Sequence record: PP886230.1
Reading direction: 5' to 3' (one strand)
Length of the DNA: 64,000 nucleotides
The translations under genes were made by a program, and so were the position numbers. Positions 1-64,000 of the stretch are shown piece after piece. Under the pieces are notes generated by a model that was given only the letters and a program-made list of their open reading frames with translations, ran no database searches and had not been told where the DNA came from. How positions within the stretch are numbered: position 1 is the stretch's first letter; every line of letters starts with the position of its first letter.

Positions 1-5
1 AGTAG

Positions 6-160
6 GCAGAGGAAGTCTGCCGTACTTTGTAGTTTCCAAGCTCCTTTTCCATTTTGTAAATTACATCAAATGTAATCAAAAGTAATCACGCAATGATTAG
101 TACTGAATTATTACTTTCACCTTAATTACAATTACCCTTTTACCCTTCGGGGTAAAATTC
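6..160. repeat. left-edge hairpins and short repeats
   Basis: GGCAGA-ggaag-TCTGCC at ~5-21; perfect TTTTACCC-TTCG-GGGTAAAA at ~138-157; repeated AATTACCC. Confidence 0.55.
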
Positions 161-400
161 AATTACCCCTTGAGGCTCCAGCAAAAAGTTGGTTAGTACT
201 CCATCCTAAATCTCGATCCTAAAAATTTTGGAGTACCTATGAAATAAAAGTTGGATCTTCGAAAGTTGAAATTTACGTTGGGACGTTTATGATTTGTGGG
301 ATATAATGATGTTTGTAGACGGGTAGTTCTCAAGAATATCAGTACTGAATGGTGAAAGAAAGTTATTGACATTATGATTCAGTACTGTATAATGTTTTAC

Positions 401-457
401 ATAGAGAGATGAGTTGCCGCAAACAATTCATTCACTCTACCTCCTGTCGTGAGACAG
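401..457 (+). ncRNA. candidate structured small RNA from the first promoter
   Basis: TTGACA(366)-16-TATAAT(388); long imperfect hairpin 402-439, then CTGTC-GTGA-GACAG (GNRA loop); no convincing ORF. Confidence 0.3.
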
Positions 458-795
458 TACAGAAAGATAGTTCCTCCAATGGGTGGTACATCTTTTTGAA
501 CCTCATATGAAAATTGTAATAACAGTACTGATATTAACAGAATGGTGTCAGTACTGATTTTAATCTAAAGCATTATGCCACCAGCACAAGCTGGTGGATT
601 CCCTCTAACAGTATTCAGTACTACATGATAGTCTTCATCCTCCTAGGGTAACATAGTGAGGGCTATGATGGCAGTACTGAATACTCCCTTTCAAAAGATA
701 GATCTATGGTATAGTACTGACGGATTTTGGGCGTAGTTACCCTGGATGGATTTTGGACGTAGATATGTCTAGCCCTCCAGAAGTCTGGAAGTAAA

Positions 796-901
796 GATGG
801 CTATCCATCTAGACGGCTAAACGGCTAGATTTCTGGATGGCTAGACGTTTGGACGGCTAAACGGCTAGATGGGTACACGTCTGGAAGTATAGACGGCTAA
901 A
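796..901. repeat. iteron-like RYGGCTAR repeat cluster (7 copies)
   Basis: GACGGCTAAACGGCTAGAT exact at 812-830 and 852-870, plus single units. Confidence 0.8.
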
Positions 902-1074
902 TCAAAATTTTATTTTGTTTTTCCAATAGTTCCCCTACCGCGTGGGGATAGTTTCCCCGCAGTATCTGAAGTTAGATTTTTCTGAATCTGGAATCATTAT
1001 CTTATAAACTGGGGGCAATGTCAACGGCCTGGCCGGATATTTTTAAAAATTTTTTCAGTACTGAATTTTGGGCG

Positions 1075-1115
1075 TAACTATGCACCCGATGGGCTTGAGT
1101 CTTTCTCGACTTGAT
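1075..1115 (-). ncRNA. CCC-ANN-GGGTG element
   Basis: motif 1083-1093 on minus strand behind TTGCTT-16-TATAAT (1149-1122). Confidence 0.4.
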
Positions 1116-1214
1116 GGAACTATTATACAGTACTGAAAAAATAAAGCAATACCCTGGAAGCAAAAAAGTTTTAATTAATTTGCTTGCTATCCTGGGCCGG
1201 ACTATGGTACTATA

Positions 1215-1270
1215 TTTCAGTACTGAGAAAGTGCGTTTACCTGCTAGGGTGCGGGAGTCTATCCTTTTTT
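1215..1270 (+). ncRNA. CCC-ANN-GGGTG element, degenerate copy
   Basis: CCTGCTAGGGTGCGGGAGTCTATCC; tail matches the 3180 copy. Confidence 0.25.
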
Positions 1271-1284
1271 TATATCTTGAATTT

Positions 1285-1330
1285 TGGACGGATCTTCCCA
1301 CCCCCTGGGGTATCCGCTTTCTCGCGTCTA
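1285..1330 (-). ncRNA. CCC-ANN-GGGTG element
   Basis: motif 1299-1309 on minus strand behind TTGACT-16-TATAAT (1365-1338). Confidence 0.4.
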
Positions 1331-1517
1331 TGTAGTAATTATACGCTTTTTCAGGATCAAGTCAATACCTAAAAACAAAATAATTGAAAATAATTTAACG
1401 CGTTTAAACGGCCCGTAACGCCCTGGATTGTTGGGAGTGGTGCAAATGTATAGCTTAGGTGTATTAATGCGTTAGAATGCGTCTGAGGCCGTTTTATGGG
1501 GTGTAGTAGTGATTTGG

Positions 1518-1610
1518 TTGATTCAGTACTGAATAATAGTACTCCTATATAGAAAGATAGTTCCCCTGGATTGATTCAGTACTGAATAATAGTACTCCTA
1601 TATAGAAAGA
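1518..1610. repeat. 40-bp direct repeat (2 copies, 53-bp period), two AGTACT sites per copy
   Basis: TTGATTCAGTACTGAATAATAGTACTCCTATATAGAAAGA at 1518-1557 and 1571-1610. Confidence 0.9.
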
Positions 1611-1724
1611 AAACTATTTTAAAAGTATTTGTAGAAAGTACTTGCACCGTACTGATAAAAGCGTATAATGTTTTACATCGAGAGCGGGAACACTTCCCGC
1701 TACACTTTAAGAGAGATTAATACG

Positions 1725-2087
1725 ATGGCAACTCAAATCACCAAAATTATTGCTAACCTGGTTAACTTCCGCGACGAGATGAAAGATCTTCCGGCGGCGA
1801 CGGTTAAAACTCACATTGACGCATACCGCGAACTGATTAAAATGCTGCCGCTTAAGCGTGAACAATACGCCGCTACCGTGATGCTTGATGCGATGATCCA
1901 TAAGATGATCGCCAGTGATTTGACGATGGTTTATCAGTATATGGGCGAAAATTTCGCGGTGTGTAGTAAGCCAGTACCAGGGATGGCAACAACTGAGGAA
2001 TTGCACGGCTTAAACTTAAAACAAGATGCATGGGATAATATGCCTCGTTTCCTGGTATGGGCTGACAGTGGCAAAATTTACAAATAA
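1725..2087 (+). CDS. hypothetical early protein
   Basis: promoter, hairpin and RBS; start moved from the promoter ATG at 1668. Confidence 0.8.
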   Translation: MATQITKIIANLVNFRDEMKDLPAATVKTHIDAYRELIKMLPLKREQYAATVMLDAMIHKMIASDLTMVYQYMGENFAVCSKPVPGMATTEELHGLNLKQDAWDNMPRFLVWADSGKIYK

Positions 2088-2182
2088 GTTTAATAAAGTA
2101 CTTGCAAACTATGTTTAATGGCGTATAATGTTTTACATCAGGTGGGGAATAGTTCCCCACTATATAAGAGGATTAAAAAAAA

Positions 2183-2422
2183 ATGGCTAAATCAAAAATG
2201 TTCTTAGGTCACAAAAACAAAACTCATTGGAATGTAAGCCTGTGGATTAATAACGATGAGGGATTGTATCGGTTGGCCCTGGACTTTATTGCCGCCAATA
2301 CTAATCGCAATGATGCGGCCCGTCATATGATGTTATTTTTAGAACAGACTGGACAAGATAAAACACCGGACGGATTCAAATATAGCACTACTGCGATCCG
2401 TGCGGCGATGGTTGGAATGTAA
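2183..2422 (+). CDS. phage hypothetical protein (WNVSLWINNDEGLY motif)
   Basis: own promoter and RBS. Confidence 0.8.
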   Translation: MAKSKMFLGHKNKTHWNVSLWINNDEGLYRLALDFIAANTNRNDAARHMMLFLEQTGQDKTPDGFKYSTTAIRAAMVGM

Positions 2423-2510
2423 TAGAATAGAATTTATTTAAAGTACTATTGCACGGGGATAGTACTTTATAATAGTGTTTTATTCATACACCAACGATAA
2501 GGGCAACAGC

Positions 2511-2777
2511 ATGAATATTAAGTATTTTGCGACGCGTGAACAAGCTCGGATCGCCGCTCGCCAGGACGGGGCAACGTTTAAAGATATGGGCGTACAATCG
2601 GAACGTGGTAAACGTTGGGCCATTGTAAAGCGTAGTACCGCCAGATCATTACAGTACTGGTTAGCGGCCTTAAAAAGTCCCGATAGTGTATCGCGTCGAG
2701 TGGTAGAAATAAAGCTCGACCGAAAGGGCAACCGCGTGACCGTGTACCGTACTAAAAAGATTGCAGTACTTGAATAA
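2511..2777 (+). CDS. hypothetical protein, paralog of 14728
   Basis: shared ATRE..AR, TFKDMG, DRKGNRVTVY. Confidence 0.8.
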   Translation: MNIKYFATREQARIAARQDGATFKDMGVQSERGKRWAIVKRSTARSLQYWLAALKSPDSVSRRVVEIKLDRKGNRVTVYRTKKIAVLE

Positions 2778-2864
2778 AAAGTACTTGCAAACTATGTTTA
2801 AAGGCGTATAATGTTTTACATCGAGAGCGGGAACTCTTCCCGCCTATAACCTGGAGTAATAAAA

Positions 2865-3095
2865 ATGACTAATATGTATATGACTGAAGTTAAAACCGTA
2901 AAAGATACTACCACGAATAAAACTACTTACTTACAGCGGATCTGTGGTGTATGGCAACGTATCAGCAAATCAAAGTACTTTAAATTAACATCATATGCAA
3001 ACCGTTCTGATTCATTCAGTACTGAAATAAAAGGTAATAAAGTACACCAATACGGCACTTATTATTATTACAGCCTGGACGCGATTGCAGTATAA
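2865..3095 (+). CDS. hypothetical early protein
   Basis: promoter cassette, GGAG RBS. Confidence 0.8.
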   Translation: MTNMYMTEVKTVKDTTTNKTTYLQRICGVWQRISKSKYFKLTSYANRSDSFSTEIKGNKVHQYGTYYYYSLDAIAV

Positions 3096-3159
3096 GCAGT
3101 TTACAAATCTTTACAATTGCCGGTATTGACTTATTTTGTCAGTACTGGCATAATGTATT

Positions 3160-3205
3160 CATTGGCAGATAAGCCGTAGCCCATAGGGTGCGGGAGTGTA
3201 TCTAT
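3160..3205 (+). ncRNA. CCC-ANN-GGGTG element
   Basis: motif 3180-3190 behind TTGACT-17-CATAAT (3126-3154). Confidence 0.45.
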
Positions 3206-3224
3206 AGAAAAATTAGTTTAGTAT

Positions 3225-3265
3225 AGTTACAATTGTGCACCCGGTGGGTTAGCTGTTGTCATGGG
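3225..3265 (-). ncRNA. CCC-ANN-GGGTG element
   Basis: motif 3238-3248 on minus strand behind TTGACA-17-CATAAT (3298-3270). Confidence 0.45.
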
Positions 3266-3379
3266 GTATATTATGCCAGTACTTGATAATGCTGTCAATA
3301 CTTTTTTTTACTATCCAGTACAGAAAACTATTTTTAAAAAGTACTTGCAAACTATGTTTAAAGGCGTATAATGTTTTAC

Positions 3380-3455
3380 ATCAGGACGGGGGAACGAAAT
3401 AAGTAACTTCCCGTTAAGTAGCCCAGGAGTAAGGCACACGAAAAACTCCCCTGAT
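3380..3455 (+). ncRNA. ~75-nt closed structured RNA candidate, copy 1
   Basis: own promoter; ATCAGG/CCTGAT closing stem; immediately followed by the next promoter. Confidence 0.5.
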
Positions 3456-3523
3456 AAAATAGTTTGACAAATGTTTTTAAAAGCGTATAATACTTACATC
3501 AACTACTGAATGAGGGTTACAAA

Positions 3524-4135
3524 ATGAAAACTATCACTACTACTACTTTCGTTATGGATTTTTCTGAATTGAACGCAGAACAAAAAACGTCAGCTATCGA
3601 ACTGGTTCGGGAACGTGAAAAAAACTCAAACGACAATTATTTTTCTGAAAGTGAAATTGAATACTATAAAGAAACAGTACTACCGGAATATGGCATTAAT
3701 GACGCTGAAATACAATTCAGTGGCTTTTGGTCCCAGGGTGACGGTGCATCAATCAGTACTGACCACGTTGACGCAGTGAAGTTTTTACGCAAGGTAAGAG
3801 CATTAACTAAGTATCGCTCAATCCGTCACTTGCTGAATGAAGATGATTTGGCGATGAGTGTAAAGCGTTCGCACTCCCACTACTCGCATGAGAATACTGT
3901 AAGCGGGTACATTGAATCGGCTTACACTGATTTAACCGCAAAACAAGAAACGTTAGTTAATGAGCTTGAGGAACTACTCACTGATACTATTCGTGAATTG
4001 TCCCGCAAGTTGTACCGTGATTTAGAGAATGCATATGAGGATCAATTCACTACTGAAAACATTACGGCACTGATTGAGGGTAACGAGTATCAATTCAATG
4101 TTATTGATGGCGTAGTGGAATCAATCGAATATTAA
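3524..4135 (+). CDS. phage/mobile-element hypothetical protein (FSGFWSQGDGA motif)
   Basis: motif recalled from MGE proteins often loosely annotated as antitoxin; function unknown. Confidence 0.75.
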   Translation: MKTITTTTFVMDFSELNAEQKTSAIELVREREKNSNDNYFSESEIEYYKETVLPEYGINDAEIQFSGFWSQGDGASISTDHVDAVKFLRKVRALTKYRSIRHLLNEDDLAMSVKRSHSHYSHENTVSGYIESAYTDLTAKQETLVNELEELLTDTIRELSRKLYRDLENAYEDQFTTENITALIEGNEYQFNVIDGVVESIEY

Positions 4136-4227
4136 TTTAAAAAGTACTTGCAAACTAAGTTTAAAAGCGTATAATACTTTATATCGAGAGCGGGAATAGT
4201 TCCCGCTACTAATGAGGAATACTACAA

Positions 4228-4392
4228 ATGAATACTTTTACCTTCGCTCAATTGAACGCCCTGGATGTATTGTCTGATGCTTTGCGGGATGCAACTGAAA
4301 GCGGTTTATTTGACAATGTTGACATTCACCCTGATGTAATTAATAATTTTTGTGATGCTATCGCAGAAGTACTGGAAGATCTAAAAAAATAA
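4228..4392 (+). CDS. small hypothetical protein (54 aa)
   Basis: promoter cassette and GAGG RBS; below ORF-track cutoff. Confidence 0.7.
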   Translation: MNTFTFAQLNALDVLSDALRDATESGLFDNVDIHPDVINNFCDAIAEVLEDLKK

Positions 4393-4480
4393 TAGAAAGT
4401 ACTTGCAATTAGTTTTTAGTACTGTATAATGTTTTACATAGAGGGGAGAAATGGTTCTCCCTGGTAATGAGGAAAATACA

Positions 4481-4702
4481 ATGGCTAATATCACTACTCT
4501 TTCCCAACTGGAAGCACTGGTTAAATCTATGCGGGAACATGCCGACAATATCGGCGTAAAAGATCCAGCCGTTTGCTTCTGCGACGAATTGAATGATGAT
4601 ACCCTGGTAATAGCAGAAGTCCAGGACGTTTCTAACTATTCCTCGCGTTACACTGGCGGCGTAGCAAATAAAGGTGACTTCTGTTTATACCTTACCAAAT
4701 AA
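4481..4702 (+). CDS. hypothetical early protein
   Basis: promoter cassette, RBS, terminator-like hairpin after. Confidence 0.8.
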   Translation: MANITTLSQLEALVKSMREHADNIGVKDPAVCFCDELNDDTLVIAEVQDVSNYSSRYTGGVANKGDFCLYLTK

Positions 4703-4754
4703 CAACGCGGGGAGATAATAACTCCCCGTTACTTTTTCAGTACTGAATCATTTA

Positions 4755-4803
4755 ATAGACGGATCTCGGCACCCGGTGGGTTAGTGACTGTTTCGTCTTG
4801 ATG
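4755..4803 (-). ncRNA. CCC-ANN-GGGTG element
   Basis: motif 4770-4780 on minus strand behind TTGACA-17-CATAAT (4837-4809). Confidence 0.45.
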
Positions 4804-4945
4804 TAGTAATTATGCCAGTACTGGATGCACTTGTCAACAACTATTTTTCAAATACTTTTTATTAAAATACTTGCTAATAGTTTTTAAACGCGTATAATGT
4901 TTTGCATAGGGGGAGCGGTTCCCCTGGTAACTAAGGAATAATAAA

Positions 4946-5182
4946 ATGCTTGAACAAATCAAATCAACGTCTGCGAATGTAACGGGAACGGTTGTACACT
5001 TTACTAGTGATGAATCGCGGGGCGTTCCCTATTGTGCTGTACATGTAAACACTGATGGCAACTACTGGTTTACGGTTTACGGATCATATTCATTTGGACG
5101 ACCAGGGCATCAAAAAATTCTGGATAAAGTACAGCCAACGGGTAAAAATATCACGGCTGAAATGTTTTATAAAAAATCATAA
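4946..5182 (+). CDS. hypothetical early protein
   Basis: promoter cassette and RBS. Confidence 0.8.
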   Translation: MLEQIKSTSANVTGTVVHFTSDESRGVPYCAVHVNTDGNYWFTVYGSYSFGRPGHQKILDKVQPTGKNITAEMFYKKS

Positions 5183-5267
5183 AGTACTTGATAATAGTTT
5201 TTAGTACTGTATAATATTTTACATCGCAAGGGGGTAATGGTTCCCCCTGGTAACTAAGGATAATCAA

Positions 5268-5567
5268 ATGAAAGTTGCATTCATCGCCCTGGCTTTATCT
5301 GTTTCCTCTTTTGCTGTTAATGCGTCGTTAGATGTAAGTAGTGAAAAATTCATTCAGTGCACTGTAGCAATGACAGATGAAAGTACTGGCGAGATTGTAT
5401 TAAAGGATCTGGAGATTCAGCCGGAAGCATTTAAAAACGGCCCGTTCCATGAAGAAGACGAAAACGGTAGCACAACAATTTATTATGATGCCAGTACTAA
5501 ACGCGGGTCGGTCACTGTTATGGATACTGAGAAAGTAACTCATACTGGCGTTATTAATTGCCGTTGA
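5268..5567 (+). CDS. exported protein with Sec-type signal peptide
   Basis: MKVAFIALALSVSSFAVNA (K, hydrophobic core, AxA). Confidence 0.7.
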   Translation: MKVAFIALALSVSSFAVNASLDVSSEKFIQCTVAMTDESTGEIVLKDLEIQPEAFKNGPFHEEDENGSTTIYYDASTKRGSVTVMDTEKVTHTGVINCR

Positions 5568-5588
5568 TAGATACTACGGGGTAACATC

Positions 5589-5819
5589 ATGACTAAGCGA
5601 ATTGTTTTACTTAACGAAAGCAGTACTACACAACTACTTAACGCCGTGCATTATGATATTGAAACGAGCGTTAATCTTATCAGTACTGTAGTACTGTTGG
5701 ACACTGGAAAGGTCGCCAATGATAAAGCGATTGCAGGTATACTAACGGATCTTGAGCCTGGTAGCAGTGCACCAATAACGTTAAATGGTAAAGTGTTTAA
5801 TATTTTACTCACTGATTAA
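5589..5819 (+). CDS. hypothetical protein
   Basis: RBS; followed by terminator. Confidence 0.75.
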   Translation: MTKRIVLLNESSTTQLLNAVHYDIETSVNLISTVVLLDTGKVANDKAIAGILTDLEPGSSAPITLNGKVFNILLTD

Positions 5820-5825
5820 GTACAT

Positions 5826-5847
5826 AGCCCACCTGGTGGGCTTTTTT
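5826..5847 (+). terminator. intrinsic terminator
   Basis: AGCCCAC-CTG-GTGGGCT-TTTTT. Confidence 0.85.
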
Positions 5848-5936
5848 GTTTTTGTAGTATCGTAGTACTGAGATACTTTGAAAATAGTTTTAAAAAAGTA
5901 GTTGACATTACCGCAGAAAAGCGTAGAATGTATTAC

Positions 5937-6009
5937 ATCAAGACGGGGAGCACTAAGTAGACCGCCAGTAAGTCGAACGAAAAACTGGACACGTCGAGAA
6001 AACTTTGAT
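5937..6009 (+). ncRNA. diverged third copy of the structured RNA, or leader of the H-NS-like gene
   Basis: ATCAA/TTGAT closing stem; shares ACGGGG, TAAGTAG, CGAAAA. Confidence 0.3.
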
Positions 6010-6050
6010 ACACTAATAAACGTAAACTAAACTTTAATTGAGGATTTATA

Positions 6051-6533
6051 ATGGCTAATGTAAAATCATTCATCAAAGCACTGGTAGCAAATGAAACTAA
6101 CGTCGCGGCTGAGATCCTGGCTGAACTGGATAACGATACCATGAAAGCGGTACGCAATAATTTTAACATCGCGTACAGTACTGCGAAAGAACTACAAGCA
6201 AATAAAGCGGCAGAAATTGAAGCGGCAAAGGCGGCCCGTGAAGCAGAACTACAAGCAACAATCGAAAGTATCCAGGCGGCGGTGTCTGGATTGGATCTGG
6301 AAGTGGTTGTGGAAATGGCACATAAAGCCCTGGCGGTTAAGTATGGTGAAGATAAGCCAGAATCTAAACCCAAAAAATGGATTCAGGAACGCGTAGCGGT
6401 AGTACTGGACAACGGGGAAGAATATCTGATTCCGGTGCGTGGTAACTGTATTGCGGTAGTACTGGACGCTATCAAAGAAAGCGGTATGACTCGCGAGGAA
6501 TGGATCGAAGCTCATCGCAAAGTTGAAGCATAA
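6051..6533 (+). CDS. H-NS/StpA-like protein with altered DNA-binding motif
   Basis: Ala/Glu coiled coil, basic linker, C-terminal VLDNGEEYLIPVRGNCIAVVLDAIKESGMTREEW aligns by eye with H-NS [34 protein letters not shown]. Confidence 0.55.
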   Translation: MANVKSFIKALVANETNVAAEILAELDNDTMKAVRNNFNIAYSTAKELQANKAAEIEAAKAAREAELQATIESIQAAVSGLDLEVVVEMAHKALAVKYGEDKPESKPKKWIQERVAVVLDNGEEYLIPVRGNCIAVVLDAIKESGMTREEWIEAHRKVEA

Positions 6534-6554
6534 CAATTAAAGTACTGAATCACT

Positions 6555-6580
6555 AGCCCACTGTATAAGTGGGCTTTTTT
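6555..6580 (+). terminator. intrinsic terminator
   Basis: AGCCCAC-TGTATAA-GTGGGCT-TTTTT. Confidence 0.85.
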
Positions 6581-6817
6581 GTGTTTATCGTTTACCAGGC
6601 CACCAGCACCGCCTAGAAACGATTCTAACGCATTAAACGGATTATCTGATGCATTGCCCTAGCTGGTGGCGTTAAGGCTGTAAGAACGCGATTGAGAGCG
6701 TTTAAAGTATTTTGCAAAAAGTAATAAAAAGTACTTGAACGATTAAGAGATTAGCGTATAATGTTTTACATCGAGAGGGGGAAACGGTTCTCCTTCCAAA
6801 TCAAAGGAATCAAAACA

Positions 6818-7045
6818 ATGGCTATTATCATTACTCGCGTATCTGGTACTACTGGCAACGAACAAGTAGTTGCAGTCATTACGAACAAGGCAGGTGCGGA
6901 ATTGCAAAATGCAATGAATACCTGGGCCGTTAATGAGTTCGGTCAGTGGGCAAGTGTAGCATACATTGAAACCTATCAAGTGCCGTCGATTAGTTTAACT
7001 GATTTGGGCGTTGAGCGTATCCTTTGCCTTGATGAATTAAATTAA
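6818..7045 (+). CDS. hypothetical early protein
   Basis: promoter cassette; start moved from 6761. Confidence 0.8.
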   Translation: MAIIITRVSGTTGNEQVVAVITNKAGAELQNAMNTWAVNEFGQWASVAYIETYQVPSISLTDLGVERILCLDELN

Positions 7046-7130
7046 AAAAGTACTTGCAAAGTAAATCGAATAAAGTATAATACATTACATCAAGGGGAGA
7101 AATGGTTCTCCCCACTACAAGGAAACTAAA

Positions 7131-7343
7131 ATGGCTATCATTACTAAAATCAAAGTTAGTAAATCACTGGTTAAACTTGAAGAAGTGAAAGAAGGTTATA
7201 AAGTATCTTGGTGCGGTATGTATCGGACGTTCGCAGATATAGATGATGCGATCAATTATTACACTGACACGGTTAAAAACTTTGTTCGTGCTGATGTGGT
7301 TATGGCAGTGGCAACATATAAAGCATCAAAAGAAAGTAAGTAA
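7131..7343 (+). CDS. hypothetical protein, weakly similar to 10287 and 11198
   Basis: Y.VS.G....T.....A..YY pattern. Confidence 0.75.
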   Translation: MAIITKIKVSKSLVKLEEVKEGYKVSWCGMYRTFADIDDAINYYTDTVKNFVRADVVMAVATYKASKESK

Positions 7344-7424
7344 AAATATTATCACAGTACTATTGACATAGTTTGATAGTACTGGCATAATAACTTTTAT
7401 CAAGACAACTAAGAGGAAATTAAA

Positions 7425-7769
7425 ATGGCTAACATCAATACTATAGCAGCACAAAATATCAACCTGTCTTCTGTTGAAGTTGTACATATTGCCGCTCGGC
7501 GTTGGTTCCAGGCTTCATATGGTAACACTTATTTCTCTTTAAGTGTAGACGTAGAAATTGATGGTAATTTTATTGAAGTAGTAAACGTGCCGTTCCAATA
7601 TGGATACGGGGATCATTTTGACACTGTAGCAATGGAAGAATTTAGCAAGGTTATTAATATGGAAGGTAAAGAGTTTTTACGCGGTTCTTATCTTTCCCGT
7701 TTTTGCCGTGATAATAATATCACTGTTTATAGTTCTGTTAGTGATGTTAAACGCAAAAAAGATCTTTAA
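7425..7769 (+). CDS. hypothetical protein, paralog of 14309
   Basis: shared RW...GNTY.S, F.YGYG, DVKRKKD. Confidence 0.8.
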   Translation: MANINTIAAQNINLSSVEVVHIAARRWFQASYGNTYFSLSVDVEIDGNFIEVVNVPFQYGYGDHFDTVAMEEFSKVINMEGKEFLRGSYLSRFCRDNNITVYSSVSDVKRKKDL

Positions 7770-7849
7770 TTAGCTTTACTTTATGCAGATACTTTGATAT
7801 AGTGTCTGCATAGGGGAAAGAAATTAAATTAACTTAAGAGGATAGTATA

Positions 7850-8119
7850 ATGAAAAATATCAGTACTTTAATCGATGCAGGTACTCATGTTCGTCGGTCT
7901 ATGGTTGCAACCAGTACTACAAAACAAGTAGCGAGCGGTTATCTTGTATTTGTGCACGATGGTAAACTCCTGGAACGTTCAATCAATTTTGATGTTAAAA
8001 ACAATTGCCGTTTTATTATCTTTAAGCGTGAGCAATATAAAATTGATTTACCAGCAAAGCCCATTAGTGGGGCGTACAACGTGCAATCATTGTTTGAACG
8101 TCAACCATACACCTATTAA
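7850..8119 (+). CDS. hypothetical protein
   Basis: GAGG RBS. Confidence 0.75.
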   Translation: MKNISTLIDAGTHVRRSMVATSTTKQVASGYLVFVHDGKLLERSINFDVKNNCRFIIFKREQYKIDLPAKPISGAYNVQSLFERQPYTY

Positions 8120-8170
8120 TCAAAACATCGTTAGCGGTCGATTCAGGCCGCTTATATTGGGGATTATACC

Positions 8171-8443
8171 ATGAACGTTAATCAAGTACTGAATGAGATC
8201 GAAAGCATCATTAAACCGATGAAGCGTACTGATGCTATGTTAACACCGGAAGAATGCCGCCTTTATGAGCGTTACAGCGTCGAACAAGTCCAGGCAATGG
8301 CTATGGCTACCCCAGCCGTTAAACCGCCTGAGAATGCGTTACAGGACGTTACAGGGGATTATATCATCAATCCAGTACTAGGGAAGATGGCTGCAATCAC
8401 CGAAGATCAACAAGACTACTTAAGCCAGTACTTAAAAGGTTAA
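8171..8443 (+). CDS. hypothetical protein
   Basis: RBS, in series. Confidence 0.7.
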   Translation: MNVNQVLNEIESIIKPMKRTDAMLTPEECRLYERYSVEQVQAMAMATPAVKPPENALQDVTGDYIINPVLGKMAAITEDQQDYLSQYLKG

Positions 8444-8448
8444 TTAAT

Positions 8449-8658
8449 ATGCTTACTGTACAGGATAAGATCGACATCTTAAAGGTTAATATGTATGTGA
8501 TTGATGCAGAACCTGGTAAAGTATTTGCATACGATGATAGTACTGTAAGCGATTTCTACTATAGCCAGGCCGTGGGGGATCTTTCTGTACAGTCGGTTAT
8601 TGAAAACGTAGTTAATGCAGCGTATGAGCATTTACTTTCAAATAGTACTTGCAATTAG
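8449..8658 (+). CDS. hypothetical protein
   Basis: in series with upstream gene. Confidence 0.7.
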   Translation: MLTVQDKIDILKVNMYVIDAEPGKVFAYDDSTVSDFYYSQAVGDLSVQSVIENVVNAAYEHLLSNSTCN

Positions 8659-8728
8659 TTTTTAAACGCGTATAATGTTTTACATCGAGAGCGGGAATAG
8701 TTCCCGCCTCACTTTTAAGGAATATGAA

Positions 8729-8875
8729 ATGAAAGCATCAAAAAAGAGTACTAACAAGAAAGCACGTTCAACCTTAGATGGGGTATTCCCTTTACGTTTC
8801 GTTGATGAAGTGGTTTCCTACCCGCCTGGCCTTACTCCTGAGATGGTAGAAAGTTTGCGTAAATCTAAAAAATAG
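8729..8875 (+). CDS. small basic hypothetical protein
   Basis: promoter cassette; start moved from 8675. Confidence 0.7.
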   Translation: MKASKKSTNKKARSTLDGVFPLRFVDEVVSYPPGLTPEMVESLRKSKK

Positions 8876-8956
8876 TACTTGCAATTAGTTTTTAGTACTG
8901 TATAATGTTTTACATGAAGGGGAGAAATGATTCTCCCCAATAACAGGAGAAACAAA

Positions 8957-9109
8957 ATGAAACAATACAACGCTCGGTTTGATGTTACTATCGGTAACGG
9001 CAAAGGTCAATTCTCTTTCAGTACTCGCCGCAGTTATACAGAAAACTTCCTGCGTAATTGTGCATTGACCGCCGCTCAAATTAAACATTATTTTCAGGCT
9101 AAAAAATGA
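8957..9109 (+). CDS. small hypothetical protein
   Basis: promoter cassette, AGGAG RBS. Confidence 0.7.
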   Translation: MKQYNARFDVTIGNGKGQFSFSTRRSYTENFLRNCALTAAQIKHYFQAKK

Positions 9110-9195
9110 GATCATTAGCTTATTACAGTTCGGCCCTGGTCGGTGCATTGATCGCGGCGTTGTTAGTAACCTATCTATTCTTTATGGTGATTTAA
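9106..9195 (+). CDS. 29-aa membrane peptide
   Basis: ATGA-coupled; ALVGALIAALLVTYLFFMVI. Confidence 0.5.
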   Translation: MRSLAYYSSALVGALIAALLVTYLFFMVI

Positions 9196-9333
9196 ATGAA
9201 TCCTAACGGTATAATTTACAGTACTCCTAAAACGAAAGCAGACAAGGTAAACGCTAAAAAAGCGAAAGTAAAGGAGTACATCAAACAAGGAATGACACGA
9301 AAGGCGGCGATTCTAAAAGCTAAAAATAAATGA
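9196..9333 (+). CDS. 45-aa lysine-rich peptide
   Basis: adjoins upstream ORF; ends before terminator hairpin. Confidence 0.55.
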   Translation: MNPNGIIYSTPKTKADKVNAKKAKVKEYIKQGMTRKAAILKAKNK

Positions 9334-9374
9334 AAAAGTGGTTGACTTCGGTCAGCCATTTTGCTATTATATAT

Positions 9375-9422
9375 TCATTGAGAGATAGCTCACTAGCCCA
9401 CAGGGTGCAGGAGTGTATCTAT
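9375..9422 (+). ncRNA. CCC-ANN-GGGTG element
   Basis: motif 9397-9407; -35 (9342) lies inside a UUCG terminator-like hairpin. Confidence 0.45.
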
Positions 9423-9553
9423 TGTATAATGTTTGAGTACTGAAAACTATTTTAAAGTATTTGATAAAAAGTACTTGCAAACTATCTCAATAAGCGTATA
9501 ATGTTTTACATCGCAAGGGGAAACGGTTTCCCCTAGTAATAAGGAAACGAATC

Positions 9554-9895
9554 ATGACTATCTCAATTGCTCAATCTAACTTTGAAAATGAAATCATCGC
9601 CCAGGCACTGCGTTTAAATGATGGTCGGGCCGAAATCAATTACGGTTTCAATTCAGGCGGTTGTGAAAAATATCAGTACTTTGTAACGGCTGATGGCGGT
9701 GTACTGGGCATCAATACAGTTATTGTAAACATACAGAAAATTAATTTCAATGATCCAGACGATAGCCAGTTTTACATCACTGGCGTAGACGTGAACTATG
9801 AGGATGACTCACTAACTGATGACCACACTGGCGAGAAGTTAGAAAGTGCATACGGTGAAGATGATTATCAGTCCGGTCCAGAAGATTTCGAATAA
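9554..9895 (+). CDS. acidic hypothetical protein (DVNYED..L.DDHTG..LESAYG)
   Basis: promoter cassette and RBS. Confidence 0.8.
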   Translation: MTISIAQSNFENEIIAQALRLNDGRAEINYGFNSGGCEKYQYFVTADGGVLGINTVIVNIQKINFNDPDDSQFYITGVDVNYEDDSLTDDHTGEKLESAYGEDDYQSGPEDFE

Positions 9896-9991
9896 TATTA
9901 AAAAATAGTTTGACAATAGATTATAGTACTGTATAATAGTTTACATCAAGGGGAGAAAAACTTCTCCCCACTAACAGAGAGAGAAAACAAA

Positions 9992-10204
9992 ATGGCTAAT
10001 ATCCGGTCGAAATTAAAAAATGCAAAACAAGTTTTATTTTCAGATCATGAATACTTTAATAAAGATATTACAGGAGTTACAAGTATCAAGGAAGTAAAAG
10101 AAAAAACCGGCGTTTTGTGTGATGTGCGATTAGTTGGGACATTTGGGAATAACGTGCTATATCGCTGTGGTGATTACAATTTTACACTGACTATCATTAA
10201 CTAA
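9992..10204 (+). CDS. hypothetical early protein
   Basis: promoter cassette. Confidence 0.8.
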   Translation: MANIRSKLKNAKQVLFSDHEYFNKDITGVTSIKEVKEKTGVLCDVRLVGTFGNNVLYRCGDYNFTLTIIN

Positions 10205-10286
10205 AAATATTATCACAGTACTATTGACATAGTTTGATAGTACTGACATAATAACTTTTATCAACTACACTACTAAGGAATTAAAA

Positions 10287-10466
10287 ATGGCTATCATCGC
10301 AAAAACTGAAATCATCGGCCTGGATTCTATCATCATGACGTTTGAAGATCAAAAAGGTATGTATGTGGTTTCCTATGGTGATTATGTTCGGGAGTATGAA
10401 ACGGTAGACGAAGCCTTTGAAAGTTACATTCGCCAGGTGAATAAAGCATACGACGACTACCGCTAA
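10287..10466 (+). CDS. small hypothetical protein (59 aa)
   Basis: promoter and AAGG RBS; related to 7131. Confidence 0.7.
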   Translation: MAIIAKTEIIGLDSIIMTFEDQKGMYVVSYGDYVREYETVDEAFESYIRQVNKAYDDYR

Positions 10467-10565
10467 AATATATTACCAGTACTATTAAAGATATTGACAA
10501 CGTTTGATAGTACTGTATAATAAGTTTTATAAACAGTAGTTAACTTAACCTAAGAGAGAAATAAA

Positions 10566-10709
10566 ATGATCGCACTGGATTCATTCATCGACGCAGTACT
10601 GGCAAAAACTGGCGAGGATCTGACCGCAGAACAATACGCGATGATCGAACAATGTCAACAGGACGGTAAATCGGTGAAAGATACTGTTAAGATTATCCGC
10701 AAGATGTAA
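10566..10709 (+). CDS. small hypothetical protein (47 aa)
   Basis: own promoter; terminator-like hairpin after. Confidence 0.65.
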   Translation: MIALDSFIDAVLAKTGEDLTAEQYAMIEQCQQDGKSVKDTVKIIRKM

Positions 10710-10814
10710 GATTATAGCCCACTGGTTAACGCTGGTGGGCTTTAATTCATTACCCTATACAATGCCAGTACTAAACCGTTTATCTCGTTAGAATGCGTTA
10801 CAGGACGTTTACCA

Positions 10815-11012
10815 ATGATTAGCATGAAATCAGTACAAAAACAAATAGAAACATTATCAAAAATTAAACGTAAACAGTACTCCTTAGAATATACAATCAA
10901 TGGTAACTATCATCTAATGAAAGAAAATAATTTTATAGTCATTGATGAATCATTGCAAATCATTAGTATAGTACTGAAAGCATTAATCAATGACAGAAAA
11001 AAATTAAAATAA
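10815..11012 (+). CDS. hypothetical protein
   Basis: ORF track; weak RBS. Confidence 0.55.
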   Translation: MISMKSVQKQIETLSKIKRKQYSLEYTINGNYHLMKENNFIVIDESLQIISIVLKALINDRKKLK

Positions 11013-11049
11013 ACTATTGACAATATCATCCAGCACTGGCATAATACTT

Positions 11050-11098
11050 ACACCAAGACGAGAACGTCACTAACCCATAGGGTGCACAAATGTAACTG
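11050..11098 (+). ncRNA. CCC-ANN-GGGTG element
   Basis: motif 11074-11084 behind TTGACA-17-CATAAT (11017-11045). Confidence 0.45.
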
Positions 11099-11132
11099 TA
11101 TAATATTGATCAAAAAATGATCTGATCAATAC

Positions 11133-11160
11133 TTGATCAATTTGCGTAAAGTAGTATAAT
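11133..11160 (+). promoter_or_regulatory. promoter with GATC in the -35, inside a cluster of four GATC sites
   Basis: TTGATC-16-TATAAT; GATC at 11108, 11119, 11124, 11135. Confidence 0.5.
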
Positions 11161-11197
11161 TCTATGCAGTTGGTTAGACGAAAGGTTATGATTAGTA

Positions 11198-11344
11198 GTG
11201 CAAGTGTATAAAAATTTTCATGGTGTATCGTTCCGCACATATGGGGATGAATATGTGGTATCATGTGGATTGGAAAAAGTAAGAACAAGTAATATTATTG
11301 TCGCATTACAGTACTATAGTATTTTTATAATGAGGTTAAAATAA
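11198..11344 (+). CDS. small hypothetical protein (GTG start, or 1-nt frameshift from ATG 11188)
   Basis: TAATG-coupled to the TraR-like gene; YVVSCG pattern as in 7131/10287. Confidence 0.45.
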   Translation: MQVYKNFHGVSFRTYGDEYVVSCGLEKVRTSNIIVALQYYSIFIMRLK

Positions 11345-11601
11345 TGGCTGTAGGATTCGCGAAAGATGGGGCCGAGCAAGACGAGATTAACGCAGTGATT
11401 CAGGCCGCCGTTAACCACGCTAGAAAGCAAATTAACGCACAAATAGAATCACTGATACATTGCCTCGACTGCGGCGATATAATCCCTGAGAAACGACGCC
11501 AGGCCGTTAAGGGATGTAAGTACTGCATAACTTGCCAGGAGGATCATGATAGTACTTTTAAACGTCCCCCGCGTAATTGTTGGCATAGATCTATGAGATA
11601 A
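11344..11601 (+). CDS. DksA/TraR-family C4 zinc-finger protein (YbiI/TraR-like)
   Basis: GFAKDGAEQDEI N-terminus; CLDCGDIIPEKRRQAVKGCKYCITCQ. Confidence 0.9.
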   Translation: MAVGFAKDGAEQDEINAVIQAAVNHARKQINAQIESLIHCLDCGDIIPEKRRQAVKGCKYCITCQEDHDSTFKRPPRNCWHRSMR

Positions 11602-11664
11602 AAAGTATTGACAGTACTGAAAGATAGTGTATAATGTTTTATATCTTAACTGAGGATAGTAATC

Positions 11665-12021
11665 ATGGGAATACAACATATCACGCGTACTACTGACAAT
11701 GGCGAGATCACTGGCTATCAAGTACAGGGCAAAGTAGCACAATTGCAGTACTGGTTTGTGAAACGTGGAATCATTGCACCGGATCTTGATTATGACCGTG
11801 TAGCGTTTATTGATTCTCTTTATGTTGATCCTGATAGTCGGGGCAATGGTGAAGGTAACGAATTAATGAATGCCTTTATTGATGCCGCCGATGATTCAGA
11901 TTGTATCATTTTAGAATGCGATACGGGAGAAGATAACGCCTTTAATCTTAAAGAATGGTACGAAGGTTTCGGATTCGAGGTACTGATCGATAGTGAATAT
12001 CCTATCATGATTTTATCATAG
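11665..12021 (+). CDS. GNAT-family acetyltransferase
   Basis: IDSLYVDPDSRGNGEG (motif A), LKEWYEGFGF (motif B); own promoter. Confidence 0.85.
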   Translation: MGIQHITRTTDNGEITGYQVQGKVAQLQYWFVKRGIIAPDLDYDRVAFIDSLYVDPDSRGNGEGNELMNAFIDAADDSDCIILECDTGEDNAFNLKEWYEGFGFEVLIDSEYPIMILS

Positions 12022-12099
12022 TACTTGCATTTAGTTTTCAGTACTGTTATAGTACTTGCATCAAGGGGAAACATCTTCCCCTACTAAGAGGAAATAAAA

Positions 12100-12288
12100 A
12101 TGGAAAACTTATCAAGTATTTTAGTACAAGATGATTTCGGTAATCCTGGAAGTGCTATCATTGTTCGGGGTAATAAAGCAACGTTTGTTATTGCTGGTGG
12201 ACCAGTACAGCGTAGCATTAAAAATAATGCTGTTACCATTAATAATGTACGCTATCGCTTAGATAAAGAATTGATTCATAAACTGTAA
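12100..12288 (+). CDS. hypothetical early protein
   Basis: promoter cassette. Confidence 0.75.
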   Translation: MENLSSILVQDDFGNPGSAIIVRGNKATFVIAGGPVQRSIKNNAVTINNVRYRLDKELIHKL

Positions 12289-12315
12289 TATTAATTTAAT
12301 AGAGGATAACAATAA

Positions 12316-12639
12316 ATGTACATTCATACTACTATCACAAAGGAAGTCCGTTGCCAGTTCGAAAGTATTCCGGGCGTATGTTTCATCACTGGTACGTTTT
12401 CCCCTGGTGATCGTGATAATCCAGTACTGTTACAATTACGCCATCCATCATGGGATAAAGCATTTGATCTACCGTTGAATGAATTCGCAACTACTGCTGA
12501 AAAGTACATTAAAAATATTCGCGAGAATGATCGACTATTCATTAATGCTTTTAGTGATTCCGCGTTAAGCGAGATCCACGGCGTATTGGTTGCAATCATG
12601 GAATCAATGCAGAAAACTAAATTCAAACAAGGTGAATAA
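12316..12639 (+). CDS. hypothetical protein
   Basis: GAGG RBS. Confidence 0.75.
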   Translation: MYIHTTITKEVRCQFESIPGVCFITGTFSPGDRDNPVLLQLRHPSWDKAFDLPLNEFATTAEKYIKNIRENDRLFINAFSDSALSEIHGVLVAIMESMQKTKFKQGE

Positions 12640-12722
12640 AAACTATTGACAATGCAACCCAGTACTGTATAATAGTTTACATGAAGGGGAGAAATGATTC
12701 TCCCCACTGAGAGGAAAGAAAA

Positions 12723-12935
12723 ATGCAAGGTCAACTAATCGTTCGTAAATGGTCTGATACTAACGAAAAACCGTGGGATGTACAATACATCGGACCGGAT
12801 GGGGTATCACGTTATCAGCCTGGCGTAACGCATAGTACTGAGCAATATGCCGCCGCTCACCGCGAACGCCTGTTAGAATCCATGAAACAGGGATTCTGTG
12901 AAAAATTCATTCAAGATCATTGGCTGAAAGATTAA
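12723..12935 (+). CDS. hypothetical early protein
   Basis: promoter cassette. Confidence 0.8.
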   Translation: MQGQLIVRKWSDTNEKPWDVQYIGPDGVSRYQPGVTHSTEQYAAAHRERLLESMKQGFCEKFIQDHWLKD

Positions 12936-12952
12936 TAGAAGGAGTACAGCTT

Positions 12953-13045
12953 ATGCAAATGAATCCGATGATTATTGTTTTAGCTGTACTTATGATCATT
13001 CATGCAATTGTAGAAGTATTAACGCAATCAGGAGTAATAAAATGA
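12953..13045 (+). CDS. 30-aa membrane peptide
   Basis: AAGGAG RBS; MIIVLAVLMIIHAIV. Confidence 0.55.
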   Translation: MQMNPMIIVLAVLMIIHAIVEVLTQSGVIK

Positions 13046-13215
13046 TTCAAGTAGAATTATCAGTACTGAAAGATCTGTTTTATCGGTTAGGTACTACTGG
13101 AGAGTATCCTAAAAGTGATACCGCAAAACTTTTTGTATCACTCGACTTATGGCAACGCGAACAATTAGTAATGTCCTGGCGTAAAGGTAAAGCAGATCGC
13201 GAGGTGAAAGCATGA
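13042..13215 (+). CDS. small hypothetical protein
   Basis: GGAG RBS, ATGA-coupled. Confidence 0.6.
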   Translation: MIQVELSVLKDLFYRLGTTGEYPKSDTAKLFVSLDLWQREQLVMSWRKGKADREVKA

Positions 13216-13361
13216 AAGAATTCTTATTCGAAGTAGTGTTTCAAGGTGTCGGTAGTAACCAACTGATTCGCTCAAGTGGTTACAATGTTAACCAGGCATG
13301 GAATAACATTAAACAAATGTACCCGAACGCTATCACCTATCGCAACCCGAAAGAAGTTTAA
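13212..13361 (+). CDS. small hypothetical protein
   Basis: GAGGTG RBS, ATGA-coupled. Confidence 0.6.
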   Translation: MKEFLFEVVFQGVGSNQLIRSSGYNVNQAWNNIKQMYPNAITYRNPKEV

Positions 13362-13411
13362 AAATATTTGAAAAAGGGATTGACTCCGGTCAGTCCCTTT
13401 GCTATTATATA

Positions 13412-13455
13412 CGCATAGAAACAATTCAGCCCACCGGGTGCATAAATGTATCTAT
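13412..13455 (+). ncRNA. CCC-ANN-GGGTG element
   Basis: motif 13430-13440; -35 inside GGGATTGAC-TCCG-GTCAGTCCC hairpin. Confidence 0.45.
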
Positions 13456-13533
13456 TATATGCTGGTGGCTAGTACTGAAAACTATTTTTAAAAAGTACTT
13501 GCATTGTATTTAGAATCAAGTATAATGTTTTAC

Positions 13534-13606
13534 ATCAGGACGGGGAACGAAACAAGTAACCCCGTTAAGTAGTCCAGGAGTAAGACATACGAAAACCTCC
13601 CCTGAT
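13534..13606 (+). ncRNA. ~75-nt closed structured RNA candidate, copy 2
   Basis: near-identical to 3380-3455 with a compensatory GCC/GGC to GTC/GAC change. Confidence 0.5.
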
Positions 13607-13674
13607 AAAATAGTTTGACAATAGAAATTAAACGAGTATAATACTTACATCAACCACTGATAAGGAAACATAAA

Positions 13675-13950
13675 ATGCGGATTCTACTGACAGCTAACGA
13701 AATCGAACAAGTACTGACTACTAACCTGGAAGACTGGAAACGTGAAGCAGATATCCAGGCGGTTCAATGGTTAAATGATAAGTTAACGCCGGATGACTTA
13801 AGCAAGATTGTAGATCCTCAATTCTACGAAGATATCCACGACACCGCGTTAAGCGTCGAGGATGTACTAGATAAGCACTTTATTGATACTGATTTGCAGG
13901 TTTACGGTCGTAAAAACTTTATCACTATTCACGACATTTACAATAATTAA
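13675..13950 (+). CDS. acidic hypothetical protein
   Basis: promoter and RBS. Confidence 0.8.
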   Translation: MRILLTANEIEQVLTTNLEDWKREADIQAVQWLNDKLTPDDLSKIVDPQFYEDIHDTALSVEDVLDKHFIDTDLQVYGRKNFITIHDIYNN

Positions 13951-14037
13951 GTATTGACAAAGTATCTTAGTACTGTATAATAGTTTACATCAAGCGAGGG
14001 GAATGGTTCCCCTCCTAACTAAAAGAGAGAAATAAAA

Positions 14038-14220
14038 ATGGCTAAGTGCACTATCTGCAAGAAAGAAATAGTATTAGTTCCAAGTGCCCGTGAACGTGCC
14101 GCTCGGTTCGGTGGCAAAGCGTCAGACTATACAAAAATGTTTACTACCCATACAGCTTGCCAGGTAGCAAAACGTTCACAAGAAAGCGTAGAATTAATGC
14201 GTAAACTTTCCAAAAAATAA
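14038..14220 (+). CDS. small putative Zn-binding protein (CxxC...HxxC)
   Basis: CTIC and HTAC; promoter cassette. Confidence 0.7.
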   Translation: MAKCTICKKEIVLVPSARERAARFGGKASDYTKMFTTHTACQVAKRSQESVELMRKLSKK

Positions 14221-14308
14221 GTATTGACAAAGTATCTTAGTACTGTATAATAGTTTACATCAAGTGAGGGGAAACGGTTCCCCTCCTAACAAAGAGAGAG
14301 AAATAAAA

Positions 14309-14632
14309 ATGGCTATGATCCTTGCCCAGAAAGTAGAATTGAAAATTGTAACCTCCTTTGACATTAACGTTAATCGGTGGACTGATTCACACGGCAATAC
14401 TTACCACTCTTGCTACGTGTCTGCGTTAATTGGCGACCGCTGGGAAGACCTGGGACACGAAACCTTTACATACGGTTACGGTACACAAGGCGAATACACG
14501 GGCTTGGAGATCATTAAAGAAACCGTTATAGGTTTCAACCCGAAAGAAAAAGTTATTCACCGCATCGAGGAAGAGATCAACAAAGAAATAACAGTTCGCT
14601 ACCACGATGTAAAACGTAAGAAAGACATGTAA
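14309..14632 (+). CDS. hypothetical protein, paralog of 7425
   Basis: shared motifs; start moved from 14264. Confidence 0.8.
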   Translation: MAMILAQKVELKIVTSFDINVNRWTDSHGNTYHSCYVSALIGDRWEDLGHETFTYGYGTQGEYTGLEIIKETVIGFNPKEKVIHRIEEEINKEITVRYHDVKRKKDM

Positions 14633-14727
14633 TAGAATCCATTTAAAGTACTATTTGACATTGCCCAGATAGTACTTTATAATAGACTCTAACTTGTAGT
14701 ACTAACTTAACTAATAGGATGTATACC

Positions 14728-15123
14728 ATGATTACTAAATTCTACGCTACCCGTGAAGCTGCCCGTATTGTTGCACGCGAGGAAGGCGAAACATTTAAAG
14801 ACATGGGCAAAGATGCACCGAAAGGTCAACGCTGGGCCGTACAGTTCAAAGAGATCTCTGATATTGTGAATTCACCGGAGCCAGTACTAACAGCAGCAGA
14901 ACTAAAACGAGCGGATTTACTGGCGTCAATACTTGATGCACAAGATGAGTTTATCGCTGATTCTGATATCAAAGTACAGACAAACCACACCGCTTGGACT
15001 CACGCGGATCACCTGGCAAACCTTAAGCGTCCAAGTGAACTGATTCGCAACCAGAAAGAGATCCGACACGACCGTAAGGGTAATCGTGTAACAGTATACA
15101 GTAAACGCCGCCAGGTTATCTAA
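14728..15123 (+). CDS. hypothetical protein, paralog of 2511
   Basis: shared motifs; terminator at 15146-15170. Confidence 0.8.
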   Translation: MITKFYATREAARIVAREEGETFKDMGKDAPKGQRWAVQFKEISDIVNSPEPVLTAAELKRADLLASILDAQDEFIADSDIKVQTNHTAWTHADHLANLKRPSELIRNQKEIRHDRKGNRVTVYSKRRQVI

Positions 15124-15184
15124 TAACTTGCAGTACTAACAACACGGCGGGATCAGTTCCCGCCTTTTTTATAGGACAAACAAA

Positions 15185-15439
15185 ATGATTAAGGTTCAAC
15201 TATATAAAGATAACATCTTACGGGTACACTATAAAGCACCTCAGAGAATCATCACAAAGGCCGTACAGCTTGCTAATGAGTTTATTAATGGTAACCTATT
15301 ACCAAGGAAGTTAAGCAACGGGAAACTGCGTGTAATCGATGTGGACACTAACAACAGAATAGTAATAGAGAACACAGGAAAAATAAACCTATATGAACAC
15401 CAACAATATAATAAGAAAATAAAACTAATATCACGTTGA
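15185..15439 (+). CDS. possible RelE/ParE-fold protein
   Basis: basic 84 aa; RKL..GKLRVIDV...RIV...LYEHQQYNK pattern recalled from ParE-like families. Confidence 0.4.
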   Translation: MIKVQLYKDNILRVHYKAPQRIITKAVQLANEFINGNLLPRKLSNGKLRVIDVDTNNRIVIENTGKINLYEHQQYNKKIKLISR

Positions 15440-15492
15440 CAGTACTCAAATGTTTTAGTACTATATGTACATACCAACACGGGGGAAACAAA

Positions 15493-15735
15493 ATGATTAC
15501 TTTAGAAAAACGTATCAAAGAAACTACATCGCTGGTGGAACTGTTAACAGTACTCAAATGTAAAACAACACCATTCAGCACGCCGGACTTTATTAATATG
15601 GTTGATGTTAATGGTCGCTATCGTATCACGGTCGAACAAGGAGCGGCGAAAGTATTCAGTACTAAAAACACGAAGGAAGTGATCCACGCCGTTAATGTTA
15701 AAAAAGTAGTTGCCATTGATAGTAAAGTACTGTAA
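15493..15735 (+). CDS. hypothetical protein
   Basis: promoter at ~15436; start moved. Confidence 0.75.
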   Translation: MITLEKRIKETTSLVELLTVLKCKTTPFSTPDFINMVDVNGRYRITVEQGAAKVFSTKNTKEVIHAVNVKKVVAIDSKVL

Positions 15736-15766
15736 GATAGTTACATTAACTCAAGGAGAACATGCA

Positions 15767-16351
15767 ATGCGTAATTATACTAAATTCATCCGTACACTGT
15801 CAGAAATGGAAACCAACAAAGAGATCCTTTCAGCTTGTCGGTTAGCTGGCCTGGAGATCATCGGTGCTGGTTCTTCCCGTATAGTATTCGCTTTAAATGA
15901 TCGGTTAGTGATTAAGGTCGCGAATTGTGATGCGGGTGTAGAACAAAATGAAACTGAATGTAAGGTATGGAATTTTTTAGACTATGACCGCCCTCAGTTG
16001 AAACAGTACTTTGCAAAGGTGCATATGCATTTATGCGATCCTGATAATATGTTTATCGTTATGGATCGGTTGAGTACTGCAAGCAAAGGCAGCGTAAAGC
16101 ACGTTAACGCGTGCAACGAATTAAAGTATAATATTAAACGTAATGCCATTGAACGCCAGCACCGCTTTGCTGATGCACTACAACACGTTGATGATACATT
16201 ATCAACACTAACGATAAGAGATATCAGAAAACAGAATATCGGCCAGGATCGTAATGGACTTATTAAAGTACTTGATTACGGTTTAACCCGCAATATCTGG
16301 AATCAGTACTATAAAAAGCGTGATGTAGAAGCAAGTAAGGTAACACGATAA
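15767..16351 (+). CDS. protein kinase-like (Ser/Thr kinase fold) protein
   Basis: IGAGSSRIVF (Gly loop), VIKVA (Lys), EQNETE (helix C), DIRKQNIG (catalytic loop), VLDYG (DFG-like). Confidence 0.8.
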   Translation: MRNYTKFIRTLSEMETNKEILSACRLAGLEIIGAGSSRIVFALNDRLVIKVANCDAGVEQNETECKVWNFLDYDRPQLKQYFAKVHMHLCDPDNMFIVMDRLSTASKGSVKHVNACNELKYNIKRNAIERQHRFADALQHVDDTLSTLTIRDIRKQNIGQDRNGLIKVLDYGLTRNIWNQYYKKRDVEASKVTR

Positions 16352-16403
16352 AAAAAGATTAAAAAAGGGATTGACTCCGGTCAGTCCCTTTGCTATTATA
16401 TAT

Positions 16404-16451
16404 TCATTGAGAGATAACTCACTGACCCATAGGGTGCGGAAGTGTATCTAT
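16404..16451 (+). ncRNA. CCC-ANN-GGGTG element
   Basis: motif 16426-16436; same hairpin-promoter upstream. Confidence 0.45.
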
Positions 16452-16573
16452 TATATAAGTATTCAGTACTGAAAACTATTTTTAAAAAGTACTTGCATTG
16501 TACTTAGAATCAAGTATAATGTTTTATATCGAGAGGGGAAATGGTTCTCCCTCAAAGAACAAGGAATAAAATC

Positions 16574-16795
16574 ATGACTACAATGACTTGCATTCACGCT
16601 TCAAACCTGCTTAATGATGCGGCCTTTAATGTTGAAACAGAATATCAATGTTATCGGGATGAAAATAAAAAAGTTTTTGTAGTTGATAATAATGGTTTCC
16701 ATATTGAATTGCAATCCGGCTTCACTGGCGTTGATGGTAAATCAGTATGGGGCGTACAGGATGATAAAGGCACATATCATTTTAAACGTAATTAA
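16574..16795 (+). CDS. hypothetical early protein
   Basis: promoter cassette; start moved from 16541. Confidence 0.8.
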   Translation: MTTMTCIHASNLLNDAAFNVETEYQCYRDENKKVFVVDNNGFHIELQSGFTGVDGKSVWGVQDDKGTYHFKRN

Positions 16796-16881
16796 GTATT
16801 GACAAAGTATATCAGTACTGTATAATAGTTTACATCAAGGGGAGAATAGTTCTCCCCACACCAATAAAAGGAAACATAATT

Positions 16882-17154
16882 ATGTCTAGCTACTCCGCTA
16901 CTATGATCATTAAAGATATGAACGGTAATCCTACTTCTGCTGGTGGATCATTTGGAAACATTAATTTAGATGGTCGGTTATCCATGCAATCAGCAATCGA
17001 TGCAGCGAAAGAAGTTTTTAAGAATGAATGTACTGTTAGTAAGCTGGATTATATGGGATTTGCTATCGAAAAAACTAATCGTTTTGTGGACTACAAAAAA
17101 CCACTGATGATTGATACTAACCTGAAAGCAAACGAAGTGGAGTACTTATTATGA
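16882..17154 (+). CDS. hypothetical early protein
   Basis: promoter cassette. Confidence 0.8.
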   Translation: MSSYSATMIIKDMNGNPTSAGGSFGNINLDGRLSMQSAIDAAKEVFKNECTVSKLDYMGFAIEKTNRFVDYKKPLMIDTNLKANEVEYLL

Positions 17155-17342
17155 CAGTTGAAGAAGTAAAAAAAGTACTGGCAGTACTACGCTATCATAA
17201 TCATTGTAAGGTGAAGAATGATCCTGATTATCTTGATTCATCCCTGGAAGAGGATACACTACAAGCAATAAGCCATATGCAAAAAATGCTTAAGCGTATG
17301 ACCGAAAAGAACAGGCCAGACTATATCGGAAATAAAATTTAA
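17151..17342 (+). CDS. hypothetical protein
   Basis: ATGA-coupled, GGAG RBS. Confidence 0.75.
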   Translation: MTVEEVKKVLAVLRYHNHCKVKNDPDYLDSSLEEDTLQAISHMQKMLKRMTEKNRPDYIGNKI

Positions 17343-17428
17343 AAAGTACTTGCATTGTAGTTAGATTAACGTATAATGTTTTACATAGAGCGGGGGAATA
17401 GTTCTCCCGCCAGTCCAGGAGATACACC

Positions 17429-17692
17429 ATGAACACTATCGAAATCACTATCAATGCACACGTATACGACAACGTAGTACTGCAAACTACTATGACCGCT
17501 AATGATACCAGTACTTTGCGGAATACTGTTATTAGTGCCGTATGTGCCGCTATCGGTGATGTCGCCCTGGAAAATGCAAAACACGTAAACGATGGTTTCA
17601 CTATGTGCAAACGTGATAACGCAAAACATATCATCGTGGAAGGTTACGGCGGTGTAGAATTTAATGTTTATATGAAAAAAGTACTTGCATAA
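17429..17692 (+). CDS. hypothetical early protein
   Basis: promoter cassette. Confidence 0.8.
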   Translation: MNTIEITINAHVYDNVVLQTTMTANDTSTLRNTVISAVCAAIGDVALENAKHVNDGFTMCKRDNAKHIIVEGYGGVEFNVYMKKVLA

Positions 17693-17759
17693 TAACTAAA
17701 ACAAAGTATAATGTTTTGCATAGGGGGAGATATCCTCCCCCACTAAAAGGAGTACTAAA

Positions 17760-17984
17760 ATGGCTAACTTTGATGAACTGATGCGGGAAGTAGCTAACCT
17801 GGCAGAAGAGAAGAAATCATTCGATTCTATCTATAACACCGCTCATCGTGATTCAGTACTGGCATGTAACCAGGATCAAAAAGATGAACTAATCGCCACC
17901 TATCATGAAGCATGGAAGTACTACCGACAATGGGAGAAAGAAGAAAGCGAGTCTACCATCAACGGCATCAATAATCTAATCTAA
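17760..17984 (+). CDS. hypothetical early protein
   Basis: promoter cassette. Confidence 0.8.
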   Translation: MANFDELMREVANLAEEKKSFDSIYNTAHRDSVLACNQDQKDELIATYHEAWKYYRQWEKEESESTINGINNLI

Positions 17985-18060
17985 AAGTTTTATTTCAGTA
18001 CTATTGACATAGCTTGATAGTACTGATGTAATAACTTTACTAACTACAAGGGGAAACATA

Positions 18061-18318
18061 ATGGAACAGTTCACACAATATCGGGTAAATCCTCAAGCTA
18101 TGGCCTACGTAGAAGACCATAAAACGTTACCAGTACTGCAACCAGTTAAAGGCCATATCTATCGTGCAATGTCGTGGTGTGCGGCCCAGGATGGCTATAA
18201 AACCGTAGCCGTGGGTATGTACTGCGGTAATGGTGAATGGTTTGATCCAAATAATCCGGTAGCCATTGACAGTACTGAAAAAATGAAATGGGCCGACTAC
18301 ATCGAAGATATTTCATAA
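18061..18318 (+). CDS. hypothetical protein
   Basis: promoter and RBS. Confidence 0.8.
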   Translation: MEQFTQYRVNPQAMAYVEDHKTLPVLQPVKGHIYRAMSWCAAQDGYKTVAVGMYCGNGEWFDPNNPVAIDSTEKMKWADYIEDIS

Positions 18319-18408
18319 AAACTATTTGACAGTACTAACCAGTAATGTATAATGTTTTACATAGAGCGGGGGAATAGTTCTCCCGCCAATAGTTTGGAGT
18401 TAAACATT

Positions 18409-18609
18409 ATGTCTATCGCTATCTCCCTGGTTGAAGTACTGAAAGAAGCTAAAGCCAACCAGATCGACGTAAAGATCCAGGAACTACAAAACGGCTTAAT
18501 CGGCTGTACTTGTACCGCTGGTGGAGCGGCAGACTATCGAGAACACGAATCACTCGAATCACTGGTTCGGTATCTTTCCATGATCGTTGATGATTGGAGA
18601 ATCATCTAA
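18409..18609 (+). CDS. hypothetical early protein
   Basis: promoter cassette; start moved from 18352. Confidence 0.75.
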   Translation: MSIAISLVEVLKEAKANQIDVKIQELQNGLIGCTCTAGGAADYREHESLESLVRYLSMIVDDWRII

Positions 18610-18662
18610 CAAAAAAGAATAAAAAAGGGATTGACTCCGGTCAGTCCCTTTGCTATTATATA

Positions 18663-18705
18663 CGCATAGACAAAAACTAGCCCACAGGGTGCATAGGTGT
18701 ATCCA
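18663..18705 (+). ncRNA. CCC-ANN-GGGTG element
   Basis: motif 18681-18691; same hairpin-promoter upstream. Confidence 0.45.
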
Positions 18706-18853
18706 AAATATATAGTTAATAACGGTGAGTAACTATCTGCTGGTGGAACTAAAACTATTAATAAAAAAGTATTGACAAAGTATATCAGTACTGCGATAAT
18801 GTATCTCGTAGGGCGGCAATGGTGCGACGGCCCACAAAGTTAGGAGATTCAAA

Positions 18854-19186
18854 ATGACTACTTCAATCGCTATCGTTAAAGCTTTCATCCGTACTAATGT
18901 TTCCTCTGTATTCATCGACGGCCTCGACCGTAACGTAGAATACTCAATCATTATCGCACAAACGGCAAACGGTTCTCGGTACATCCTGAATGATAGTGAA
19001 GCAAATCACTACTACTTCACTAAAGCCACTGGCTTTAAACGCATCGATGCTGATGTAGTATACGCTAAGATGAATAAGCTGGTAGATAAGATTAACGCTA
19101 AAGGTACTATAGATTTACAGTACTGGACCGAAACCGATCCAGAGTATGGATCTCACCGCTACCTGAATCCAGGTATCAAAATGTAA
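18854..19186 (+). CDS. hypothetical protein
   Basis: promoter and AGGAG RBS. Confidence 0.8.
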   Translation: MTTSIAIVKAFIRTNVSSVFIDGLDRNVEYSIIIAQTANGSRYILNDSEANHYYFTKATGFKRIDADVVYAKMNKLVDKINAKGTIDLQYWTETDPEYGSHRYLNPGIKM

Positions 19187-19275
19187 AAAGTACTTGCATA
19201 GTACTTAGATTCATGTATAATGTTTTACATAGAGAGGGGGAAATGGTTCTCCCTCCTAAATTAAGGAGTTTTATC

Positions 19276-19677
19276 ATGACCTTCTCAATCAATTCCTTCG
19301 CTGACGTTTTAGTACTGGCCCGGACTTTTGGTAAAGATGCACTGGAGTACGCTGTAAGTAATGGCACTATCCAACCGGAACAGTGCCGCATCATTGGAAA
19401 CTGCAAACGTTGGGCGGTATCCAATACTATTGCACTGGAAAACTTCCACGATGGCAACAATGAATATTCTGTTGATGTAGTATTCGAAGCCGTTGATCTC
19501 GGCGGTATCTATAATACTAACCTGAATGATGTGCGTATCGTTCGCACGGGGTTCGGTGCTTATGATGTATCTATCCGTGAAGCTATGAACACCGGATACA
19601 TTAGCAAGGACTTACTTGCTCACATCATGCAGCTGTGTACGGAACGTAACGAAGCACGTACTATCTTAGGGCTGTAA
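19276..19677 (+). CDS. hypothetical early protein
   Basis: promoter cassette; start moved from 19213. Confidence 0.8.
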   Translation: MTFSINSFADVLVLARTFGKDALEYAVSNGTIQPEQCRIIGNCKRWAVSNTIALENFHDGNNEYSVDVVFEAVDLGGIYNTNLNDVRIVRTGFGAYDVSIREAMNTGYISKDLLAHIMQLCTERNEARTILGL

Positions 19678-19745
19678 GCAATACACATCACCAAACATCA
19701 TAGGCCGCTCTCTAGCGGCCTTAACTATATCAGGAGTACATACAT

Positions 19746-19955
19746 ATGTTCTATACAGTATACAGCGTTCTAGGCACTATTGCAGGCGTACATGATAACG
19801 TCAATGATGCTATGCGTACAGTACTGCAACAGGTTCCACTAAAGCCTAAGACCATTAAGCAGATGACAGCACGACTAACCAGGGCGACGGCTGGCGTGGA
19901 AGTATGGCAGGACTATGGGGATACACAGATAATCGTAAGCGTAACGAAGGATTAA
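19746..19955 (+). CDS. hypothetical protein
   Basis: AGGAG RBS. Confidence 0.75.
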   Translation: MFYTVYSVLGTIAGVHDNVNDAMRTVLQQVPLKPKTIKQMTARLTRATAGVEVWQDYGDTQIIVSVTKD

Positions 19956-20146
19956 TGCGTAAAGGGATTTAGTACTGATTCAGAAAAAAGTCAAGGCGTT
20001 TTTAAAATTATGCGTTAAAAAAATGCATAGGTAATCCCTTGACTTTTTTGAAATAAAAGGGATTGGACTATGGCAAAATGCGTAGGGGGCTAAAGGGCGG
20101 GTAACCTTAGCGACTTCGATAAAGGGGTATTACGAATAAAATGTTA

Positions 20147-20174
20147 TTGATTTTTTATACGAATCGTATATTAT
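20147..20174 (+). promoter_or_regulatory. promoter upstream of the family A array
   Basis: TTGATT-16-TATTAT. Confidence 0.5.
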
Positions 20175-20204
20175 AGGATTGATATTATTTTTAATGGAGT
20201 CCCT

Positions 20205-20402
20205 ATGCGTATTTTAACTAAAGAACAGCACCACGAAAGACTTATCAATAACATGGCTATGATAATGTATAAGTCCCATGACCATGGTATTGCCTATAAG
20301 CGTGAATTAATTATGGCACTATTCATTGGAACTAACTTTCAGGAAAGGTATGTCAACGATTGGATTTGGTATTTAATTGAAGATATAACGAGTAAACTAT
20401 GA
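20205..20402 (+). CDS. family A paralog
   Basis: FIGTNFQE. Confidence 0.85.
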   Translation: MRILTKEQHHERLINNMAMIMYKSHDHGIAYKRELIMALFIGTNFQERYVNDWIWYLIEDITSKL

Positions 20403-20599
20403 AAATGCGTATTTTAAATAAAGAAGAATATCAATCACTGTTACGTAAAAACTTCACAAAGATTTATAATACAGACACACACGTAGAACGAATGGAGTTA
20501 TACCTTTTGATTACTTTGGGAACTAACTATCAGGAAAGATGGGTGATTCAATATATGGATACATTGAAAAATAAAATATTGTCCACGAGGAAACAATGA
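20399..20599 (+). CDS. family A paralog
   Basis: LGTNYQE. Confidence 0.85.
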   Translation: MKMRILNKEEYQSLLRKNFTKIYNTDTHVERMELYLLITLGTNYQERWVIQYMDTLKNKILSTRKQ

Positions 20600-20805
20600 A
20601 AACTATAACACGAACCCAATCATACGGTCTTATCTTGAAATACATGGACTTAATGGTGGATATCAGCAAAGACCTTCCTAAAACTGAAATTGAAGTTGCA
20701 AGAGCAGAGATCCGCATGTTGGCTGTACTGAACACAAACCATCAGGAAGAGTATGTTGACGATTGGATTCGATTTTTAATAGAAGATATTAAGAGTAAAC
20801 TATGA
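20596..20805 (+). CDS. family A paralog
   Basis: LNTNHQE. Confidence 0.85.
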   Translation: MKTITRTQSYGLILKYMDLMVDISKDLPKTEIEVARAEIRMLAVLNTNHQEEYVDDWIRFLIEDIKSKL

Positions 20806-21017
20806 TTATTATAGAAAACTCATATCAATATACTGAACGCATCGCTGCCAGACAACTTGAAATCCTCATAATATACGAAGAGACTTCTGATTTAAACTTA
20901 GCCGAGGTATTGGAAAATGATATACTATTGGGTGCATTCTTAGGAACAGACTATCAGAAGTATTATGAGGAAAAGTATTTGTCATCTCTTGAGAAATATA
21001 TCAGGAGCAAATTATGA
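20802..21017 (+). CDS. family A paralog
   Basis: LGTDYQK. Confidence 0.85.
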   Translation: MIIIENSYQYTERIAARQLEILIIYEETSDLNLAEVLENDILLGAFLGTDYQKYYEEKYLSSLEKYIRSKL

Positions 21018-21226
21018 TTTTTTTAACACCAGAAGAATATAAGAAACGTTTCAATTCCGCACAGGGTGAAATCTTACTTATATACCTTTCAAATGCAGAC
21101 CTTAACTTATCAAGGGTATTAGAAAAAGATTTACTTATGGGTGCATTCCTTGATACAGACTTTCAGGTGTATTATGTAGGGGAATACTTAATTGCACTTC
21201 AGAATTATATCAGGAGTAAACTATGA
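21014..21226 (+). CDS. family A paralog
   Basis: LDTDFQV. Confidence 0.85.
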   Translation: MIFLTPEEYKKRFNSAQGEILLIYLSNADLNLSRVLEKDLLMGAFLDTDFQVYYVGEYLIALQNYIRSKL

Positions 21227-21441
21227 AACATTTAAGTAATTACGAGAAGAATAAAATTATCGTTGCTGCAATAAACAAATATTTTACACTTCCTCACACA
21301 GAAGGTTTATGTGTAAGGGAACACAGGATAAACACCACCGATATACGCATGATGGCTGTACTGGGGACGAACTTTCAGGAAGAGTATGTTGTTGCACACA
21401 TAGTTGCCCTCACTGATCTAATAAGGGACAAATGTAAATGA
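21223..21441 (+). CDS. family A paralog
   Basis: LGTNFQE. Confidence 0.85.
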   Translation: MKHLSNYEKNKIIVAAINKYFTLPHTEGLCVREHRINTTDIRMMAVLGTNFQEEYVVAHIVALTDLIRDKCK

Positions 21442-21695
21442 AACACTTAACTGATGATGAATTTGAAACTATAATTCGTAAACTAACCCCCATCACAAGG
21501 ATAGTCTACGGTGACCCCAGCCTTACATGGAACCAAATGCGAGCTAAAGTTAATGAGCTATGGTTGCTGTACTTTATGGGGACTCAATATCAAGATAAGT
21601 TTTGCACAGAATATATCGAACAATTAACGAATGTTATACAGGATAAACTAGATGATTATTTGCTCACAAAACATGAAGACTTTATCAGGAGTTGA
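21438..21695 (+). CDS. family A paralog
   Basis: MGTQYQD. Confidence 0.85.
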   Translation: MKHLTDDEFETIIRKLTPITRIVYGDPSLTWNQMRAKVNELWLLYFMGTQYQDKFCTEYIEQLTNVIQDKLDDYLLTKHEDFIRS

Positions 21696-21924
21696 GTATC
21701 AAACTGCCCTATTCTCTTTAATCCATACCCTTAGAAAAAACAATGCCTTACATGGTGCACCTGAAGTGGATGTTATCAACGGTGAACTTTATCTTATGAA
21801 ATTCATTGGAACAAACTATCAAGATCTGTTCATTCAACGATACTTATCCGCATTAAGAAACCAAATCCAATATAAAACCATCAAGGCCAAAAAAGAATGG
21901 AATAAACAATGCGACAAAGACTAA
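21673..21924 (+). CDS. family A paralog
   Basis: IGTNYQD. Confidence 0.85.
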   Translation: MKTLSGVEYQTALFSLIHTLRKNNALHGAPEVDVINGELYLMKFIGTNYQDLFIQRYLSALRNQIQYKTIKAKKEWNKQCDKD

Positions 21925-22160
21925 ATCACAAAATGTATTGTAAACTATTGCAGACACTGGCACAGAAACACTATGACACTGTATCTGAAATATTACCCTA
22001 TGATATCATGCGTTTAATTCATAGTGAGGCAGAGATGCTTGTACTGATGACAGGCACTGATAAAAAAGCAATTGCCAAATCAATAGATATGTTCATCGAA
22101 GCACAATGTCAACACATTAGAACCGAGATATGGAGACGAGAGAATGATAACACTAAATGA
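21909..22160 (+). CDS. family A paralog (divergent)
   Basis: MTGTDKK. Confidence 0.75.
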   Translation: MRQRLNHKMYCKLLQTLAQKHYDTVSEILPYDIMRLIHSEAEMLVLMTGTDKKAIAKSIDMFIEAQCQHIRTEIWRRENDNTK

Positions 22161-22359
22161 GTTTCAGTATCATTGGAGGTTACAAACTATCAAATCAAAA
22201 GTGTATAGTATTGTGTTAAACAAATCTATTGCACAAGAGGACAAATGTGTTATAATAGCTGAAATGAAGTTGGGTGCTTTCGTAGGGACAAACTATCAAA
22301 ACATCTACACTGACGTATTGTTAAGTGCCTTACGTAACAAGGTGGTATCCAAAATATGA
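22144..22359 (+). CDS. family A paralog
   Basis: VGTNYQN. Confidence 0.85.
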   Translation: MITLNEFQYHWRLQTIKSKVYSIVLNKSIAQEDKCVIIAEMKLGAFVGTNYQNIYTDVLLSALRNKVVSKI

Positions 22360-22574
22360 GAAATTTACAAGGCTTTGAATACATCAGACTCCTGAAAACA
22401 TGCACCAGCAGAAGGAAAATCTTATCAAGCGATAAGAGCATCCAAGCTAACTTTAAGCACGCACTAGTAACTGAACTCTATGTAGGTGCACTCTTAGGCA
22501 CAAATTATCAACAAATGTATGTAGATCTATGGATTGACGCTCTACAGAAAGAGGTTAAAAGTAAATGCAAATGA
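22356..22574 (+). CDS. family A paralog
   Basis: LGTNYQQ. Confidence 0.85.
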   Translation: MRNLQGFEYIRLLKTCTSRRKILSSDKSIQANFKHALVTELYVGALLGTNYQQMYVDLWIDALQKEVKSKCK

Positions 22575-22783
22575 TTAATTTAAGTAAAGACGAATTTTAT
22601 GTTATACTGGCGAAAACTTATCCAGCACGTAAGGCCGTTTATGATAGTCACATTATTGAACCCTCAAAGAAGTTGATTTTAGTAAATGAGATAAAGATGC
22701 TTTCAGTCTTAGGAACAAACTATCAAGAGAATGCTGTACTGATGTTAATTGATGCCCTCCAGCGAGAGGTTAAACGTAAATGA
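22565..22783 (+). CDS. family A paralog
   Basis: LGTNYQE. Confidence 0.85.
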   Translation: MQMINLSKDEFYVILAKTYPARKAVYDSHIIEPSKKLILVNEIKMLSVLGTNYQENAVLMLIDALQREVKRK

Positions 22784-23010
22784 AAATGATTAATTTAACT
22801 TACCATGAATATCAAAAACGTTTAAATGCATCCAGAGATATAAGGATTCAAATATTCAATAACAAAAGATTGAAGCCTGATATCAGGAAAATCAAAATCA
22901 TAGAAGCCGTGTTGTGCAACTTCCTAGGGACTAACTATCAGGAAGGTAAGGTAGAAAACTATCTTATAGAACTCATGAATAGTATTGAAAATAAATGTAA
23001 GGGTAATTAA
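22780..23010 (+). CDS. family A paralog
   Basis: LGTNYQE. Confidence 0.85.
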   Translation: MKMINLTYHEYQKRLNASRDIRIQIFNNKRLKPDIRKIKIIEAVLCNFLGTNYQEGKVENYLIELMNSIENKCKGN

Positions 23011-23283
23011 CATGAAAATGATTAAATTATCTCAAGCAAAATATAAAGAACGCCTGGTAAAAATTGCACCTGGACTTAATGAAATCCATCACGGAGAAGT
23101 CATTAAACACGGAAATAAGATGATTATGAAACTTGAGTTAAAGGTGGGTGCATTCATAGGAACAAACTATCAGGAGTATTATGTAGATGAATACATAATC
23201 GCACTTAAGAGATACATTGGAAGAAAACTATATCTACAAACTAAAGAATAGTATTGAAAATAAATGTAAGGGTAATTAACATG
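22977..23283 (+). repeat. 38-bp direct repeat at family A gene junctions
   Basis: GAATAGTATTGAAAATAAATGTAAGGGTAATTAACATG at 22977-23014 and 23246-23283. Confidence 0.9.
23012..23251 (+). CDS. family A paralog
   Basis: IGTNYQE. Confidence 0.85.
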   Translation: MKMIKLSQAKYKERLVKIAPGLNEIHHGEVIKHGNKMIMKLELKVGAFIGTNYQEYYVDEYIIALKRYIGRKLYLQTKE

Positions 23284-23544
23284 CAAATGATCAATTTAAG
23301 TAAAGATGAATATACCGAGCGTATGACAAAAATTACGCACAAACGTAATACAATCTATCACAACCCAGAAATTCAACACAGTAAGAAAATGATTATGATG
23401 CGTGAGTTAAAGATGGGTGTATTCTTAGGAACAAACTATCAAGATACAGAAGTAAATCGCTTAATCGCGGAGTTACTACTGGAAATCAGAGGTAAGCTGT
23501 ACTTTCATCAAATGACCCAACCACTGAGGTGTACTAAGAAATGA
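23281..23544 (+). CDS. family A paralog
   Basis: LGTNYQD. Confidence 0.85.
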   Translation: MQMINLSKDEYTERMTKITHKRNTIYHNPEIQHSKKMIMMRELKMGVFLGTNYQDTEVNRLIAELLLEIRGKLYFHQMTQPLRCTKK

Positions 23545-23756
23545 TCAACATCACATTGCAAGAAAGATTCATCCGAATCAACTATGCAATTACCAAATTA
23601 GATGCTACTATAGGATTCCAAAGTCTACCATACAAAACCAGATTGTTATTAGAGTGTGAAGCTAAGTTGGGTGTACTATTAGGGACGCAACACCAACAAC
23701 GATATGTGGAAATCTGGATTGATCTTTTAACCCAGGATGTACATGAGAGAATGTAA
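23541..23756 (+). CDS. family A paralog
   Basis: LGTQHQQ. Confidence 0.85.
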   Translation: MINITLQERFIRINYAITKLDATIGFQSLPYKTRLLLECEAKLGVLLGTQHQQRYVEIWIDLLTQDVHERM

Positions 23757-24011
23757 ATGCAAAATGAAATGATATACTTAACCTATAATGAATACGTCGA
23801 GAGATTAGTTCGTGCCAAGAGATATACCAATAAACGTCCAATTGACCTAAACCAAACCCCTGCCGAAAGGAGTGCAGAAGTTTTATTCCAATCACTACCA
23901 TACCTTCTTGGAACTGATAGACAAGAGGAATATGTTGCACGTATGATTAGATATCTTAAAATCACTATTAAGGAAAAAGTAAATGCAAATGAAATACTTA
24001 ACAGACGATGA
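23757..24011 (+). CDS. family A paralog
   Basis: LGTDRQE. Confidence 0.85.
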   Translation: MQNEMIYLTYNEYVERLVRAKRYTNKRPIDLNQTPAERSAEVLFQSLPYLLGTDRQEEYVARMIRYLKITIKEKVNANEILNRR

Positions 24012-24234
24012 GTTAAAAGAACGACTAATTAAATCCAGAAAACTTACAAATCAACTTCCAAACGACACAAACAAGTCACATGCCGAAAGGAGTGCAGAAG
24101 TTTTATACATTCAACTCATGTACTTTCTTGGCACTGACAGACAAGAGTATTACATTGAAAGTATGCTTCGATATCTTAAATTCTCTATAAAGGAAAAGAT
24201 ACATGCTCAAGAATTTAAAAATCCTAACAGTTAA
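23983..24234 (+). CDS. family A paralog
   Basis: LGTDRQE; close to 23757. Confidence 0.85.
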   Translation: MQMKYLTDDELKERLIKSRKLTNQLPNDTNKSHAERSAEVLYIQLMYFLGTDRQEYYIESMLRYLKFSIKEKIHAQEFKNPNS

Positions 24235-24445
24235 TGAATATCATACGATTGTAATGAAAACTAATAGTGCAATTTCTAAAAAATCAAACCCAAAGTACAT
24301 ACTGGAACACACATTCGAAGAACGTCAATTAGCTTTAGTTGAAGCAAAACTTCTTGCACTCCTAGGAACAAACTATCAAGAAGAATACATCAGAAAACTA
24401 ATATACCTTTTAACTAAACATATAAGAAAAAGAAAAAATGCATGA
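24203..24445 (+). CDS. family A paralog
   Basis: LGTNYQE. Confidence 0.85.
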   Translation: MLKNLKILTVNEYHTIVMKTNSAISKKSNPKYILEHTFEERQLALVEAKLLALLGTNYQEEYIRKLIYLLTKHIRKRKNA

Positions 24446-24672
24446 AACACTTGACAGATGATGAACATGGGCTTATAGTAATGGATGTAATCAACATCGA
24501 ATACAAAAAGTTGATACGCTACCGTTGTTATGAAGATAAGCAACTCGTTCTAGCAGAACAGAAGTTGTTTCGACTCTTAAACACAAACTACCAAGCACAA
24601 TACGAAGAATCGTATATGTACCTTTTGGCGAGGAAAGCAAAAAGAGATTATGAAAATTTTAAGCGAAGGTGA
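24442..24672 (+). CDS. family A paralog
   Basis: LNTNYQA. Confidence 0.85.
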   Translation: MKHLTDDEHGLIVMDVINIEYKKLIRYRCYEDKQLVLAEQKLFRLLNTNYQAQYEESYMYLLARKAKRDYENFKRR

Positions 24673-24865
24673 TTCAGTAATATTACTTATAGAGAATGCA
24701 AGTAAATTCTTAAACATAACACTGTCTGATATAGATGATGATGACAAAGAAGTACTTAGAGCCGATTTAAGAGTTCTTTTATATGTTGGAACTAACTTAC
24801 AAGAGCAATACATTGAGGACTACATCAATGAACTTAAAGAATCAGTACTGAGAAAATGCAAATGA
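24650..24865 (+). CDS. family A paralog
   Basis: VGTNLQE. Confidence 0.85.
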   Translation: MKILSEGDSVILLIENASKFLNITLSDIDDDDKEVLRADLRVLLYVGTNLQEQYIEDYINELKESVLRKCK

Positions 24866-25095
24866 AAATCATTACAGAAGAAGAATACCTAACAATCATA
24901 AATGGACTGTTTTTGAAGTTATTTGCCATTAACACATCAAAACTACCAGATACTGATAAAATCATTAAGTTAAATGAAATCTACGTTCAAGCTACTCTAG
25001 GAACTAACTATCAAGAAGCCAATGTGTATAATTACATTAATACACTCAAAAGGGTAATACAATTAAAATGCACAAACATATACACAAACCCCTAG
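24856..25095 (+). CDS. family A paralog
   Basis: LGTNYQE. Confidence 0.85.
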   Translation: MQMKIITEEEYLTIINGLFLKLFAINTSKLPDTDKIIKLNEIYVQATLGTNYQEANVYNYINTLKRVIQLKCTNIYTNP

Positions 25096-25295
25096 GAACA
25101 GCAGAATACATTGAACTCATGGGATTACACTTCTCATCCTTTAAGAAACTGATGCAAGAATCAAATAATGATTTAGAATATCACATCAAAAGTTCAGATT
25201 TAAGATTGCTACTCACTCTAGGAACAGATTCCCAAGAGCGATTTGTCAATGAGCATATTAGAGCACTTTTAAATGGCATCAGGAATAAACTATGA
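25068..25295 (+). CDS. family A paralog
   Basis: LGTDSQE. Confidence 0.85.
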   Translation: MHKHIHKPLGTAEYIELMGLHFSSFKKLMQESNNDLEYHIKSSDLRLLLTLGTDSQERFVNEHIRALLNGIRNKL

Positions 25296-25507
25296 AGGAA
25301 ATATCAAATCAAGAGTACTTGGCACTATTCAGGAAGAATAATCACAAATATATGGCACTTGATTCAAGAACTGATATAAGTGAACTTGAAAAAAATCTTT
25401 TGCGTTCAGATATGATAGTACTGACACTCTTAGGAACACAGCATCAAGAGAGAACTGTTAATTCACACATAGGGATTCTTATGCAGATAGTACAGGAAAA
25501 GATATGA
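25292..25507 (+). CDS. family A paralog
   Basis: LGTQHQE. Confidence 0.85.
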   Translation: MKEISNQEYLALFRKNNHKYMALDSRTDISELEKNLLRSDMIVLTLLGTQHQERTVNSHIGILMQIVQEKI

Positions 25508-25725
25508 TAATCATAACACAACAAGATATTCTTAAGTTCACAAGGGTTCATGCATCTGAATTTGATGCTATATTATCAAAAAGTTACAACAACCCTTATA
25601 CACAAGATGTACATTACAGTGAATTATGGATGTATATACTTTTAGGTACAAATAAACAAGAGCAAGCAGTACAGAAGTATTTGACAGCTTTACGTGATGC
25701 TACTGCTAATGGAGTACATGTTTAA
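25504..25725 (+). CDS. family A paralog
   Basis: LGTNKQE. Confidence 0.85.
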   Translation: MIIITQQDILKFTRVHASEFDAILSKSYNNPYTQDVHYSELWMYILLGTNKQEQAVQKYLTALRDATANGVHV

Positions 25726-25726
25726 T

Positions 25727-25969
25727 ATGAAAGTACTGACAGAACTAGAAATGTATCATAGATTTAATAAGTACTATCATTTACTTAAGCCTATACAGAG
25801 GATTAAATGTCCATTTGAAGAGAAACAGGTTTTAATCTATGAGCACAAGTTCTTTGTATCATTAGGTACAGATCAACAAGAGTACTATTTGACGTTGTAC
25901 TTGATTACATTAATAGATTTAATTCACTATAAAACAAAACAAGCTAATAAAGAGAAATATGAAAACTAA
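25727..25969 (+). CDS. family A paralog
   Basis: LGTDQQE. Confidence 0.85.
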   Translation: MKVLTELEMYHRFNKYYHLLKPIQRIKCPFEEKQVLIYEHKFFVSLGTDQQEYYLTLYLITLIDLIHYKTKQANKEKYEN

Positions 25970-26303
25970 TATACAACTCAAGGTATATAAATCATTTGAA
26001 CATACATATATCAAAAGTAGTCTATGTAGAGATGTAATGGATTACAAGGGTAAGCCATTCACAATTACCTATGATTCTTATGTTAGTGATTTATATATAT
26101 CATTTGTTAATTACGAAAATAAAATATACAAGCACGTTGATATTAAAGATTTAAGTACTTTATCTGAAGAGGAATACTTTCAGGAATCATTAGTATGGGA
26201 TTTAGAGTTTCCTATGCCATTAGTACATAAGATGATAGTACTAATGAAAGAATCTAAACAGGAGCCTAATGGTGATTATGAAGAACACACAGTTGAGTAT
26301 TAA
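25959..26303 (+). CDS. family B paralog
   Basis: EEEYFQESLVWD. Confidence 0.85.
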   Translation: MKTNIQLKVYKSFEHTYIKSSLCRDVMDYKGKPFTITYDSYVSDLYISFVNYENKIYKHVDIKDLSTLSEEEYFQESLVWDLEFPMPLVHKMIVLMKESKQEPNGDYEEHTVEY

Positions 26304-26673
26304 AAGTACTGATAATATTAAGAGTTATACAAGCTCAAGTACTGTGACAATCGAAGTGAATTCTCTTAATGCTGGTAATACAGTAGATAAGTTCTTTATT
26401 GCTCAAGGGTACAGGAAAGATATTCATCAATATTGTTCAGTATATGGGGAGTACAATAGTACTGAAGATATAATTTATTGGTCAACACATCAAGATTATC
26501 TAACTAAAATTGGCGTTCCAGATGTTAGTACTTTATCTGAAGAAGAATACTTTCAGTACAGCTTAGTACATGATTTACCTATACCTTTAGGGTTAATCAA
26601 GGGTATACAGGAAGAGGTTCATAAGCTTAAATCCATGAGTAAAGGTACTTTCATTAGAACAGTGCAATACTAG
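26269..26673 (+). CDS. family B paralog
   Basis: EEEYFQYSLVHD. Confidence 0.85.
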   Translation: MVIMKNTQLSIKSTDNIKSYTSSSTVTIEVNSLNAGNTVDKFFIAQGYRKDIHQYCSVYGEYNSTEDIIYWSTHQDYLTKIGVPDVSTLSEEEYFQYSLVHDLPIPLGLIKGIQEEVHKLKSMSKGTFIRTVQY

Positions 26674-26674
26674 C

Positions 26675-26703
26675 TTGACAGTACTTTTCATTACTGATAT
26701 AGT
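26675..26703 (+). promoter_or_regulatory. sigma70 promoter
   Basis: TTGACA-17-TATAGT. Confidence 0.7.
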
Positions 26704-26732
26704 ACACTAACGTTAATCATAGGGTAAAAATT

Positions 26733-26978
26733 ATGTTAAATTTTTTAAATTTTCTTATCGTCTTGTGTATTGTTCTTGGGATTGCACCATTTGTATTGTA
26801 TTTCATGGATTCAGATGAAATGCAGAAGATGAATTGCACAAGGACAGGACAGAGTAGAGTAGAGACGATTCTTATGCCTGTTACGGTTATTGTTAACAAC
26901 ATGCCCATTACGAACATGGTCCCTACCCTAACGACAACGTACCAGTACTCTTGTACAGACGGAGAGAGGTGGAGATGA
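26733..26978 (+). CDS. single-pass membrane protein
   Basis: N-terminal hydrophobic FLIVLCIVLGIAPFVLYF. Confidence 0.75.
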   Translation: MLNFLNFLIVLCIVLGIAPFVLYFMDSDEMQKMNCTRTGQSRVETILMPVTVIVNNMPITNMVPTLTTTYQYSCTDGERWR

Positions 26979-27295
26979 AATTTAATATAGCAAAAACATC
27001 GAGTATATGTATTTTTGGTTATGCAGAAGAGTTAGGTGATATTGACATTCTTTTGTACAAAAAGGATGGTGTTATGCATTTCAAGTACCAGGATGAAGAG
27101 GCAGACAATTATCTTTTACCTAATTTAGTACAAATGCAGGAAGAGGAATTATTCCAGTACAGCTTAATATACGACATTGATATTTGCACGATGCCAGTAC
27201 TAATTAGTATTCAAAAAGTGATGCTCGATATGTATGATAAGCTAATACAAGGTACATCAGGGAGAATCATTGAAATCGATATACAAGACAATTAA
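26975..27295 (+). CDS. family B paralog
   Basis: EEELFQYSLIYD. Confidence 0.85.
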   Translation: MKFNIAKTSSICIFGYAEELGDIDILLYKKDGVMHFKYQDEEADNYLLPNLVQMQEEELFQYSLIYDIDICTMPVLISIQKVMLDMYDKLIQGTSGRIIEIDIQDN

Positions 27296-27488
27296 TCAAG
27301 AATGGAAGACCCAAAAGTACAGGGAATTCAACAGGAATTTTACAAAAGATGCATTGAATTTAAAAACAACAGAGTTTGATATGTTTATTTTTCTTGGAAC
27401 ACGTTCACAAGAACAATTTGTTCATTATTATATAAATTCGTTGCGAACGGAGATAGTATGCAAAACACAGGGTATTATAAAAAGGTAA
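27270..27488 (+). CDS. family A paralog
   Basis: FLGTRSQE. Confidence 0.8.
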   Translation: MKSIYKTINQEWKTQKYREFNRNFTKDALNLKTTEFDMFIFLGTRSQEQFVHYYINSLRTEIVCKTQGIIKR

Positions 27489-27724
27489 ACCAATATTTGT
27501 ACGCTACAAAGTACAGGGATTTTTGTTTAAAGGGTGGTGATGAAGATTTTTCTTTGCGATTATCAGAATTTAATCTGTTATTTTATCTTGGTACAAAAGA
27601 ACAAGAAGAAATGGCACAGAAATTTATCAAGCACCTTGTACAAAAAATTAATATGCAAATTTTGATGCTTAAGATACAGAATGAGATAAATGAATATGAA
27701 TCCAGAAATAGTTCAGGATCTTAA
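27458..27724 (+). CDS. family A paralog
   Basis: YLGTKEQE. Confidence 0.8.
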   Translation: MQNTGYYKKVNQYLYATKYRDFCLKGGDEDFSLRLSEFNLLFYLGTKEQEEMAQKFIKHLVQKINMQILMLKIQNEINEYESRNSSGS

Positions 27725-28082
27725 AAAAGTAATATTTCTTTTGAATACCAGAAGTGAATTGTATACAGAGTTAAAAGAGATTAATGCATTTTATCAGAAT
27801 TTTGTAATCCAAGAGATCAGTGATTTAATTACAGATGCATTATTTGAATTATCGGAGAAATACAAAGGTTCAGAGTTCAGTGTTAAGAATGTTATTCGTC
27901 CAAGTGCAAGGAAAATTATATTATCACATTTTACATTTGACAATAAAGATTTATTCAGTCATAATCCAAGTACAGCTTTATATTTTATTCCTGATTCAGA
28001 CAAAAATCATCCTATTCATTACGGATGGATTTTGTCATATATAGTACAAGGAAAGGAGTATCCTATTAAATGGAAAGATTAG
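27690..28082 (+). CDS. hypothetical protein
   Basis: coupled in array. Confidence 0.75.
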   Translation: MNMNPEIVQDLKKVIFLLNTRSELYTELKEINAFYQNFVIQEISDLITDALFELSEKYKGSEFSVKNVIRPSARKIILSHFTFDNKDLFSHNPSTALYFIPDSDKNHPIHYGWILSYIVQGKEYPIKWKD

Positions 28083-28231
28083 GGCGATTAGATTATTACA
28101 CAATTAATACAAATTATTTGTTGCGTAATATAAAATCCGATTACAAAATATGGATAAAGAACAGAGATAGCATGTGTTATGAATTTTATTTAGATTATGC
28201 TATCAAACGATTTTTAAGAGAAGAACATTAA
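28070..28231 (+). CDS. small hypothetical protein (53 aa)
   Basis: AAGGAG RBS; TAATG-coupled; below track cutoff. Confidence 0.6.
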   Translation: MERLGRLDYYTINTNYLLRNIKSDYKIWIKNRDSMCYEFYLDYAIKRFLREEH

Positions 28232-28434
28232 TGCAAAAGATTAATACGATAACATTAAATGCATTACAGGATTCATTATTAGATAGTATTAAGATGTATT
28301 ACAATATACATTTGAAGGGTGGTATTGATAATTACGATTATTATTTGAGTTTAATTACATTTGAGCACCTTTCAGTACAGGACAGGATTTTACATCCTAC
28401 AAATCCTAGGTATCCATCGATAGGTAAATTATGA
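28231..28434 (+). CDS. hypothetical protein
   Basis: coupled in array. Confidence 0.7.
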   Translation: MQKINTITLNALQDSLLDSIKMYYNIHLKGGIDNYDYYLSLITFEHLSVQDRILHPTNPRYPSIGKL

Positions 28435-28979
28435 ATGAGATAGAGTTATTAGCACACAAGATAAGTACAATAATGCTTATCCTCAATAACAACCATCCTA
28501 TATCGCATATAGATGGAATCCTGAGTCAGAGGACAGGTGGTAGTTTATATTTGTCCATAAACGCAGATATCGCAAGGAAATACATTGATATCGATGTTGA
28601 AATCGAATATGATACAACGGGGATTGTTGATGTAGGTGCATTAATCAGTTCAAATCCAGTATCAGCATCCCCATTGACCAAAGATGTTAGTACAGGATTC
28701 GAAGGATATTTGTGGTACAATACCAATGATGATTATTTTATATATCAGCATTCCAATACAAATTATGATGAAGACAAATTTCAGTTCATAGACCCTTATG
28801 ATGAAGCTGGCGTATTCCAACAATCATTAATCACAAAACCGCATGAGATGATGTATCTAATGTTATTCAGTACAATGCATTTGAATTCATTAATTAAAGG
28901 TTTAAAATTTTATATTCAATTAAATTTAGTCCATGTAGTTTATGATTTATTAATGCAAGGATATAGTTATGAAGTATAA
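28431..28979 (+). CDS. family B paralog
   Basis: EAGVFQQSLIT. Confidence 0.8.
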   Translation: MNEIELLAHKISTIMLILNNNHPISHIDGILSQRTGGSLYLSINADIARKYIDIDVEIEYDTTGIVDVGALISSNPVSASPLTKDVSTGFEGYLWYNTNDDYFIYQHSNTNYDEDKFQFIDPYDEAGVFQQSLITKPHEMMYLMLFSTMHLNSLIKGLKFYIQLNLVHVVYDLLMQGYSYEV

Positions 28980-29280
28980 AATGATGTATACCCCAGATAT
29001 GATTTATGTTGAATTAGAAGATGATGACGATGGGTGGAATTTGATTTATTCAAGAAGTTCAGGTTGGTACATGGCACATTTAAATGATTCGATAGTTACA
29101 GATTATTTTGTAGATTTCAATACATTATCCGATGAAGAATTGTTCCAACAGCAATTAGTGATTGACACGGGTGGTTATGATGTCTTATTATTAAAAAAGA
29201 TACAGAAAGCTGTTATTGATTTTAAGCCCATGATATGGCAAAGGAAATATTATGACCTCGAAGTACCGTACCAGCAATGA
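28969..29280 (+). CDS. family B paralog
   Basis: DEELFQQQLVID. Confidence 0.85.
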   Translation: MKYKMMYTPDMIYVELEDDDDGWNLIYSRSSGWYMAHLNDSIVTDYFVDFNTLSDEELFQQQLVIDTGGYDVLLLKKIQKAVIDFKPMIWQRKYYDLEVPYQQ

Positions 29281-29818
29281 AATTCAGTACACCTACGCTA
29301 ATGCAATCCTTATGGGACAAAAGTTAGCTTGTATTGTTGCAGCCTTATATAATGCCCAGAAATATCACAAGCGTCATTTCCACAAATGTATTGGTATTAT
29401 TCCATCGAAGTACAATACATATATTGTGTGCACGAGTCATTTTGATAAACGATTCAATACACCTGATACCCCAAATTCCCGTAGTGTTATTGGTCTTTTA
29501 GATTTCGCCCCTGGTGCTGTTATTGGAAAGAATGATTTAGAGTACGCATGGTATAATAAAAATTCCCCATTAGTAATGGTAACATATGATAAAGAAACGA
29601 ACAAAACAATAGAGTACAATACATATAAATCAGAGGAAGAATTTTTCCAAGGTTCATTGCTTGTACCAGTGCGTTTATTGTTTTATAATGTCATAATGAG
29701 TACAGTACACAATAGTCCATTACACAAGAATCACAAAATTAATTTCAATTTTTGTGCTTATGCGATTGATGGTGTATATGAGTGTTTAATGGAGGTATTG
29801 AGTTATGAAGCTGAATAA
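29252..29818 (+). CDS. family B paralog
   Basis: EEEFFQGSLL. Confidence 0.8.
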   Translation: MTSKYRTSNEIQYTYANAILMGQKLACIVAALYNAQKYHKRHFHKCIGIIPSKYNTYIVCTSHFDKRFNTPDTPNSRSVIGLLDFAPGAVIGKNDLEYAWYNKNSPLVMVTYDKETNKTIEYNTYKSEEEFFQGSLLVPVRLLFYNVIMSTVHNSPLHKNHKINFNFCAYAIDGVYECLMEVLSYEAE

Positions 29819-30146
29819 TACATTTGATATTAATAAGTTAAGAGAATGGTTTTATAGTATTGAAATTGAAGCCATCCCGTATCATAGATATGAACAATAT
29901 AATTTAACCAGTATTGATATCAGTGAGTTGTACGCGTATTATCAAAGTGCATTAGAGATGCATAAGTTATTTTTGAGTACAGATTTTGTTCTAAATTACA
30001 ATTTTGAGGAATTTAATAATTATAATTTAGTACAGAAATATGTAGTAGCAAAGTACATGTACCTTCAAGGAATTACAAGTATAGTGGAATTCAATACAGT
30101 CCTTGCTTTAGTTGAGGTAATTTTATGCAGTACATGTATGATTTAG
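29805..30146 (+). CDS. hypothetical protein
   Basis: coupled in array. Confidence 0.75.
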   Translation: MKLNNTFDINKLREWFYSIEIEAIPYHRYEQYNLTSIDISELYAYYQSALEMHKLFLSTDFVLNYNFEEFNNYNLVQKYVVAKYMYLQGITSIVEFNTVLALVEVILCSTCMI

Positions 30147-30631
30147 AGTTCAGCTTAGATGCTGCATTTAAATATGTTCACAAGATAGAAACAATATACA
30201 GTACATTATGTGCAATAAAATCAGTAACAGAAGAGCTTGATGTTGGTGAAAGGTATCAGGTGTGGAATAATTCATTTTTTAATAAAGAACATTCTGCGAC
30301 GGTATTTTATATTTTAGCATTTAATCCCAGCAATTGTTACCCAGAGAAGCATGAACGTTATCCAAATGACGACATGTGGTTTGAGTACAAAGAAGATGCT
30401 GATATGTCGTCAATTGAAGTTCCTGATGATTTTAATGCACAAGATTTAACAGAAGAGTGGTGGTTCCAGCAGAATTTAGTACATGATGATATTGATTTAT
30501 TTTTCTATATTGCATTTAAAATGCTTTATCACAACAATATAGTTAAAGAAAGTGTATCGTTTTCATGTCTATATATTGATGATTTGTACAATGAAATTCA
30601 AATAAACATGCCCAGAACGCCTGTATCGTAA
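30125..30631 (+). CDS. family B paralog
   Basis: EEWWFQQNLVHD. Confidence 0.85.
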   Translation: MQYMYDLEFSLDAAFKYVHKIETIYSTLCAIKSVTEELDVGERYQVWNNSFFNKEHSATVFYILAFNPSNCYPEKHERYPNDDMWFEYKEDADMSSIEVPDDFNAQDLTEEWWFQQNLVHDDIDLFFYIAFKMLYHNNIVKESVSFSCLYIDDLYNEIQINMPRTPVS

Positions 30632-30657
30632 GATATGGGCTTTTTTTCGTTTTGGTA

Positions 30658-30686
30658 TTGACATAGAAGACCAAAGCTGTTATCAT
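30658..30686 (+). promoter_or_regulatory. sigma70 promoter
   Basis: TTGACA-17-TATCAT. Confidence 0.7.
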
Positions 30687-31227
30687 GTGTATTCATTTTA
30701 AAGGAGAACATATAGTGAGTTTCATAATCCCAAGTACATACGAAGATGCATCAAGTGCAGTTCATAAGATTCATTATATTTTTAATTTAATTATTAGATC
30801 TGCAAAAATTAAAATGTATGCACCTCTTGTGACAAATAATCGAAATGAAGAAATTTTTATTAGCACAGACAAAATTATTTTTCCATATTTCAATGAAGAT
30901 AGATTGTGGTTCATACATTTAGCTGCATTACAAAAATATAAGATGTCAATTCGTAATAATTTGGTTATACCGTTATATCATCCAGATATTGGAGAGGATG
31001 AGTATTTTCAGTACAGTACAGTACATCGCCATGAAGATATCTTTGTTGCTATGCTTATTGCTAAATTGAACACCGTTGATTTGGAGTACCACAAATACAA
31101 TAATAAATCATGTAAGATCATAATCCCTGCATTCATAGCTCTTTATGATTATGTGGTGCATAACAAAAAAGATGATACATATGCTTTCAATGAAGAGTAT
31201 TTGGATTTTTTTAAGGATAACATATGA
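30685..31227 (+). CDS. family B paralog
   Basis: EDEYFQYSTVH. Confidence 0.8.
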   Translation: MCIHFKGEHIVSFIIPSTYEDASSAVHKIHYIFNLIIRSAKIKMYAPLVTNNRNEEIFISTDKIIFPYFNEDRLWFIHLAALQKYKMSIRNNLVIPLYHPDIGEDEYFQYSTVHRHEDIFVAMLIAKLNTVDLEYHKYNNKSCKIIIPAFIALYDYVVHNKKDDTYAFNEEYLDFFKDNI

Positions 31228-31763
31228 GCAGTACAACAGTATCAAAAGTACAGAAAGCAATGTCATTCAATGAAATTGGTACATTTAAAGATAAGATCAT
31301 TGATTGCCTTGAATACATGATTTGTAGTAATATCGAAAGTATCGAGATATTTAACAAGACAAATCGCTCTTACCATATGATGTACATTGCAAACAATAAT
31401 GGTATCATTCCATTTATTTCGGATAGTACAATATGGTACGCATGTGATACGAAAAAAACCACAATAGGTTTACATTTATTTGAGACACATTATGATCTAA
31501 TTATTCCTGAACATTGTATGCAAGAAGAAGAATATTTTCAAATGCAATGTATACATTCACCATTAGTGTTGTTTAGTTTATATATTATACCTTATATCAC
31601 CAAATGTGTTCATGACAATAAAGCTCCGTGGAATCATGAATTTGTATCGTTGAAGTTATTGTATAATGTATTAGTAGAATATTATGATTACAGGCACAAT
31701 GGTACAATCAGTGATGTATGGGATTTTGAATCGCTAAGGGTGAAAACATACACAGGTGAATGA
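31224..31763 (+). CDS. family B paralog
   Basis: EEEYFQMQCIH. Confidence 0.8.
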   Translation: MSSTTVSKVQKAMSFNEIGTFKDKIIDCLEYMICSNIESIEIFNKTNRSYHMMYIANNNGIIPFISDSTIWYACDTKKTTIGLHLFETHYDLIIPEHCMQEEEYFQMQCIHSPLVLFSLYIIPYITKCVHDNKAPWNHEFVSLKLLYNVLVEYYDYRHNGTISDVWDFESLRVKTYTGE

Positions 31764-31764
31764 T

Positions 31765-32379
31765 ATGACCAGAATTAAAATGTATGATTTGATGCAGTAC
31801 AGTAAAATTGCCATTCCAGTGCTTAATAAAGTGCTGGATGCATTCATTGCCAAATACCCTGAGAATTCAGTGTTATGTATTCCATTTAGTGTTCCAGATA
31901 AAGATGATATATTCCAAGTGAATGTCAGTACACGTGGTATTACATTACAGCAGAAATACATGGATACGGAATATTATGGAATAAAGTTGGATTCAGTACA
32001 GGGTTCAAAATCAGCCTATGATTTTTTTGTTCCTAATAATATAGAGTCATGGGAAACAAACATTTCAAAGAAAGATGAAAATGATGTTCCTATTAGTGGT
32101 GTGTTCAACAATAAAGTTTTTTATTATTACGAAACCGACAAATTCCCTGAAGAGTTATATTACAATTCAGAAATGAATGAAGATGTAGATGCATTCATGT
32201 TTCAATTATCTTTAGTACATGATATCATTGATGTTAAAGAGTTAAGAGCAGAAATCAATTTAGCTAAAGAGTTATCGGACATGCTGCCACCGTTTAGTAT
32301 GCTTTTTTGTGAAGGTGGTTATTTTTCAAAAGAAGTGTTTGAACATTTCGTAGATGTTGTAAAAGGGTTGGATATATAG
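31765..32379 (+). CDS. family B paralog
   Basis: DAFMFQLSLVHD. Confidence 0.8.
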   Translation: MTRIKMYDLMQYSKIAIPVLNKVLDAFIAKYPENSVLCIPFSVPDKDDIFQVNVSTRGITLQQKYMDTEYYGIKLDSVQGSKSAYDFFVPNNIESWETNISKKDENDVPISGVFNNKVFYYYETDKFPEELYYNSEMNEDVDAFMFQLSLVHDIIDVKELRAEINLAKELSDMLPPFSMLFCEGGYFSKEVFEHFVDVVKGLDI

Positions 32380-32380
32380 T

Positions 32381-32575
32381 ATGCTTACAGTTGATGTTAA
32401 ACAAAAATACCGTAAGTTTGATTGGTTCACCGACAGTTTCCAGCTTGAATTATTACATTTGAATATCTGTGAAACATTATGTGCAGAAACACAAGATGAA
32501 TTTGATGATAGAGTGATGAACATAGTAATGCTTTCTTGCTTTAAACATTTTGGTTATTTTTTCGGACAGAATTGA
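32381..32575 (+). CDS. hypothetical protein
   Basis: in array. Confidence 0.7.
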   Translation: MLTVDVKQKYRKFDWFTDSFQLELLHLNICETLCAETQDEFDDRVMNIVMLSCFKHFGYFFGQN

Positions 32576-32583
32576 GGTAAAAA

Positions 32584-33099
32584 ATGCATCAACACAAGCA
32601 TCATTCATATGATTTTGCAATTAACATTATGAAGTTCATTCGAGCGTTGGAGGATGGGAAGCTTAGTCATAAGTACACCAAAGTGGGTGACAATTGGTTC
32701 AGAAATGATGATGAGTTCAGAAGTCATAAGATTGTTTACAGCAATAATTACAGTGCCAATTACCTACAAGATGTAGTGATGTGTTTTGAATACGTGTTGC
32801 AGTTCAGGGGTTCAATCCAGGATGAGTTGATGGAGCACATGTACATCAGATACCTTCCAATGCTCAAAGATGAAAATGTATTATTAAATTCAATATACCA
32901 ACGAGTTCGTGAAATTGAGTGCAGGGATATATTAGATACAGAAGAATCGTATTTCCAGCAATCCCTGATTTATGCACCTGATTTATTACAGGTACATAAT
33001 TTGTTTAATACATTACGTCAAAACATCAGTACAGACATATTTTTGTCATTATCGGATTATGATACATTTGTCAAAGATTTAGAGGAAATAGGTTTATGA
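32584..33099 (+). CDS. family B paralog
   Basis: EESYFQQSLIY. Confidence 0.85.
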   Translation: MHQHKHHSYDFAINIMKFIRALEDGKLSHKYTKVGDNWFRNDDEFRSHKIVYSNNYSANYLQDVVMCFEYVLQFRGSIQDELMEHMYIRYLPMLKDENVLLNSIYQRVREIECRDILDTEESYFQQSLIYAPDLLQVHNLFNTLRQNISTDIFLSLSDYDTFVKDLEEIGL

Positions 33100-33440
33100 G
33101 TCGATTTTCGGTTTATATAGTAAACGTCAGTAAAGATGGTAGTTTAATTGAATTTGATGTAGTTGATAACAATGATAATTCATATGGTATTAAGGTACAG
33201 GACAATGATGTACAGTTCAGTACAAGGACAAATTTTGAGAATCCAGTCCAAGTTCCGAATTTCATAGAAGATGAAGCTGCACGATTCCAATACGAAACGG
33301 CATATGACAATGTACATATGCATATTATTATGCAACAGAGTTTAGTTCAATTAGTTCCTTTGTTCAGACAAAATATATATGTACATGAAGTGTCGATTAA
33401 TGGCATTCAAAGTTCCGTTTTGTTCGGTACAAATATGTAA
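33096..33440 (+). CDS. family B paralog
   Basis: EAARFQYETAYD. Confidence 0.75.
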   Translation: MSRFSVYIVNVSKDGSLIEFDVVDNNDNSYGIKVQDNDVQFSTRTNFENPVQVPNFIEDEAARFQYETAYDNVHMHIIMQQSLVQLVPLFRQNIYVHEVSINGIQSSVLFGTNM

Positions 33441-33450
33441 GGAAAGTACA

Positions 33451-33993
33451 ATGAGTTTATTAGATACATTAGAAAAAGACAGAAGTGCAATTAAGCGTTT
33501 AAAAGAGCAAGTACAAAAGATTGTATACAACGTTGATAAGTTTGAAGTCCCAGGAAGATTTGGTGATATTTCCCATACGGAGATCAAATCCCTTAAGTCA
33601 GATTTGTTGATTAAAAATAAAAATGGGTTGATTTTAGTTTTGAGTTCAGATATGATGGGGGCAACACATAGTTATAATGCAGTATCGGTGCGTTCAGAGT
33701 GTGAAGGTATATATCTATCACAGGGTTTCAATAGCGAGACACAGGTTTGTTTTTGTGATGCAGTACATGACCCTATGAAGTTCACGAGAAGTGAAGCCCA
33801 AGCGTTATTAGAGCTATCAGACGAGAGTTTGTTTCAGTACAGTACAATGTATGACAATGATAAGCTTCGTTGTATGTACGCTGTAAAGCATTATACACAG
33901 GAGTTCTCTGGATTTGCATACCTTTTAGTTAGAACCAATACCAGATATATTGATATGTTAGAAGATTACATCGATAAAGTTGTTAATGTATGA
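33451..33993 (+). CDS. family B paralog
   Basis: DESLFQYSTMYD; start moved from 33379. Confidence 0.85.
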   Translation: MSLLDTLEKDRSAIKRLKEQVQKIVYNVDKFEVPGRFGDISHTEIKSLKSDLLIKNKNGLILVLSSDMMGATHSYNAVSVRSECEGIYLSQGFNSETQVCFCDAVHDPMKFTRSEAQALLELSDESLFQYSTMYDNDKLRCMYAVKHYTQEFSGFAYLLVRTNTRYIDMLEDYIDKVVNV

Positions 33994-34015
33994 TGTATGA
34001 TTATGTGATGGTATA

Positions 34016-34183
34016 ATGCTGATGAAAGAGTTATTTGAAGATCAGTTCAATACATATGTGGATAATATTCTTTATTCCAGCCGTGCTAGTCAACGAGGAA
34101 ATCGTGCTTACAATATAGATTACCTATTAGTGGTGCTGAGTTCACAGTACACCTACGCTGTACAGAGGACATATTATGAATAA
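34016..34183 (+). CDS. small hypothetical protein (55 aa)
   Basis: overlaps next start; below track cutoff. Confidence 0.5.
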   Translation: MLMKELFEDQFNTYVDNILYSSRASQRGNRAYNIDYLLVVLSSQYTYAVQRTYYE

Positions 34184-34379
34184 TTTTAGAGATGTTGCTA
34201 AGGAGAAGTTCAAGTGCAGTTTAGATTTTGGGTTAAATGATTTTCTGACATGCACAATGTACAGGAATGATGATTATGAGCAATCCGTAATTTCGTTGCA
34301 CAGATATTTCGAAATAATTTACGCAAGATATCTTAGAAGGTTAGAGGGAATAGGGGATTGGAATTATGATTACGTTTGA
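34176..34379 (+). CDS. hypothetical protein
   Basis: GAGG RBS, coupled. Confidence 0.7.
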   Translation: MNNFRDVAKEKFKCSLDFGLNDFLTCTMYRNDDYEQSVISLHRYFEIIYARYLRRLEGIGDWNYDYV

Positions 34380-34590
34380 AGAGCCGGAAGTGGCATATTG
34401 CTTTAGTGTGAAAGGTTTTGAATTCATGATGGATTCTATTTTGAAGGATACATATTTGGTTCAGATTGCAGTTGCAGATAATACAGATAATGCATTACAG
34501 CGAGTATTGAATATATACGAGAGGACGAGTCGAAGGCTTTGTGCAATGAAAAGGATTGAAGAAATCAAGGTTTCTAGGCTGAATAAATAG
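34366..34590 (+). CDS. hypothetical protein
   Basis: coupled. Confidence 0.7.
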   Translation: MITFEEPEVAYCFSVKGFEFMMDSILKDTYLVQIAVADNTDNALQRVLNIYERTSRRLCAMKRIEEIKVSRLNK

Positions 34591-34788
34591 AGACGTTTCG
34601 TTTTGACAGGCCGCAGGGGGGGGTCAAAAAAATTTCCGCTGAAAAACATGCTAAGGTATATGTTTAATATAAAGTTTTATATTGTGTTTTTCAGAGTACA
34701 GTTCATGTTTCTTGAAACAAAAAATACCCCGCCGCCGAACGTTCTCCTTATATTGGAGTTTACCTTATTAATTATAGTAGAGATTAAG

Positions 34789-35166
34789 ATGGAAATAAAA
34801 TATAATGAATTTTGTGCAAGGACATGGATGTACACTGGTGAGTTAGTTACGCACTCTAACTTATACAAGGGTGATTTAAACTACGCTAGGGACAAGATTT
34901 TAAAGTACTGGAATGCTGACTTTTATTTGATGGATTTTAGTACTGGGTTTAGGGGTAAAGCAACCGAGATGTTGGACTATACAGTACTTGATGATGCTGC
35001 ACTGTTTCAGGAGGCATTAGTATTTGATAAGAAGTACATCTGTACATTAGAAGAGATGATTGAATTACAGCGTAGAATTAAATGTATTCACAGGGAATGT
35101 ATAGATATCTGGTGCAGTACTGGTGAAGATAATTTTTGTAATCATTTCAATCTAGGGGAAGTGTGA
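34789..35166 (+). CDS. family B paralog
   Basis: DAALFQEALVFD; start moved from 34603. Confidence 0.85.
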   Translation: MEIKYNEFCARTWMYTGELVTHSNLYKGDLNYARDKILKYWNADFYLMDFSTGFRGKATEMLDYTVLDDAALFQEALVFDKKYICTLEEMIELQRRIKCIHRECIDIWCSTGEDNFCNHFNLGEV

Positions 35167-35522
35167 TGGAATTTGATTTTTTAATATCAGTACATTCTTT
35201 TAAGAACAGTTATCAGTACTTTTGTAATTTAAACAAAGGTGATTTAATGCACAGTGCGAATGAGTATATTCATTACACTCAGGGTAAATTTACATTCATT
35301 GATTACAGTTCATTACAGTATCCACACCAAGATATGCCGGACTATACATTAATGGATACCGCAGAACTATTCCAAGAATCATTAGTATTTGATAAGAAGT
35401 ACTTGTGTACATTTGAAGAAGTTATTGCAATACAAAATGAAATGAAAGAGTATGCTGCTTTGCATAAACCCAATGCAAGTATTAATCAAGAATACAAATT
35501 CAATTTAGGAATTCAAGAATGA
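35163..35522 (+). CDS. family B paralog
   Basis: TAELFQESLVFD. Confidence 0.85.
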   Translation: MMEFDFLISVHSFKNSYQYFCNLNKGDLMHSANEYIHYTQGKFTFIDYSSLQYPHQDMPDYTLMDTAELFQESLVFDKKYLCTFEEVIAIQNEMKEYAALHKPNASINQEYKFNLGIQE

Positions 35523-35878
35523 CATATGATTATTCTATGTACTATTATAAGTTACCTAAAGGATGGGACTTGTGCTGTAATCTTATTAAGGGCGACTCGG
35601 AACATGAGTTGAGTTTATATATGCATTACAAAGATTCTTGTTTTAAATTTATTCATGTATCACATGACGACTATGACTATGAATCTGAGAGTCTTATAGA
35701 TTATACAGTACTGGACGATGGCGAACTATTTCAGGCTGCATTAGTGTTTGATAAGAATAAGTACTCCTGTACATTTGAAGAAATGGTTTCTTTGCAAAAT
35801 GAAATGAAGAGATTTGAAAAAGAAAACGTATTTAATCCATCCCCATCAAGAACGAATAATTATTATTTCAATATATGA
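35519..35878 (+). CDS. family B paralog
   Basis: DGELFQAALVFD. Confidence 0.85.
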   Translation: MTYDYSMYYYKLPKGWDLCCNLIKGDSEHELSLYMHYKDSCFKFIHVSHDDYDYESESLIDYTVLDDGELFQAALVFDKNKYSCTFEEMVSLQNEMKRFEKENVFNPSPSRTNNYYFNI

Positions 35879-35887
35879 GATTATAAA

Positions 35888-36379
35888 ATGACATTACAGA
35901 GTTCATTGGAAAAAGCAAAGAAGATTCATGAGTACATGAATATGGCAAAAGAAGGTTCAGTTTACGGTGTTTTCAAAGACACAAGTACTCAATATTATGT
36001 ACCGGATAACCTCCTTTATAATGACTGCTCAGATACAGAAACGTGCGTACTGGATACAGAAACGTGCATACTAGATACCGACCCTAATGATTATGAATGC
36101 TTCATTAATATGCATAATGAGTACATGGTCTATATTAATGATACAGATACCATCAACAGTACTGACAGCGATTCCAATGACATTATAATTCCGAGTGAAG
36201 TACTGGAAGGTCCGTGGGATAGTGAAGAGTATTACTTCCAACAAAGTACTGTATACGATGATGAAGTACTTGATGTTATTATAATTATGTGGTACTTTAA
36301 AAGTATTGGTTCTGGGAACTTCTATTTCGATTACAAATACGTAAAGAAAACTGTAGATAACGGTATTAACAGGGGTTGA
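35888..36379 (+). CDS. family B paralog (GPWDSEEYYFQ subfamily)
   Basis: EEYYFQQSTVYD; internal 21-bp tandem duplication (DTETCVL/DTETCIL). Confidence 0.85.
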   Translation: MTLQSSLEKAKKIHEYMNMAKEGSVYGVFKDTSTQYYVPDNLLYNDCSDTETCVLDTETCILDTDPNDYECFINMHNEYMVYINDTDTINSTDSDSNDIIIPSEVLEGPWDSEEYYFQQSTVYDDEVLDVIIIMWYFKSIGSGNFYFDYKYVKKTVDNGINRG

Positions 36380-36380
36380 A

Positions 36381-36851
36381 ATGAGTTTAGAAAGAGCATT
36401 AGAGATTGCGAAGTTAATTGATTTATGCAGCAAAGAAATTGTAGCAAATTGTCTTAATGGATATCTATTCAAGGAAGGTAAATCTTATTGTCGAATGAGA
36501 TACGATGACAGTAGTGAGTACATTCACATGTATGAAGAAAACTTAGATTCTTCTGAAACAACACTCAATGGGTGTGATGTTAATTTGGAAGATAATTACA
36601 TGTACTTCTGTCGTGATGCTGATATTTTAATACAAGATTCTGACATTATATCTGGTGCAGCAGAGAAACATCTTCCATATTCAGTACTGGATAATGACTG
36701 GGGAAGTGAAGAGTACTACTTCCAGCAGAATACTATCTACGCAGAAGATGTACTTGACAAGCTTGTCATTCTGTGGTACTTTAATAATACAGATTGTCCT
36801 AGCTTCTATTTGGACTTGGATCTACTACGAGTTATAAAAGAGGATATATGA
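36381..36851 (+). CDS. family B paralog (GPWDSEEYYFQ subfamily)
   Basis: WGSEEYYFQQNTIY. Confidence 0.85.
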   Translation: MSLERALEIAKLIDLCSKEIVANCLNGYLFKEGKSYCRMRYDDSSEYIHMYEENLDSSETTLNGCDVNLEDNYMYFCRDADILIQDSDIISGAAEKHLPYSVLDNDWGSEEYYFQQNTIYAEDVLDKLVILWYFNNTDCPSFYLDLDLLRVIKEDI

Positions 36852-37291
36852 GTTTAGCAAGTGCACTTAAACTGGCACACAAAATACATCACTTCCACGA
36901 TAACATAAAAAGTGGGTTCTATGGTGATAAAGTAAGTGCATTTGGTGATGAGTATTATCTATCAGGTATAAAGACATACTCTGATGATATTTTACTTATG
37001 GGACAGGATAAAGACAATACTATACAGTACTCTTCATGTAGTCAATATACTAGTTTTTTTGTATATATTCCAGGTACTAAGATTACGTTTGACACATCAA
37101 ATGCACCTGTTGACTTCGGGGTACTTGATGGCCCGTGGGGTACTGAAGAGTATTATTTCCAACAGAGTTTCATTTTTAACCAAGAAATGCTTGATTCCTT
37201 GGTTGTGTTGTGGTACTTTAAGGAATTGAATTTTGAACCATTCTTTCTTGACTGGGGAGCATGTGAATATTTAAGTACAGGGGATTTGTAA
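36848..37291 (+). CDS. family B paralog (GPWDSEEYYFQ subfamily)
   Basis: GPWGTEEYYFQQSFIF. Confidence 0.85.
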   Translation: MSLASALKLAHKIHHFHDNIKSGFYGDKVSAFGDEYYLSGIKTYSDDILLMGQDKDNTIQYSSCSQYTSFFVYIPGTKITFDTSNAPVDFGVLDGPWGTEEYYFQQSFIFNQEMLDSLVVLWYFKELNFEPFFLDWGACEYLSTGDL

Positions 37292-37779
37292 TGTCATTAC
37301 AAAGTGCATTGAAAGAAGCAAAGAAGATTCATGAGTACATGATTATGGTACAGGAAGGTTCAGTACCAGGTGTATATAAAACATCTGATACTGAATTTTT
37401 TGTAAAAGACCGTGACGATTATGACGAGTCCGAGATATGTGCAGAAACATTAGTACTGCACACTGATACTGGTGACAGTGATAACTGTGAATATCATATG
37501 TACAATCAGTACATTAGTTATTGCCGTAATGAAGATATTACCATCTACAACACAGATAGTGATGCTGATGACACTATCATTCCTTATTCAGTACTGGAAG
37601 GTCCGTGGGATAGTGAAGAGTATTACTTCCAGAATACTACGTTGTACAATGAAGAAGAATTAGATGTTATTGTAATTATGTGGTATTTCAAAAGTATTGA
37701 CTCCAGTAGTTTCTATTTTGATTATGAATATGTAGAGAATACTGTAGGAGAAGGTAATGTCATTACAAAGTGCTCTTGA
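37291..37779 (+). CDS. family B paralog (GPWDSEEYYFQ subfamily)
   Basis: GPWDSEEYYFQNTTLY. Confidence 0.85.
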   Translation: MSLQSALKEAKKIHEYMIMVQEGSVPGVYKTSDTEFFVKDRDDYDESEICAETLVLHTDTGDSDNCEYHMYNQYISYCRNEDITIYNTDSDADDTIIPYSVLEGPWDSEEYYFQNTTLYNEEELDVIVIMWYFKSIDSSSFYFDYEYVENTVGEGNVITKCS

Positions 37780-38209
37780 AAAAGCAAAAGAACTACATAG
37801 ATACTTTAACGATATAAAGGCAGGAAAGTTCAAAGAAGTGTACAAAGCCGAGAACGGCAACTACTACAAGGATGAAATGTATAATAACTCCGTTGGTGTA
37901 AGGGTTATTCTTGGGTTGAATTCCAATAGTCCTATATCGTTTTCTGAATACAATAGAGATGCAGAATTTATTAGTTATGTTGAAAATGGTAGCATTCGTT
38001 TTATTAATCGCAAAAAACCATTAATTTTGAATTATGAAGTACTGGATGGTCAGTGGGATAGTGAAGAGTATTACTTCCAAAACAGTACTGTTTACGATGA
38101 TGAAGTACTTGAAGCATTAGTTATTATGTGGTACTTAAAGAGTGTTAACTGTCCTCGATTTTATTTGGATTTCGAAGAACTTCGTAAAGATCCAGAAGGT
38201 ATAGAATGA
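37757..38209 (+). CDS. family B paralog (GPWDSEEYYFQ subfamily)
   Basis: GQWDSEEYYFQNSTVYD. Confidence 0.85.
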   Translation: MSLQSALEKAKELHRYFNDIKAGKFKEVYKAENGNYYKDEMYNNSVGVRVILGLNSNSPISFSEYNRDAEFISYVENGSIRFINRKKPLILNYEVLDGQWDSEEYYFQNSTVYDDEVLEALVIMWYLKSVNCPRFYLDFEELRKDPEGIE

Positions 38210-38520
38210 AAAACTTATTCAGTGTTCAGTACGTCCCTGGTGAAATTAGTTTATTGTATCTGTTTGATCATGATAATTCATTATTACTAGTAGTAAAGAA
38301 ATGCCAAGCTAGTTCATTTGTTGAATACATTCACGATAGTGAATATATACCTGATTTTTTAGAGTGTGATTATTACGATGAACATGAATCATTTATTTTC
38401 CAGGAATCGCTCGTGTGGGATAAATCGATCAACTTCTTTACGTTAATTGAATTACAAAAGCAGGTGAAGTATCATTGGGATTACTTAATCACACAGGATT
38501 ACATTGAGATAGAAATATAA
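38206..38520 (+). CDS. family B paralog
   Basis: ESFIFQESLVWD. Confidence 0.85.
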   Translation: MKNLFSVQYVPGEISLLYLFDHDNSLLLVVKKCQASSFVEYIHDSEYIPDFLECDYYDEHESFIFQESLVWDKSINFFTLIELQKQVKYHWDYLITQDYIEIEI

Positions 38521-38828
38521 TGACTAAAAATGAATTTGATTCACTTTGTACGGTTTATAATTCATTGACAGAAATACCTGACTTTATTAATTACATTTCA
38601 GCTTTAAATCAAATTATGCATAGTTTTGAACAATCGTTTGAAGAGAAATATGCTGGTAGAAAAGTTCTATGTCATATGTCAATGTACTTAGGAGATGGTG
38701 AGCCTTACACTACAAGTACTACATGTGAAATAAAAAAATATAATATATTATTGGGGACAATAGAATTCACAGTATCCAATGGTGGTAGTTATATGTACTT
38801 TAGAGATGGAGTGGTTGAATTATTATGA
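38520..38828 (+). CDS. hypothetical protein
   Basis: TAATG-coupled. Confidence 0.75.
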   Translation: MTKNEFDSLCTVYNSLTEIPDFINYISALNQIMHSFEQSFEEKYAGRKVLCHMSMYLGDGEPYTTSTTCEIKKYNILLGTIEFTVSNGGSYMYFRDGVVELL

Positions 38829-39274
38829 GTTACGAAAGTGCAATCAAGAAAGCAAATGATATTTTACGCGTCGTTAAATTCTTCAAAGAAAATCCTGAAT
38901 ACTTAGCTGATGAAAACCATGATCACGATGAGAGATTGAGACGAAAAATTGTCGCTTTATTTGACACTAATGCGGATAATTATAGTCTAATTGAGTTAGC
39001 ATACGACTATATTTCATTGAACCGAAACGGCAATATGGTTAATATAGAAAGACATGCGACTGAAGAATCTTTTAAAATTTCAGATATTTTATCCCTGAGT
39101 ACTGAAGAAGGGTACTTCCAGGGTAGTACTGTTTATGAACAAGGAACACTTGACAATCTATGCACATTCAGTGTAATATATCAGAAATCTGTACTGGATG
39201 TATTTTATCTTGACACTGCTGAACTGGATACACTAACCAATTTTGTTACTACTGAAGAGGCTACATTCGAGTGA
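38825..39274 (+). CDS. family B paralog
   Basis: EEGYFQGSTVYE. Confidence 0.85.
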   Translation: MSYESAIKKANDILRVVKFFKENPEYLADENHDHDERLRRKIVALFDTNADNYSLIELAYDYISLNRNGNMVNIERHATEESFKISDILSLSTEEGYFQGSTVYEQGTLDNLCTFSVIYQKSVLDVFYLDTAELDTLTNFVTTEEATFE

Positions 39275-39807
39275 TGAAAGTTAACATCAATGACTTTGAT
39301 GCATTACAAGATTTATCAAAAAAGATTCGCACCATTGTACCAGTACTCAAAAAATGCAGTACTGGTTTAATCGATCCTAGTACTGTTGTTAATGAGAAGT
39401 ACAATTTTCATTATGTATTACAGGGTACTGGGGCATTCCAGAAGTGTGAGGTGCGTGAGACACACGTAATTGATACATCATTGTTTTCTATTGGTGCACC
39501 TGTGTCGAATAATACTATTTTCCTAGACAACGCTGGAAATATTCAACAATTAACATTTAAGAAAAGGAAAAAGAACAATAACATTGGTGTGTATGCGATG
39601 AAGTGGGGTCAACCTGATTTGAAGCGTGAAATTCACATCCCTAAGTACAATTACAATTCATTTGACGAACAGTGTTTTCAACTATCGTGTACTGACCCTG
39701 ACTATGCTATTATTCAGTTCTATATGGAATTGCAGATTGCATTTAACAGTAATTTGTATATTAACTTATTGGCGATGAACATCGATGAAGTATTCAAAAA
39801 CATTTAA
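39271..39807 (+). CDS. family B paralog
   Basis: DEQCFQLSCTD. Confidence 0.75.
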   Translation: MMKVNINDFDALQDLSKKIRTIVPVLKKCSTGLIDPSTVVNEKYNFHYVLQGTGAFQKCEVRETHVIDTSLFSIGAPVSNNTIFLDNAGNIQQLTFKKRKKNNNIGVYAMKWGQPDLKREIHIPKYNYNSFDEQCFQLSCTDPDYAIIQFYMELQIAFNSNLYINLLAMNIDEVFKNI

Positions 39808-40003
39808 TCGAATTGAATACATGAGAACTGTGAGTGCAGTGTGGGACATATGGTTCACTACTAAACCAAAAATGGATTACCATGACTTTAAGCTCTTGTT
39901 CTTCGTTGGCTCTAACAAACAGGATGTTGCAATGAAGGGTTATATTCAGCACTTACAGGAACTAATCCAGAAGAGAATATATGAAAATAATAGACCAAAA
40001 TGA
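39785..40003 (+). CDS. family A paralog (dispersed)
   Basis: FVGSNKQD. Confidence 0.75.
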   Translation: MKYSKTFNRIEYMRTVSAVWDIWFTTKPKMDYHDFKLLFFVGSNKQDVAMKGYIQHLQELIQKRIYENNRPK

Positions 40004-40172
40004 CATTGCTAAACTATTCAATATATATTCTACTAGAATGATGCAAACCGACTCATATAGTACTGAATTCAAAGAGTTGAAAGTCCTGATGTACTTGGGA
40101 ACCCAATATCAGGAACAAGTTATTTTGGAATATATTAATTCGCTGAAGAAGGATATCCGTTATGTACGATGA
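39981..40172 (+). CDS. family A paralog (dispersed)
   Basis: YLGTQYQE. Confidence 0.8.
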   Translation: MKIIDQNDIAKLFNIYSTRMMQTDSYSTEFKELKVLMYLGTQYQEQVILEYINSLKKDIRYVR

Positions 40173-40722
40173 TTTAGATCTTGCGTTTGAACGTATGGTA
40201 ATTTTAATGCAATGTGCAGAAATGCATGAAACAATCCGTCGCACCAAAGGGATTGAATATACAAGTAAACTATTCTCATACGAAAGTCGTCGAGGGATGG
40301 ATCATTTTTACTGCACTGATTGTTCAAAGTTTTCAGTACTGAAATATTATCATCCTACTGTTTCCAATAATAGTTTAATATCCACATATGACGGTGATCT
40401 GTTTAGTGTAATGTATGACACATTACATCCATCAATTTCAATCTATAAAGATTGCGATAGTAGTTTATCGTATATAATTGAAGATTACTTATCTCCTAAT
40501 ACTGAAGAGAATATTTTTCAGAACAGTGTGTTGCATGATGAATTAAGTATAAAATGCATCTATATGTTCAATAAGTTAAAAGAGTACGCCGATAATAATT
40601 ACTTAATTGATAAGTTAGCAGTATTGTCTGTTTCCGTTTTTAATACAAATGACATTGATATGAAATACTATAATGAGATTTGTAAAGTACATCATATGTA
40701 TAAGGAACTATTATGTCAATAA
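40162..40722 (+). CDS. family B paralog
   Basis: EENIFQNSVLHD. Confidence 0.85.
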   Translation: MYDDLDLAFERMVILMQCAEMHETIRRTKGIEYTSKLFSYESRRGMDHFYCTDCSKFSVLKYYHPTVSNNSLISTYDGDLFSVMYDTLHPSISIYKDCDSSLSYIIEDYLSPNTEENIFQNSVLHDELSIKCIYMFNKLKEYADNNYLIDKLAVLSVSVFNTNDIDMKYYNEICKVHHMYKELLCQ

Positions 40723-41317
40723 ATGCAAATAAATGTTGTAGTGCAGATGTGCATTTGTTTTTTAAGAAATTAGCAAATGATATTATATATATATGCAGGA
40801 AATGATTTATCACAAACGAGCGGATTTAGAAAAAGCATTAGTACAGTTCTCATTTATGCTTGATGGTGATATATTTCTAGAGAGTGATGCATTGCGAATA
40901 GTATTAGACAAAAATGCTAAAAGATTTTTATTTCATATAGATAATAAATTATGTTCCTCCGTATGTCGTACTTTTTATAATCGTGATTCGGACTTATATC
41001 AATTCCTTTATTCTAAAGGTGCAGTAGAAGCATCATATGGTGATGGTTATGCCCTAGGAAAGAGTATTCCATTTATGAAATCATTTAAAATAGAACACAT
41101 CAGTACTGATGAAGATGCAATGTTCACAAATGATATAACTATGGGACGTGAAGATGCAATGCGATATATTACAAATTCTATGCATACATTCTTTCAACGA
41201 ACAGAATTTGATAATGTATATATATCAAATGTAAATATTTTCAATGACCTGTGTCAGTACTTGAAAAGTGTTTGTGATTTTGATGAAAGCTATTGTAAGC
41301 TTTATACTGAGGTATAA
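40713..41317 (+). pseudogene. family B-like gene split by a frameshift at an (AT)5 run (fragments 40713-40805 and 40793-41317)
   Basis: AAGGAA RBS before 40713; removing one AT unit at 40785-40794 fuses the frames. Confidence 0.5.
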
Positions 41318-41322
41318 AACAA

Positions 41323-41685
41323 ATGAACACATTAAGTATTACATACTATACAACTAAAAAATTAGTTACTTGTTTAATATCATTGAAGACAAACCATGAT
41401 GATATGTTTGATATGGCGGCATATGAATTAGAATTATCAGAAGATGGCTTCAAGAGCTATGAAGTATATAGCTATGTTCGTGAAGATGTAATTGACACTA
41501 CACTAATGCAAGAGGATGAGTTATTCCAAGAAAGTTTAGTATGGGATAATAAGTACGATTGTAACTTTGATTTCTTATGTTTAATCCAGAAAGAAATGAA
41601 AAGAATCTTTGATAATTATCCAGTGAAGAGATTGAGTACTGGACCGGAGCAGTACAGGAGAATTTTATTCCGTTATGAAGACTGA
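41323..41685 (+). CDS. family B paralog
   Basis: EDELFQESLVWD. Confidence 0.85.
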   Translation: MNTLSITYYTTKKLVTCLISLKTNHDDMFDMAAYELELSEDGFKSYEVYSYVREDVIDTTLMQEDELFQESLVWDNKYDCNFDFLCLIQKEMKRIFDNYPVKRLSTGPEQYRRILFRYED

Positions 41686-42010
41686 ATTAGTGAAAGTAAT
41701 GTACGCTACTCATATTAAACTACTACTTGTGAAATTTGATTATAATAAAAAACATAATGATTTCTATACTTTAATTCGTGATGAAAATACATTCTCCTTG
41801 CGATGCAACAATATACCGTTGAAGATAAATGATTTTACTTCACTTGACGAGGGTGAATTATTTCAAGAATCATTAGTTTTTAATAGTAATATAAAAATTG
41901 ATATAGAAGTTATTAAAAAATACCAGATTTTATTGAACAAAATTATGAATTGTTATCCATGTGAAATAGGAGGTCATATGCAGTTCAAATCAAAAATGTA
42001 TGAATTATGA
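41675..42010 (+). CDS. family B paralog
   Basis: EGELFQESLVFN. Confidence 0.85.
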   Translation: MKTELVKVMYATHIKLLLVKFDYNKKHNDFYTLIRDENTFSLRCNNIPLKINDFTSLDEGELFQESLVFNSNIKIDIEVIKKYQILLNKIMNCYPCEIGGHMQFKSKMYEL

Positions 42011-42554
42011 GGTTTATATGTTAGATGAAAAAATGAACAATGGAACACAATATAATCATCTTAAGTTGGATACATTCGAATCAGCTATCAGTACTGCACA
42101 AGATATAATTGATATTATCAAGTTCATTAAAGAAAATAAGTTCAAATGTTTGAAAATACTAAATCGTTCAATGTACCGTGATAAAAATATTCATGTATCA
42201 GTACGTAGACCGAAAGATCAAGAAAGTGGGAGAGATTTCTATAACAACAGTGAGCAGTTCGAATGTGAATATGATCCAGAATTCAGAGGCGGTTTCATGT
42301 GTTACAGTATAAAGGATACCTCACACATTGAGATACGTTCATCGAAAGGTGGCATACGTACATTAGAGTTCATTGATATAGTTTTAAATCAGGAATACTA
42401 CTTTCAACTATCATTATTGTTTCCTGCATACGATTTAGGAGTTCTATTCATGTATAAGTACTTTCATGAGCACTGGAATGAAGACTTCTATCTGGACTTA
42501 GAAGATTACCAATTAGTTTGGAAAGAAATGGTAGAACTTCGCAATCCCTCTTGA
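42000..42554 (+). CDS. family B paralog
   Basis: QEYYFQLSLLFP. Confidence 0.85.
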   Translation: MNYEVYMLDEKMNNGTQYNHLKLDTFESAISTAQDIIDIIKFIKENKFKCLKILNRSMYRDKNIHVSVRRPKDQESGRDFYNNSEQFECEYDPEFRGGFMCYSIKDTSHIEIRSSKGGIRTLEFIDIVLNQEYYFQLSLLFPAYDLGVLFMYKYFHEHWNEDFYLDLEDYQLVWKEMVELRNPS

Positions 42555-42580
42555 CACCCACCGATTCTTTGTGATATAAT
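42551..42580 (+). promoter_or_regulatory. sigma70 promoter
   Basis: TTGACA-18-TATAAT with TG extension. Confidence 0.7.
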
Positions 42581-42613
42581 CCCTTTATATTAATTGTAAA
42601 GGGTTATAACACA

Positions 42614-43090
42614 ATGTCCAAAGACCTATCATTTAGCAATGCACAAAAAATAGCAAAAGACATTATCAGGGTTTATAAATTCCTTGCGAATGTTACTGAA
42701 GATTTTTCCGTGGGGGAACATAAAGTTATTAAACGAAATGGATACCTTTCATTTATGGATGGGTTACTCTATAGTTCAGATGAATCAACTTGTAGCATTA
42801 GAGTACTTGATGAAGTACCAAGTGGTGATTTTATTTCATACCATTTTCCAAGTTCAGATAATTTCAAATACTACAATCATCTTCTTATAAATGAAGCATT
42901 TAATACGATTGTAATTAACACTGAAGAAGAGTTCTTCCAGTACAGTACTGTGTATCCAGAGAGGATTGTTTTCAGTTCAGTGATTTACACTGCCCTTAAA
43001 AATGAACTAAATTCCGATAGTGATCATTTCTACTTGGACCTGAACAATGTCGATTGTATTATTGAGTACATGGAGAAAAATGGTTTATGA
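42614..43090 (+). CDS. family B paralog
   Basis: EEEFFQYSTVYP. Confidence 0.85.
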   Translation: MSKDLSFSNAQKIAKDIIRVYKFLANVTEDFSVGEHKVIKRNGYLSFMDGLLYSSDESTCSIRVLDEVPSGDFISYHFPSSDNFKYYNHLLINEAFNTIVINTEEEFFQYSTVYPERIVFSSVIYTALKNELNSDSDHFYLDLNNVDCIIEYMEKNGL

Positions 43091-43581
43091 TTACTACAGA
43101 ATATGATTACTATGGTGTTTTAGAATTTACAGAAAATATCTATCGCATTGCAAAGGAGTTCAGAAGTCCTAAGCCTTTTGGTGGTATGTTTCAATACGAT
43201 GAGTTCAGTTCATCCAAAGGAAGACTTGCATTTACTAATGTTAGAGGTAATCAAATCTACGCGGAGTACTTTGATGATAATGACTTTCATTACAAAACCG
43301 AATACATTTCATATTGCCCTGGGTCTGATTTGAAGATTAATATTGATACCTTTAGAGATTCAGTGCTTGTCCCTTATAGTGAGTTAGTTTTCATGACAGA
43401 AGAAATGTACTTCCAAGGGTCTTGTATTCATGATGCAAAAGTACTTAATGCTATGTTATTTTATGGTGCACTACTTCATCATTACAAATACAAACAACGA
43501 TTCTTTTTAGATTTAGTAGTATACTATAAATGCGTGGATTATTTGAATGCAAAATACGACAACAATTCAGTACATGACTGA
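43087..43581 (+). CDS. family B paralog
   Basis: EEMYFQGSCIHD. Confidence 0.85.
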   Translation: MITTEYDYYGVLEFTENIYRIAKEFRSPKPFGGMFQYDEFSSSKGRLAFTNVRGNQIYAEYFDDNDFHYKTEYISYCPGSDLKINIDTFRDSVLVPYSELVFMTEEMYFQGSCIHDAKVLNAMLFYGALLHHYKYKQRFFLDLVVYYKCVDYLNAKYDNNSVHD

Positions 43582-43909
43582 TGGTTCTGAATACTTTGTT
43601 TCAAGATATGTAATCACACACAACCATTATGTAACCTATATTCCAGAGTACAATCAATTTTATATTCAGATTTATCAAAATAATGGAAAGATAAATGATA
43701 TATATTCAGAAATAAAAATCCCTGATTATAGTACTTTATCAGTAGAGGAATTGTTTCAGGAGAACACTATAAGTACTGAAGATGTGTACGAAATAATGGA
43801 ATACCAAAAGGTACTTAAACATTTTCATGAAACAAATGATATACAAATAGATATTGTTAAACCGTGGTGTTACAATACATATGAGGTAAATTATGTTAGA
43901 AATGATTAA
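43574..43909 (+). CDS. family B paralog
   Basis: VEELFQENTIS. Confidence 0.8.
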   Translation: MTDGSEYFVSRYVITHNHYVTYIPEYNQFYIQIYQNNGKINDIYSEIKIPDYSTLSVEELFQENTISTEDVYEIMEYQKVLKHFHETNDIQIDIVKPWCYNTYEVNYVRND

Positions 43910-44306
43910 AATTATGCAACGCTGTATTGTTGACCAACACGGGGTATATGGATATCGTTTAAGTGCTCCTATTGACAAAAATAAAACAACCTATGTAAGC
44001 TATAATGCTGTACAAGGATTTGATATATTCATTAGTACTAATTATCAAATCAAACAAGCTAAAGATGTGTCTATAATGACCCCTGATGAGTTATTTCAGT
44101 ACAGCTTAGTCTTTCCTACATGTATCGATTTACAACGTCTAGGAGCGATACAGAAGGTTTTACGCGAACATAAAGTACAACCCAATAAAGTCACACACAT
44201 TCCAGAAACAATCTTCAAAACCATAGAAGTAGAAACTCCTGATTATATGTTAAGTGATGATGAGTTCTACGAGAAGCACTTCCCTGGTAAAGTTTGGAGA
44301 GACTAA
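43893..44306 (+). CDS. family B paralog
   Basis: PDELFQYSLVFP. Confidence 0.85.
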   Translation: MLEMIKIMQRCIVDQHGVYGYRLSAPIDKNKTTYVSYNAVQGFDIFISTNYQIKQAKDVSIMTPDELFQYSLVFPTCIDLQRLGAIQKVLREHKVQPNKVTHIPETIFKTIEVETPDYMLSDDEFYEKHFPGKVWRD

Positions 44307-44797
44307 TGAACCGAAAGTACAGAGAAACTATGAAGTTCGCTAAGGAGTGTTTAGAAGTGTTTGAGTTCATCAATGCTCATAAAGATTTACTCCATAGATA
44401 CATTGCAATCAGTGAGACAGATGACCATAGGTACATATGTTCTCGAATTCAAGATAAGATATATAAGATTGTGTTCTCGGAAACATACACAGATACATCT
44501 AATTCACTATATGATTTTGCACGTACTGATTACGTTTCATACAAATCTTGGTCTGATAGTATTAAAATTGTGCACAAGCAAAATACATTTTATTCTTTTC
44601 TTACAGACATTTCCGAAGAAAGTTACTTTCAAAACAGTTTAATTTATACAGAAAAAGAACTCAAAATGTTATTCATAATGTCGTACTTTAAAAAGTACTG
44701 CAAATTTAATACATTATCTTTTGAGATTTCTGCAATGAAAGTATTCATTAAAAATGTAAAAGAATTAAAGAGGGCTTTTAATGTACATAGAAAATGA
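44306..44797 (+). CDS. family B paralog
   Basis: EESYFQNSLIY. Confidence 0.85.
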   Translation: MNRKYRETMKFAKECLEVFEFINAHKDLLHRYIAISETDDHRYICSRIQDKIYKIVFSETYTDTSNSLYDFARTDYVSYKSWSDSIKIVHKQNTFYSFLTDISEESYFQNSLIYTEKELKMLFIMSYFKKYCKFNTLSFEISAMKVFIKNVKELKRAFNVHRK

Positions 44798-45323
44798 GAA
44801 TGTAAAATGCATTACTGACATTTGTATAAAATTAATGAAAATTTTCATTAACCCAAAATACAAGACTCGTTCTTTACGTCATAATATTGATGAGCATTGT
44901 ACCATTAATATACTAGGTAGTATTCTTGATGTAAAATATGATGGTAAAATGTTATTCGGTATAAGAGAAGAGAAGATAGATGATGCATTCTTTTCTTCTA
45001 AAGATAAATTTGAACCTTCTGATTATAAAGTGATTATTCGTGATGATAGCATCTATATTAGTAGTGATTATTCAAATTACTTCGATAAAATATACACTGA
45101 AAACGTTGACTACCATTATGAAATGATAGATTTACCAGTAACAGACATTGATATGGAGAGAATCAAATTTTCATTATCAGATAATGAGTACTTAGGTATA
45201 CAAACATATTATTCACTACAAGGAAAGATTCCACCTGCTATGTATATAAGGATTGAGATTGGTAATGTATTCAATGATAAGGTTATATCTATTGCTGATA
45301 AAATATTGAGGGTTGAATTATGA
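44781..45323 (+). CDS. hypothetical protein, degenerate family B-like
   Basis: ERIKFSLSDN at the equivalent position. Confidence 0.7.
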   Translation: MYIENENVKCITDICIKLMKIFINPKYKTRSLRHNIDEHCTINILGSILDVKYDGKMLFGIREEKIDDAFFSSKDKFEPSDYKVIIRDDSIYISSDYSNYFDKIYTENVDYHYEMIDLPVTDIDMERIKFSLSDNEYLGIQTYYSLQGKIPPAMYIRIEIGNVFNDKVISIADKILRVEL

Positions 45324-45883
45324 ATATCAATGATTACCAATTTCATAGGCTTGAATTTCGTCATTGTGTTGCATTTGCAAAAACATTGATGTGCATCATT
45401 GACACTCTTTCATCCAAACAATTTCGTAAGGATAATGATTTATTTCTGAAAAAAGGTCGTGTAACATCAACCGATATCGGTATTGAACTATTTGTTGATA
45501 TCAGTGTTGATACCGGAGACAGTACAAGGGTTGGTTGTATAGGTCATATTGGTACACATTGCTTCACATGGAATCCAAATACAAGTCAAGTACGAATTGA
45601 TTATAGAAATTCACGTTGGGTTGATCTTAGTACTGAATCAGATTTAGAATCAGCTATGTTCCAGCTAAGTTTAATTCACAATCCTAATGAACTTCTTTAC
45701 ATTATTACTTTCAGTTATCTGTTACAAAACTACGATAATCCATCAGGATTTTTCATAGAATCAGATATAGATGAAATTATGGAAGAGATTCCAAGTTTAA
45801 AGAATATTCTCGAAGAAAAAGATTTCTATGAAGACTTCAGAGATTTATACGACATGCACTTGGAGTTATTTAAAAATGGATAA
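45320..45883 (+). CDS. family B paralog
   Basis: ESAMFQLSLIHN. Confidence 0.85.
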   Translation: MNINDYQFHRLEFRHCVAFAKTLMCIIDTLSSKQFRKDNDLFLKKGRVTSTDIGIELFVDISVDTGDSTRVGCIGHIGTHCFTWNPNTSQVRIDYRNSRWVDLSTESDLESAMFQLSLIHNPNELLYIITFSYLLQNYDNPSGFFIESDIDEIMEEIPSLKNILEEKDFYEDFRDLYDMHLELFKNG

Positions 45884-46394
45884 AGATGATATTCTAATTA
45901 GACTAATTAATAGTTTAATAAAGTTCTCAAATAATGATGTCGATACATACAAAGTGGGGGATATTGAATTTAAATCATTTGGTATGTACGGTGAGGATAA
46001 AACATATTATGCGTCAATGAAATTTCAAGATTTTCACGAGATGTTAATATCGTTATCATATGAAGATGTTGATCCAAGATGGAGTTCCAGTATTTCACTA
46101 TCGAGAATGGTAATTCGTAGTAAGCATCGTTATATTTCGTCAAAGAATACTCCTAACTTGATTAATATTGTGTTGAATGAAAATACAAATCCCCTATCTA
46201 AACATGATATCGTACCGTTAACCGATGAAGTTATTTTTCAATTGAGTACCATTTGTGATGAAGATGTGATATCATGTATGAAAATTTATGAGAAGGTTGG
46301 GAGTGATATTCCCATGAACTATTACCTAACTATAGATGGAACGTACCTTCGAGATGAGGTTCTAGCGTACATCGACAGTGTTTTACCAAAATAA
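45876..46394 (+). CDS. family B paralog
   Basis: DEVIFQLSTICD. Confidence 0.85.
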   Translation: MDKDDILIRLINSLIKFSNNDVDTYKVGDIEFKSFGMYGEDKTYYASMKFQDFHEMLISLSYEDVDPRWSSSISLSRMVIRSKHRYISSKNTPNLINIVLNENTNPLSKHDIVPLTDEVIFQLSTICDEDVISCMKIYEKVGSDIPMNYYLTIDGTYLRDEVLAYIDSVLPK

Positions 46395-46454
46395 AGACCC
46401 GTATGGGTCTTTTTGTGTTTATGGCTTTACAAGAGCATTCAGGTGTGTTATACT
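46394..46454 (+). promoter_or_regulatory. terminator followed by sigma70 promoter
   Basis: AGACCC-GTAT-GGGTCT-TTTT; TTTACA-17-TATACT (46426-46454). Confidence 0.75.
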
Positions 46455-46481
46455 TGATTTTAACTAGAGTTGGAGGAATCT

Positions 46482-47048
46482 ATGAGTACTGAATTAATTA
46501 AAGAAGTCACATTACTTCTGAAGCATTGTTTTAAGTTCATTCCTGATACTGGCTCACGCCAGTACATTAAAGTTAATGAGAAATATAACATCAATATCCT
46601 TGTATCTGAAACTGCGAGCAGTTATGCAAACATTGAGTTGGATTCTGAAGAAAAATATACAGTATTACAAATCATAGCAGATGTACAACGTAAACAAGAT
46701 TATCGTTCTTCATTTTACAACGATCATCTGTGTGTTTGCTCAAACTTCAGTGAGAATAAAATTGTGTATAAGAATTTATACACACATGAAGTGATTGATA
46801 CATATAATTATAAAATTTCATCTGATGAATACAATGTTCTAATGTTCAACGCAAACCTTTTGTATGATGCCAGTACTGTACGCTGTTTAGAGTTAGCATA
46901 TAAAATTCCAAAGATCATGGAAAGAAAAGATTTGATTCACTTTAAAACTATTTTAAAATACAGTACAAAAGAATTAGAGGATTTAGTACAGGCTCTTAAG
47001 AATTTCATTAATGAACATATACCTGTTAAATTCGAGGATGCACAATGA
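46482..47048 (+). CDS. hypothetical protein, degenerate family B-like
   Basis: VLMFNANLLYD; GGAGG RBS. Confidence 0.75.
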   Translation: MSTELIKEVTLLLKHCFKFIPDTGSRQYIKVNEKYNINILVSETASSYANIELDSEEKYTVLQIIADVQRKQDYRSSFYNDHLCVCSNFSENKIVYKNLYTHEVIDTYNYKISSDEYNVLMFNANLLYDASTVRCLELAYKIPKIMERKDLIHFKTILKYSTKELEDLVQALKNFINEHIPVKFEDAQ

Positions 47049-47629
47049 ACCATATCAGAACTAAAATTTTGAGACTCATGCATGACATTGCAGAACTTTC
47101 AGAGATTCATGACATTACAGAAATTGTTGAATTTGATGATTATCGACTGAAAATTGAAAACAAATCCAAACATCGTTTTGGATCAGTTCAGTTGGATGTA
47201 TATAAAACTTATGAATTTTCTAAAAAAATTAAAAGTTCATGGGATACGATTACTATGTACATTCGCACATCCAGAAATCGTGAACGTATTGGTTCTATTT
47301 CTTCTAATATGGTATTTGCGAATGCATTACATGAAAAAATGAATAAAATTGTAGAATCTAATTTCAGTGAAGATGATGGATTTATTGGGTTGGATGTTCC
47401 ACCAGAATTAGACCAAAGTGAAGATATTCGAGATGCATTCATTTTCCAGAAATCCTTGTTGGACAATTACAAAGAATTCGAGTACTTAATGCTTTGTTAC
47501 GATACTGCAAAAATTCTTGATTGTGGTGAACTAGTTATGTACAATGATTTTATCAATTGCAAGACTGATGTTCTGAATACACTACTTCAAAATATAGAAT
47601 CTGTTAAGGAAAAATATGAACGCTTATAG
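47045..47629 (+). CDS. family B paralog
   Basis: DAFIFQKSLLD. Confidence 0.8.
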   Translation: MNHIRTKILRLMHDIAELSEIHDITEIVEFDDYRLKIENKSKHRFGSVQLDVYKTYEFSKKIKSSWDTITMYIRTSRNRERIGSISSNMVFANALHEKMNKIVESNFSEDDGFIGLDVPPELDQSEDIRDAFIFQKSLLDNYKEFEYLMLCYDTAKILDCGELVMYNDFINCKTDVLNTLLQNIESVKEKYERL

Positions 47630-48194
47630 TTATATGACAGAACGCCATCAGTTATTATATGATATCAGTAAAAAAATGCTATCAATTGTTGGTAGTGCGA
47701 AAGAAATTGAAAAACAATATCTCATCCGTGATGTATCAATTTCATCCAAATGTTGGTCAAATGAATATTACGACCACGGTATTCTTACTATTTCTGGGGC
47801 CAGAAATATTTGTATTGTAAAAAATAAAAGTAAAAGTAATGAAGAGTGTGAGATTAGAACCGATATACAAATTAAGGATGATGGAAGTTTTTCACACCAC
47901 CCATTCCATATTAGTACTGTTGGTGTTTTATATAATATTAAAGTACTATTCGGTGATGAAGAGTATGTGTTAAAATCTATCAATCCAGATTCAAGTACAG
48001 TTGAAGAAGAACTGTCCCAGATGAGCACTGTTATACCTGAAGAGGTTCTTAGTACTATTATTTTTTGTAGTTTAATTTATCATGAATACAAAAAGAACCA
48101 GTTCGATTTCCACATGTTAGGAACGTACATCTTCAATAATTTGAATGTAGATCGTTTAAAAGCATTAAATGCAGCAATGGATAAGGTTATATAA
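47616..48194 (+). CDS. family B paralog
   Basis: EEELSQMSTVIP. Confidence 0.8.
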   Translation: MNAYSYMTERHQLLYDISKKMLSIVGSAKEIEKQYLIRDVSISSKCWSNEYYDHGILTISGARNICIVKNKSKSNEECEIRTDIQIKDDGSFSHHPFHISTVGVLYNIKVLFGDEEYVLKSINPDSSTVEEELSQMSTVIPEEVLSTIIFCSLIYHEYKKNQFDFHMLGTYIFNNLNVDRLKALNAAMDKVI

Positions 48195-48622
48195 TGACAA
48201 GAGATGATTGTTTGTACATATGGGATATAATTGAAACTACACTTTCAAATCCAGAAAATTATAAAACAAAAAAAAGACAACGACACAAAATATGGATAGA
48301 TTTGTTCGTTGAGGGCATACACGCAGTGACTATTTGGGATTCACCGAGGGCATCAGCATCTACTCTATTGGACAATGAATGCATTGATTGCATTAATTCC
48401 ACTTTTCATCTCTACGGTACTACATTTTTCGGTACATTTCTGGATATTGAAAGTAAAGATGATATTGATTCACTTGCGTTACAATACCAAGTACTGTATA
48501 ATACTAAATTAATTTACGATTTAGTACTAGCTTCTTATGTGTATAAATTAATGATGAAATATAATCATATTTCTGTTTCAGTTTATACTAAGGATATTCT
48601 TTCATTAAGAGACAAAACATGA
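48194..48622 (+). CDS. hypothetical protein, degenerate family B-like
   Basis: DSLALQYQVLYN. Confidence 0.7.
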   Translation: MTRDDCLYIWDIIETTLSNPENYKTKKRQRHKIWIDLFVEGIHAVTIWDSPRASASTLLDNECIDCINSTFHLYGTTFFGTFLDIESKDDIDSLALQYQVLYNTKLIYDLVLASYVYKLMMKYNHISVSVYTKDILSLRDKT

Positions 48623-49128
48623 GTTTATTAAATGCACGCGAATTAGTTGAGATGTATGAGATTTTGTCTTCATATAAAAATTCTCATGGAGATGTGATTC
48701 TCGACAAAAAGTTCCATGTCAGTGTTGAACATATATCAAATATAGATATGATTTCTTTGGTGGAAAGTAATAAGTCAGGTCTTGAACGCGATATCATGCG
48801 TTTGATTTATATTCCCAAACCATCATATACTAATGATAGTTCAATTAGTAATGAGACATTCATGTATAGTCCTGGTACGGATTCTACTATAGTATCGCTG
48901 TCCAATAAATCAATGGGTACTTTCCAATTCATCTATACCAGTACTGATAACATTGAAGAAATTGAATTTCAAAACAATACATTAAGTCCATGTAGTAGTG
49001 TTATAACCTTTATGTCATATCTATGGTCAACTAAAACAAGTGCTGTTGTATATAGTTCAAATTATACACAAGATAGTATTGTTGAATCATATAAAGTTCT
49101 AAAGGAATACTATGAAAATAACAAATGA
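48619..49128 (+). CDS. family B paralog
   Basis: EEIEFQNNTLS. Confidence 0.8.
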   Translation: MSLLNARELVEMYEILSSYKNSHGDVILDKKFHVSVEHISNIDMISLVESNKSGLERDIMRLIYIPKPSYTNDSSISNETFMYSPGTDSTIVSLSNKSMGTFQFIYTSTDNIEEIEFQNNTLSPCSSVITFMSYLWSTKTSAVVYSSNYTQDSIVESYKVLKEYYENNK

Positions 49129-49693
49129 TTTTATTAAAAGTGTAGTACACCCTATGCTTAGTATTATGAAAAAAATACAGAATCTACCGGAAGATAACGA
49201 TTACAAGTTTAATCGTTTTGATTCAGATGTGTTTTGTATTGAAATTGAAATTAATAACAATCGCAATTTACATTTAAAATTCAAAGAATCGTCAAGTCCG
49301 TACTACAACTTTGATATGAATTTTAAAATAGATACTGACATTGAAGAAAACGTAATATCAAATCATACTAGCAAAAATGGTTTTATGCATAGAACTACTA
49401 TGTACAATAATAAAAATAGTATTATATCTAAATGGAATCATCAATTCACTAAAATTTGTGAAATTGAATATAGTGATTTTGGTGAAGAGAATTACTTTCA
49501 GTTAAGTACAATTCATGAACTTCCACCGTATGATTATGTTAAAACATGGTTTGATATTCATAATATAATTGATGATGCAATCAAACTTCCATTTGGTGTG
49601 TCAATATCATATACTGCTCCTAAAACATTTGTTTTTACTGAAGATATGATTATGAAAAAGATATGGGCAATTATCCCACTTATGATGGATTAA
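49112..49693 (+). CDS. family B paralog
   Basis: EENYFQLSTIHE. Confidence 0.85.
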   Translation: MKITNDFIKSVVHPMLSIMKKIQNLPEDNDYKFNRFDSDVFCIEIEINNNRNLHLKFKESSSPYYNFDMNFKIDTDIEENVISNHTSKNGFMHRTTMYNNKNSIISKWNHQFTKICEIEYSDFGEENYFQLSTIHELPPYDYVKTWFDIHNIIDDAIKLPFGVSISYTAPKTFVFTEDMIMKKIWAIIPLMMD

Positions 49694-49698
49694 ATTCG

Positions 49699-49736
49699 TA
49701 CCAGGGGTTGACTCTGGTATTTTTGTATGATACATT
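49699..49736 (+). promoter_or_regulatory. hairpin overlapping a sigma70 promoter
   Basis: TACCAG...CTGGTA around TTGACT-17-TACATT. Confidence 0.6.
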
Positions 49737-49754
49737 GTCCTAAAGGAGAATTTT

Positions 49755-50306
49755 ATGAACTACAATCATGATCTTTTTACATTATGTGCATCCAAATGTG
49801 TTGATGGATGGACAGATAAAATCAATACCATAATTCATCGATATCTGGTCTTTAGTTCTCGTGCACGAAGTGAGGGGGCTATGGATTTCAAATATACACT
49901 ATCTATTGATGGTGTAACTATCCATGCAGACGAAGAACGTCTGAGCATTAATTTGTATGATTCCTGTGTATTTGCTATTCACCAAAAGATGGGGAAAGGA
50001 TGGGGTTGTAATAACATTAACTCAAAAGCTATCTTTTGGGTTGGTCACCACCAGACAGTACTTGATCCTTCAATCAAATCTAATCTTTTATCCGATAATA
50101 TGGTTTATGATTTATTGTACTCCGAAGAACAACATTTTCAGTTAAGTACATTACATGATCTGGCACAGTACGAGGATTGTTACAAAACATTAGAACTATG
50201 CCATTCCCTTGAACTTAAAGATAAATTGATACAAGTTTACCCTTCATTCTTTCATGAAGAAGTACAAAGTACACTAGATCATATTTTATATGGATACGAT
50301 AAATGA
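49755..50306 (+). CDS. family B paralog
   Basis: EEQHFQLSTLHD. Confidence 0.85.
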   Translation: MNYNHDLFTLCASKCVDGWTDKINTIIHRYLVFSSRARSEGAMDFKYTLSIDGVTIHADEERLSINLYDSCVFAIHQKMGKGWGCNNINSKAIFWVGHHQTVLDPSIKSNLLSDNMVYDLLYSEEQHFQLSTLHDLAQYEDCYKTLELCHSLELKDKLIQVYPSFFHEEVQSTLDHILYGYDK

Positions 50307-50905
50307 GAAAAAGTTATCAAGAAGCTATTGACTTAATTCGTGAAGTTATCAAGGTGGCTCCTGCTGCTATTGAGTTCAAGAAGTCCATATACAAGAAGTA
50401 TGGTTCAATGTCGAGTATGTGCTTTCAAAAGAAACGTAGAGCATTCACTACCCAGTACTGGAATGATTCTATCATCCTGAGCAATGAGACTCAGCGTATT
50501 TTAACACTAGAATCTGAACCTAATGAGTACGGGGAAGGGAACATTTGTGTACCTGATTATGATGAAATTAACTTCAACTGCGGTGATTTTGAAACAACAT
50601 TATTACTTCATGAGGGTTATCCAGAAGGTGATGTATTAGCTGAGTACAATCCAAAAACTAAAATTCTCAAAAGAGGAATCCAGTTCACTATTAATAACAA
50701 AGATGATGTTCAAGCAGCACTGATGCAACTGAGTACAAGTGAACCTATCACTATTAGTGTAGAAGAGTTATGGGGAATTATTTCAGTACTCAATGAGTGC
50801 TACAAAGTAAAATCATTGCGTAAACACAGCATTATATTACATACCAATATGGCAAATATAAAATGTAAGCACATTCAAGAAATGGTGGTTCCAGATGGAC
50901 TTTAA
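50303..50905 (+). CDS. family B paralog (degenerate)
   Basis: QAALMQLSTS. Confidence 0.75.
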   Translation: MRKSYQEAIDLIREVIKVAPAAIEFKKSIYKKYGSMSSMCFQKKRRAFTTQYWNDSIILSNETQRILTLESEPNEYGEGNICVPDYDEINFNCGDFETTLLLHEGYPEGDVLAEYNPKTKILKRGIQFTINNKDDVQAALMQLSTSEPITISVEELWGIISVLNECYKVKSLRKHSIILHTNMANIKCKHIQEMVVPDGL

Positions 50906-51479
50906 AGAAATTGAAAGTAAATTAAAGTACTTCAAAGATATCAAACTTCTTTGGAAAAAGTATAAAGTTGATTACAATTTCAGTGATGATGAGACAATAA
51001 AATACATTGAGATTAATATCAAAATCAAGTTCAAGAATAATAATTATGGTGAAGTAACCTTAAATCATACTGGTATATCACTCAAGGACTATGATGGTAC
51101 AACACTCGCATATTTTGACTTCACACCAGAACCAGGTGAAACACTACTTAGTGAGATAAATTCCTATGACATGGAAGTGTTCGGCGGGAATCCGTTACTG
51201 TTCCGACTTTCTGAAGAGTGGAGTGAAGAGTACTACACTTACAAAGATGGTGTAGTACTTGACATTCATGGAGAAGTTGTGAATGACTTGGAAGAACGTT
51301 TGTTCCAAGAATTGTGTGTTTCAAATACTTCATATGCATACAATCATATCCTTGACATGTTTGATTTATATAGTAAAATAGATGCTGAAATGAAGGCACA
51401 TGGTATTCATTACCTTACAATTAACGACTATGCTCAACTCGAAACCGCTGTGAAAGCATTGACTAAAGTACTGAAATAG
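50895..51479 (+). CDS. family B paralog
   Basis: EERLFQELCVS. Confidence 0.8.
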   Translation: MDFKEIESKLKYFKDIKLLWKKYKVDYNFSDDETIKYIEINIKIKFKNNNYGEVTLNHTGISLKDYDGTTLAYFDFTPEPGETLLSEINSYDMEVFGGNPLLFRLSEEWSEEYYTYKDGVVLDIHGEVVNDLEERLFQELCVSNTSYAYNHILDMFDLYSKIDAEMKAHGIHYLTINDYAQLETAVKALTKVLK

Positions 51480-51488
51480 GAATGAAAT

Positions 51489-51902
51489 ATGAAACTGTAT
51501 CATGCGAGTACTGTAAAAATTGATAACTTTTATATCCCGTATGGTGGTCTTCATATGGGAGGTAAACACAGTGCTTTGGAAGCTGCATTACGCAAGCTGA
51601 GAAGCCCACTGAACGTAGTAGACGCATGTACAGTATACTTGCATACCTTAGAAGTTGATGTTGATAACGTGCTTCTGTGTGAAGATTTAGGCAGTGATGA
51701 TGAGTGGCGTTCACTTATTGAGAATTGCACTGCTCAAGGTTATGATGCTGTTCAGTACAAAAATGACTACGAGCCTGATAATGTTCCTAGCTTTATGATT
51801 TGGGATGCATCTAAAGTTCGCATCATTGAAGTTGATGCTATGCATATGGATGAAGCTGAAATGATTATCGAAGATTTTCTTGATGAATATGAAGGTGTAT
51901 AA
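51489..51902 (+). CDS. possible ADP-ribosyltransferase-fold protein
   Basis: KLYHAS...F...GGLHMG...AA, then acidic YKNDYE; His-led first strand as in H-Y-E-type ARTs. Confidence 0.4.
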   Translation: MKLYHASTVKIDNFYIPYGGLHMGGKHSALEAALRKLRSPLNVVDACTVYLHTLEVDVDNVLLCEDLGSDDEWRSLIENCTAQGYDAVQYKNDYEPDNVPSFMIWDASKVRIIEVDAMHMDEAEMIIEDFLDEYEGV

Positions 51903-52438
51903 TGACTGACCCGATGGTAGCACTGGCACGTACTAAGTTACTATTAAAGATTGGTGAGATTTTTACGGTTCTTCTGTCCAATAATATTGATATTACTGAG
52001 CTAGATATTAAGCAACCGTGGGAAGTGACTATGTTCTCGGCGTTCCACCGATTGTCATATAAAGGTGAAAGTGTTCTTGATTTTAACCCTAAAGCAAAAT
52101 TCATAGATTATGCTGCGTTGTACAGAGAGTTGCACCGAAATATTTATTCCGGTTGTATAACCAATAACTTCAAAGAAATTAAAGTTCAAACTGCATCACA
52201 TGAGTTCAATGATTTACTTTATCCAGAATTTAATCTAACGGAAGAATTACTCTTTCAGTACTCGTTAATTCTCACAAATCTCGAAACACTAGAGTTCTAC
52301 AAAGAGTTAGTAGATATTTTTATGAATACACGACTTTCAAAAGATATTGTGATATTCTGGTATACAGAGCATGTTACGGAGGAATTGCTTACTGAATTTC
52401 TTCTAAATATGACAGCTATAAAGGAGAAGTTATGTTAG
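51902..52438 (+). CDS. family B paralog
   Basis: EELLFQYSLIL. Confidence 0.85.
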   Translation: MTDPMVALARTKLLLKIGEIFTVLLSNNIDITELDIKQPWEVTMFSAFHRLSYKGESVLDFNPKAKFIDYAALYRELHRNIYSGCITNNFKEIKVQTASHEFNDLLYPEFNLTEELLFQYSLILTNLETLEFYKELVDIFMNTRLSKDIVIFWYTEHVTEELLTEFLLNMTAIKEKLC

Positions 52439-52905
52439 ATATTTTAGGAAACATCGATACTGCAAATTATTTTATCCAGGACGCACTGTTCAATACAGTT
52501 CAACAAGGATTAGAAGTTCGTCATAACGTTTACCAAGGTGATGGTTATTTCGTTGATATTGTTGAGGCACGAAAGAATACGTTTAATGTTAACATTACAA
52601 CACTGGGTAGACAGAACATTGCACGAATTTTAGTAAGTAAAGATGAAATTGTATTGAGATACAGTGCTAAGTTTATGTTGACTTATAAGAAAAAAACTGA
52701 TATGTTCAGTACTAATTTATTTGATGAGCCATTTGACCTTGAAGATATTGAAGCTACTTTCTTTACTCAAAGTACTATGGTAAAATACACTGATGTTCAA
52801 TTTTCTGCTGATGTAATGTCAGAAACATTACAAATGATCAAGGTATTATTTTATGCATTTGAGCAATTTAGAGAAGAAAGAAACAAGGTTAACAACCACA
52901 GATGA
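52432..52905 (+). CDS. family B paralog (degenerate)
   Basis: EATFFTQSTMV. Confidence 0.75.
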   Translation: MLDILGNIDTANYFIQDALFNTVQQGLEVRHNVYQGDGYFVDIVEARKNTFNVNITTLGRQNIARILVSKDEIVLRYSAKFMLTYKKKTDMFSTNLFDEPFDLEDIEATFFTQSTMVKYTDVQFSADVMSETLQMIKVLFYAFEQFREERNKVNNHR

Positions 52906-53266
52906 ACTAATAGAGGCGATGACTAAGGAGTCAAAATACCACAAAGGGATTCGTCTATATTTTATAGATATTGGTTCAATGGAAGGCATATACATTTATG
53001 GTTCACAATCTTTATCTTATGATGTAATGCCAAAAAAACATGTAAAAATCTTTTTAGGTTCAAATAAAAAAACTTTCTTGACAATTAATGATAAAAACGT
53101 TATTATGAATTCGTTGGGTCATGATAAGGTGGAAATTGATCTAAACACACTGGAGGATATTGATTTTTTTCAATACGAGTGTTTAGGTGTTGACTTACAT
53201 GGCATTAGTAGCGATATGATAAAATCATTAATCAAATATTTCGAAGGTGTTCATAAATGTATCTAA
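52853..53266 (+). CDS. family B paralog
   Basis: DIDFFQYECL. Confidence 0.75.
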   Translation: MHLSNLEKKETRLTTTDELIEAMTKESKYHKGIRLYFIDIGSMEGIYIYGSQSLSYDVMPKKHVKIFLGSNKKTFLTINDKNVIMNSLGHDKVEIDLNTLEDIDFFQYECLGVDLHGISSDMIKSLIKYFEGVHKCI

Positions 53267-53754
53267 CTAAATCAATGAAAAATTCATTTGATAAAATTAA
53301 GAGTTGTCTTGATGGAGAAAATATTACAAGTGTTACACAAACTGCTGACCAAATTCAAAGCAGTTCAAGTGATTGCACTGTTATTTTTGGTTTACATAGT
53401 CTGCGTTTATCAATAGTAAATAATATTGACAACACTGCTATTGTAATCACACCATGCAATATTCAAAATGAGAATGGTGTATATCTTCATCACATGGGAA
53501 CAGTATTTCACATTTTCAATTCAAACGAAAACATTGTTAAGGAATACAATACTCTTAATATTGATTCAGGTGAATTATTTCAAATGAGTACTTTGTACTC
53601 ATGTAATTTTACAGATACTTCATGTATTTTGCCATTTTTCTTGGAAATTATTAAGAAAATGGAAAATTTAAAACGTGAATACAATAAAGAAATGGTTCCT
53701 GAAGCTATATTAAATATTACTAATGCTATAGAGAAGTATAATGCAGTGACTTAA
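53257..53754 (+). CDS. family B paralog
   Basis: SGELFQMSTLYS. Confidence 0.85.
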   Translation: MYLTKSMKNSFDKIKSCLDGENITSVTQTADQIQSSSSDCTVIFGLHSLRLSIVNNIDNTAIVITPCNIQNENGVYLHHMGTVFHIFNSNENIVKEYNTLNIDSGELFQMSTLYSCNFTDTSCILPFFLEIIKKMENLKREYNKEMVPEAILNITNAIEKYNAVT

Positions 53755-53796
53755 TAAAAACGCACATGGAGTGCATTAGAAGATCAAGGATAGATC

Positions 53797-54270
53797 ATGG
53801 AGATTAAAACTGTTGAAAATGGGAAAATTGATGACATTTTAGAGTTGGACGCATTCAAAGTTCATGATATAATGTTTAATGTGAAGGACATTATTCAATG
53901 TCTATTTTTGTGTAGCAAGACAATGCATGATTTTTTTCACAACCCAAATACTAACGTTTTTATACTAACAATCAGTACTGAAAACTCGTTTATCATGGGT
54001 ATGCCTATGAGTACAAATGAACAATATATTGATTGTGTTATTCGTAATAACGATAGTATTACGCCACAATCTGAAGTACGTAAAAAGAAAAACACCTACA
54101 CAATCAAAGATGATAAAATTATGATGTGCTGTAGTAAAGGGTTTATATTAGATAATTTTATCGTCAAAGACAGTTATCACGACTTTAAAGTGTCTGAAAA
54201 TCAATCCAATGTAGTTCTTTATGCGAGTGACATAGAAAGTCTAACAGTTAAAGATCCCAGTTTGGAGTAA
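53797..54270 (+). CDS. hypothetical protein
   Basis: AAGGA RBS. Confidence 0.75.
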   Translation: MEIKTVENGKIDDILELDAFKVHDIMFNVKDIIQCLFLCSKTMHDFFHNPNTNVFILTISTENSFIMGMPMSTNEQYIDCVIRNNDSITPQSEVRKKKNTYTIKDDKIMMCCSKGFILDNFIVKDSYHDFKVSENQSNVVLYASDIESLTVKDPSLE

Positions 54271-54272
54271 GT

Positions 54273-54404
54273 ATGGCTAAGAAAGTAAACAATTTCGTAC
54301 AGAAACACATGAATGAGTTTAACAAGCCTCAGACACATGTGGACCGTAAAAAAGCAATGAAGAATGGTAAAGTAAAACACAAGTCGAGATTTATTCTCGA
54401 CTAA
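54273..54404 (+). CDS. small basic phage protein (HMNEFNKP...DRKK motif, 43 aa)
   Basis: GGAG RBS; terminator AGTCGAG...CTCGACT overlaps its 3' end. Confidence 0.7.
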   Translation: MAKKVNNFVQKHMNEFNKPQTHVDRKKAMKNGKVKHKSRFILD

Positions 54405-54437
54405 TTTTTTGTCCGAAATTTAGGAGATTGTATTACT

Positions 54438-55283
54438 ATGGATACAACAGATTTTCGTAATTTCAAAAAGTATTCAGTACTTGAACATATCAACGAATTT
54501 CTGAATTCCCCAACACCATTTGGTATCAGTACATCAGATACATACGATGGATATAGAATCTTCCCATGCAATGACTTTCAAATTTCTGTCAAAAAAGGTA
54601 CTTCAAAAGAAGTTGCAATTCGTGATGTAGTAATGTATAGCGATTCTTCTATTTATTACTGTCATGATGTGAACAAGTTTGAATCTCTTGCAACACCTAA
54701 TTGTTCATACTACAAATCACATGACACGATGATGTATAAAGAACAACATATCAATGGTGTTTCGTTCTATAAAACTAGCAGTGATAAATCATATACATCT
54801 AGAGATGATTTTGGAAAATACACATGTACTATGCACACGGATAATGAAAAAACAAATTACACTCATTCATTCGAGTCCAAATTCCAAGAGAGTGAAGTTT
54901 CAAATATCACTATACAAGAACAGGTTTCAGAAGGCATTGTATATCGTAGCACTGCATTCTTTCGCATGAAAGATATTGCCACAGGCAGACCAATGATGTA
55001 CAATATTGATATATACATGAAAGGTGATATATCCGAAATAGTGATTAGTACTGGTTATCGTGAAAAATATACAGTTACAATGGAATCACCAGATGCATCA
55101 TTAGTTCACCTCTTTAACAATTTATATACATTCCAATTCGAACTTAGTTTCGATCCAAATGAATATCAAATATTTGATATATTAAAAAGTAATATTATTA
55201 ATAAGTTAGAATATTACTACAAGTTAGGTGGTAAGATGTGCATAGTTAATACTATGTTACATAACATAAAAGAAACATTATAA
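54438..55283 (+). CDS. hypothetical protein
   Basis: AGGAG RBS, 281 aa. Confidence 0.8.
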   Translation: MDTTDFRNFKKYSVLEHINEFLNSPTPFGISTSDTYDGYRIFPCNDFQISVKKGTSKEVAIRDVVMYSDSSIYYCHDVNKFESLATPNCSYYKSHDTMMYKEQHINGVSFYKTSSDKSYTSRDDFGKYTCTMHTDNEKTNYTHSFESKFQESEVSNITIQEQVSEGIVYRSTAFFRMKDIATGRPMMYNIDIYMKGDISEIVISTGYREKYTVTMESPDASLVHLFNNLYTFQFELSFDPNEYQIFDILKSNIINKLEYYYKLGGKMCIVNTMLHNIKETL

Positions 55284-55299
55284 ATCTGGAGGATTTGGT

Positions 55300-55593
55300 A
55301 TGGATACTAAATTCAAAATTATTTTTAAAACTAAGCCGTATATTCCACATACCGCAGAACGTTTTATACCACATGGTGCTGAGGAAATTATTCACCAAGA
55401 TGGTACTAAGTTATACCTTGTTCCTTGTTCTTATGAACGTGCAGTAGAAATGTTACTAATGAATGCTAGACTATGCAAAAACAAGTACATTAGTTACCTA
55501 TACAATGAACATATTTTAGATTTCAATGATGAAAATATGTTCATTCTAGCAATCGAGGATTTTGATAACTGGTACAATATTATTAAAATCTAA
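55300..55593 (+). CDS. hypothetical protein
   Basis: GGAGG RBS. Confidence 0.8.
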   Translation: MDTKFKIIFKTKPYIPHTAERFIPHGAEEIIHQDGTKLYLVPCSYERAVEMLLMNARLCKNKYISYLYNEHILDFNDENMFILAIEDFDNWYNIIKI

Positions 55594-55664
55594 TGAAAAT
55601 AATGTGAACATATTAGATTCTTGTGATATAATGTTCACATCTTTTTTTGATAACGGAGATATAG

Positions 55665-56051
55665 ATGAATACAAGTTCAATCCTAAAAGCAATTGGTGGT
55701 GTTTTACTCATTGAAGTAAAAGGTGAGCCAAAGCTATGCTGTTTAGAAGATATGAAGAATACAAAACACTTCAGTACTGGTCAGATTTTCAATGCCATTC
55801 GTATTCTAAATGACAAATCCATTGCTGATTATGGAAAAGTTTGGCCTGTATATCAAAATGCTGATGGTGATATCAGTACTGATTGGAAAACAATTGAGGC
55901 GGTACGACAAAGTTGTGAGAGTGATTGGGACTTCATTGTTGAAGTTTGTGATCAACTACAAGAAGATGTTCCAGAAATTGTCGAACGAAAAGAAGTCCTA
56001 TCACGACTTGAAAAATTCCGTCACGGAACACTACAGTATGACACAATCTAA
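55665..56051 (+). CDS. hypothetical protein
   Basis: promoter and GGAG RBS. Confidence 0.8.
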   Translation: MNTSSILKAIGGVLLIEVKGEPKLCCLEDMKNTKHFSTGQIFNAIRILNDKSIADYGKVWPVYQNADGDISTDWKTIEAVRQSCESDWDFIVEVCDQLQEDVPEIVERKEVLSRLEKFRHGTLQYDTI

Positions 56052-56100
56052 TCTGCTTATTAAAAATATCTAATTAACATTATATAAAAGGAATTTAAAA

Positions 56101-56406
56101 ATGGAAGACAATGGAATGAAATTTGATATGTTTGAAGGTGTACCAGAGTTCGATTTCAACAAACTTGAAGAAGGTGAGGAATCAGAACTAGTCAGTGTTA
56201 CACTTAAAGCAGATTCTAAGAAGAAATATTCATCAGCAGTACGTTCACGTTCACAAGAAGAATACGAAACATTTATTGAAAGTATTCATTATGAAACATT
56301 CCATCATGCAGATGGAACTCCATATGAAGTACGTGTAACAGTGCTGAAGCCTGAAGTAAATCCAATGGAAAATCTACGTCCTGTTTACTGCTGGGCAAGT
56401 CACTAA
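56101..56406 (+). CDS. acidic hypothetical protein
   Basis: AAGGAA RBS; terminator at 56413-56445. Confidence 0.8.
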   Translation: MEDNGMKFDMFEGVPEFDFNKLEEGEESELVSVTLKADSKKKYSSAVRSRSQEEYETFIESIHYETFHHADGTPYEVRVTVLKPEVNPMENLRPVYCWASH

Positions 56407-56457
56407 TAAACCAAAGGACGGGATTTGTTATCTCGTCCTTTTTTTATCTGGAGATGT

Positions 56458-57312
56458 ATGAAACTTTATCTAATCGTTGACTACAATAAGGATTATGCTG
56501 GTAACTTCACCGAAGATTCGGATGGATATTGCACATCGACTAATGTCAATGTACGTATCAGTAATGCTCATGAACATGAATCTTGTAAAAATCTAAAAGA
56601 TTTTATCACATACCGAGCATTTGAAAAGAACTTCTGCCGCAGTAGATATTCGAAGTTTGAGTACCCGTTAATTGATGTTCCTGATGATTTAATGTTCCAG
56701 TTAATGCTAACTGGAGTTCAAGATTATGATTACATAGCATATAATCATATTACTAAGAAAATTTATATTGGTACATCATCACATGACACTTCTATGTATG
56801 CATCATGCCCAGATGATCGAATGAATGATAGAAAATCATACTATAGTGGATCAGTTGGTTTAAATGATTCATTAAATGAAAATTTATTCTTTGAGTATGT
56901 TTATGATTACCATCATGAGAAAAAAGAACGTGAAGATTACTGTATAGCAATTGATAGTACTAATGGGTATGAAGACGTGAAAGAAGCACTTATGCCGTAC
57001 ATTATTGAAAAGTACTACAAAGATTTTCAGTACTGTAGTAATTTTCTAATCAGAAATTCTATTATAATCGGTCGCCAATCTAGTGCATACTCTCAGTACT
57101 ATAATGATTCACCAGTAGCATCGGCAAATGAAATGTGTGATATTTTACAAATTCCACGTGAAGATATGGCATTCATTTTTACATCTTTTATTGAAGATGA
57201 TGAGTTGTATATTAAAAATAAACACCGTTTCATGCCAAGCAAGATTGAGGTTATTCGAAGTTTTAGTGTTGATATACTAACAAATTTCACAGAAAAAACC
57301 GAATATAACTGA
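56458..57312 (+). CDS. hypothetical protein with one family B-like motif
   Basis: DDLMFQLML; start moved from 56425. Confidence 0.8.
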   Translation: MKLYLIVDYNKDYAGNFTEDSDGYCTSTNVNVRISNAHEHESCKNLKDFITYRAFEKNFCRSRYSKFEYPLIDVPDDLMFQLMLTGVQDYDYIAYNHITKKIYIGTSSHDTSMYASCPDDRMNDRKSYYSGSVGLNDSLNENLFFEYVYDYHHEKKEREDYCIAIDSTNGYEDVKEALMPYIIEKYYKDFQYCSNFLIRNSIIIGRQSSAYSQYYNDSPVASANEMCDILQIPREDMAFIFTSFIEDDELYIKNKHRFMPSKIEVIRSFSVDILTNFTEKTEYN

Positions 57313-57339
57313 GACAAATGATAAGTTAATGATATAATA

Positions 57340-57374
57340 TAAGGTGACAACATAATATGTTAGTCACCTTTTTT
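57340..57374 (+). terminator. bidirectional terminator-like hairpin
   Basis: AAGGTGAC-AACAT/ATGTT-A-GTCACCTT-TTTTT. Confidence 0.65.
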
Positions 57375-57890
57375 TAATCCTGAAAGGTTCCCATAAGGAA
57401 ATGATTAAAAGCCTAATCCACTCGAAAATGTAGAGGGTAGATGAGTAGTCCTTTCAGTACGAACAGCAGATGAAACCCGTTAGATGATGGCATAGTTTGA
57501 ACCACTCACGGCAATGCGGCTGTATAAAGAACTCCAATAGGATAAAGAGAGTTCCTCGATAGACATATAAGGATCGCACCTTACCAATTATCTAAGGGAG
57601 ATTTCATAAGAAATATGCGGTCGGAATTATACAATATAGTTGCGTCCAAATTTTGTGAAATCAAATACAAGTACTGGTCATATGGTATTTGTATTATGTG
57701 TCGGGATGTTTAAGACCGACGACCGTTGCTACAAGAACCGCGATAGAGAGAAACAGAGCAACCCGCTTTCGTCTCGTAAGAGAATTCGTGATATGAACTA
57801 TGTGAAGGCCACCAGCGTCAAACTTTTTTGTTCTTTCCCCTGCGGGGGGATGAAATATGCTCAAGCAAACCCCGTCAATATTAATTAAAA
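57375..57890 (+). ncRNA. ~500-nt structured non-coding island (large ncRNA candidate)
   Basis: visibly higher GC than flanks; several helices; no RBS-led ORF; strand assumed. Confidence 0.45.
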
Positions 57891-57990
57891 GAAAATAGTA
57901 CTTGTAGAATTAGACATGCGTAGCATGGTAATTCTACTGATGTTGATGAAATCAACGTCACGTATATTCATTGATGTTTCCATAGGAATA

Positions 57991-58536
57991 ATGATGGCAT
58001 TTATTAGAAAACAAAAAACTTTTACCTATAAGACTTTGGATTTTGTTGATTGTGAAAACCAATTACAAGATGAAGATAACTTTACAGGATTTGTTGTTAT
58101 TAAAGAAAAAGGATGCATTTCTTACATAAAGGAATTACAGAACGGCATTGAAGTTACTTCAGTCAAATTACTTCCTACACAAAAACCAACAATATTAAAA
58201 GCACAGTATGGTAATTATTTCGAGGAAAGATATAGTAATAATTTAATAAGTGTTAAGGCTTATATTATAAAAGGAGAACTAGAAGGAGAATATAGAAAAT
58301 ACAACCCACAAGGAAAATGTGTTTGGGTTAAATACTTCAATTCAGGAAATGATGTAACATCTGAAATAATTGAGTTTTTAGGTTTAACATGTACCCCTGA
58401 AACTCTTCATGATTACAAATTTAATACTGAAGAAGAGTTTAATCTGATGATGCGTTATGGTTCACATTTTAAATTTTTGTATGAATATAACATTGACAGT
58501 AGTACTTTTGATAAGATAGTACAGAACTGTCTATAA
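57991..58536 (+). CDS. hypothetical protein with a MORN/YwqK-like repeat
   Basis: GELEGEYRKYNPQGK; start moved from 57916. Confidence 0.6.
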   Translation: MMAFIRKQKTFTYKTLDFVDCENQLQDEDNFTGFVVIKEKGCISYIKELQNGIEVTSVKLLPTQKPTILKAQYGNYFEERYSNNLISVKAYIIKGELEGEYRKYNPQGKCVWVKYFNSGNDVTSEIIEFLGLTCTPETLHDYKFNTEEEFNLMMRYGSHFKFLYEYNIDSSTFDKIVQNCL

Positions 58537-58552
58537 CAAAAGGATTTATAAC

Positions 58553-59074
58553 ATGTCGAAGAAGGATACTTCGAACAAACATTCAGTACACTTCAGTACT
58601 GGTAAAGATAACTGGACAACTCCAAAAGATTTCTTTGAAGAGTTAGATGAGTTATGGGGATTTACGCTTGATGCTGCTTGTGTTGATGAGACTGCATTAT
58701 GTGAGAATTATTTTACACCAAATGATGATTCTCTTTCACAGGATTGGGGAAAGAATATAGTTTGGTTGAACCCTCCATATAGTGATTTGAAAACATGGTT
58801 ATCTAAAGCAGTAGATGCGTATAATAAAGGGGCAACTGTATTAATTCTTGTACCATCAAGAACGGATACTATAGCTTTTCAGGATTATGCTGCGAAAGTT
58901 TGTGATTGTATTTGTTTTATTAAGGGAAGGTTACGATTTGGTATCCCAGAAGAACCAGAGAAGAAAACAGATTCAGCACCATTTCCTTCGTGTCTGATAG
59001 TACTAGATAAGTACTTAACCACTGCTAAAATCAATTATCTTAAATCTCTTGGATTGGTGATGAAGAATTTATGA
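58553..59074 (+). CDS. dam: DNA N6-adenine methyltransferase, phage T1/HP1 Dam-like family
   Basis: WTTPKDFF, FTLDAAC, DSLSQDW, VWLNPPYS (motif IV), LVPSRTDT; target sequence unknown. Confidence 0.9.
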   Translation: MSKKDTSNKHSVHFSTGKDNWTTPKDFFEELDELWGFTLDAACVDETALCENYFTPNDDSLSQDWGKNIVWLNPPYSDLKTWLSKAVDAYNKGATVLILVPSRTDTIAFQDYAAKVCDCICFIKGRLRFGIPEEPEKKTDSAPFPSCLIVLDKYLTTAKINYLKSLGLVMKNL

Positions 59075-59604
59075 AAGAAACATGTATATTATCATTTATG
59101 AGATGTAACCCAGTCCACAATGGTCATGGTTTAGTTTTTGAAAAGGCCAAAACATTACAAGAACAGTACAATGCAGATTTGAAAATATATCTAAGCACCA
59201 GTACTGATAATATAAAAAACCCGCTTCCTCCTGAATTAAAGATGTATTACACTGAGGGTTTCTATCCTTCGGTTCAAGAAAACATTTATACTGAAGATAA
59301 TCTTTTTGATATAATGCGTGAATTAGATGGAAAATATTTAGATGTATTTTTTATATGTGGTTCAGACCGTATTGATTCTTTTCAGAAAACACTTGACAGT
59401 TACAATGGGAAGTTGTATAATTTTTGTAATATAAAAGCAATTCAAGCAGGTATTGACCGCCAATCAAGTCAATATAGCTCAACACAAATGCGTAACTTCG
59501 CAAAAAATGAAGATTTTGATAGTTTTCGTGAGTTTTTACCTGGAAATGACGAGGACTTAAAAATACAATTATTTGAAGACGTTATAAAATACATGAGGAA
59601 ATAA
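59071..59604 (+). CDS. HIGH-superfamily nucleotidyltransferase (cytidyltransferase/NMNAT-like)
   Basis: RCNPVHNGH (HxGH), NPL, CGSDR, YSSTQMR. Confidence 0.85.
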   Translation: MKETCILSFMRCNPVHNGHGLVFEKAKTLQEQYNADLKIYLSTSTDNIKNPLPPELKMYYTEGFYPSVQENIYTEDNLFDIMRELDGKYLDVFFICGSDRIDSFQKTLDSYNGKLYNFCNIKAIQAGIDRQSSQYSSTQMRNFAKNEDFDSFREFLPGNDEDLKIQLFEDVIKYMRK

Positions 59605-59606
59605 TT

Positions 59607-59900
59607 ATGTCAGTACTGTTCAAAACCAATCCAGTACTTTGGGATCAAAATGAGCAATCAGGATTTCGTTCCATCCATGTTGAATACAAAGGTAATACTG
59701 TAGTTGCAATTATTGCTAACAAAACTCTAGGAAACTGGACTGCACAGGTTGTTCCTATGGGATATTCTTACACATCTGATGAGGTTCAATTCCTGGCTGA
59801 ACTATATCGTCAAGTGCCGTTTATCATTAATGTACTAGAAGGTAATGATACATTATCACATGCAGATGTGATTAATTTTCTTGGAAACTTGCATGTGTGA
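59607..59900 (+). CDS. hypothetical protein
   Basis: GAGG RBS. Confidence 0.75.
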   Translation: MSVLFKTNPVLWDQNEQSGFRSIHVEYKGNTVVAIIANKTLGNWTAQVVPMGYSYTSDEVQFLAELYRQVPFIINVLEGNDTLSHADVINFLGNLHV

Positions 59901-60180
59901 TGAAATAAATCTTACAGGATATTTTTTACAAGAATCAATGATTAAATTTAGTGATAAATTTTCAGTACTGGATGGTATCGAAATGTGGCATGTCAAACCA
60001 CTGTTCCACACTTTCAGTAAAGAGCACAAAATGTTATTGACTGAAGCCAGTAAATCAAATAACATATGTGAAATCAAAATTGGTGTAAATGTCTATAAAG
60101 GGATGGTTATCTTTTTTGACAATAACAGCAACTACTTTTATATTGTTAAGGAGCATTACGTTGACAAATACAAATACTAA
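59893..60180 (+). CDS. hypothetical protein
   Basis: coupled. Confidence 0.7.
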   Translation: MCDEINLTGYFLQESMIKFSDKFSVLDGIEMWHVKPLFHTFSKEHKMLLTEASKSNNICEIKIGVNVYKGMVIFFDNNSNYFYIVKEHYVDKYKY

Positions 60181-60775
60181 TACATACTTCCGTTATCTTC
60201 GCTTAGGTCTTTCCCTACGTCCGATCCGTGGAAAGTGCGATTCACTCGCTGACCTTGACTATGCATATGCATTACATCATGAAGGTGTACAGTATGTATT
60301 GGGTGATTATGGTGAATTTGAAGAAACAAATGACAGTACTGGAATTAATGCTGGTGTAGAAAATCTTAACAACATTGCTAACAGTTCTCGCCATGACATT
60401 GTGTTACAGATTCAAAACTTTATTGAGCAACACACAGGCAAACGTGTTTGGTGCTATGTCGGTACTGATGCACAAATGTCAATTTCATTCGGTAACGATG
60501 AAGGATATGTTGCACAGCTTATTATGGATTTTGAATCTGAAGAGAAGTTTTTAGAATTCAAAGAAAAGATTATTCAGTCACTTGTTGATATGGGTATCCC
60601 CGAAGATAAAATGCCAGAAGTCCAAAACATTGATGAATTTGTTTTGATTCCATCTGATGAGAAATATGATGCAATGTTTACTGCTCTTAATATTCCAGGA
60701 GTTATTGTGGAGTACTTTGATGATGGTGATGATAGTATCTATATCGATCTAGATGACGATGACGACGATGAATAA
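60161..60775 (+). CDS. acidic hypothetical protein (TTG start)
   Basis: AAGGAG RBS; terminator at 60781-60809. Confidence 0.75.
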   Translation: MTNTNTNTYFRYLRLGLSLRPIRGKCDSLADLDYAYALHHEGVQYVLGDYGEFEETNDSTGINAGVENLNNIANSSRHDIVLQIQNFIEQHTGKRVWCYVGTDAQMSISFGNDEGYVAQLIMDFESEEKFLEFKEKIIQSLVDMGIPEDKMPEVQNIDEFVLIPSDEKYDAMFTALNIPGVIVEYFDDGDDSIYIDLDDDDDDE

Positions 60776-60821
60776 TGTACATAGCCCGACATAAGTTCGG
60801 GCTATTTTTGTAAGGGGATAT

Positions 60822-61097
60822 ATGAATTATAAAGTTCTACAATATACATACAGTGTTTTGTTTGATTTACATCACAATGGAAGATATCTCAATACAATAC
60901 GAGAAAACACATTCACTCATACTATCTGGATTAATCACTTAATAATGATACGTGAATATTTTGTTAATAGTGAGATAATCATTCGTGGTAAAAAACAGAA
61001 GATAGAACAAGTTAATAGTTTTGGTGGTAAATTAGTACTATCATTTATAGATAGTAATACTAATGAAAGATATAGTATAGATTTGGTGGACATATGA
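60822..61097 (+). CDS. family C paralog
   Basis: LQYTYSVLFDL. Confidence 0.8.
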   Translation: MNYKVLQYTYSVLFDLHHNGRYLNTIRENTFTHTIWINHLIMIREYFVNSEIIIRGKKQKIEQVNSFGGKLVLSFIDSNTNERYSIDLVDI

Positions 61098-61360
61098 ATT
61101 ATAAAGATTTCCTACTAACATACAAGATTATTCGAGATTTAGCACACGACAATGATAGCCCTAGTCTAGAAGACACATGCACTGAAATGATTCATACGAT
61201 TCGTGGTAAGATTAAAAAAAAATTCAGTACTGTTATTATTGGTGATGACCATGCAGAATTTTCTGATATAATCATTAGACGTGATGGTAAAGTTGAGGTT
61301 CAGTACTACACTGATTTTGGATTTACCAGTATTCCGTTGGAGATATTCCCTTGGGATTAA
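61094..61360 (+). CDS. family C paralog
   Basis: FLLTYKIIRDL. Confidence 0.8.
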   Translation: MNYKDFLLTYKIIRDLAHDNDSPSLEDTCTEMIHTIRGKIKKKFSTVIIGDDHAEFSDIIIRRDGKVEVQYYTDFGFTSIPLEIFPWD

Positions 61361-61662
61361 ATTTAAATGATATACAATTCACTTATAAGATCCTATATGA
61401 TTTGTATGATGTATACCTTGTTAGTAACAACATAGGTTCACATAACCCATACAAAGAACAACCATTTATTGATTTATATATTGAGTACTTAGATTCAGTA
61501 GGTGAATATATAAAAAAGAATTACAGTACTTTTATCGATGGAAATGATATATTCGAGTTCTCTGGAGTTAAATCATACAATGGGATTATCCATGTTGAAT
61601 TTCTTGAAATAACCGATAGGGGATTTATCGAGATTAAAGTTGTGAAGTTGGTGAATTTATAA
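61351..61662 (+). CDS. family C paralog
   Basis: IQFTYKILYDL. Confidence 0.8.
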   Translation: MGLNLNDIQFTYKILYDLYDVYLVSNNIGSHNPYKEQPFIDLYIEYLDSVGEYIKKNYSTFIDGNDIFEFSGVKSYNGIIHVEFLEITDRGFIEIKVVKLVNL

Positions 61663-61672
61663 GAGGTTACAT

Positions 61673-61984
61673 ATGTTATTAAATGATATACAATTCACAT
61701 ACAAATTTTTGTATATCCAATACGCTACGGTTGATGCTGGAGAATATCTCTACAGTGAAATCTATCGTTCGGTATGGATAAAGTTTTTGGATGAATTACA
61801 TGAATATTACCATGATTTGTGTATAGTTCGTGATAATAAAATATACAAATTTCGCGATATTGTTAGTCATAGCGGTAAGCTACGATTGGAATTAAGTACT
61901 GATAGTGATGTTGATTGGATTGGTGTAAATTTACTGGAATTGAAGAATGAAAAACAACTTAAAGGAAATACAAGTATTTTATAA
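61673..61984 (+). CDS. family C paralog
   Basis: IQFTYKFLY. Confidence 0.8.
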   Translation: MLLNDIQFTYKFLYIQYATVDAGEYLYSEIYRSVWIKFLDELHEYYHDLCIVRDNKIYKFRDIVSHSGKLRLELSTDSDVDWIGVNLLELKNEKQLKGNTSIL

Positions 61985-62231
61985 ATTCTTATACTTATCA
62001 TATGTAAAAGATGAGTACTATGAAAGTGTATATTATTTTTTATGGCAACATTACCGTACTATAGTAAGAGATTTATATATAGGAAAATCTATCATATCCA
62101 ATGGTGAAAAATGTATCTGTACGGATGTAGTTAGTTTTAATGGTTCTTTAACACTGTGTTTCAGATGCGATAATAATAGTGGGTCATTTTCATTAAACGT
62201 ATATCAGTTAGAAGGAATAAATTTTGAATAA
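61947..62231 (+). CDS. family C paralog
   Basis: IQVFYKFLY. Confidence 0.8.
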   Translation: MKNNLKEIQVFYKFLYLSYVKDEYYESVYYFLWQHYRTIVRDLYIGKSIISNGEKCICTDVVSFNGSLTLCFRCDNNSGSFSLNVYQLEGINFE

Positions 62232-62424
62232 ATGTCCATATTGTAACAGTACTCAATTAGCTCGTTTCCGTTTAGATTCAGACTGGGCGACTGGTGCTGG
62301 TGATTTCTTCCCTATTAATGATGATGCAGAATACACCGAAGAACAGCACAAAGATTTTGATAAATCATGGCGACCTGACATTGAGTGCATTTATTGCCTT
62401 AATTGTGAGCGTGTTCATGACTAA
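62224..62424 (+). CDS. small zinc-ribbon protein
   Basis: CPYC...CLNC. Confidence 0.7.
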   Translation: MNKCPYCNSTQLARFRLDSDWATGAGDFFPINDDAEYTEEQHKDFDKSWRPDIECIYCLNCERVHD

Positions 62425-62680
62425 AGCTGAACTAATAGTTCATACATATAAAATGATATCAAGTACTGAGTTATCATATAGTGCAGATAATCCAGTACTG
62501 GATTATTTTGTTGAATTATTGAAAGAGCATTATATTGGTAAATCACTGATTCTTAATAATATTAATTTCACGGTAAAGGATGTAGCACCTGGAAAAAACG
62601 TACTAATAGTATGTGTTACTTCATCTGATAACCCAGTATACCCAATATCAATAATTTTTGAGATATTAGGAGATTTATGA
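62417..62680 (+). CDS. family C paralog
   Basis: IVHTYKMI; start moved from 62294. Confidence 0.75.
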   Translation: MTKAELIVHTYKMISSTELSYSADNPVLDYFVELLKEHYIGKSLILNNINFTVKDVAPGKNVLIVCVTSSDNPVYPISIIFEILGDL

Positions 62681-62967
62681 ATATCATTTTAATGCAGAAA
62701 ACATATGCTATATTGGTGAAAGATTATTCCATTACTTTCGATTCACAAGAAAGTGCTCTACATAACCTATACAAAAACGTAACACAAGAATACAGAAATA
62801 TGTTTTCTGACTTAGTAGTAGGAAGGTATTTCAGTACTAGAAAATACCCAAAACTTCAAATAGTTGATGTTTCTTTTTATTTCAATGGTCATATTACTAT
62901 TCATAGTTTAGACCAAGATTCAACAACGTACTTAAACTTTTCATTTGATGAGGTAACATTTTTATGA
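62677..62967 (+). CDS. family C paralog
   Basis: MQKTYAILVKD. Confidence 0.75.
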   Translation: MNIILMQKTYAILVKDYSITFDSQESALHNLYKNVTQEYRNMFSDLVVGRYFSTRKYPKLQIVDVSFYFNGHITIHSLDQDSTTYLNFSFDEVTFL

Positions 62968-63140
62968 GAACAGTATTTTTTATCTGGAGTCTTTTTTCAT
63001 TGGCAGTACTGACAGTATGTGGGATTTGTTTCCTTTCATCAATTAATACTTGGTATATCAATTTACTATTTCCATTTGTCGGTGTTGGTTTAGGGTTTAC
63101 TTTGCATAGTGTATGTAAGGATTACAATGAGAACAAATGA
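62964..63140 (+). CDS. small two-TM membrane protein (58 aa)
   Basis: GAGG RBS, ATGA-coupled, two hydrophobic segments. Confidence 0.6.
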   Translation: MRTVFFIWSLFSLAVLTVCGICFLSSINTWYINLLFPFVGVGLGFTLHSVCKDYNENK

Positions 63141-63405
63141 AGTACTTATTGCTGAAACAATGAAGATGATTTACAATATCACGTCAGCACAGAATATGCC
63201 CTATCCAACTAAGTCTTTATTGAGGACTGTGTATCTGGGGATAGTACAGGAGTACTACAAATCCAAGCACCGAAGCATTATTAGTGTTTATCGTGATTAT
63301 GAAAGGATTCGTATTTTATTCTGGAACAAGAATCGAGTACGTTCTGAATGTGACCTAGTGGACTTTAAATTAGAGAATCTTTATTGCTATAAACAGGGAC
63401 AATAG
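63127..63405 (+). CDS. family C-like paralog
   Basis: IAETMKMIYNI. Confidence 0.65.
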   Translation: MRTNEVLIAETMKMIYNITSAQNMPYPTKSLLRTVYLGIVQEYYKSKHRSIISVYRDYERIRILFWNKNRVRSECDLVDFKLENLYCYKQGQ

Positions 63406-63463
63406 TTTAATTCATGATATAATAATGGGTAAGGAACAATAATTAACACAAGGAGTGTGTGAA

Positions 63464-64000
63464 ATGCTTGACCGTATCCGTTTCGCTACAGAGATGGCGA
63501 ATGAATTAAACATGGCAAATTTCCAAATGTTAACATCAGTAATGGCTGAACATGCATGTGCTTATTCTGTAAGTGGTGTGCAGTGTGGTCAGGAGAATAT
63601 GTTAGCAGATGTTTATAGTGAAGTGCAAAGTAAGCAATATAGTGTAAAGACATATAAGGATAAGTTTGTTAGTCTTTATATGAACGAAGATATTGCCGAA
63701 GACCGTAAATTCACTGATTTTATTATTGAACGCCGAGTATCAGGTGTATCTAATCCTAATGCATCAAGCGAGGAAGTTTTTGCAGAAGTACTGAAAGATA
63801 TATACGAAAATGAATTAAAAAGTAAGAATCATTACAATGTACGTGAAACTAACACAGTGCTCTTGGGATATGATGAAGACGAAGAATACTATTATTTTCG
63901 TATGACTGAAGTTCCTTTTGAATACAAATCTCCATATACAACTACAGTGAAAGAATTTACTGAAAAAAGTAAAAACTTCATGAAGCATGAAGGAAATCGT
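63464..64000 (+). CDS. hypothetical protein, truncated by the window end; possible PD-(D/E)xK nuclease-like
   Basis: AAGGAG RBS, open to the end; EHA...LADV...YSVK pattern. Confidence 0.55.
   Translation, partial: MLDRIRFATEMANELNMANFQMLTSVMAEHACAYSVSGVQCGQENMLADVYSEVQSKQYSVKTYKDKFVSLYMNEDIAEDRKFTDFIIERRVSGVSNPNASSEEVFAEVLKDIYENELKSKNHYNVRETNTVLLGYDEDEEYYYFRMTEVPFEYKSPYTTTVKEFTEKSKNFMKHEGNR

Follow-up and report, generated by a model that had tools for sequence, protein, structure and literature searches.

Why should a phage genome carry one six-base palindrome, AGTACT, many times over, and what reads it? The question is raised by the first 64 kb (here, the window, i.e., the whole stretch analyzed) of Escherichia phage vB_EcoM_E9.1, an Asteriusvirus-type phage (121Q/PBECO4-like) with a 368-kb genome. 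The site field can be summarized as follows.

1 to 64,000, no strand assigned: AGTACT site field (n = 250) with the consensus H-AGTACT-D; the preferred form is CAGTACTG, and the extended form is TTCAGTACTGAA.

These 250 occurrences compare with 21.4 expected from base composition and 17.1 from a first-order Markov model, which bears out the over-representation noticed in a sequence-only reading; the local counts given there (17 in positions 1 to 2000 and 13 in 35.9 to 38.2 kb) were exact. The preferred form CAGTACTG was found 60 times (0.6 to 0.7 expected) and GTAC 567 times (approximately 198 expected). AGTACT was by a wide margin the most frequent 6-bp palindrome of the window, from which 22 of the 64 palindromic hexamers were missing altogether. 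The non-redundant genome contains 897 copies (7.6-fold more than the approximately 118 expected), i.e., approximately one per 390 bp across 348 kb of unique sequence. The exact hexamer stands far above its one-mismatch neighbors, which were enriched 2.2-fold at most and of which none was depleted; CAGTAC and GTACTG were the most enriched hexamers of all (approximately 9-fold), and T follows 67% of all AGTAC. Spacing was slightly more regular than random (coefficient of variation of the gaps, 0.91 versus 1.00 ± 0.04), with a maximum gap, deserts excluded, of 2.1 kb versus 2.3 to 4.0 kb expected. The enrichment had been called window-wide; this is right overall, but the field is not uniform, with no AGTACT between 19,977 and 24,750 or between 27,202 and 34,903.

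The sites are not confined to spacers. Genes of the window hold 172 of them, distributed over the three frames (70, 42, and 60), and 76 are intergenic, at densities of 3.1 and 8.1 per kb, respectively. A codon-aware control, set beforehand as a possible refutation, was run by shuffling synonymous codons within each gene (300 shuffles). The enrichment persisted: the 172 coding sites compare with 48.3 ± 5.9 in the shuffles (maximum, 64; z = 21), and the 40 coding copies of CAGTACTG compare with 5.6. As had been noted for the words ST, VL, and QY, the motif reaches the proteins in all frames; the dipeptides ST, VL, QY, and EY are over-used, whereas TS, LV, and YQ are not, and 70 of 121 Ser-Thr pairs are encoded AGT-ACT (16 expected). 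Coding sites were conserved in two relatives more often than background hexamers (86% versus 74% in 121Q; 74% versus 50% in ph0011), as were intergenic sites (95% versus 71% and 92% versus 72%, respectively). AGTACT is maintained by selection strong enough to skew codon and dipeptide usage. The proposal of a selected genome-wide mark is supported by its survival of the shuffle, its conservation in both relatives, and its occurrence as a trait common to the genera of the clade.

Beyond the hexamer, the site is a graded 12-bp palindrome, TTC-AGTACT-GAA, in which a preceding G and a following C are avoided. C precedes the core in 43 to 45% of cases and G follows it in 46 to 51%, G is under-represented beside the core (92 of 897 sites, approximately 10%), and the preferences are alike in coding and non-coding DNA. 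The forms TCAGTACTGA and TTCAGTACTGAA occur 46 times (approximately 0.4 expected) and 14 times, respectively. Symmetric flank preferences of this kind indicate recognition of duplex DNA. Relatives share the enrichment when their capsid proteins are at least 85% identical; Serratia phage BF is one of them, and in it G before and C after the hexamer are likewise avoided. The same motif was found in Asteriusvirus, Eneladusvirus BF, and IMG/VR contigs (capsid protein identity, 85 to 92%), and its identity across genera indicates a conserved core factor. The enrichment was weaker at 72% capsid protein identity and absent in relatives at 64 to 69%.

Sites are especially dense at the left end of the genome, where the following features were delineated.

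1 to 20,107, plus strand: left copy of a long direct terminal repeat (start of the other copy, genome position 347,745).
1 to 1,660, no strand assigned: left terminus, mostly non-coding, with 17 AGTACT sites, the majority in the extended form (T)TCAGTACTGA(A).
4,398 to 4,430, plus strand: two-site early promoter, AGTAC-TTGCAA (-35), with a second AGTACT 20 bp on (start to start), then G-TATAAT (-10).
7,356 to 7,391, plus strand: two-site early promoter, AGTACT-A-TTGACA, with a second AGTACT 22 bp on (start to start), then GG-CATAAT.
8,874 to 8,906, plus strand: two-site early promoter built like that at 4,398, with 20 bp between the sites (start to start).

Over the 16,256 bp that were compared, the two repeat copies do not differ. 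Dozens of small early genes lie in the repeat, every one with a sigma70-type promoter of its own and a 5' hairpin, and the density of AGTACT is 6.6 per kb (10.8 per kb in the intergenic DNA of the repeat). Among 35 promoters, defined as TTGNNN-N16-18-TAnAAT matches in the repeat, 17 have an AGTACT that begins 27 bp before the -10 hexamer, which makes the final T of the site the initial T of the -35, and 11 have one that begins 7 bp before it (AGTACT-G-TATAAT), i.e., 28 operator-like site positions. The two places, at the upstream edge of the -35 (center at approximately -37) and abutting the -10 (center at approximately -17), are 20 to 22 bp apart, or about two helical turns. These counts confirm the fixed promoter positions claimed from inspection of the sequence, and the three pairs cited for them (4398/4418, 7356/7378, and 8874/8894) were exact. 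Part of this regularity could be inherited from a shared ancestor of duplicated promoter cassettes and need not have been selected independently. Extended sites are densely clustered in the non-coding left terminus, which includes a duplicated 40-nt unit (1518 to 1557 and 1571 to 1610) with two AGTACT sites in each copy; another extended site lies 12 bp before the right boundary of the repeat.

The explanation that we prefer, tentatively and at somewhat less than even confidence, is that a putative dimeric DNA-binding factor recognizes AGTACT, thereby marking the genome and occluding early promoters. A sequence-specific symmetric dimer, conserved across the RaK2-like clade of enterobacterial jumbo phages, would read the full site (T)(T)C-AGTACT-G(A)(A) on double-stranded DNA. 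Bound at both promoter places, it would compete with RNA polymerase, and early transcription would be shut off or gated; the intragenic sites may let the same factor mark, coat, or organize the phage chromosome. An early-gene-repressing or DNA-organizing protein had been proposed before, and the site fits that proposal as a set of operators would, with dyad symmetry, graded flanks over 12 bp, and positions that are fixed relative to core promoter elements and overlap them, at the -35 and before the -10. The protein itself did not emerge: annotation and Pfam scans of candidates revealed neither a binding protein nor a helix-turn-helix regulator. The spacing, slightly more even than random, and the left-terminus cluster also count for the factor, and the sharpness of the exact hexamer, which restriction-modification enzymes show more typically than transcription factors do, counts against it.

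The gaps in the field bear on this explanation as well.

19,977 to 24,750, plus strand: desert 1, without AGTACT; includes the greater part of a 26-gene tandem array whose members have diverged.
24,751 to 27,201, plus strand: island between the deserts, with 16 AGTACT, in later members of the tandem paralogue array.
27,202 to 34,833 (27,199 to 34,834 in the wider delimitation), plus strand: ACT-free zone (desert 2), with zero ACT on the coding strand and approximately 22 genes of unknown function.

The 26 array genes encode approximately 70 amino acids each (median identity, 34%). In desert 1, which the factor model leaves unaccounted for, GTAC is at chance level (n = 12), and 9 of the 12 are TGTACT. 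In the ACT-free zone, 7,635 bp separate the flanking ACT trinucleotides, with none on the plus strand versus approximately 146 expected; AGT is normal (25 per kb), and the Thr codon ACT is used in 0 of 108 cases. AGTAC persists on the plus strand (5.8 per kb versus 5.4 per kb in neighboring DNA), and GTACT falls to 0 versus 4.7 per kb. AGTACA occurs 41 times (5.4 per kb) in all three frames, preceded by C in 19 cases, so that its density and its preceding C match those of AGTACT elsewhere, and is conserved in ph0011 (48% versus 29% for background). AGTACA stands in for AGTACT here as its nearest permitted approximation, and its density, preceding C, and conservation count for the DNA-binding factor. 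The uniform orientation of AGTACA is a trivial result of the ban, because TGTACT contains ACT. The ban also applies in 121Q, where 0 ACT versus 20 in simulations shows that it is under ongoing selection; in ph0011 it leaks (approximately 20 ACT, 5 of these within AGTACT), which also counts for the factor. ACT is the sole trinucleotide with an anomalous gap in 364 kb (ratio, 16.8 versus 2.6 for the next), and it is exactly half of the AGTACT palindrome, a coincidence with a chance of approximately 3%, for which the factor model gives no reason. The ACT ban may be a more novel feature than the hyper-iteration of AGTACT.

The same observations could mean that what is read is a strand-specific unit containing ACT (GTACT in single-stranded DNA, or GUACU/ACU in RNA), recognized by an enzyme such as a nuclease or a primase. 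In that case, the palindrome simply puts the unit on both strands, and the ACT-free zone would be a block escaping the enzyme on one strand. The singular gap of this half-palindrome, the loss of GTACT where AGTAC is retained, and the current selection seen in 121Q all fit, and enzymes with trinucleotide specificity exist, such as MqsR (GCU), MazF (ACA), T4 endonuclease IV (TCA), and the chlorella-virus Nt.CviPII (CCD). We nevertheless consider this unlikely. The coupling of T to AGTAC is far tighter than two independent strand signals need, the symmetric flanks indicate duplex recognition, and AGTACT occupies fixed positions in untranscribed promoter DNA. Outside AGTACT, ACT occurs at about chance frequency genome-wide (estimated from counts), and the orientation of AGTACA adds nothing beyond the ban. 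Pfam and PHROG scans of the ACT-free zone proteins did not reveal an ACU-specific ribonuclease, and we know of no such enzyme.

Hyper-iteration and ban might also belong to one previously undescribed phage system. A clade-specific factor with ACT as its elementary unit would act as a dimer on duplex AGT-ACT (genome mark and early-promoter gate), and on one strand (RNA or DNA) individual ACT units would be the target, either of the factor or of a partner enzyme, the 7.6-kb block of approximately 22 genes being exempt by erasure of all ACT from its coding strand. This combination, too, is on the unlikely side. If true, it would mean a sequence-encoded distinction of "protected" and "exposed" phage genes, for which we know of no precedent in phages.

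AGTACT could instead be a target of phage DNA modification (by a methyltransferase or as another base modification), with the modified site as a functional mark for self/non-self discrimination or for methylation-dependent promoter control, as proposed for cyanobacterial HIP1. The exact-hexamer sharpness resembles that of restriction-modification enzymes, approximately 1,000 ScaI sites would be a liability if unprotected (ScaI isoschizomers would share them), and the phage encodes two DNA methyltransferases, one of them as follows.

58,553 to 59,074, plus strand: Dam-family (PF05869) DNA adenine methyltransferase, 173 aa, identified by Pfam.

We regard modification as distinctly unlikely, and the more specific suggestion that AGTACT is the target of the Dam-family enzyme has fared poorly. 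It is an ordinary PF05869 enzyme with homologues in >2,000 phage records, most of them outside the jumbo-phage clade (e.g., Stx-converting and Klebsiella phages of 40 to 66 kb; the tally covers the homologue alone). The second enzyme is a short C5 methyltransferase closest to DNMT3. In the related phage RaK2, which has two methyltransferases, bisulfite sequencing revealed methylation at CpG, and only enzymes tolerant of Dam, Dcm, CpG, and EcoKI methylation digested the DNA (PMC3622015). Neither GATC nor CpG lies within AGTACT. Flank preferences out to 12 bp are not expected of a methyltransferase or restriction target, and the one-mismatch neighbors lack the depletion that repair-driven conversion would leave.

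Quite improbable, in our view, is a role for AGTACT as the preferred site of a dyad-symmetric phage DNA enzyme, e.g., a T4-type topoisomerase II (A^GTAC^T, 4-base stagger) or a recombination or packaging nuclease, with dense sites helping replication, decatenation, or packaging of the 368-kb genome. The dyad symmetry with a 4-bp center, the even distribution along the genome, and the cross-genus conservation would suit such core machinery, and the phage has genes for topoisomerase II subunits, for an SbcCD-like nuclease, and for endonuclease VII. However, the consensus sites of topoisomerases are loose and not confined to one exact hexamer, and the fixed early-promoter positions would not be accounted for.

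A neutral origin, with the enrichment resulting from biased mutation, biased gene conversion, codon usage, or the spread of repeated promoter cassettes, is very improbable and largely refuted by the neighbor-hexamer, codon-shuffle, and conservation results: the early promoters are clearly related copies and the window has many paralogous gene families, but the sites recur in every frame and in unrelated genes over 348 kb, and 172 of the 250 are intragenic.

A DNA-binding factor, the reading we prefer, can be set beside known systems. HIP1 is reportedly the highly iterated palindrome GCGATCGC of cyanobacteria, and the comparison with it made earlier is apt as a description, although its mechanism probably does not carry over. 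Like HIP1, AGTACT is a short palindrome many-fold over-represented genome-wide, in all coding frames and in non-coding DNA, beyond neutral expectation, and it is conserved among relatives. It differs in belonging to a phage clade rather than to cellular genomes, in its AT-rich core, in its apparent lack of a cognate methyltransferase target inside, and in its 12-bp flanks and fixed promoter positions. SPO1 TF1 and phi29 p6 bind phage DNA genome-wide and repress early promoters as well; their sequence or shape preferences are loose. The likeness lies in the early-promoter sites clustered in the terminal repeat and in a single protein that would bind the whole genome, and the difference lies in the exact hexamer core; a protein homologous to TF1 or p6 was not identified in the phage.

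Three other classes of site were considered and rejected. The E. coli SlmA-binding sequence GTGAGTACTCAC is a 12-bp palindrome bound by a dimeric TetR-type protein at sites across the chromosome, and each half-site requires G, T, and a purine at positions 1 to 3, followed by A and G (PMC3020112). The central AGTACT within a 12-bp palindrome is identical, but the phage prefers T, T, and C at positions 1 to 3 and avoids G beside the core; GTRAGYRCTYAC has 0 matches in 348 kb. Targets of ScaI-type (AGTACT) and RsaI/CviQI-type (GTAC) enzymes share the exact words and the sharp hexamer specificity. Phages normally avoid such exact, flankless type II restriction-modification targets, as this genome avoids many other palindromes, whereas AGTACT is 7.6-fold enriched and has 12-bp flanks, and no cognate ScaI-, RsaI-, or CviQI-type enzyme was found in the phage. 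As for polar motifs of the Chi/KOPS type, whose orientation is strand-skewed along a genome, AGTACT is self-complementary, and the sole oriented stretch (AGTACA in the ACT-free zone) stems from the ACT ban.

The ACT-free zone, and it only, has its closest analogue in interferase-resistant transcripts, i.e., the GCU-less mqsR and ACA-less MazF-resistant mRNAs, which lack the interferase target. In both, one trinucleotide is wholly missing from the coding strand in all frames and the opposite strand is unaffected; the phage zone differs in spanning approximately 22 genes and 7.6 kb.

The window contains 250 copies of the hexanucleotide AGTACT, where 17 to 21 would be expected. Its sequence is identical to bases 1 to 64,000 of Escherichia phage vB_EcoM_E9.1 (E9.1; PP886230.1, 367,851 bp), a jumbo myovirus whose close relatives 121Q, PBECO4, G17, and SP27 belong to Asteriusvirus in the RaK2-like group. 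Nearly all genes of the window lie on the plus strand. Relatives able to grow on laboratory E. coli K-12 include 121Q and phage Sharanji (host MG1655). The local AGTACT counts and closely spaced site pairs that the sequence-only reading had listed were exact on recount. Across the nonredundant E9.1 genome (348 kb, from the 364 kb of sequence analyzed), 897 sites were found versus 118 expected, with at least 4 in every 5-kb bin except between 20 and 35 kb. The three most enriched hexamers of the genome were CAGTAC and GTACTG (both ~9-fold) and AGTACT itself (7.6-fold), and all one-mismatch neighbors of AGTACT were enriched 2.2-fold or less. Conversion by a repair process of the very-short-patch type was ruled out because these neighboring hexamers were not depleted. 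Phages are expected to lose short palindromes. The usual avoidance evidently operates in E9.1, since the window lacks 22 of the 64 possible hexamer palindromes altogether. Outside two site-free stretches described below, AGTACT spacing was slightly more even than random (coefficient of variation, 0.91 versus 1.00 ± 0.04), and the largest gap was 2.1 kb, compared with 2.3 to 4.0 kb under random placement.

The excess goes beyond codon usage. The 172 AGTACT sites inside genes of the window were distributed over the three frames (70, 42, and 60), and synonymous-codon shuffles within each gene, a test that the sequence-only reading had named as able to refute its claim, yielded only 48.3 ± 5.9 sites (maximum, 64; z = 21), a null that is generous because the motif already shapes codon usage. 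The pressure reaches the protein level. The dipeptides Ser-Thr, Val-Leu, and Gln-Tyr were observed 121, 156, and 76 times, compared with expectations of 71, 96, and 39, respectively, and the reversed dipeptides matched expectation. Among the 121 Ser-Thr pairs, 70 were encoded by AGT-ACT (16 expected). The phage tRNA genes (genome positions 285.0 to 290.1 kb) include Thr(UGU) and the AGU-reading Ser(GCU); the codons concerned are those inflated by the motif, with AGT being the top Ser codon and ACA and ACT dominating Thr.

Comparisons with relatives showed preferential retention of the sites. In 121Q (93% identity), 86% of coding AGTACT sites were conserved versus 74% for other hexamers, and 95% versus 71% in intergenic DNA; the corresponding values for the relative ph0011 (86% identity) were 74% versus 50% and 92% versus 72%. 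Sites lost between relatives mostly became AGTTCT, a change that would be synonymous in the Val-Leu frame. The hexamer-neighbor profile, the codon shuffles, and this conservation together largely exclude a neutral origin of the excess. In IMG/VR, we compared 21-kb samples surrounding the capsid gene. AGTACT was the top or a near-top palindrome where the capsid protein was at least 85% identical (25 to 45 sites versus ~7 expected), showed a weaker excess at 72% identity (14 versus 4.6), and was at chance in all relatives with 64 to 69% identity. Serratia phage BF (Eneladusvirus) carried 86 sites in 41 kb (14 expected). This distribution indicates that the trait dates back to the root of the enterobacterial RaK2-like clade and has been retained across genera.

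The motif extends beyond six bases. In the window, GTAC occurred 567 times (~198 expected) and CAGTACTG 60 times (0.6 to 0.7 expected). The symmetry continued outward through TCAGTACTGA (46 versus ~0.4 expected) and TTCAGTACTGAA (14 copies). AGTACT was preceded by C in 43 to 45% of cases and followed by G in 46 to 51%, with G before and C after being depleted. These flank rules were alike in coding DNA, in intergenic DNA, and in phage BF. Outside the early regions, AGTACT was no denser in intergenic than in coding DNA. The terminal repeat and features within it are located as follows.

1-20,107: long direct terminal repeat, left copy (the right one begins at genome position 347,745)
830-888: short repeats spaced by 16 bp, left terminus
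1518-1557 and 1571-1610: duplicated 40-nt unit, left terminus
Within 2,100-19,300: GC-rich leader hairpins (e.g., 2140-2190, 4270-4300, and 8780-8830)

The terminal-repeat copies were identical over the 16,256 bp compared, and because both copies of this 20.1-kb direct repeat are in the record, the early genes are listed twice. The noncoding left terminus is crowded with extended AGTACT sites (17 in 1.66 kb), and one TTCAGTACTGA site lies 12 bp ahead of the right repeat boundary (genome positions 347,715 to 347,744), with a possible bearing on how the ends form. Positions 1 to 1,660 are mostly noncoding, and the annotation of small ORFs in them is questionable. Along the repeat, small genes follow one another, each behind its own near-consensus sigma70 promoter and, after that promoter, a GC-rich 5' hairpin. 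Counted from the -10 hexamer, AGTACT began at -27 in 17 of 35 of these promoters (AGTAC-TTGCAA or AGTACT-A-TTGACA) and at -7 in 11 of 35 (AGTACT-G-TATAAT), a regularity that partly reflects shared descent because the promoters are visibly related copies. Several promoters had both positions occupied, 20 to 22 bp apart. Operators competing with RNA polymerase are laid out in this way. A GGGGA-loop-TCCCC hairpin is conserved in the 5' leader after most of the repeat early promoters, just before the ribosome-binding site. T4-type phages have promoter-early-stem-loop cassettes similar to this arrangement.

AGTACT was absent from two stretches of the window, 19,977 to 24,750 and 27,202 to 34,903. 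That they are not artefacts follows from their presence in 121Q and, in a less strict form, in ph0011; a sequencing or basecalling error at a modified motif was likewise rejected, because the deserts and the AGTACA substitution described below recur in these independently sequenced genomes. The first desert falls inside a run of 26 diverged tandem genes (~70 aa each) that extends to 27.5 kb; AGTACT does occur in the later genes of this run. GTAC is at chance level in this desert, and 9 of its 12 occurrences are TGTACT, which may represent conserved positions in the paralogue family. In the second desert, GTAC is still enriched (69 occurrences) and is never followed by T.

The second desert contains a block from which one trinucleotide is missing. 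On the plus (coding) strand, ACT does not occur in positions 27,199 to 34,834, a gap of 7,635 bp in which ~146 occurrences were expected; elsewhere in the 364 kb, ACT gaps reach no more than 444 bp. ACT is unique in this respect, with a genome-wide trinucleotide gap score of 16.8 and 2.6 for the next word, and a search for other banned words of 2 to 5 bases returned only composition effects within large minus-strand tail-fiber genes. Within the zone, AGT (ACT on the opposite strand) occurs at a normal rate, and TCT reaches only 0.38 of the reference rate. None of the 108 Thr codons is ACT, and avoidance extends to every codon junction of the NAC|T or NNA|CTN type. The zone of 121Q contains no ACT over 7,511 bp despite 440 substitutions relative to E9.1, whereas random placement of the same substitutions produced a mean of 20 and a minimum of 8 (1,000 trials). 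In ph0011 the ban is leaky (~19 to 24 ACT versus ~51 simulated). Because both counts fall below those from simulated substitutions, the ban is evidently under continuing selection. The zone spans ~22 genes, for which Pfam and PHROGs searches gave no functional assignment; for one of them, no homologue outside Asteriusvirus was found in IMG/VR. At 30,619 to 30,686, a terminator-like hairpin with a T-run is immediately followed by a near-consensus promoter (TTGACA-17-TATCAT with TG), and so the zone may comprise two transcription units.

AGTACT and TGTACT are both forbidden in the zone, since both contain ACT. AGTACA is the nearest form that the ban permits, which simply explains its abundance there (41 versus ~3 expected, in all three frames). 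After AGTAC, the next base was A in 41 cases, C in 2, and G in 1. AGTACA is as dense in the zone as AGTACT is elsewhere (AGTAC, 5.8 per kb versus 5.4 per kb in neighboring DNA), prefers a preceding C as AGTACT does, and is conserved in ph0011 at 48% versus a 29% background; a quarter of the ACT that leaked into the ph0011 zone sits within AGTACT. The density, the conservation, and the leaks indicate that the pressure for AGTACT-like sites acts in the zone too, beneath an overriding second constraint. Paralogy does not account for the AGTACA enrichment, as BLASTP detected no paralogy among the genes of the zone. Nor is AGTACA a decay product of AGTACT, since decay favors AGTTCT and AGTACA includes nonsynonymous Val-Gln and Val-His contexts in unrelated genes. 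A replication-origin or lagging-strand cause for the opposite orientations of the two deserts was dropped, the ACT ban accounting for the second.

The 12-bp graded dyad symmetry, the identity of coding and noncoding flanks, and the operator-like promoter positions point to a symmetric dimer reading duplex DNA, as do the clustering at the genome end, the near-even coverage, and the use of the same word across genera. We tentatively propose, with somewhat less than even confidence, that AGTACT is the site of a candidate clade-specific DNA-binding protein. Judging from the site anatomy, such a protein would mark or organize the phage chromosome and, as a repressor, would gate the terminal-repeat early promoters. 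A less likely alternative, kept alive by a single coincidence, is that the working unit is strand specific, contains ACT, and acts in RNA or single-stranded DNA: the sole banned trinucleotide is an exact half of the palindrome, which has a chance of ~3%, but the tightness with which the palindrome halves are coupled, the symmetry of the flanks, and the placement in promoters argue against it. A DNA modification target would be a further, improbable rival. Against it, the phage has one methyltransferase of the Dam family, homologues of which are common in phage records far outside the clade, and one C5 enzyme resembling DNMT3, and the flank preferences are unexpected of such enzymes. The pattern in RaK2, where CpG methylation was detected and digestion succeeded only with enzymes tolerant of Dam, Dcm, CpG, and EcoKI methylation (PMC3622015), also counts against AGTACT as the target. 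That AGTACT serves a dyad-symmetric enzyme, for example the phage topoisomerase II, is an unlikely reading. Recruitment of host SlmA, whose site has the same core, was excluded because the positions that SlmA requires are absent and there were zero matches. The motif also resembles LexA and TrpR half-sites, but the spacing is mismatched.

The literature searched, which covered promoter, transcriptome, and restriction data on Asteriusvirus and RaK2 as well as ACU-specific RNases, contained no paper on AGTACT enrichment or on a trinucleotide-free block in this phage group. AGTACT belongs with the highly iterated palindromes, its distinguishing marks being that it is viral, has promoter-embedded copies, and probably lacks a cognate methyltransferase. 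The ACT-free zone, which may be the more original of the two features, has only loose analogues in motif-less mRNAs that escape mRNA interferases. An approximately eightfold excess across genera that reshapes dipeptides implies an important, undescribed sequence-reading factor. Most genes in this jumbo phage group lack known function, and identifying that factor would help to explain early-gene timing and the organization of a 368-kb chromosome. As a mark of a trinucleotide-specific activity during infection, the ACT-free block is clean and testable, and it singles out ~22 genes that the phage protects with unusual care.

Other words deviated from expectation as well. GATC is approximately at chance in the terminal repeat (16 to 28 per 5 kb) and about twofold depleted in the remaining genome. 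The whole genome has 17 copies of the E. coli Chi octamer GCTGGTGG and 13 of its complement (~1.2 expected for each), and CTGGTG and TGGTGG rank among the most enriched hexamers in several clade members, which could reflect either Chi mimicry or a codon-pair effect.

Follow-up and report, generated by a model that had tools for sequence, protein, structure and literature searches.

Promoter-linked modules in the terminal repeats of E9.1 and its relatives

The stretch analysed here (the window) comprises bases 1-64000 of the jumbo Escherichia phage vB_EcoM_E9.1 and opens with the left copy of a perfect, direct terminal repeat (DTR) of 20,107 bp. Relatives have DTRs of ~20 kb, backed by PhageTerm or digest data. 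In jumbo phages, the first-expressed genes are thought to lie in the long terminal repeats, and we know of almost no content in these with an established function. Domain matches among the E9.1 DTR ORFs were limited to a zinc finger of the DksA/TraR type, a GNAT domain and a weak match to a kinase, and a tRNA/tmRNA search found none. Between 20 and 64 kb, all ORFs of at least 130 aa lie on the plus strand.

The DTR contains all copies of a short hairpin-bearing module, a confinement that an earlier note on this DNA had missed. The pattern CCCANNGGGTG has 10 matches in the window, compared to 0.12 expected (mean of shuffles; maximum 2), and these coincide exactly, in position and strand, with the ten intact copies listed in that note. 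An eleventh copy, described there as degenerate and lying at ~1240(+), is real but decayed (1217-1273(+); 12.3 bits, E 0.22 by covariance model with filters off). Copies are dispersed, 0.2-4.6 kb apart in the window, and a search for a tandem array of the module found none. The features are as follows (CM, covariance model):

1..20107, no strand: left copy of the DTR, 0 mismatches against positions 347745-367851 of the record
1061..1150, minus: module copy 1083(-); -35 at 1145-1150, -10 at 1122-1127; CM match 1061-1115, 52 bits; second minus-strand promoter (1024-996) after it
1184..1273, plus: decayed copy, convergent with 1299(-); weak promoter, altered second hairpin; CM match 1217-1273
1277..1365, minus: module copy 1299(-); promoter 1365-1338; CM match 1277-1331, 56.7 bits
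3126..3212, plus: module copy 3180(+), half of a convergent pair; promoter 3126-3154; CM match 3159-3212
3216..3298, minus: module copy 3238(-), paired with 3180(+); without hairpin 1; promoter 3298-3270; CM match 3216-3259, 23.3 bits
4698..4837, minus: predicted stand-alone sRNA gene 4770(-); promoter 4837-4809, RNA domain 4802-4748, AGTACTG, terminator 4728-4708
9335..9429, plus: module copy 9397(+); terminator-like hairpin 9335-9362 contains the -35
11017..11106, plus: module copy 11074(+); CM match; second promoter after it, 11133-11160
13373..13462, plus: module copy 13430(+); terminator/promoter hairpin 13373-13400; without hairpin 1
16364..16458, plus: module copy 16426(+); terminator/promoter hairpin 16364-16391; CM match, 60.7 bits
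18624..18713, plus: module copy 18681(+); terminator/promoter hairpin 18624-18651; without hairpin 1; second promoter 18772-18800

As the earlier note had claimed, each window copy has its own sigma70-type promoter, with a -10-like hexamer ending 21-28 nt 5' of the CCC and a -35 hexamer. Its statement that the motif lies ~25-35 nt after the start holds as a distance from the -10 and not from the start; because the -10 ends 21-28 nt upstream, the motif falls at ~+15 to +22 of the predicted transcript. Among 89 distinct promoter-linked copies from the Rak2-like loci scanned (in seven named phages plus three viral contigs from metagenomes), the -10 ended 15-29 nt 5' of the motif in all 89 and 20-29 nt in 87, the -35 was TTGACA or TTGACT in 77, the spacer was 17 bp in 71 and TG preceded the -10 in 61. 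Module promoters have a -35 close to consensus, a spacer of 17 bp and an imperfect -10 extended by TG; they are strong, have A-rich runs upstream and make up between a fifth and a quarter of the strong DTR promoters. The motif always lies on the strand of its promoter. The view that these copies are the only clear minus-strand transcription units was roughly right, the exception being the motif-less minus-strand promoter at 1024-996.

A covariance-model search, proposed in the earlier note, identified the motif in related Rak2-like phages, with 8-10 modules per DTR in those of Escherichia, Klebsiella, Cronobacter, Pectobacterium and Yersinia and at least one in a short Serratia locus. This conserved, easily recognised RNA module is maintained at that copy number in phages from six or more enterobacterial genera. 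An 11-nt core is unchanged among phages of different genera, and the DTR DNA itself matches that of CBB and GAP32 weakly (72-73% identity over about 90 nt). The module is restricted to the DTR region: it was absent beyond the DTR from the 164 kb of E9.1 searched (the record outside 64001-267851) and from the other ~330 kb of a complete close relative, whose DTR is 94.5% identical over the third that aligns. No module was found in 185,579 bacterial and archaeal genomes, where the single match was an ordinary terminator. Rfam 15 gave nothing at gathering score in the 64 kb, and in the DTR none of the modules had a match even at E values up to 5; on these comparisons the module matches no described RNA family. 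The literature searched on Rak2-like phages yielded neither a mention of the module nor transcript or RNA-seq data.

A two-hairpin RNA domain

The first ~55 nt of the predicted transcript form a domain of hairpin 1, a short linker, hairpin 2 and a semi-conserved tail. Hairpin 1 is optional, being missing in ~20 of 84 copies (about a quarter); it has 4 bp and a purine-rich loop of 6-7 nt. Hairpin 2 consists of CCC/GGG with a closing R-U pair and a 3-4-nt loop, then GC, and is almost invariant, as is the TGC after its stem. The loop sequence varies freely; the variants given in the earlier note (ATA, ACC, ACA, ATC and AGG) were all recovered, together with the semi-conserved tail.

Hairpin 1 showed strong covariation. 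Across 84 distinct sequences, paired cells amounted to 94.9% for the two-hairpin model, compared to 73.6% after shuffling and no more than 53% when partners were slid. Each of the four hairpin 1 pairs showed compensatory changes, one of them occurring as CG 25, AU 16, GC 16 and UA 4. In hairpin 2, the third pair was CG 78, UG 3 and UA 2 and the closing pair AU or GU. RNAalifold on 110 copies (alignment A3, fitted to the model) returned two helices alone, the same two as in the model, and a third helix or pseudoknot was dropped. By eye, the tail of some copies could pair with the 5' end or with the loop of hairpin 1, and pairs of this kind appear in the MFE folds of 9397(+) and 4770(-). Also by eye, the tail often opens with ATG, GTG or TTG, 5 nt past GGGTG, and the three bases 5' of CCC are often stop triplets. 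A mini-ORF was rejected as coding, with frames of 1 to about 21 codons and ATC at the start position in a quarter.

The near-invariance of hairpin 2 and TGC, with little covariation, would also suit a DNA-level operator, in which a phage or host DNA-binding protein recognises an invariant duplex 3' of the promoters and switches them off or on. The DTR has other promoter-linked words at fixed positions, notably AGTACT, which fits such an arrangement. However, duplex recognition does not explain why hairpin 1 keeps its pairing while its sequence changes, or why the rare changes in hairpin 2 (UA 2, UG 3) are compensatory or wobble; the free variation of the loop and the constant agreement with promoter strand also argue against it. 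We regard an operator as improbable.

Genomic contexts and alternative roles

Modules occurred in three contexts: predicted stand-alone sRNA genes of ~100 nt ending in a terminator, conserved convergent pairs, and copies 5' of a second promoter and an ORF. The stand-alone form, found in at least six phages, has a strong terminator with a covarying stem 41-43 nt past the motif. It is the best-conserved form of the module, over its full ~100 nt, and 15 copies from relatives align end to end with 4770(-). In the window, the combination of own promoter, no ORF and intrinsic terminator within ~100 nt is particular to 4770(-), and it recurs in the counterparts of this gene in relatives; its terminator is bidirectional and the predicted RNA is ~100 nt long. 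Both convergent pairs reported earlier are present, and a transcript reading through from 3180(+) is predicted to fold as a single long hairpin (-42.7 kcal/mol, z -6.35). A terminator is lacking from most plus-strand copies, and nearly every plus-strand copy is followed, after 39 to 81 nt, by a separate promoter serving an ORF; 3' of 9397(+), for example, a promoter at 9475-9502 precedes the ORF at 9554. This variable distance argues against a spacing-dependent cis role on the next promoter.

The plus-strand arrangement nevertheless makes a cis-acting 5' leader or transcription-unit boundary possible, if doubtful. Such an element would reset transcription where terminator and promoter share DNA, its structured 5' end would stabilise early mRNAs or allow regulation, and minus-strand copies would insulate by colliding with read-through. 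Five of the ten window copies do lie 5' of ORFs with no terminator between, four overlap a terminator hairpin, and minus-strand copies always face plus-strand genes. Hairpin 1 begins 3-4 nt from the predicted 5' end, and 5'-terminal stem-loops protect E. coli mRNAs from 5'-end-dependent decay. On the other hand, there is nothing downstream for the stand-alone copies to regulate, although these are the best conserved; the ORFs have their own promoters after nearly all plus-strand copies, at a variable distance; the 5' hairpin is missing in about a quarter of copies; and a conserved RNA hairpin is not required for insulation by collision. Moreover, the relative EC22.5-2 has lost segment 11013-11332, with the whole 11074 module, but retains the flanking DksA-like gene.

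The earlier note had proposed that terminator-like hairpins enclosing the -35 insulate four copies from read-through. The hairpins are real, overlap the -35 in 4/10 window copies and are absent from the other six; they are of a kind already known from the promoter-early stem-loop (PeSL) cassettes of T4-type phages (Arbiol et al. 2010, PMC2839356; Comeau et al. 2014, PMC4122927). PeSLs and modules share strong sigma70-like early promoters, AT-rich upstream DNA and many repeats in a plastic region rich in small orphan genes, and the four copies with the hairpin also share the terminator stem-loop. They differ in that the PeSL stem-loop lies 5' of the promoter and no conserved motif is transcribed, whereas the module is defined by its two-hairpin domain, covarying or invariant, 3' of the start.

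Mobile promoter/terminator cassettes of this type, serving as recombination points that shuffle small early genes with no RNA function, would agree with the composite hairpins and with the mosaic DTRs of close relatives, in which one indel removes exactly one module. Indel breakpoints, however, fall in intergenic promoter regions in general, without preference for modules, and homology for recombination explains neither the compensatory changes in a transcribed hairpin nor a core that stays constant across genera whose DTR DNA matches weakly. We find this reading quite improbable.

Promoter-primed R-loop replication origins, as at T4 ori(uvsY) or ori(34), were the other role suggested in the earlier note; this fits poorly and appears very improbable. 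Plus-strand copies do consist of a promoter followed by AT-rich DNA, and a G-rich part of the transcript could form a hybrid with the template. The AT-rich stretch, however, belongs to the next promoter as its upstream element, the stand-alone copies run into GC-rich terminators that would release the RNA, and the RNA is selected for pairing with itself. The pairs are convergent and not divergent, which under the twin-domain model would leave overwound DNA between them; 8-10 copies per repeat and a cumulative GC skew with no turning point in the window are likewise unfavourable.

A probable early small RNA

The proposal of a multicopy early small RNA fared better, being supported by the covariation of hairpin 1, the strong promoters and the terminator-ended, ORF-free units across genera. 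Judged from sequence, the module is probably an abundant early small RNA. We put at a little under one half (~0.45) the probability that the modules represent a new, multicopy family of structured non-coding RNAs that are made early and work by way of the invariant hairpin, to which a protein probably binds. In the first minutes of infection, the sigma70 RNA polymerase of the host would transcribe the copies from their dedicated strong promoters, and the RNA would be abundant early because there are 8-10 templates per repeat and ~20 per genome. The functional part would be the ~55-nt domain, acting in trans, with a phage or host protein that binds the hairpin being titrated or guided. Short products could arise through the intrinsic terminator at stand-alone copies, through the opposing promoter at convergent pairs, and through read-through or processing where a copy lies 5' of a gene's own promoter.

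Several observations count against this early RNA. Hairpin 2 is conserved by sequence and not by covariation, which DNA recognition fits too, and since most plus-strand copies lack a terminator, these may be no more than mRNA 5' leaders. The stability of the isolated domain is unremarkable (z -0.3 to -2), a search of the DTR ORFs for a partner protein with an RNA-binding domain found no candidate, and the convergent pairs would yield a long self-complementary RNA that an exposed hairpin does not need.

There is a precedent for early DTR RNA in the related jumbo phage PA5oct, in which RNA-seq revealed high early transcription of the DTR genes and two abundant DTR non-coding RNAs, ncRNA001 and ncRNA002 (PMC7318152). 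These are 236 and 451 nt long and single-copy, and the covariance model had no match in PA5oct, its DTR included. Homology was rejected.

Other comparisons are with smaller elements. Lambda oop is a short, terminator-ended phage RNA with its own promoter and no ORF, and by description resembles the stand-alone copies, at ~80-100 nt with an intrinsic terminator and converging on the 3' end of a protein gene. In contrast to oop, the module is a multicopy family with a common 5' domain, most copies lack a terminator, and the only stretch that overlaps the neighbouring mRNA is the shared terminator. Lambdoid nut sites have a 15-nt boxB hairpin with a 5-nt loop beside boxA. Compared on the hairpin alone, both are small, promoter-proximal, purine-rich in the loop and seemingly built for protein binding, but hairpin 1 differs in its stem, its longer loop and its absence from some copies, and the stand-alone copies have no operon to antiterminate, each gene cluster ending in a kept terminator.

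RNA anti-CRISPRs (solitary repeat units) and pseudo-ToxI are likewise phage-borne, promoter-driven small RNAs, proposed as mimics of host RNA. A blastn search with the 105-nt RNA (E up to 10; sensitivity ~20 identical bases) found no match in 5,426 E. coli genomes, whether to host RNA or CRISPR repeats, and a host mimic or host copies were rejected on this set. There was no Rfam match (ToxI-type families being covered if in Rfam 15), and the module copies are dispersed, unlike the tandem pseudo-ToxI.

More specifically, and tentatively, the family may work, in line with the protein decoy proposed in the earlier note, as a dosage-driven decoy or guide, in which the hairpin transcribed from ~20 strong early templates captures a conserved enterobacterial RNA-binding factor (a ribonuclease, chaperone or defence sensor would be a candidate) or recruits such a factor of the phage's own. 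If so, the terminal repeat would be an RNA-based as well as a protein-based device for host takeover, and titration of a host factor would be a novel means of takeover by a virulent phage. With 5' ends predicted exactly, a covariance model and copies sorted into three contexts, the question can be tested directly by RNA-end mapping. A search of the phage genome for base-pairing targets of the stand-alone RNA was uninformative, because the excess of 10-12-nt complements comes from AGTACT, a palindromic word common genome-wide.

Finally, the description of the modules as ORF-free holds for the transcribed parts, over which small annotated CDSs mostly start 5' of the predicted transcript start or lie on the opposite strand; CDS0004 starts within the 1299(-) transcript. 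No such CDSs are annotated in the equivalent stretches of CBB and fENko-Kae01. This corrects the annotation, in that several tiny 'hypothetical proteins' in deposited records overlap predicted RNA units.

Promoter-coupled modules in the terminal repeat of phage E9.1

Escherichia phage vB_EcoM_E9.1 (E9.1; 367,851 bp, PP886230.1) is a Rak2/121Q/PBECO4-type (Asteriusvirus-like) jumbo myovirus with a perfect direct terminal repeat (DTR) of 20,107 bp. By megablast, window positions 1-20000 matched E9.1 bases 1-20000 at 100% identity, in agreement with the record's annotation. Because the record closes with a stretch (347745-367851) that equals window positions 1-20107 (0 mismatches), the modules seen in the window lie wholly within this long repeat. 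In the window, G+C content fell from ~0.39 within the DTR to 0.30-0.35 past its right edge. Repeats of ~20 kb are backed by PhageTerm and restriction digests in fEgEco12 (PMC13070987), by PhageTerm in fENko-Kae01 (PMC11218385) and Sharanji, and by read depth and PFGE in CBB (PMC5259590).

The module is a short promoter-driven element with two predicted RNA hairpins, of which the first is optional and the second has a CCC/GGG stem. Its pattern, CCCANNGGGTG, occurred 10 times in the window versus 0.12 in shuffles. An earlier note had described eleven ORF-free elements sharing a triloop hairpin; the pattern scan returned ten of these with exact agreement in position and strand, and the degenerate eleventh was also detectable (1217-1273(+), 12.3 bits). 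A strand-wise line-up placed a sigma70-type promoter ahead of every copy and confirmed two convergent pairs, both as previously claimed. Also in agreement with the note, four copies have their -35 embedded in a terminator-like hairpin, whose stem is 12 bp. The CCC followed the end of the -10-like hexamer by 21-28 nt, and a C-A step occurred 6-8 nt past the -10. Taking the A of this step as the transcript start puts the motif at ~+15 to +22, slightly nearer than the 25-35 nt after the start given in the earlier note.

Since ~45 strong sigma70-like promoter sites (12 of perfect consensus) crowd the E9.1 DTR, nearly every small ORF there has its own promoter. The modules form a distinct subset among them. 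Across 89 distinct copies, the -35 was TTGACA or TTGACT in 77, the spacer was 17 bp in 71 and TG preceded the -10 in 61, with the -10 itself being imperfect (TATTAT in 38, CATAAT in 14). DTR gene promoters of the ordinary type mostly had a 16-bp spacer and a perfect -10.

The record annotates 'hypothetical proteins' of 29-99 aa on the modules or promoters (935-1301, 3256-3402, 9330-9443, 11070-11264, 13399-13491 and 16371-16472). Most of these CDSs begin ahead of the point where the RNA is predicted to start, or occupy the opposite strand; CDS0004 (1002-1301, minus) has its start inside the 1299(-) transcript. In CBB and fENko-Kae01, no comparable CDSs are annotated at the equivalent places. 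The small CDSs across the modules are probably over-calls.

Predicted RNA structure and genomic contexts

An Infernal covariance search, as the earlier note had proposed, was performed with a model of the module (R1) built on 13 copies of like geometry, whose E-values are rough. Across 389 kb of fetched DNA it returned 110 matches, 84 of them distinct. In the R1-derived alignment, which was fitted to the model and is thus biased toward pairing, 94.9% of cells were paired, compared to 73.6% in shuffles and ≤53% with slid partners. RNAalifold, run on the same model-fitted alignment, returned the identical two helices and no third. The slid controls and the RNAalifold fold argue that the two-helix pairing is real.

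Hairpin 1 displayed many compensatory changes at all four pairs (at one pair, CG 25, AU 16, GC 16, UA 4, unpaired 2), although these covariation counts take in paralogues and orthologues of common descent. It was missing from ~20/84 copies, which had an A-rich stretch in its place. Hairpin 2 was near-invariant, with a CCC/GGG stem, an AU (42) or GU (37) closing pair and a third pair that was CG in 78 copies, UG in 3 and UA in 2; a CBB copy with CCT...AGG provided a compensatory instance. The 'A-N-N triloop', previously put forward as the shared hallmark, did not extend to distant copies, where the loop can be 4 nt and its first base is not always A. As loop length and first base vary, the constant feature is the hairpin-2 stem plus the TGC that follows it. 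The ~55-nt domain was thermodynamically unremarkable (z -0.3 to -2), as expected for small protein-binding hairpins.

Copies occurred in three genomic contexts. Stand-alone copies were oriented opposite to the genes. In them AGTACTG lay 23-26 nt past the motif, and at 41-43 nt came a GC-rich intrinsic terminator, which the copy has in common with the upstream plus-strand gene. They included:

E9.1, 4770(-), stand-alone copy
fENko-Kae01, two stand-alone copies
Muenster, one stand-alone copy
RaK2, two stand-alone copies
metagenomic contigs, several stand-alone copies

Fifteen such units could be aligned end to end over ~100 nt, with covarying terminator stems, and are predicted to be complete ORF-free sRNA genes. 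In the second context, convergent pairs, motif-to-motif spacing was kept across genera. It was 69 or 76 nt at other loci and 58 nt in the following cases:

E9.1, 3180/3238, convergent pair
CBB, two convergent pairs
GAP32, one convergent pair
354-kb contig, one convergent pair

A transcript reading through its convergent partner was predicted to fold back on itself as a single extended hairpin (-42.7 kcal/mol, z -6.35). Copies of the third context pointed in the gene direction and had no terminator, and a second promoter, followed by an ORF, lay 39-81 nt past the motif. The AT-rich DNA that the earlier note had seen after the motif was present, and in these copies it was identified as the upstream element of the second promoter.

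The main rival to an independent RNA is a role in cis, in which the module would serve as a boundary element or 5' leader. Such a role agrees with a hairpin close to the 5' end and with the overlap of terminator and promoter, yet leaves both the stand-alone genes and the second promoters unexplained. Part of the data contradicts each of three further readings, namely a DNA operator, a cassette for recombination alone and the R-loop origin offered by the earlier note. The best-supported reading, held with high confidence, is that the module is a transcribed, folded RNA, because pairing is kept despite sequence change, promoter orientation and distance are fixed, and complete terminator-ended units exist. 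This RNA may act in trans, given that stand-alone units have no downstream target, copy number is high and maintained, and spacing to the following promoter is free to vary. Hairpin 2, being sequence-invariant and too small for stability alone, would be bound by a protein, with the RNA titrating or guiding this putative partner.

Distribution and relation to known systems

A 106-nt similarity query from copy 13430(+) matched 64 phage records, all Rak2-like (Escherichia, Klebsiella, Salmonella, Erwinia, Pectobacterium, Cronobacter and Serratia), and several matches fell inside annotated terminal repeats. The motif was conserved in related phages, with the DTRs of CBB, fENko-Kae01, GAP32 and Muenster each carrying 5-10 promoter-linked copies in an identical layout. 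An exact-pattern scan of IMG/VR returned loci (including RaK2, 121Q, Serratia BF and one 354-kb contig) solely from 345-378-kb Rak2-like contigs and one 109-kb metagenomic contig. In the complete genome of the relative EC22.5-2 (351,992 bp), all 9 R1 copies lay inside an 18.8 kb DTR-equivalent stretch, and the remaining ~333 kb gave just two matches (E ~0.3). R1 recovered exactly the ten copies in the E9.1 window and had no match in E9.1 20108-64000 or 267852-347744; the DTR of the Pseudomonas phage PA5oct, 39 kb long, was likewise free of matches. The stand-alone RNA had no match in any of 5,426 E. coli genomes; the single pattern match among 185,579 bacterial and archaeal genomes was an ordinary terminator. 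Rfam gave no match to the modules, even at E 5. A sub-threshold Trp_leader match at 6518-6582 (29.9 bits versus a gathering score of 41) overlapped an ordinary terminator (6555-6575) and was probably due to chance. The element was absent from papers on CBB, fEgEco12, fENko-Kae01, phAPEC6 and Sharanji and from full-text searches.

Comparison of E9.1 with EC22.5-2 revealed a mosaic DTR, with breakpoints generally at intergenic promoters, and one indel that takes out exactly module 11074 and retains the adjoining DksA-like gene. The modules therefore join in shuffling like that of PeSLs, the promoter-early stem-loop cassettes of T4-type phages, but such shuffling does not explain them. They resemble T4-type PeSLs in their terminator/promoter half, short terminator-ended phage RNAs in their stand-alone form, and the DTR ncRNAs of PA5oct in their setting; in that phage, RNA-seq detected strong early transcription of DTR genes and two abundant DTR ncRNAs (PMC7318152). 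None of the three is known to have the defining two-hairpin domain, and membership tests by sequence against known systems were all negative. We class the module as a putative undescribed family of multicopy, promoter-coupled early ncRNAs, found solely in the terminal repeats of a single clade of jumbo phages.

Other features of the repeat and its flank

Among the DTR ORFs tested, three (11344-11601, 11665-12021 and 15767-16351) gave a recognisable domain: a zinc finger of the DksA/TraR type, a GNAT acetyltransferase and, as a weak match below threshold, a protein kinase. The remaining DTR ORFs tested matched solely PHROGs with no informative function label, bar ORF 9554-9895 (weak 'DNA ligase' match). 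A long back-to-back series of plus-strand ORFs of ~140-200 aa each (~28400-54300) appears to be a large family of paralogous genes; fENko-Kae01 has a comparable series directly right of its DTR.

The palindrome AGTACT was strongly over-represented, with 250 copies in the window, densest in 1-20107 (133 versus 6.5 expected in the DTR; 117 versus 14.7 in the rest of the window), and 919 versus 119 expected in the whole EC22.5-2 genome. It adjoined the -35 in 17/40 DTR promoters and sat in the spacer directly ahead of the -10 in 14/40. The palindrome may thus be where a DNA-binding factor attaches, or the mark of a separate promoter class.

The octamer that we take to be E. coli Chi occurred 11 times in the 20-kb DTR, 9 of them on the plus strand, and just once in the 44 kb after it:

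590, 6662, 10731, 12193, 13461, 15531, 16939, 18517, 18739, plus strand, presumed Chi octamer
578, 6600, minus strand, presumed Chi octamer

In EC22.5-2, 9/16 plus-strand copies of this presumed Chi lay in the DTR region. Protection of the genome ends from RecBCD, or stimulation of recombination there, is possible.

Near the left DTR end, ~11 short units form an array with an 8/16/40-nt period (810-901). The 12-nt tail word of modules 1083(-) and 1299(-) has two extra minus-strand copies, at 722 and 748 in the stretch 722-760, with no hairpins. Array and tail words all lie downstream of a minus-strand promoter at 1024-996.

Follow-up and report, generated by a model that had tools for sequence, protein, structure and literature searches.

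The put RNAs of phage HK022 are cis-acting RNAs, formed by two stem-loops, that modify RNA polymerase for antitermination. In the leaders of T4 gene 32 and of the E. coli rpsO/S15 and alpha-operon/S4 transcripts, pseudoknots are the recognition sites of proteins. The RNA described here shares features with both groups: its sequence comes shortly after an early promoter, within the nascent early transcript, and it is built on a pseudoknot. It occurs at three loci of a 64,000-nucleotide stretch of record PP886230.1 (the window), the leftmost 64 kb of an E. coli jumbo phage similar to PBECO4/121Q. By sequence comparison, the three loci are members of a large, widespread and apparently undescribed family of phage pseudoknot RNAs.

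The three copies in the window

A covariance model (R1) run over the whole window recovered exactly the three copies of the original prediction, all on the + strand: A (3380-3455), B (13534-13606) and C (5937-6009). They scored 52-54 bits with E of about 1e-11, the next match having E = 0.2. The core pattern also matched the window three times, at A, B and C only, with a chance expectation of 0. A scan for tRNA and tmRNA found none in the window.

Copy A is shut by a closing stem, P0 (3380-3385 with 3450-3455), which encloses the hairpin P1 (3386-3392 with 3408-3414), the junction UAAGUAG (3415-3421), the stems S1 (3421-3423 with 3433-3435) and S2 (3426-3429 with 3446-3449), and the A-rich loop L3 (3436-3445). 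Copy B has the same parts: P0 (13534-13539 with 13601-13606), P1 (13540-13545 with 13560-13565), UAAGUAG (13566-13572), S1 (13572-13574 with 13584-13586), S2 (13577-13580 with 13597-13600) and L3 (13587-13596). Copy C lacks the P1 hairpin and has an inner (5942-5945 with 5992-5995) and an outer (5937-5941 with 6005-6009) closing stem around UAAGUAG (5954-5960), S1 (5960-5962 with 5972-5974), S2 (5965-5968 with 5985-5988) and L3 (5975-5984). Minimum-free-energy folds include the 5'/3' closing stem and the ACGGGG/CCCCGU hairpin, in agreement with the two stems first proposed. S1 reads GCC/GGC in A, GUC/GAC in B and GAC/GUC in C, and S2 is GGAG:CUCC in A and B and CCAG:CUGG in C, so that S1 and S2, the two stems of the pseudoknot, already covary among the window copies. 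Folded singly, the sequences give modest z-scores (-1.15, -1.76 and -0.19 for A, B and C); the structural support is covariation, not folding energy.

Each copy starts 8 nt after the -10 hexamer (TATAAT or TAGAAT) of a first promoter, the same spacing as at the annotated T7 A1 start. On the + strand, this promoter P1 is TTGCAA-16-TATAAT for copy A (3345..3372), one of the repeated early-promoter cassettes; TTGCAT-16-TATAAT for copy B (13499..13526), of the promoter repeat families D1/D2; and TTGACA-16-TAGAAT for copy C (5902..5929). A second promoter, P2, with the hexamers TTGACA-16-TATAAT (12/12 matches), lies 9 nt past the domain of copy A (3464..3491) and also follows copy B (13615..13642). 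These drive, respectively, genes 3524-4135 and 13675-13950, and a homologue of the latter also follows the element in phage muut. The predicted transcription start is consistent with the spacing, and the promoter said to come next is perfect after A and B; after C, the site that aligns with P2 holds only a degenerate one (TTGATA-17-TAAACT, 6005..6033, + strand, 9/12 matches), with gene 6051-6533 next.

No terminator was found between the element and the next promoter at any window copy, so a longer early transcript probably carries the element as its 5' domain, in place of the discrete 75-nt RNA that had been expected. The statement that these loci hold no ORF fails if taken literally, since mechanical ORFs overlap copy A (3256-3402, + strand; 3311-3439, - strand) and copy C (5902-6030, + strand), and two of the three are annotated as hypothetical proteins in PP886230.1. 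These ORFs span promoters and look spurious; for annotation, the element explains several hypothetical proteins called across such intergenic regions. The genes downstream of the element differ between lineages. In Pfam, PHROGs, PADLOC and PDB, the neighbouring proteins gave only matches of unknown function and no H-NS domain. The Pfam scan, which covered the three downstream proteins of the window, gave no match, and the gene after copy C, formerly described as H-NS-like, has none in Pfam or PDB; the six flanking proteins matched no defence or toxin model in PADLOC.

Conserved core and covariation

The conserved unit is a 36-nt core, in which UAAGUAG is followed by an H-type pseudoknot. S1 has 3 bp and S2 has 4-5 bp, the third loop is A-rich and includes ACGAA, and one more helix closes the domain. 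Nucleotides in the loop of S1 pair with a segment downstream, and both helices carry compensatory changes. Among 35 distinct cores, 99.6% of stem cells are paired and 5 of the 7 pairs are changed on both sides. In S1, whose compensatory change had been noticed in the window and extends across many phages, 99.0% of cells pair, with two covarying pairs; in S2, which is the GGAG:CTCC pseudoknot suggested earlier, 100% of cells pair, with three covarying pairs. Slid controls paired at most 35% of cells, and 0 of 500 shuffles attained the observed pairing score, a control that overstates independence because the sequences are related. The pairing was not imposed by the search, since the search patterns had N at all stem positions, and an intact S1 was present in none of 12 chance matches to the loop pattern elsewhere. 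Fifteen of the 43 alignment columns are invariant in the 35 sequences, across unrelated phage families, and most of them are unpaired, although the invariance of the loops owes part to the way the sequences were found.

The closing stem P0 is present, with differing sequence, in every lineage besides the T7-like phages and in most cases stacks directly on S2; in the copies of the window and of other myoviruses it begins at about +1 of the transcript. Pairs of G and U are seen in S2, P0, P1 and the loop-to-tail helix described below. As these would be A.C mismatches on the opposite strand, they place the RNA on the + strand. The same evidence bears on whether the element could be a part of tandem-promoter cassettes at the DNA level, such as an upstream element of P2 or a recombination module, with no function as RNA. 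The early region of the window is indeed built of shuffled promoter cassettes, a second promoter usually follows the element, and in T7-like phages the -35 hexamer of A2 adjoins the element and is even overlapped by it. Yet compensatory changes maintain the pairing while the sequence changes, G.U pairs are tolerated on the + strand only, P2 lies at distances between 2 and about 45 nt, and the copies in EJP2, L037 and Entb_48 have no P2, which makes a purely DNA-level role extremely improbable.

In copy C and in T7-type cores, the GGAG of S2 is replaced by CCAG, CCUG or CUUG and the opposite strand compensates; pairing is conserved in S2, and GGA is not. This bears on the proposal that the RNA is a decoy acting in trans, as a CsrA sponge or by mimicking a type III antitoxin or other defence RNA. 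In favour of a decoy, the RNA comes from the first and strongest early promoters and so is made before any phage protein; it is pseudoknotted, as are type III antitoxin units, and copies A and B have two GGA motifs each. Nevertheless, these motifs all lie in paired strands of the covariation-supported fold, copy C has none, and relatives do not conserve them. The Csr/Rsm models of Rfam gave no match at gathering score or at E up to 10, and between the element and P2 there is no terminator-like site of the kind that would end an independent small-RNA gene. By these features the element is not a CsrA sponge. The antitoxin proposal fared no better: the three dispersed copies are single, with no array of tandem direct repeats at any of them, and no gene for a toxin endoribonuclease or other defence neighbour was found among the six flanking proteins (PADLOC) or the three downstream ones (Pfam). 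In addition, the element is nearly universal across phages of hosts from Escherichia to Aeromonas, which favours a core host target over a sporadic defence system. A decoy of either kind is thus very improbable, and what stands of the original interpretation is the structured, pseudoknotted phage RNA, without the sponge, the antitoxin mimic or the discrete 75-nt product.

Distribution among phages

The core is also found in Justusliebigvirus, Vequintavirinae, other Rak2-like jumbo phages and several lineages of Autographiviridae. In the phages examined, many of them enterobacterial, it is always on the + strand and directly follows a strong sigma-70 early promoter. Copy C and a T7-like phage share 35 nt at 91% identity, with flanks that have no similarity. 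In IMG/VR, the first pattern retrieved phage 121Q alone and a looser one with free stems 33 loci. Six loci came from a scan of metagenomes, and most of these are closely related to the window. Across 185,579 bacterial and archaeal species, the representative genomes lack the element, save for one phage-like contig; the other ten of the 11 loci matched there are chance matches without pairing, which served as a negative control. Against Rfam 15, no family matched the whole window at gathering score (0 matches), and copy A and the T7 A1-A3 region gave nothing above chance level at E up to 10. The papers searched do not describe the element; the sequence itself appears there only in construct tables.

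The element in T7 and T7-like phages

In T7, the element occupies nt 551-581, between the annotated early promoters A1 (498) and A2 (626), and begins at about +54, after a separate 5' hairpin. In T7-like phages it lies upstream of A2 and A3, and transcripts from A1 alone carry it. Here the closing helix is formed differently, by pairing of the loop of the upstream hairpin with the tail just past S2; in T7 itself, the partner of this loop is the A2 -35 hexamer as transcribed into RNA. The loop-to-tail helix pairs in 129 of 130 cells and covaries at 5 of 5 positions, a value attained by 0 of 2000 permutations of the tail. A script made the count, with UAAGUAG and the end of S2 as its fixed points, because MAFFT gave inconsistent registers for the T7-type hairpin loop and tail. 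An earlier statistic, the longest duplex between the 40 nt upstream and the tail, was dropped in favour of this fixed-register count for its poor discrimination, since 29% of shuffles reached 5 bp.

All Autographiviridae examined have a boxA-like sequence downstream of the element in the same leader, separated from it by 17-50 nt in phages with a single promoter. In the window, a search for boxA did no better than chance, with none near any copy. When A1 of T7 is blocked alone, lysis is strongly delayed and reporter output is not lowered (PMC11863960), which may be taken as a hint toward the leader function proposed below.

The position of the T7 element is relevant to a generic stabilizing role, in which a closed, paired 5' domain would guard transcripts from promoter P1 against 5'-end-dependent decay, much like the simple 5' hairpins that the other early cassettes carry. 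P0 begins at about +1 in A, B and C; nearly all other early promoters of the window, about 40 in total of which 3 carry the element, are followed by a plain 5' hairpin at the same place; and the P1 hairpin of A and B is homologous to that standard cassette hairpin. A stem alone would suffice for this role, yet the invariant and mostly unpaired columns persist in unrelated families, and in T7 the element begins at about +54, behind a separate 5' hairpin. Simple stabilization is thus rather unlikely.

A self-cleaving or nuclease-guiding element, which would trim the leader or release a small RNA, is quite improbable. Some small ribozyme classes are common in phages, and the size, multiple pseudoknots and invariant junction nucleotides recall them, as does the pseudoknot formed by the T7-type hairpin loop, which has its like in pistol ribozymes. 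Against this, no Rfam ribozyme family matched and the helix order is unlike that of pistol, twister and HDV-like folds. Transcripts from T7 A1 have been used in vitro for decades, and we know of no report of their self-cleavage.

Pseudoknot aptamers typically show the same pattern, a compact fold of several pseudoknots in which unpaired nucleotides are invariant and an A-rich loop crosses a short stem, and a riboswitch-like domain could allow the phage to read a host metabolite in its first transcript. This is distinctly unlikely, as there is no expression platform, neither a terminator nor a fold-linked sequestration of a ribosome-binding site, the riboswitches of Rfam gave no match at E-values as high as 10, and the element is followed variously by a promoter, boxA or a ribosome-binding site.

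Possible function

Then, we favour the explanation of a phage RNA family that forms a domain of leader transcripts and serves as a recognition module for a host factor, and as a whole we hold this to be nearly an even prospect. More specifically, and only tentatively, the genomic context suggests that the folded domain may be recognized by a conserved host component of transcription elongation or RNA surveillance. Host RNA polymerase would start at promoter P1, so that the domain becomes the 5' part of an early transcript predicted to read through P2 into the next gene, and it would act on the first, long untranslated leaders of the phage. It might shield them from Rho or ribonucleases, or help to load elongation factors, in the manner of protein-binding leader pseudoknots and of RNAs that act on the polymerase making them. 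The lineage-variable downstream genes and the absence of the element from the scanned prokaryote genomes argue for a host factor rather than a cis gene, and the boxA-like sequences of Autographiviridae leaders suggest a link to elongation control. On the other side, the window has no boxA near its copies and few of its early promoters carry the element; carriage by A1 alone is odd for a signal meant to modify every polymerase; and the strongly conserved unpaired nucleotides would be just as expected in an RNA that binds a ligand or catalyses a reaction.

Few viruses have been studied as thoroughly as T7, and its A1 promoter is in standard use as a tool; yet between A1 and A2 lies an RNA fold whose conservation exceeds that of the surrounding promoters and which is shared, at about 90% identity, with unrelated myoviruses and with jumbo phages of 350 kb. 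To find such conservation in the earliest RNA of the infection suggests an interaction with something universal in enterobacterial hosts. It is possible, though less likely than not, that this is a new class of closed double-pseudoknot RNA, the first folded product of T7-like and several large enterobacterial phages, which hijacks a core host machine or senses a host metabolite; it would then have been overlooked in the T7 A1 leader for forty years. Candidates for a core host machine include RNA polymerase and its elongation factors, Rho and the decay apparatus. Knowing the partner could bring to light a new phage strategy for taking over or protecting early transcription, and would also give a compact RNA module useful in expression systems.

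Comparison with known systems

CsrB/CsrC/Rsm sponges are also non-coding RNAs with GGA, as in copies A and B, but their GGA motifs are numerous and placed in hairpin loops, and the sponges end at a terminator of their own, whereas the element has 0-2, all paired and not conserved, and no terminator. ToxI antitoxins share a short (about 36 nt) pseudoknotted unit, A-rich single-stranded parts and relevance to phages; they are tandem repeats beside a toxin gene and specific to one toxin, while the element occurs as single copies, with no toxin, conserved across many hosts. Like the pistol ribozyme, it is a small phage-associated RNA in which a 5' hairpin loop forms a pseudoknot with a downstream segment, but helix order and conserved nucleotides differ and there is no Rfam match. 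The PeSL cassettes of T4-type phages are likewise repeated modules of early promoter and stem-loop that shuffle between genomes; PeSL is a concept of recombination at the DNA level with a simple hairpin, in contrast to a covarying pseudoknot whose conservation spans phage families.

The leaders of T4 gene 32, rpsO/S15 and the alpha operon resemble the element in a 5'-leader pseudoknot with conserved unpaired residues. Those overlap or control the ribosome-binding site of one cognate gene, whereas here the downstream gene varies, no ribosome-binding site is involved and their Rfam families gave no match. The put RNAs, compared by their description, have two stem-loops instead of a pseudoknot, and of the three promoters of T7-like phages the first alone carries the element; no relationship to put was found in Rfam. 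In common with put, the element is a structured RNA of about 70 nt, made by the host RNA polymerase just downstream of phage early promoters, that would act without a phage protein.

Three copies of a structured RNA in the early region

The early end of this jumbo phage genome carries a conserved, closed and pseudoknotted + strand RNA domain directly behind strong early promoters. Its three copies, A (3380-3455), B (13534-13606) and C (5937-6009), lie where the original prediction had placed them, and can be aligned over their full length, from the promoter through the element to the second promoter. A pattern with free stems matched the 64 kb three times, at copies A, B and C only (chance expectation 0), and a covariance model run over the whole window returned these copies again, each on the + strand, with E ~1e-11, the next match having E = 0.2. 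The distance from the -10 hexamer to the element start is 8 nt in every copy, and the annotated T7 A1 start has equal spacing. Copies A and B present a perfect TTGACA-16-TATAAT promoter 9 nt 3' of the closing stem; in copy C this downstream promoter is decayed (9/12 matches). A terminator-like site was sought between the element and the next promoter, and none was found.

The stems of the original prediction were recovered in single-sequence folds, whose z-scores are just -1.15, -1.76 and -0.19. Copy A has GCC/GGC as its 3-bp stem, copy B has GUC/GAC and copy C has GAC/GUC, and the strands suspected of forming a pseudoknot, GGAG:CUCC in A and B, are CCAG:CUGG in C. Both stems of this H-type pseudoknot thus covary already among the three copies, which bears out the suspicion and identifies copy C as a true homologue.

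Two annotated hypothetical proteins, CDS0011 (3256-3402, +) and CDS0019 (5902-6030, +) of PP886230.1, are probably annotation artefacts, since both ORFs cross the upstream promoters and enter the RNA element. In A-type copies, the loop of the hairpin P1 (3393-3407 in copy A) contains ACGAAA followed by UAAGUA, which are the two conserved words of the pseudoknot, adjoining and in reversed order; this feature is not kept in A73 or 121Q.

The region 3000-6500 matches Escherichia phage vB_EcoM_E9.1 (PP886230.1) with 99.9% identity and unchanged coordinates, and PBECO4/121Q-like jumbo phages (350-385 kb) with 92-98% identity. Early cassettes are arrayed across the first 20 kb, which in related records falls within the direct terminal repeat, each in the order A/T-rich stretch, strong sigma-70 promoter, transcript start, Shine-Dalgarno sequence and small ORF, and the transcript opens with a short single-stranded lead followed by a 5' hairpin. 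At least 25 repeats of one early-promoter cassette, AAAGTACTTGCA-N17-TATAATGTTTTACAT, occur between 350 and 19250, with a lead such as AUCGAGAG and a hairpin of variable sequence; their initial transcribed sequence and spacing are similar to those of the T7 A1 promoter. A six-copy repeat, TAGCCCAYAGGGTGC ... GTGTATCTAT, lies upstream of some of these cassettes, including copies A and B (3177-3213, 9394-9430, 11071-11107, 13427-13463, 16423-16459 and 18678-18714), and near copy B it sits within a longer 101-nt family (13360-13460). Further downstream, a 50-nt unit ending in GGAACAAACTATCAA is repeated 11 times with a spacing of ~215 nt (20900-25020), probably as an array of small paralogous genes, and GAAGAGGAATACTTTCAG-like words are dispersed in nine copies within larger ORFs (26140-50160).

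Covariation in the pseudoknot core

Distinct cores were gathered by patterns with all stem positions free, together with BLAST matches, and 35 were aligned (26 in an earlier version of the count). The tested structure pairs columns 8-10 with 21-23 (stem S1) and columns 13-16 with 34-37 (stem S2). Standard pairs occupy 99.6% of the 245 cells, and five of the seven pairs are altered on both sides. The covariation score was 0.488 vs 0.099 in shuffles, none of 500 shuffles being as high, in a set of sequences that are kin by descent, so that these controls are not to be read as probabilities. When the partner was slid by 1-3 columns, pairing fell to 17-35%. The middle pair of S1 is A-U in 23 cores, C-G in six and U-A in five, with one mismatch (EmilieFrey), and the third pair is C-G in 34 and U-A in one (Entb_48). 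These S1 variants reappear on differing S2 backgrounds and so originated repeatedly. In S2 the successive pairs are C-G/G-C, C-G/G-C/U-A, U-A/A-U/U-G and an invariant G-C; RNAalifold alone predicted this stem.

As a control, 12 sites of unrelated genomes that match the loop words by chance were inspected: intact S1 occurred in none of them, and a complete S2 (4/4) in two only, both made of A and U alone. The invariance of the loop words, namely the UAAGUAG junction and ACGAA in the A-rich third loop, is partly imposed by the search patterns and BLAST, and occasional changes within them are present in the BLAST-derived members.

Closure of the domain

In T7-like phages a 4-bp hairpin stands directly 5' of UAAGUAG, and its loop pairs with a tail of 5-6 nt that starts 2 nt past S2; in T7 this paired tail is transcribed from the -35 hexamer of A2. 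Across 26 distinct sequences in a fixed register, 129 of 130 cells of this loop-tail helix are paired, with covariation at all five positions and six loop/tail combinations, including GUCAA/UUGAC, GUCAUC/GAUGAC, GUCGGU/ACCGAC and GAUUAG/CUAAUC. Shifted registers gave 13-41% pairing, and permutation of the tails among the sequences reached the observed pairing in 0 of 2000 trials. Compensated variation is seen in the stem of the hairpin as well (CCGG/CCGG, CCAG/CUGG, CCAC/GUGG and ACCG/CGGU).

Everywhere else, in the window copies and the remaining lineages alike, the partner of the tail is a strand 5' of the hairpin, with which it forms the closing stem P0. At least nine different sequences of P0 were found, and it starts mostly immediately after S2. 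Copies A and B, fENko-Kae01 and MJG have a hairpin that separates P0 from UAAGUAG; copy C, LTH01, EJP2, LIMEzero and the phage locus L037 lack it. Within the A/B type, P0 and hairpin P1 are invariant or show G.U changes alone, so the outer stems of the original prediction are backed by analogy across lineages and not by the A/B type itself.

S2, P0, P1 and the loop-tail helix all contain G.U pairs, which would read as A.C mismatches on the opposite strand; the folded molecule is therefore the + strand RNA.

Distribution among phages

BLAST with copy A matched 45 phage records, extending beyond the Asteriusvirus-like jumbo phages. Relatives ~90% identical occur in Justusliebigvirus (muut, EmilieFrey) and Vequintavirinae (A73 and others), where the elements are again flanked by two promoters. 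Copy C matched other Rak2-like jumbo phages, with Klebsiella, Salmonella and Erwinia as hosts, and, unexpectedly, T7-like Yersinia phages (35 nt, 91% identity). In phiA1122 and T7 the element is located between the early promoters A1 and A2; in the 39,937-bp T7 contig the pattern occupies nt 551-581 (A1, 498; A2, 626). The T7 record that was examined closely is a recombinant clone, and its core is identical to that of the contig. With the phiA1122 A1-A2 interval as query, 572 phage records were matched, and the most broadly conserved portion of the interval is exactly the pseudoknot core.

Among the lineages examined, further carriers are Drulisvirus, Waewaevirus (LIMEzero), Colwellvirinae (Aeromonas phage MJG) and Enterobacter phage Entb_48. 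Of the 11 matches in a scan that covered one genome for each of 185,579 species of bacteria and archaea, ten arose by chance, and the only true one lies on a 2.7-kb contig carrying the T3-type sequence.

All Autographiviridae genomes examined have a boxA-like sequence, CGCTCTTTAACAA, downstream of the element and within one untranslated leader with it. In single-promoter phages 17-50 nt separate the two, and in T7 boxA is located past A2/A3. Such sequences were noted at 4165-4185 of L037 and in the loci L070 and L074-L076; in the window, no boxA was found near the element. Identical boxA words are also present in 100-kb Proteus phages. The A2-A3 interval of T7-like phages (640-700 in L013, 650-700 in L016, and other loci) has a second well-conserved stretch, around GGUGACUUAAGCGCACC ... 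AAGGUG, one strand of which could pair with two alternative partners, so that it may be another structured leader element.

Possible function

No family for the element was found in Rfam 15, with both the window and the T7 region searched, and a tRNA identity was rejected. The proposed role as a CsrA sponge does not hold, as the GGA, which sits in paired strands, is not conserved. An antitoxin mimic is likewise not borne out: the element never occurs in tandem, and its neighbours are devoid of defence or toxin signatures. Nor do the neighbours include an H-NS signature; the gene at 6051-6533, earlier taken as H-NS-like, gave no sequence match in Pfam or PDB and belongs to phrog_27871/20181 (function not assigned). 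Downstream genes vary by lineage, except that the C type remains beside the phrog_27871/20181 gene in Rak2-like phages. In Klebsiella phage fENko-Kae01 and Erwinia phage Hallingskeid, too, the C-type element is followed by a homologue of this gene.

Since there is no terminator, the domain would form the 5' part of transcripts running on through the second promoter. Unpaired nucleotides are conserved to an extreme degree between unrelated phages, the carriers are confined to phages of Enterobacterales and Aeromonas, and no partner gene is constant. These three observations argue for recognition of a core host component, rather than of a product of the phage's own genes or a sporadic defence system. 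On these arguments we favour, tentatively and somewhat short of calling it probable, a leader module that would bind a host factor and protect or equip the early transcripts. Rival explanations are a plain 5' stabiliser, a metabolite sensor, a processing element, a decoy and a purely DNA-level role. Without proving an A1-specific function, a result from T7 is compatible with one: when A1 alone was blocked, lysis was strongly delayed and reporter output from the region was not lowered (PMC11863960).
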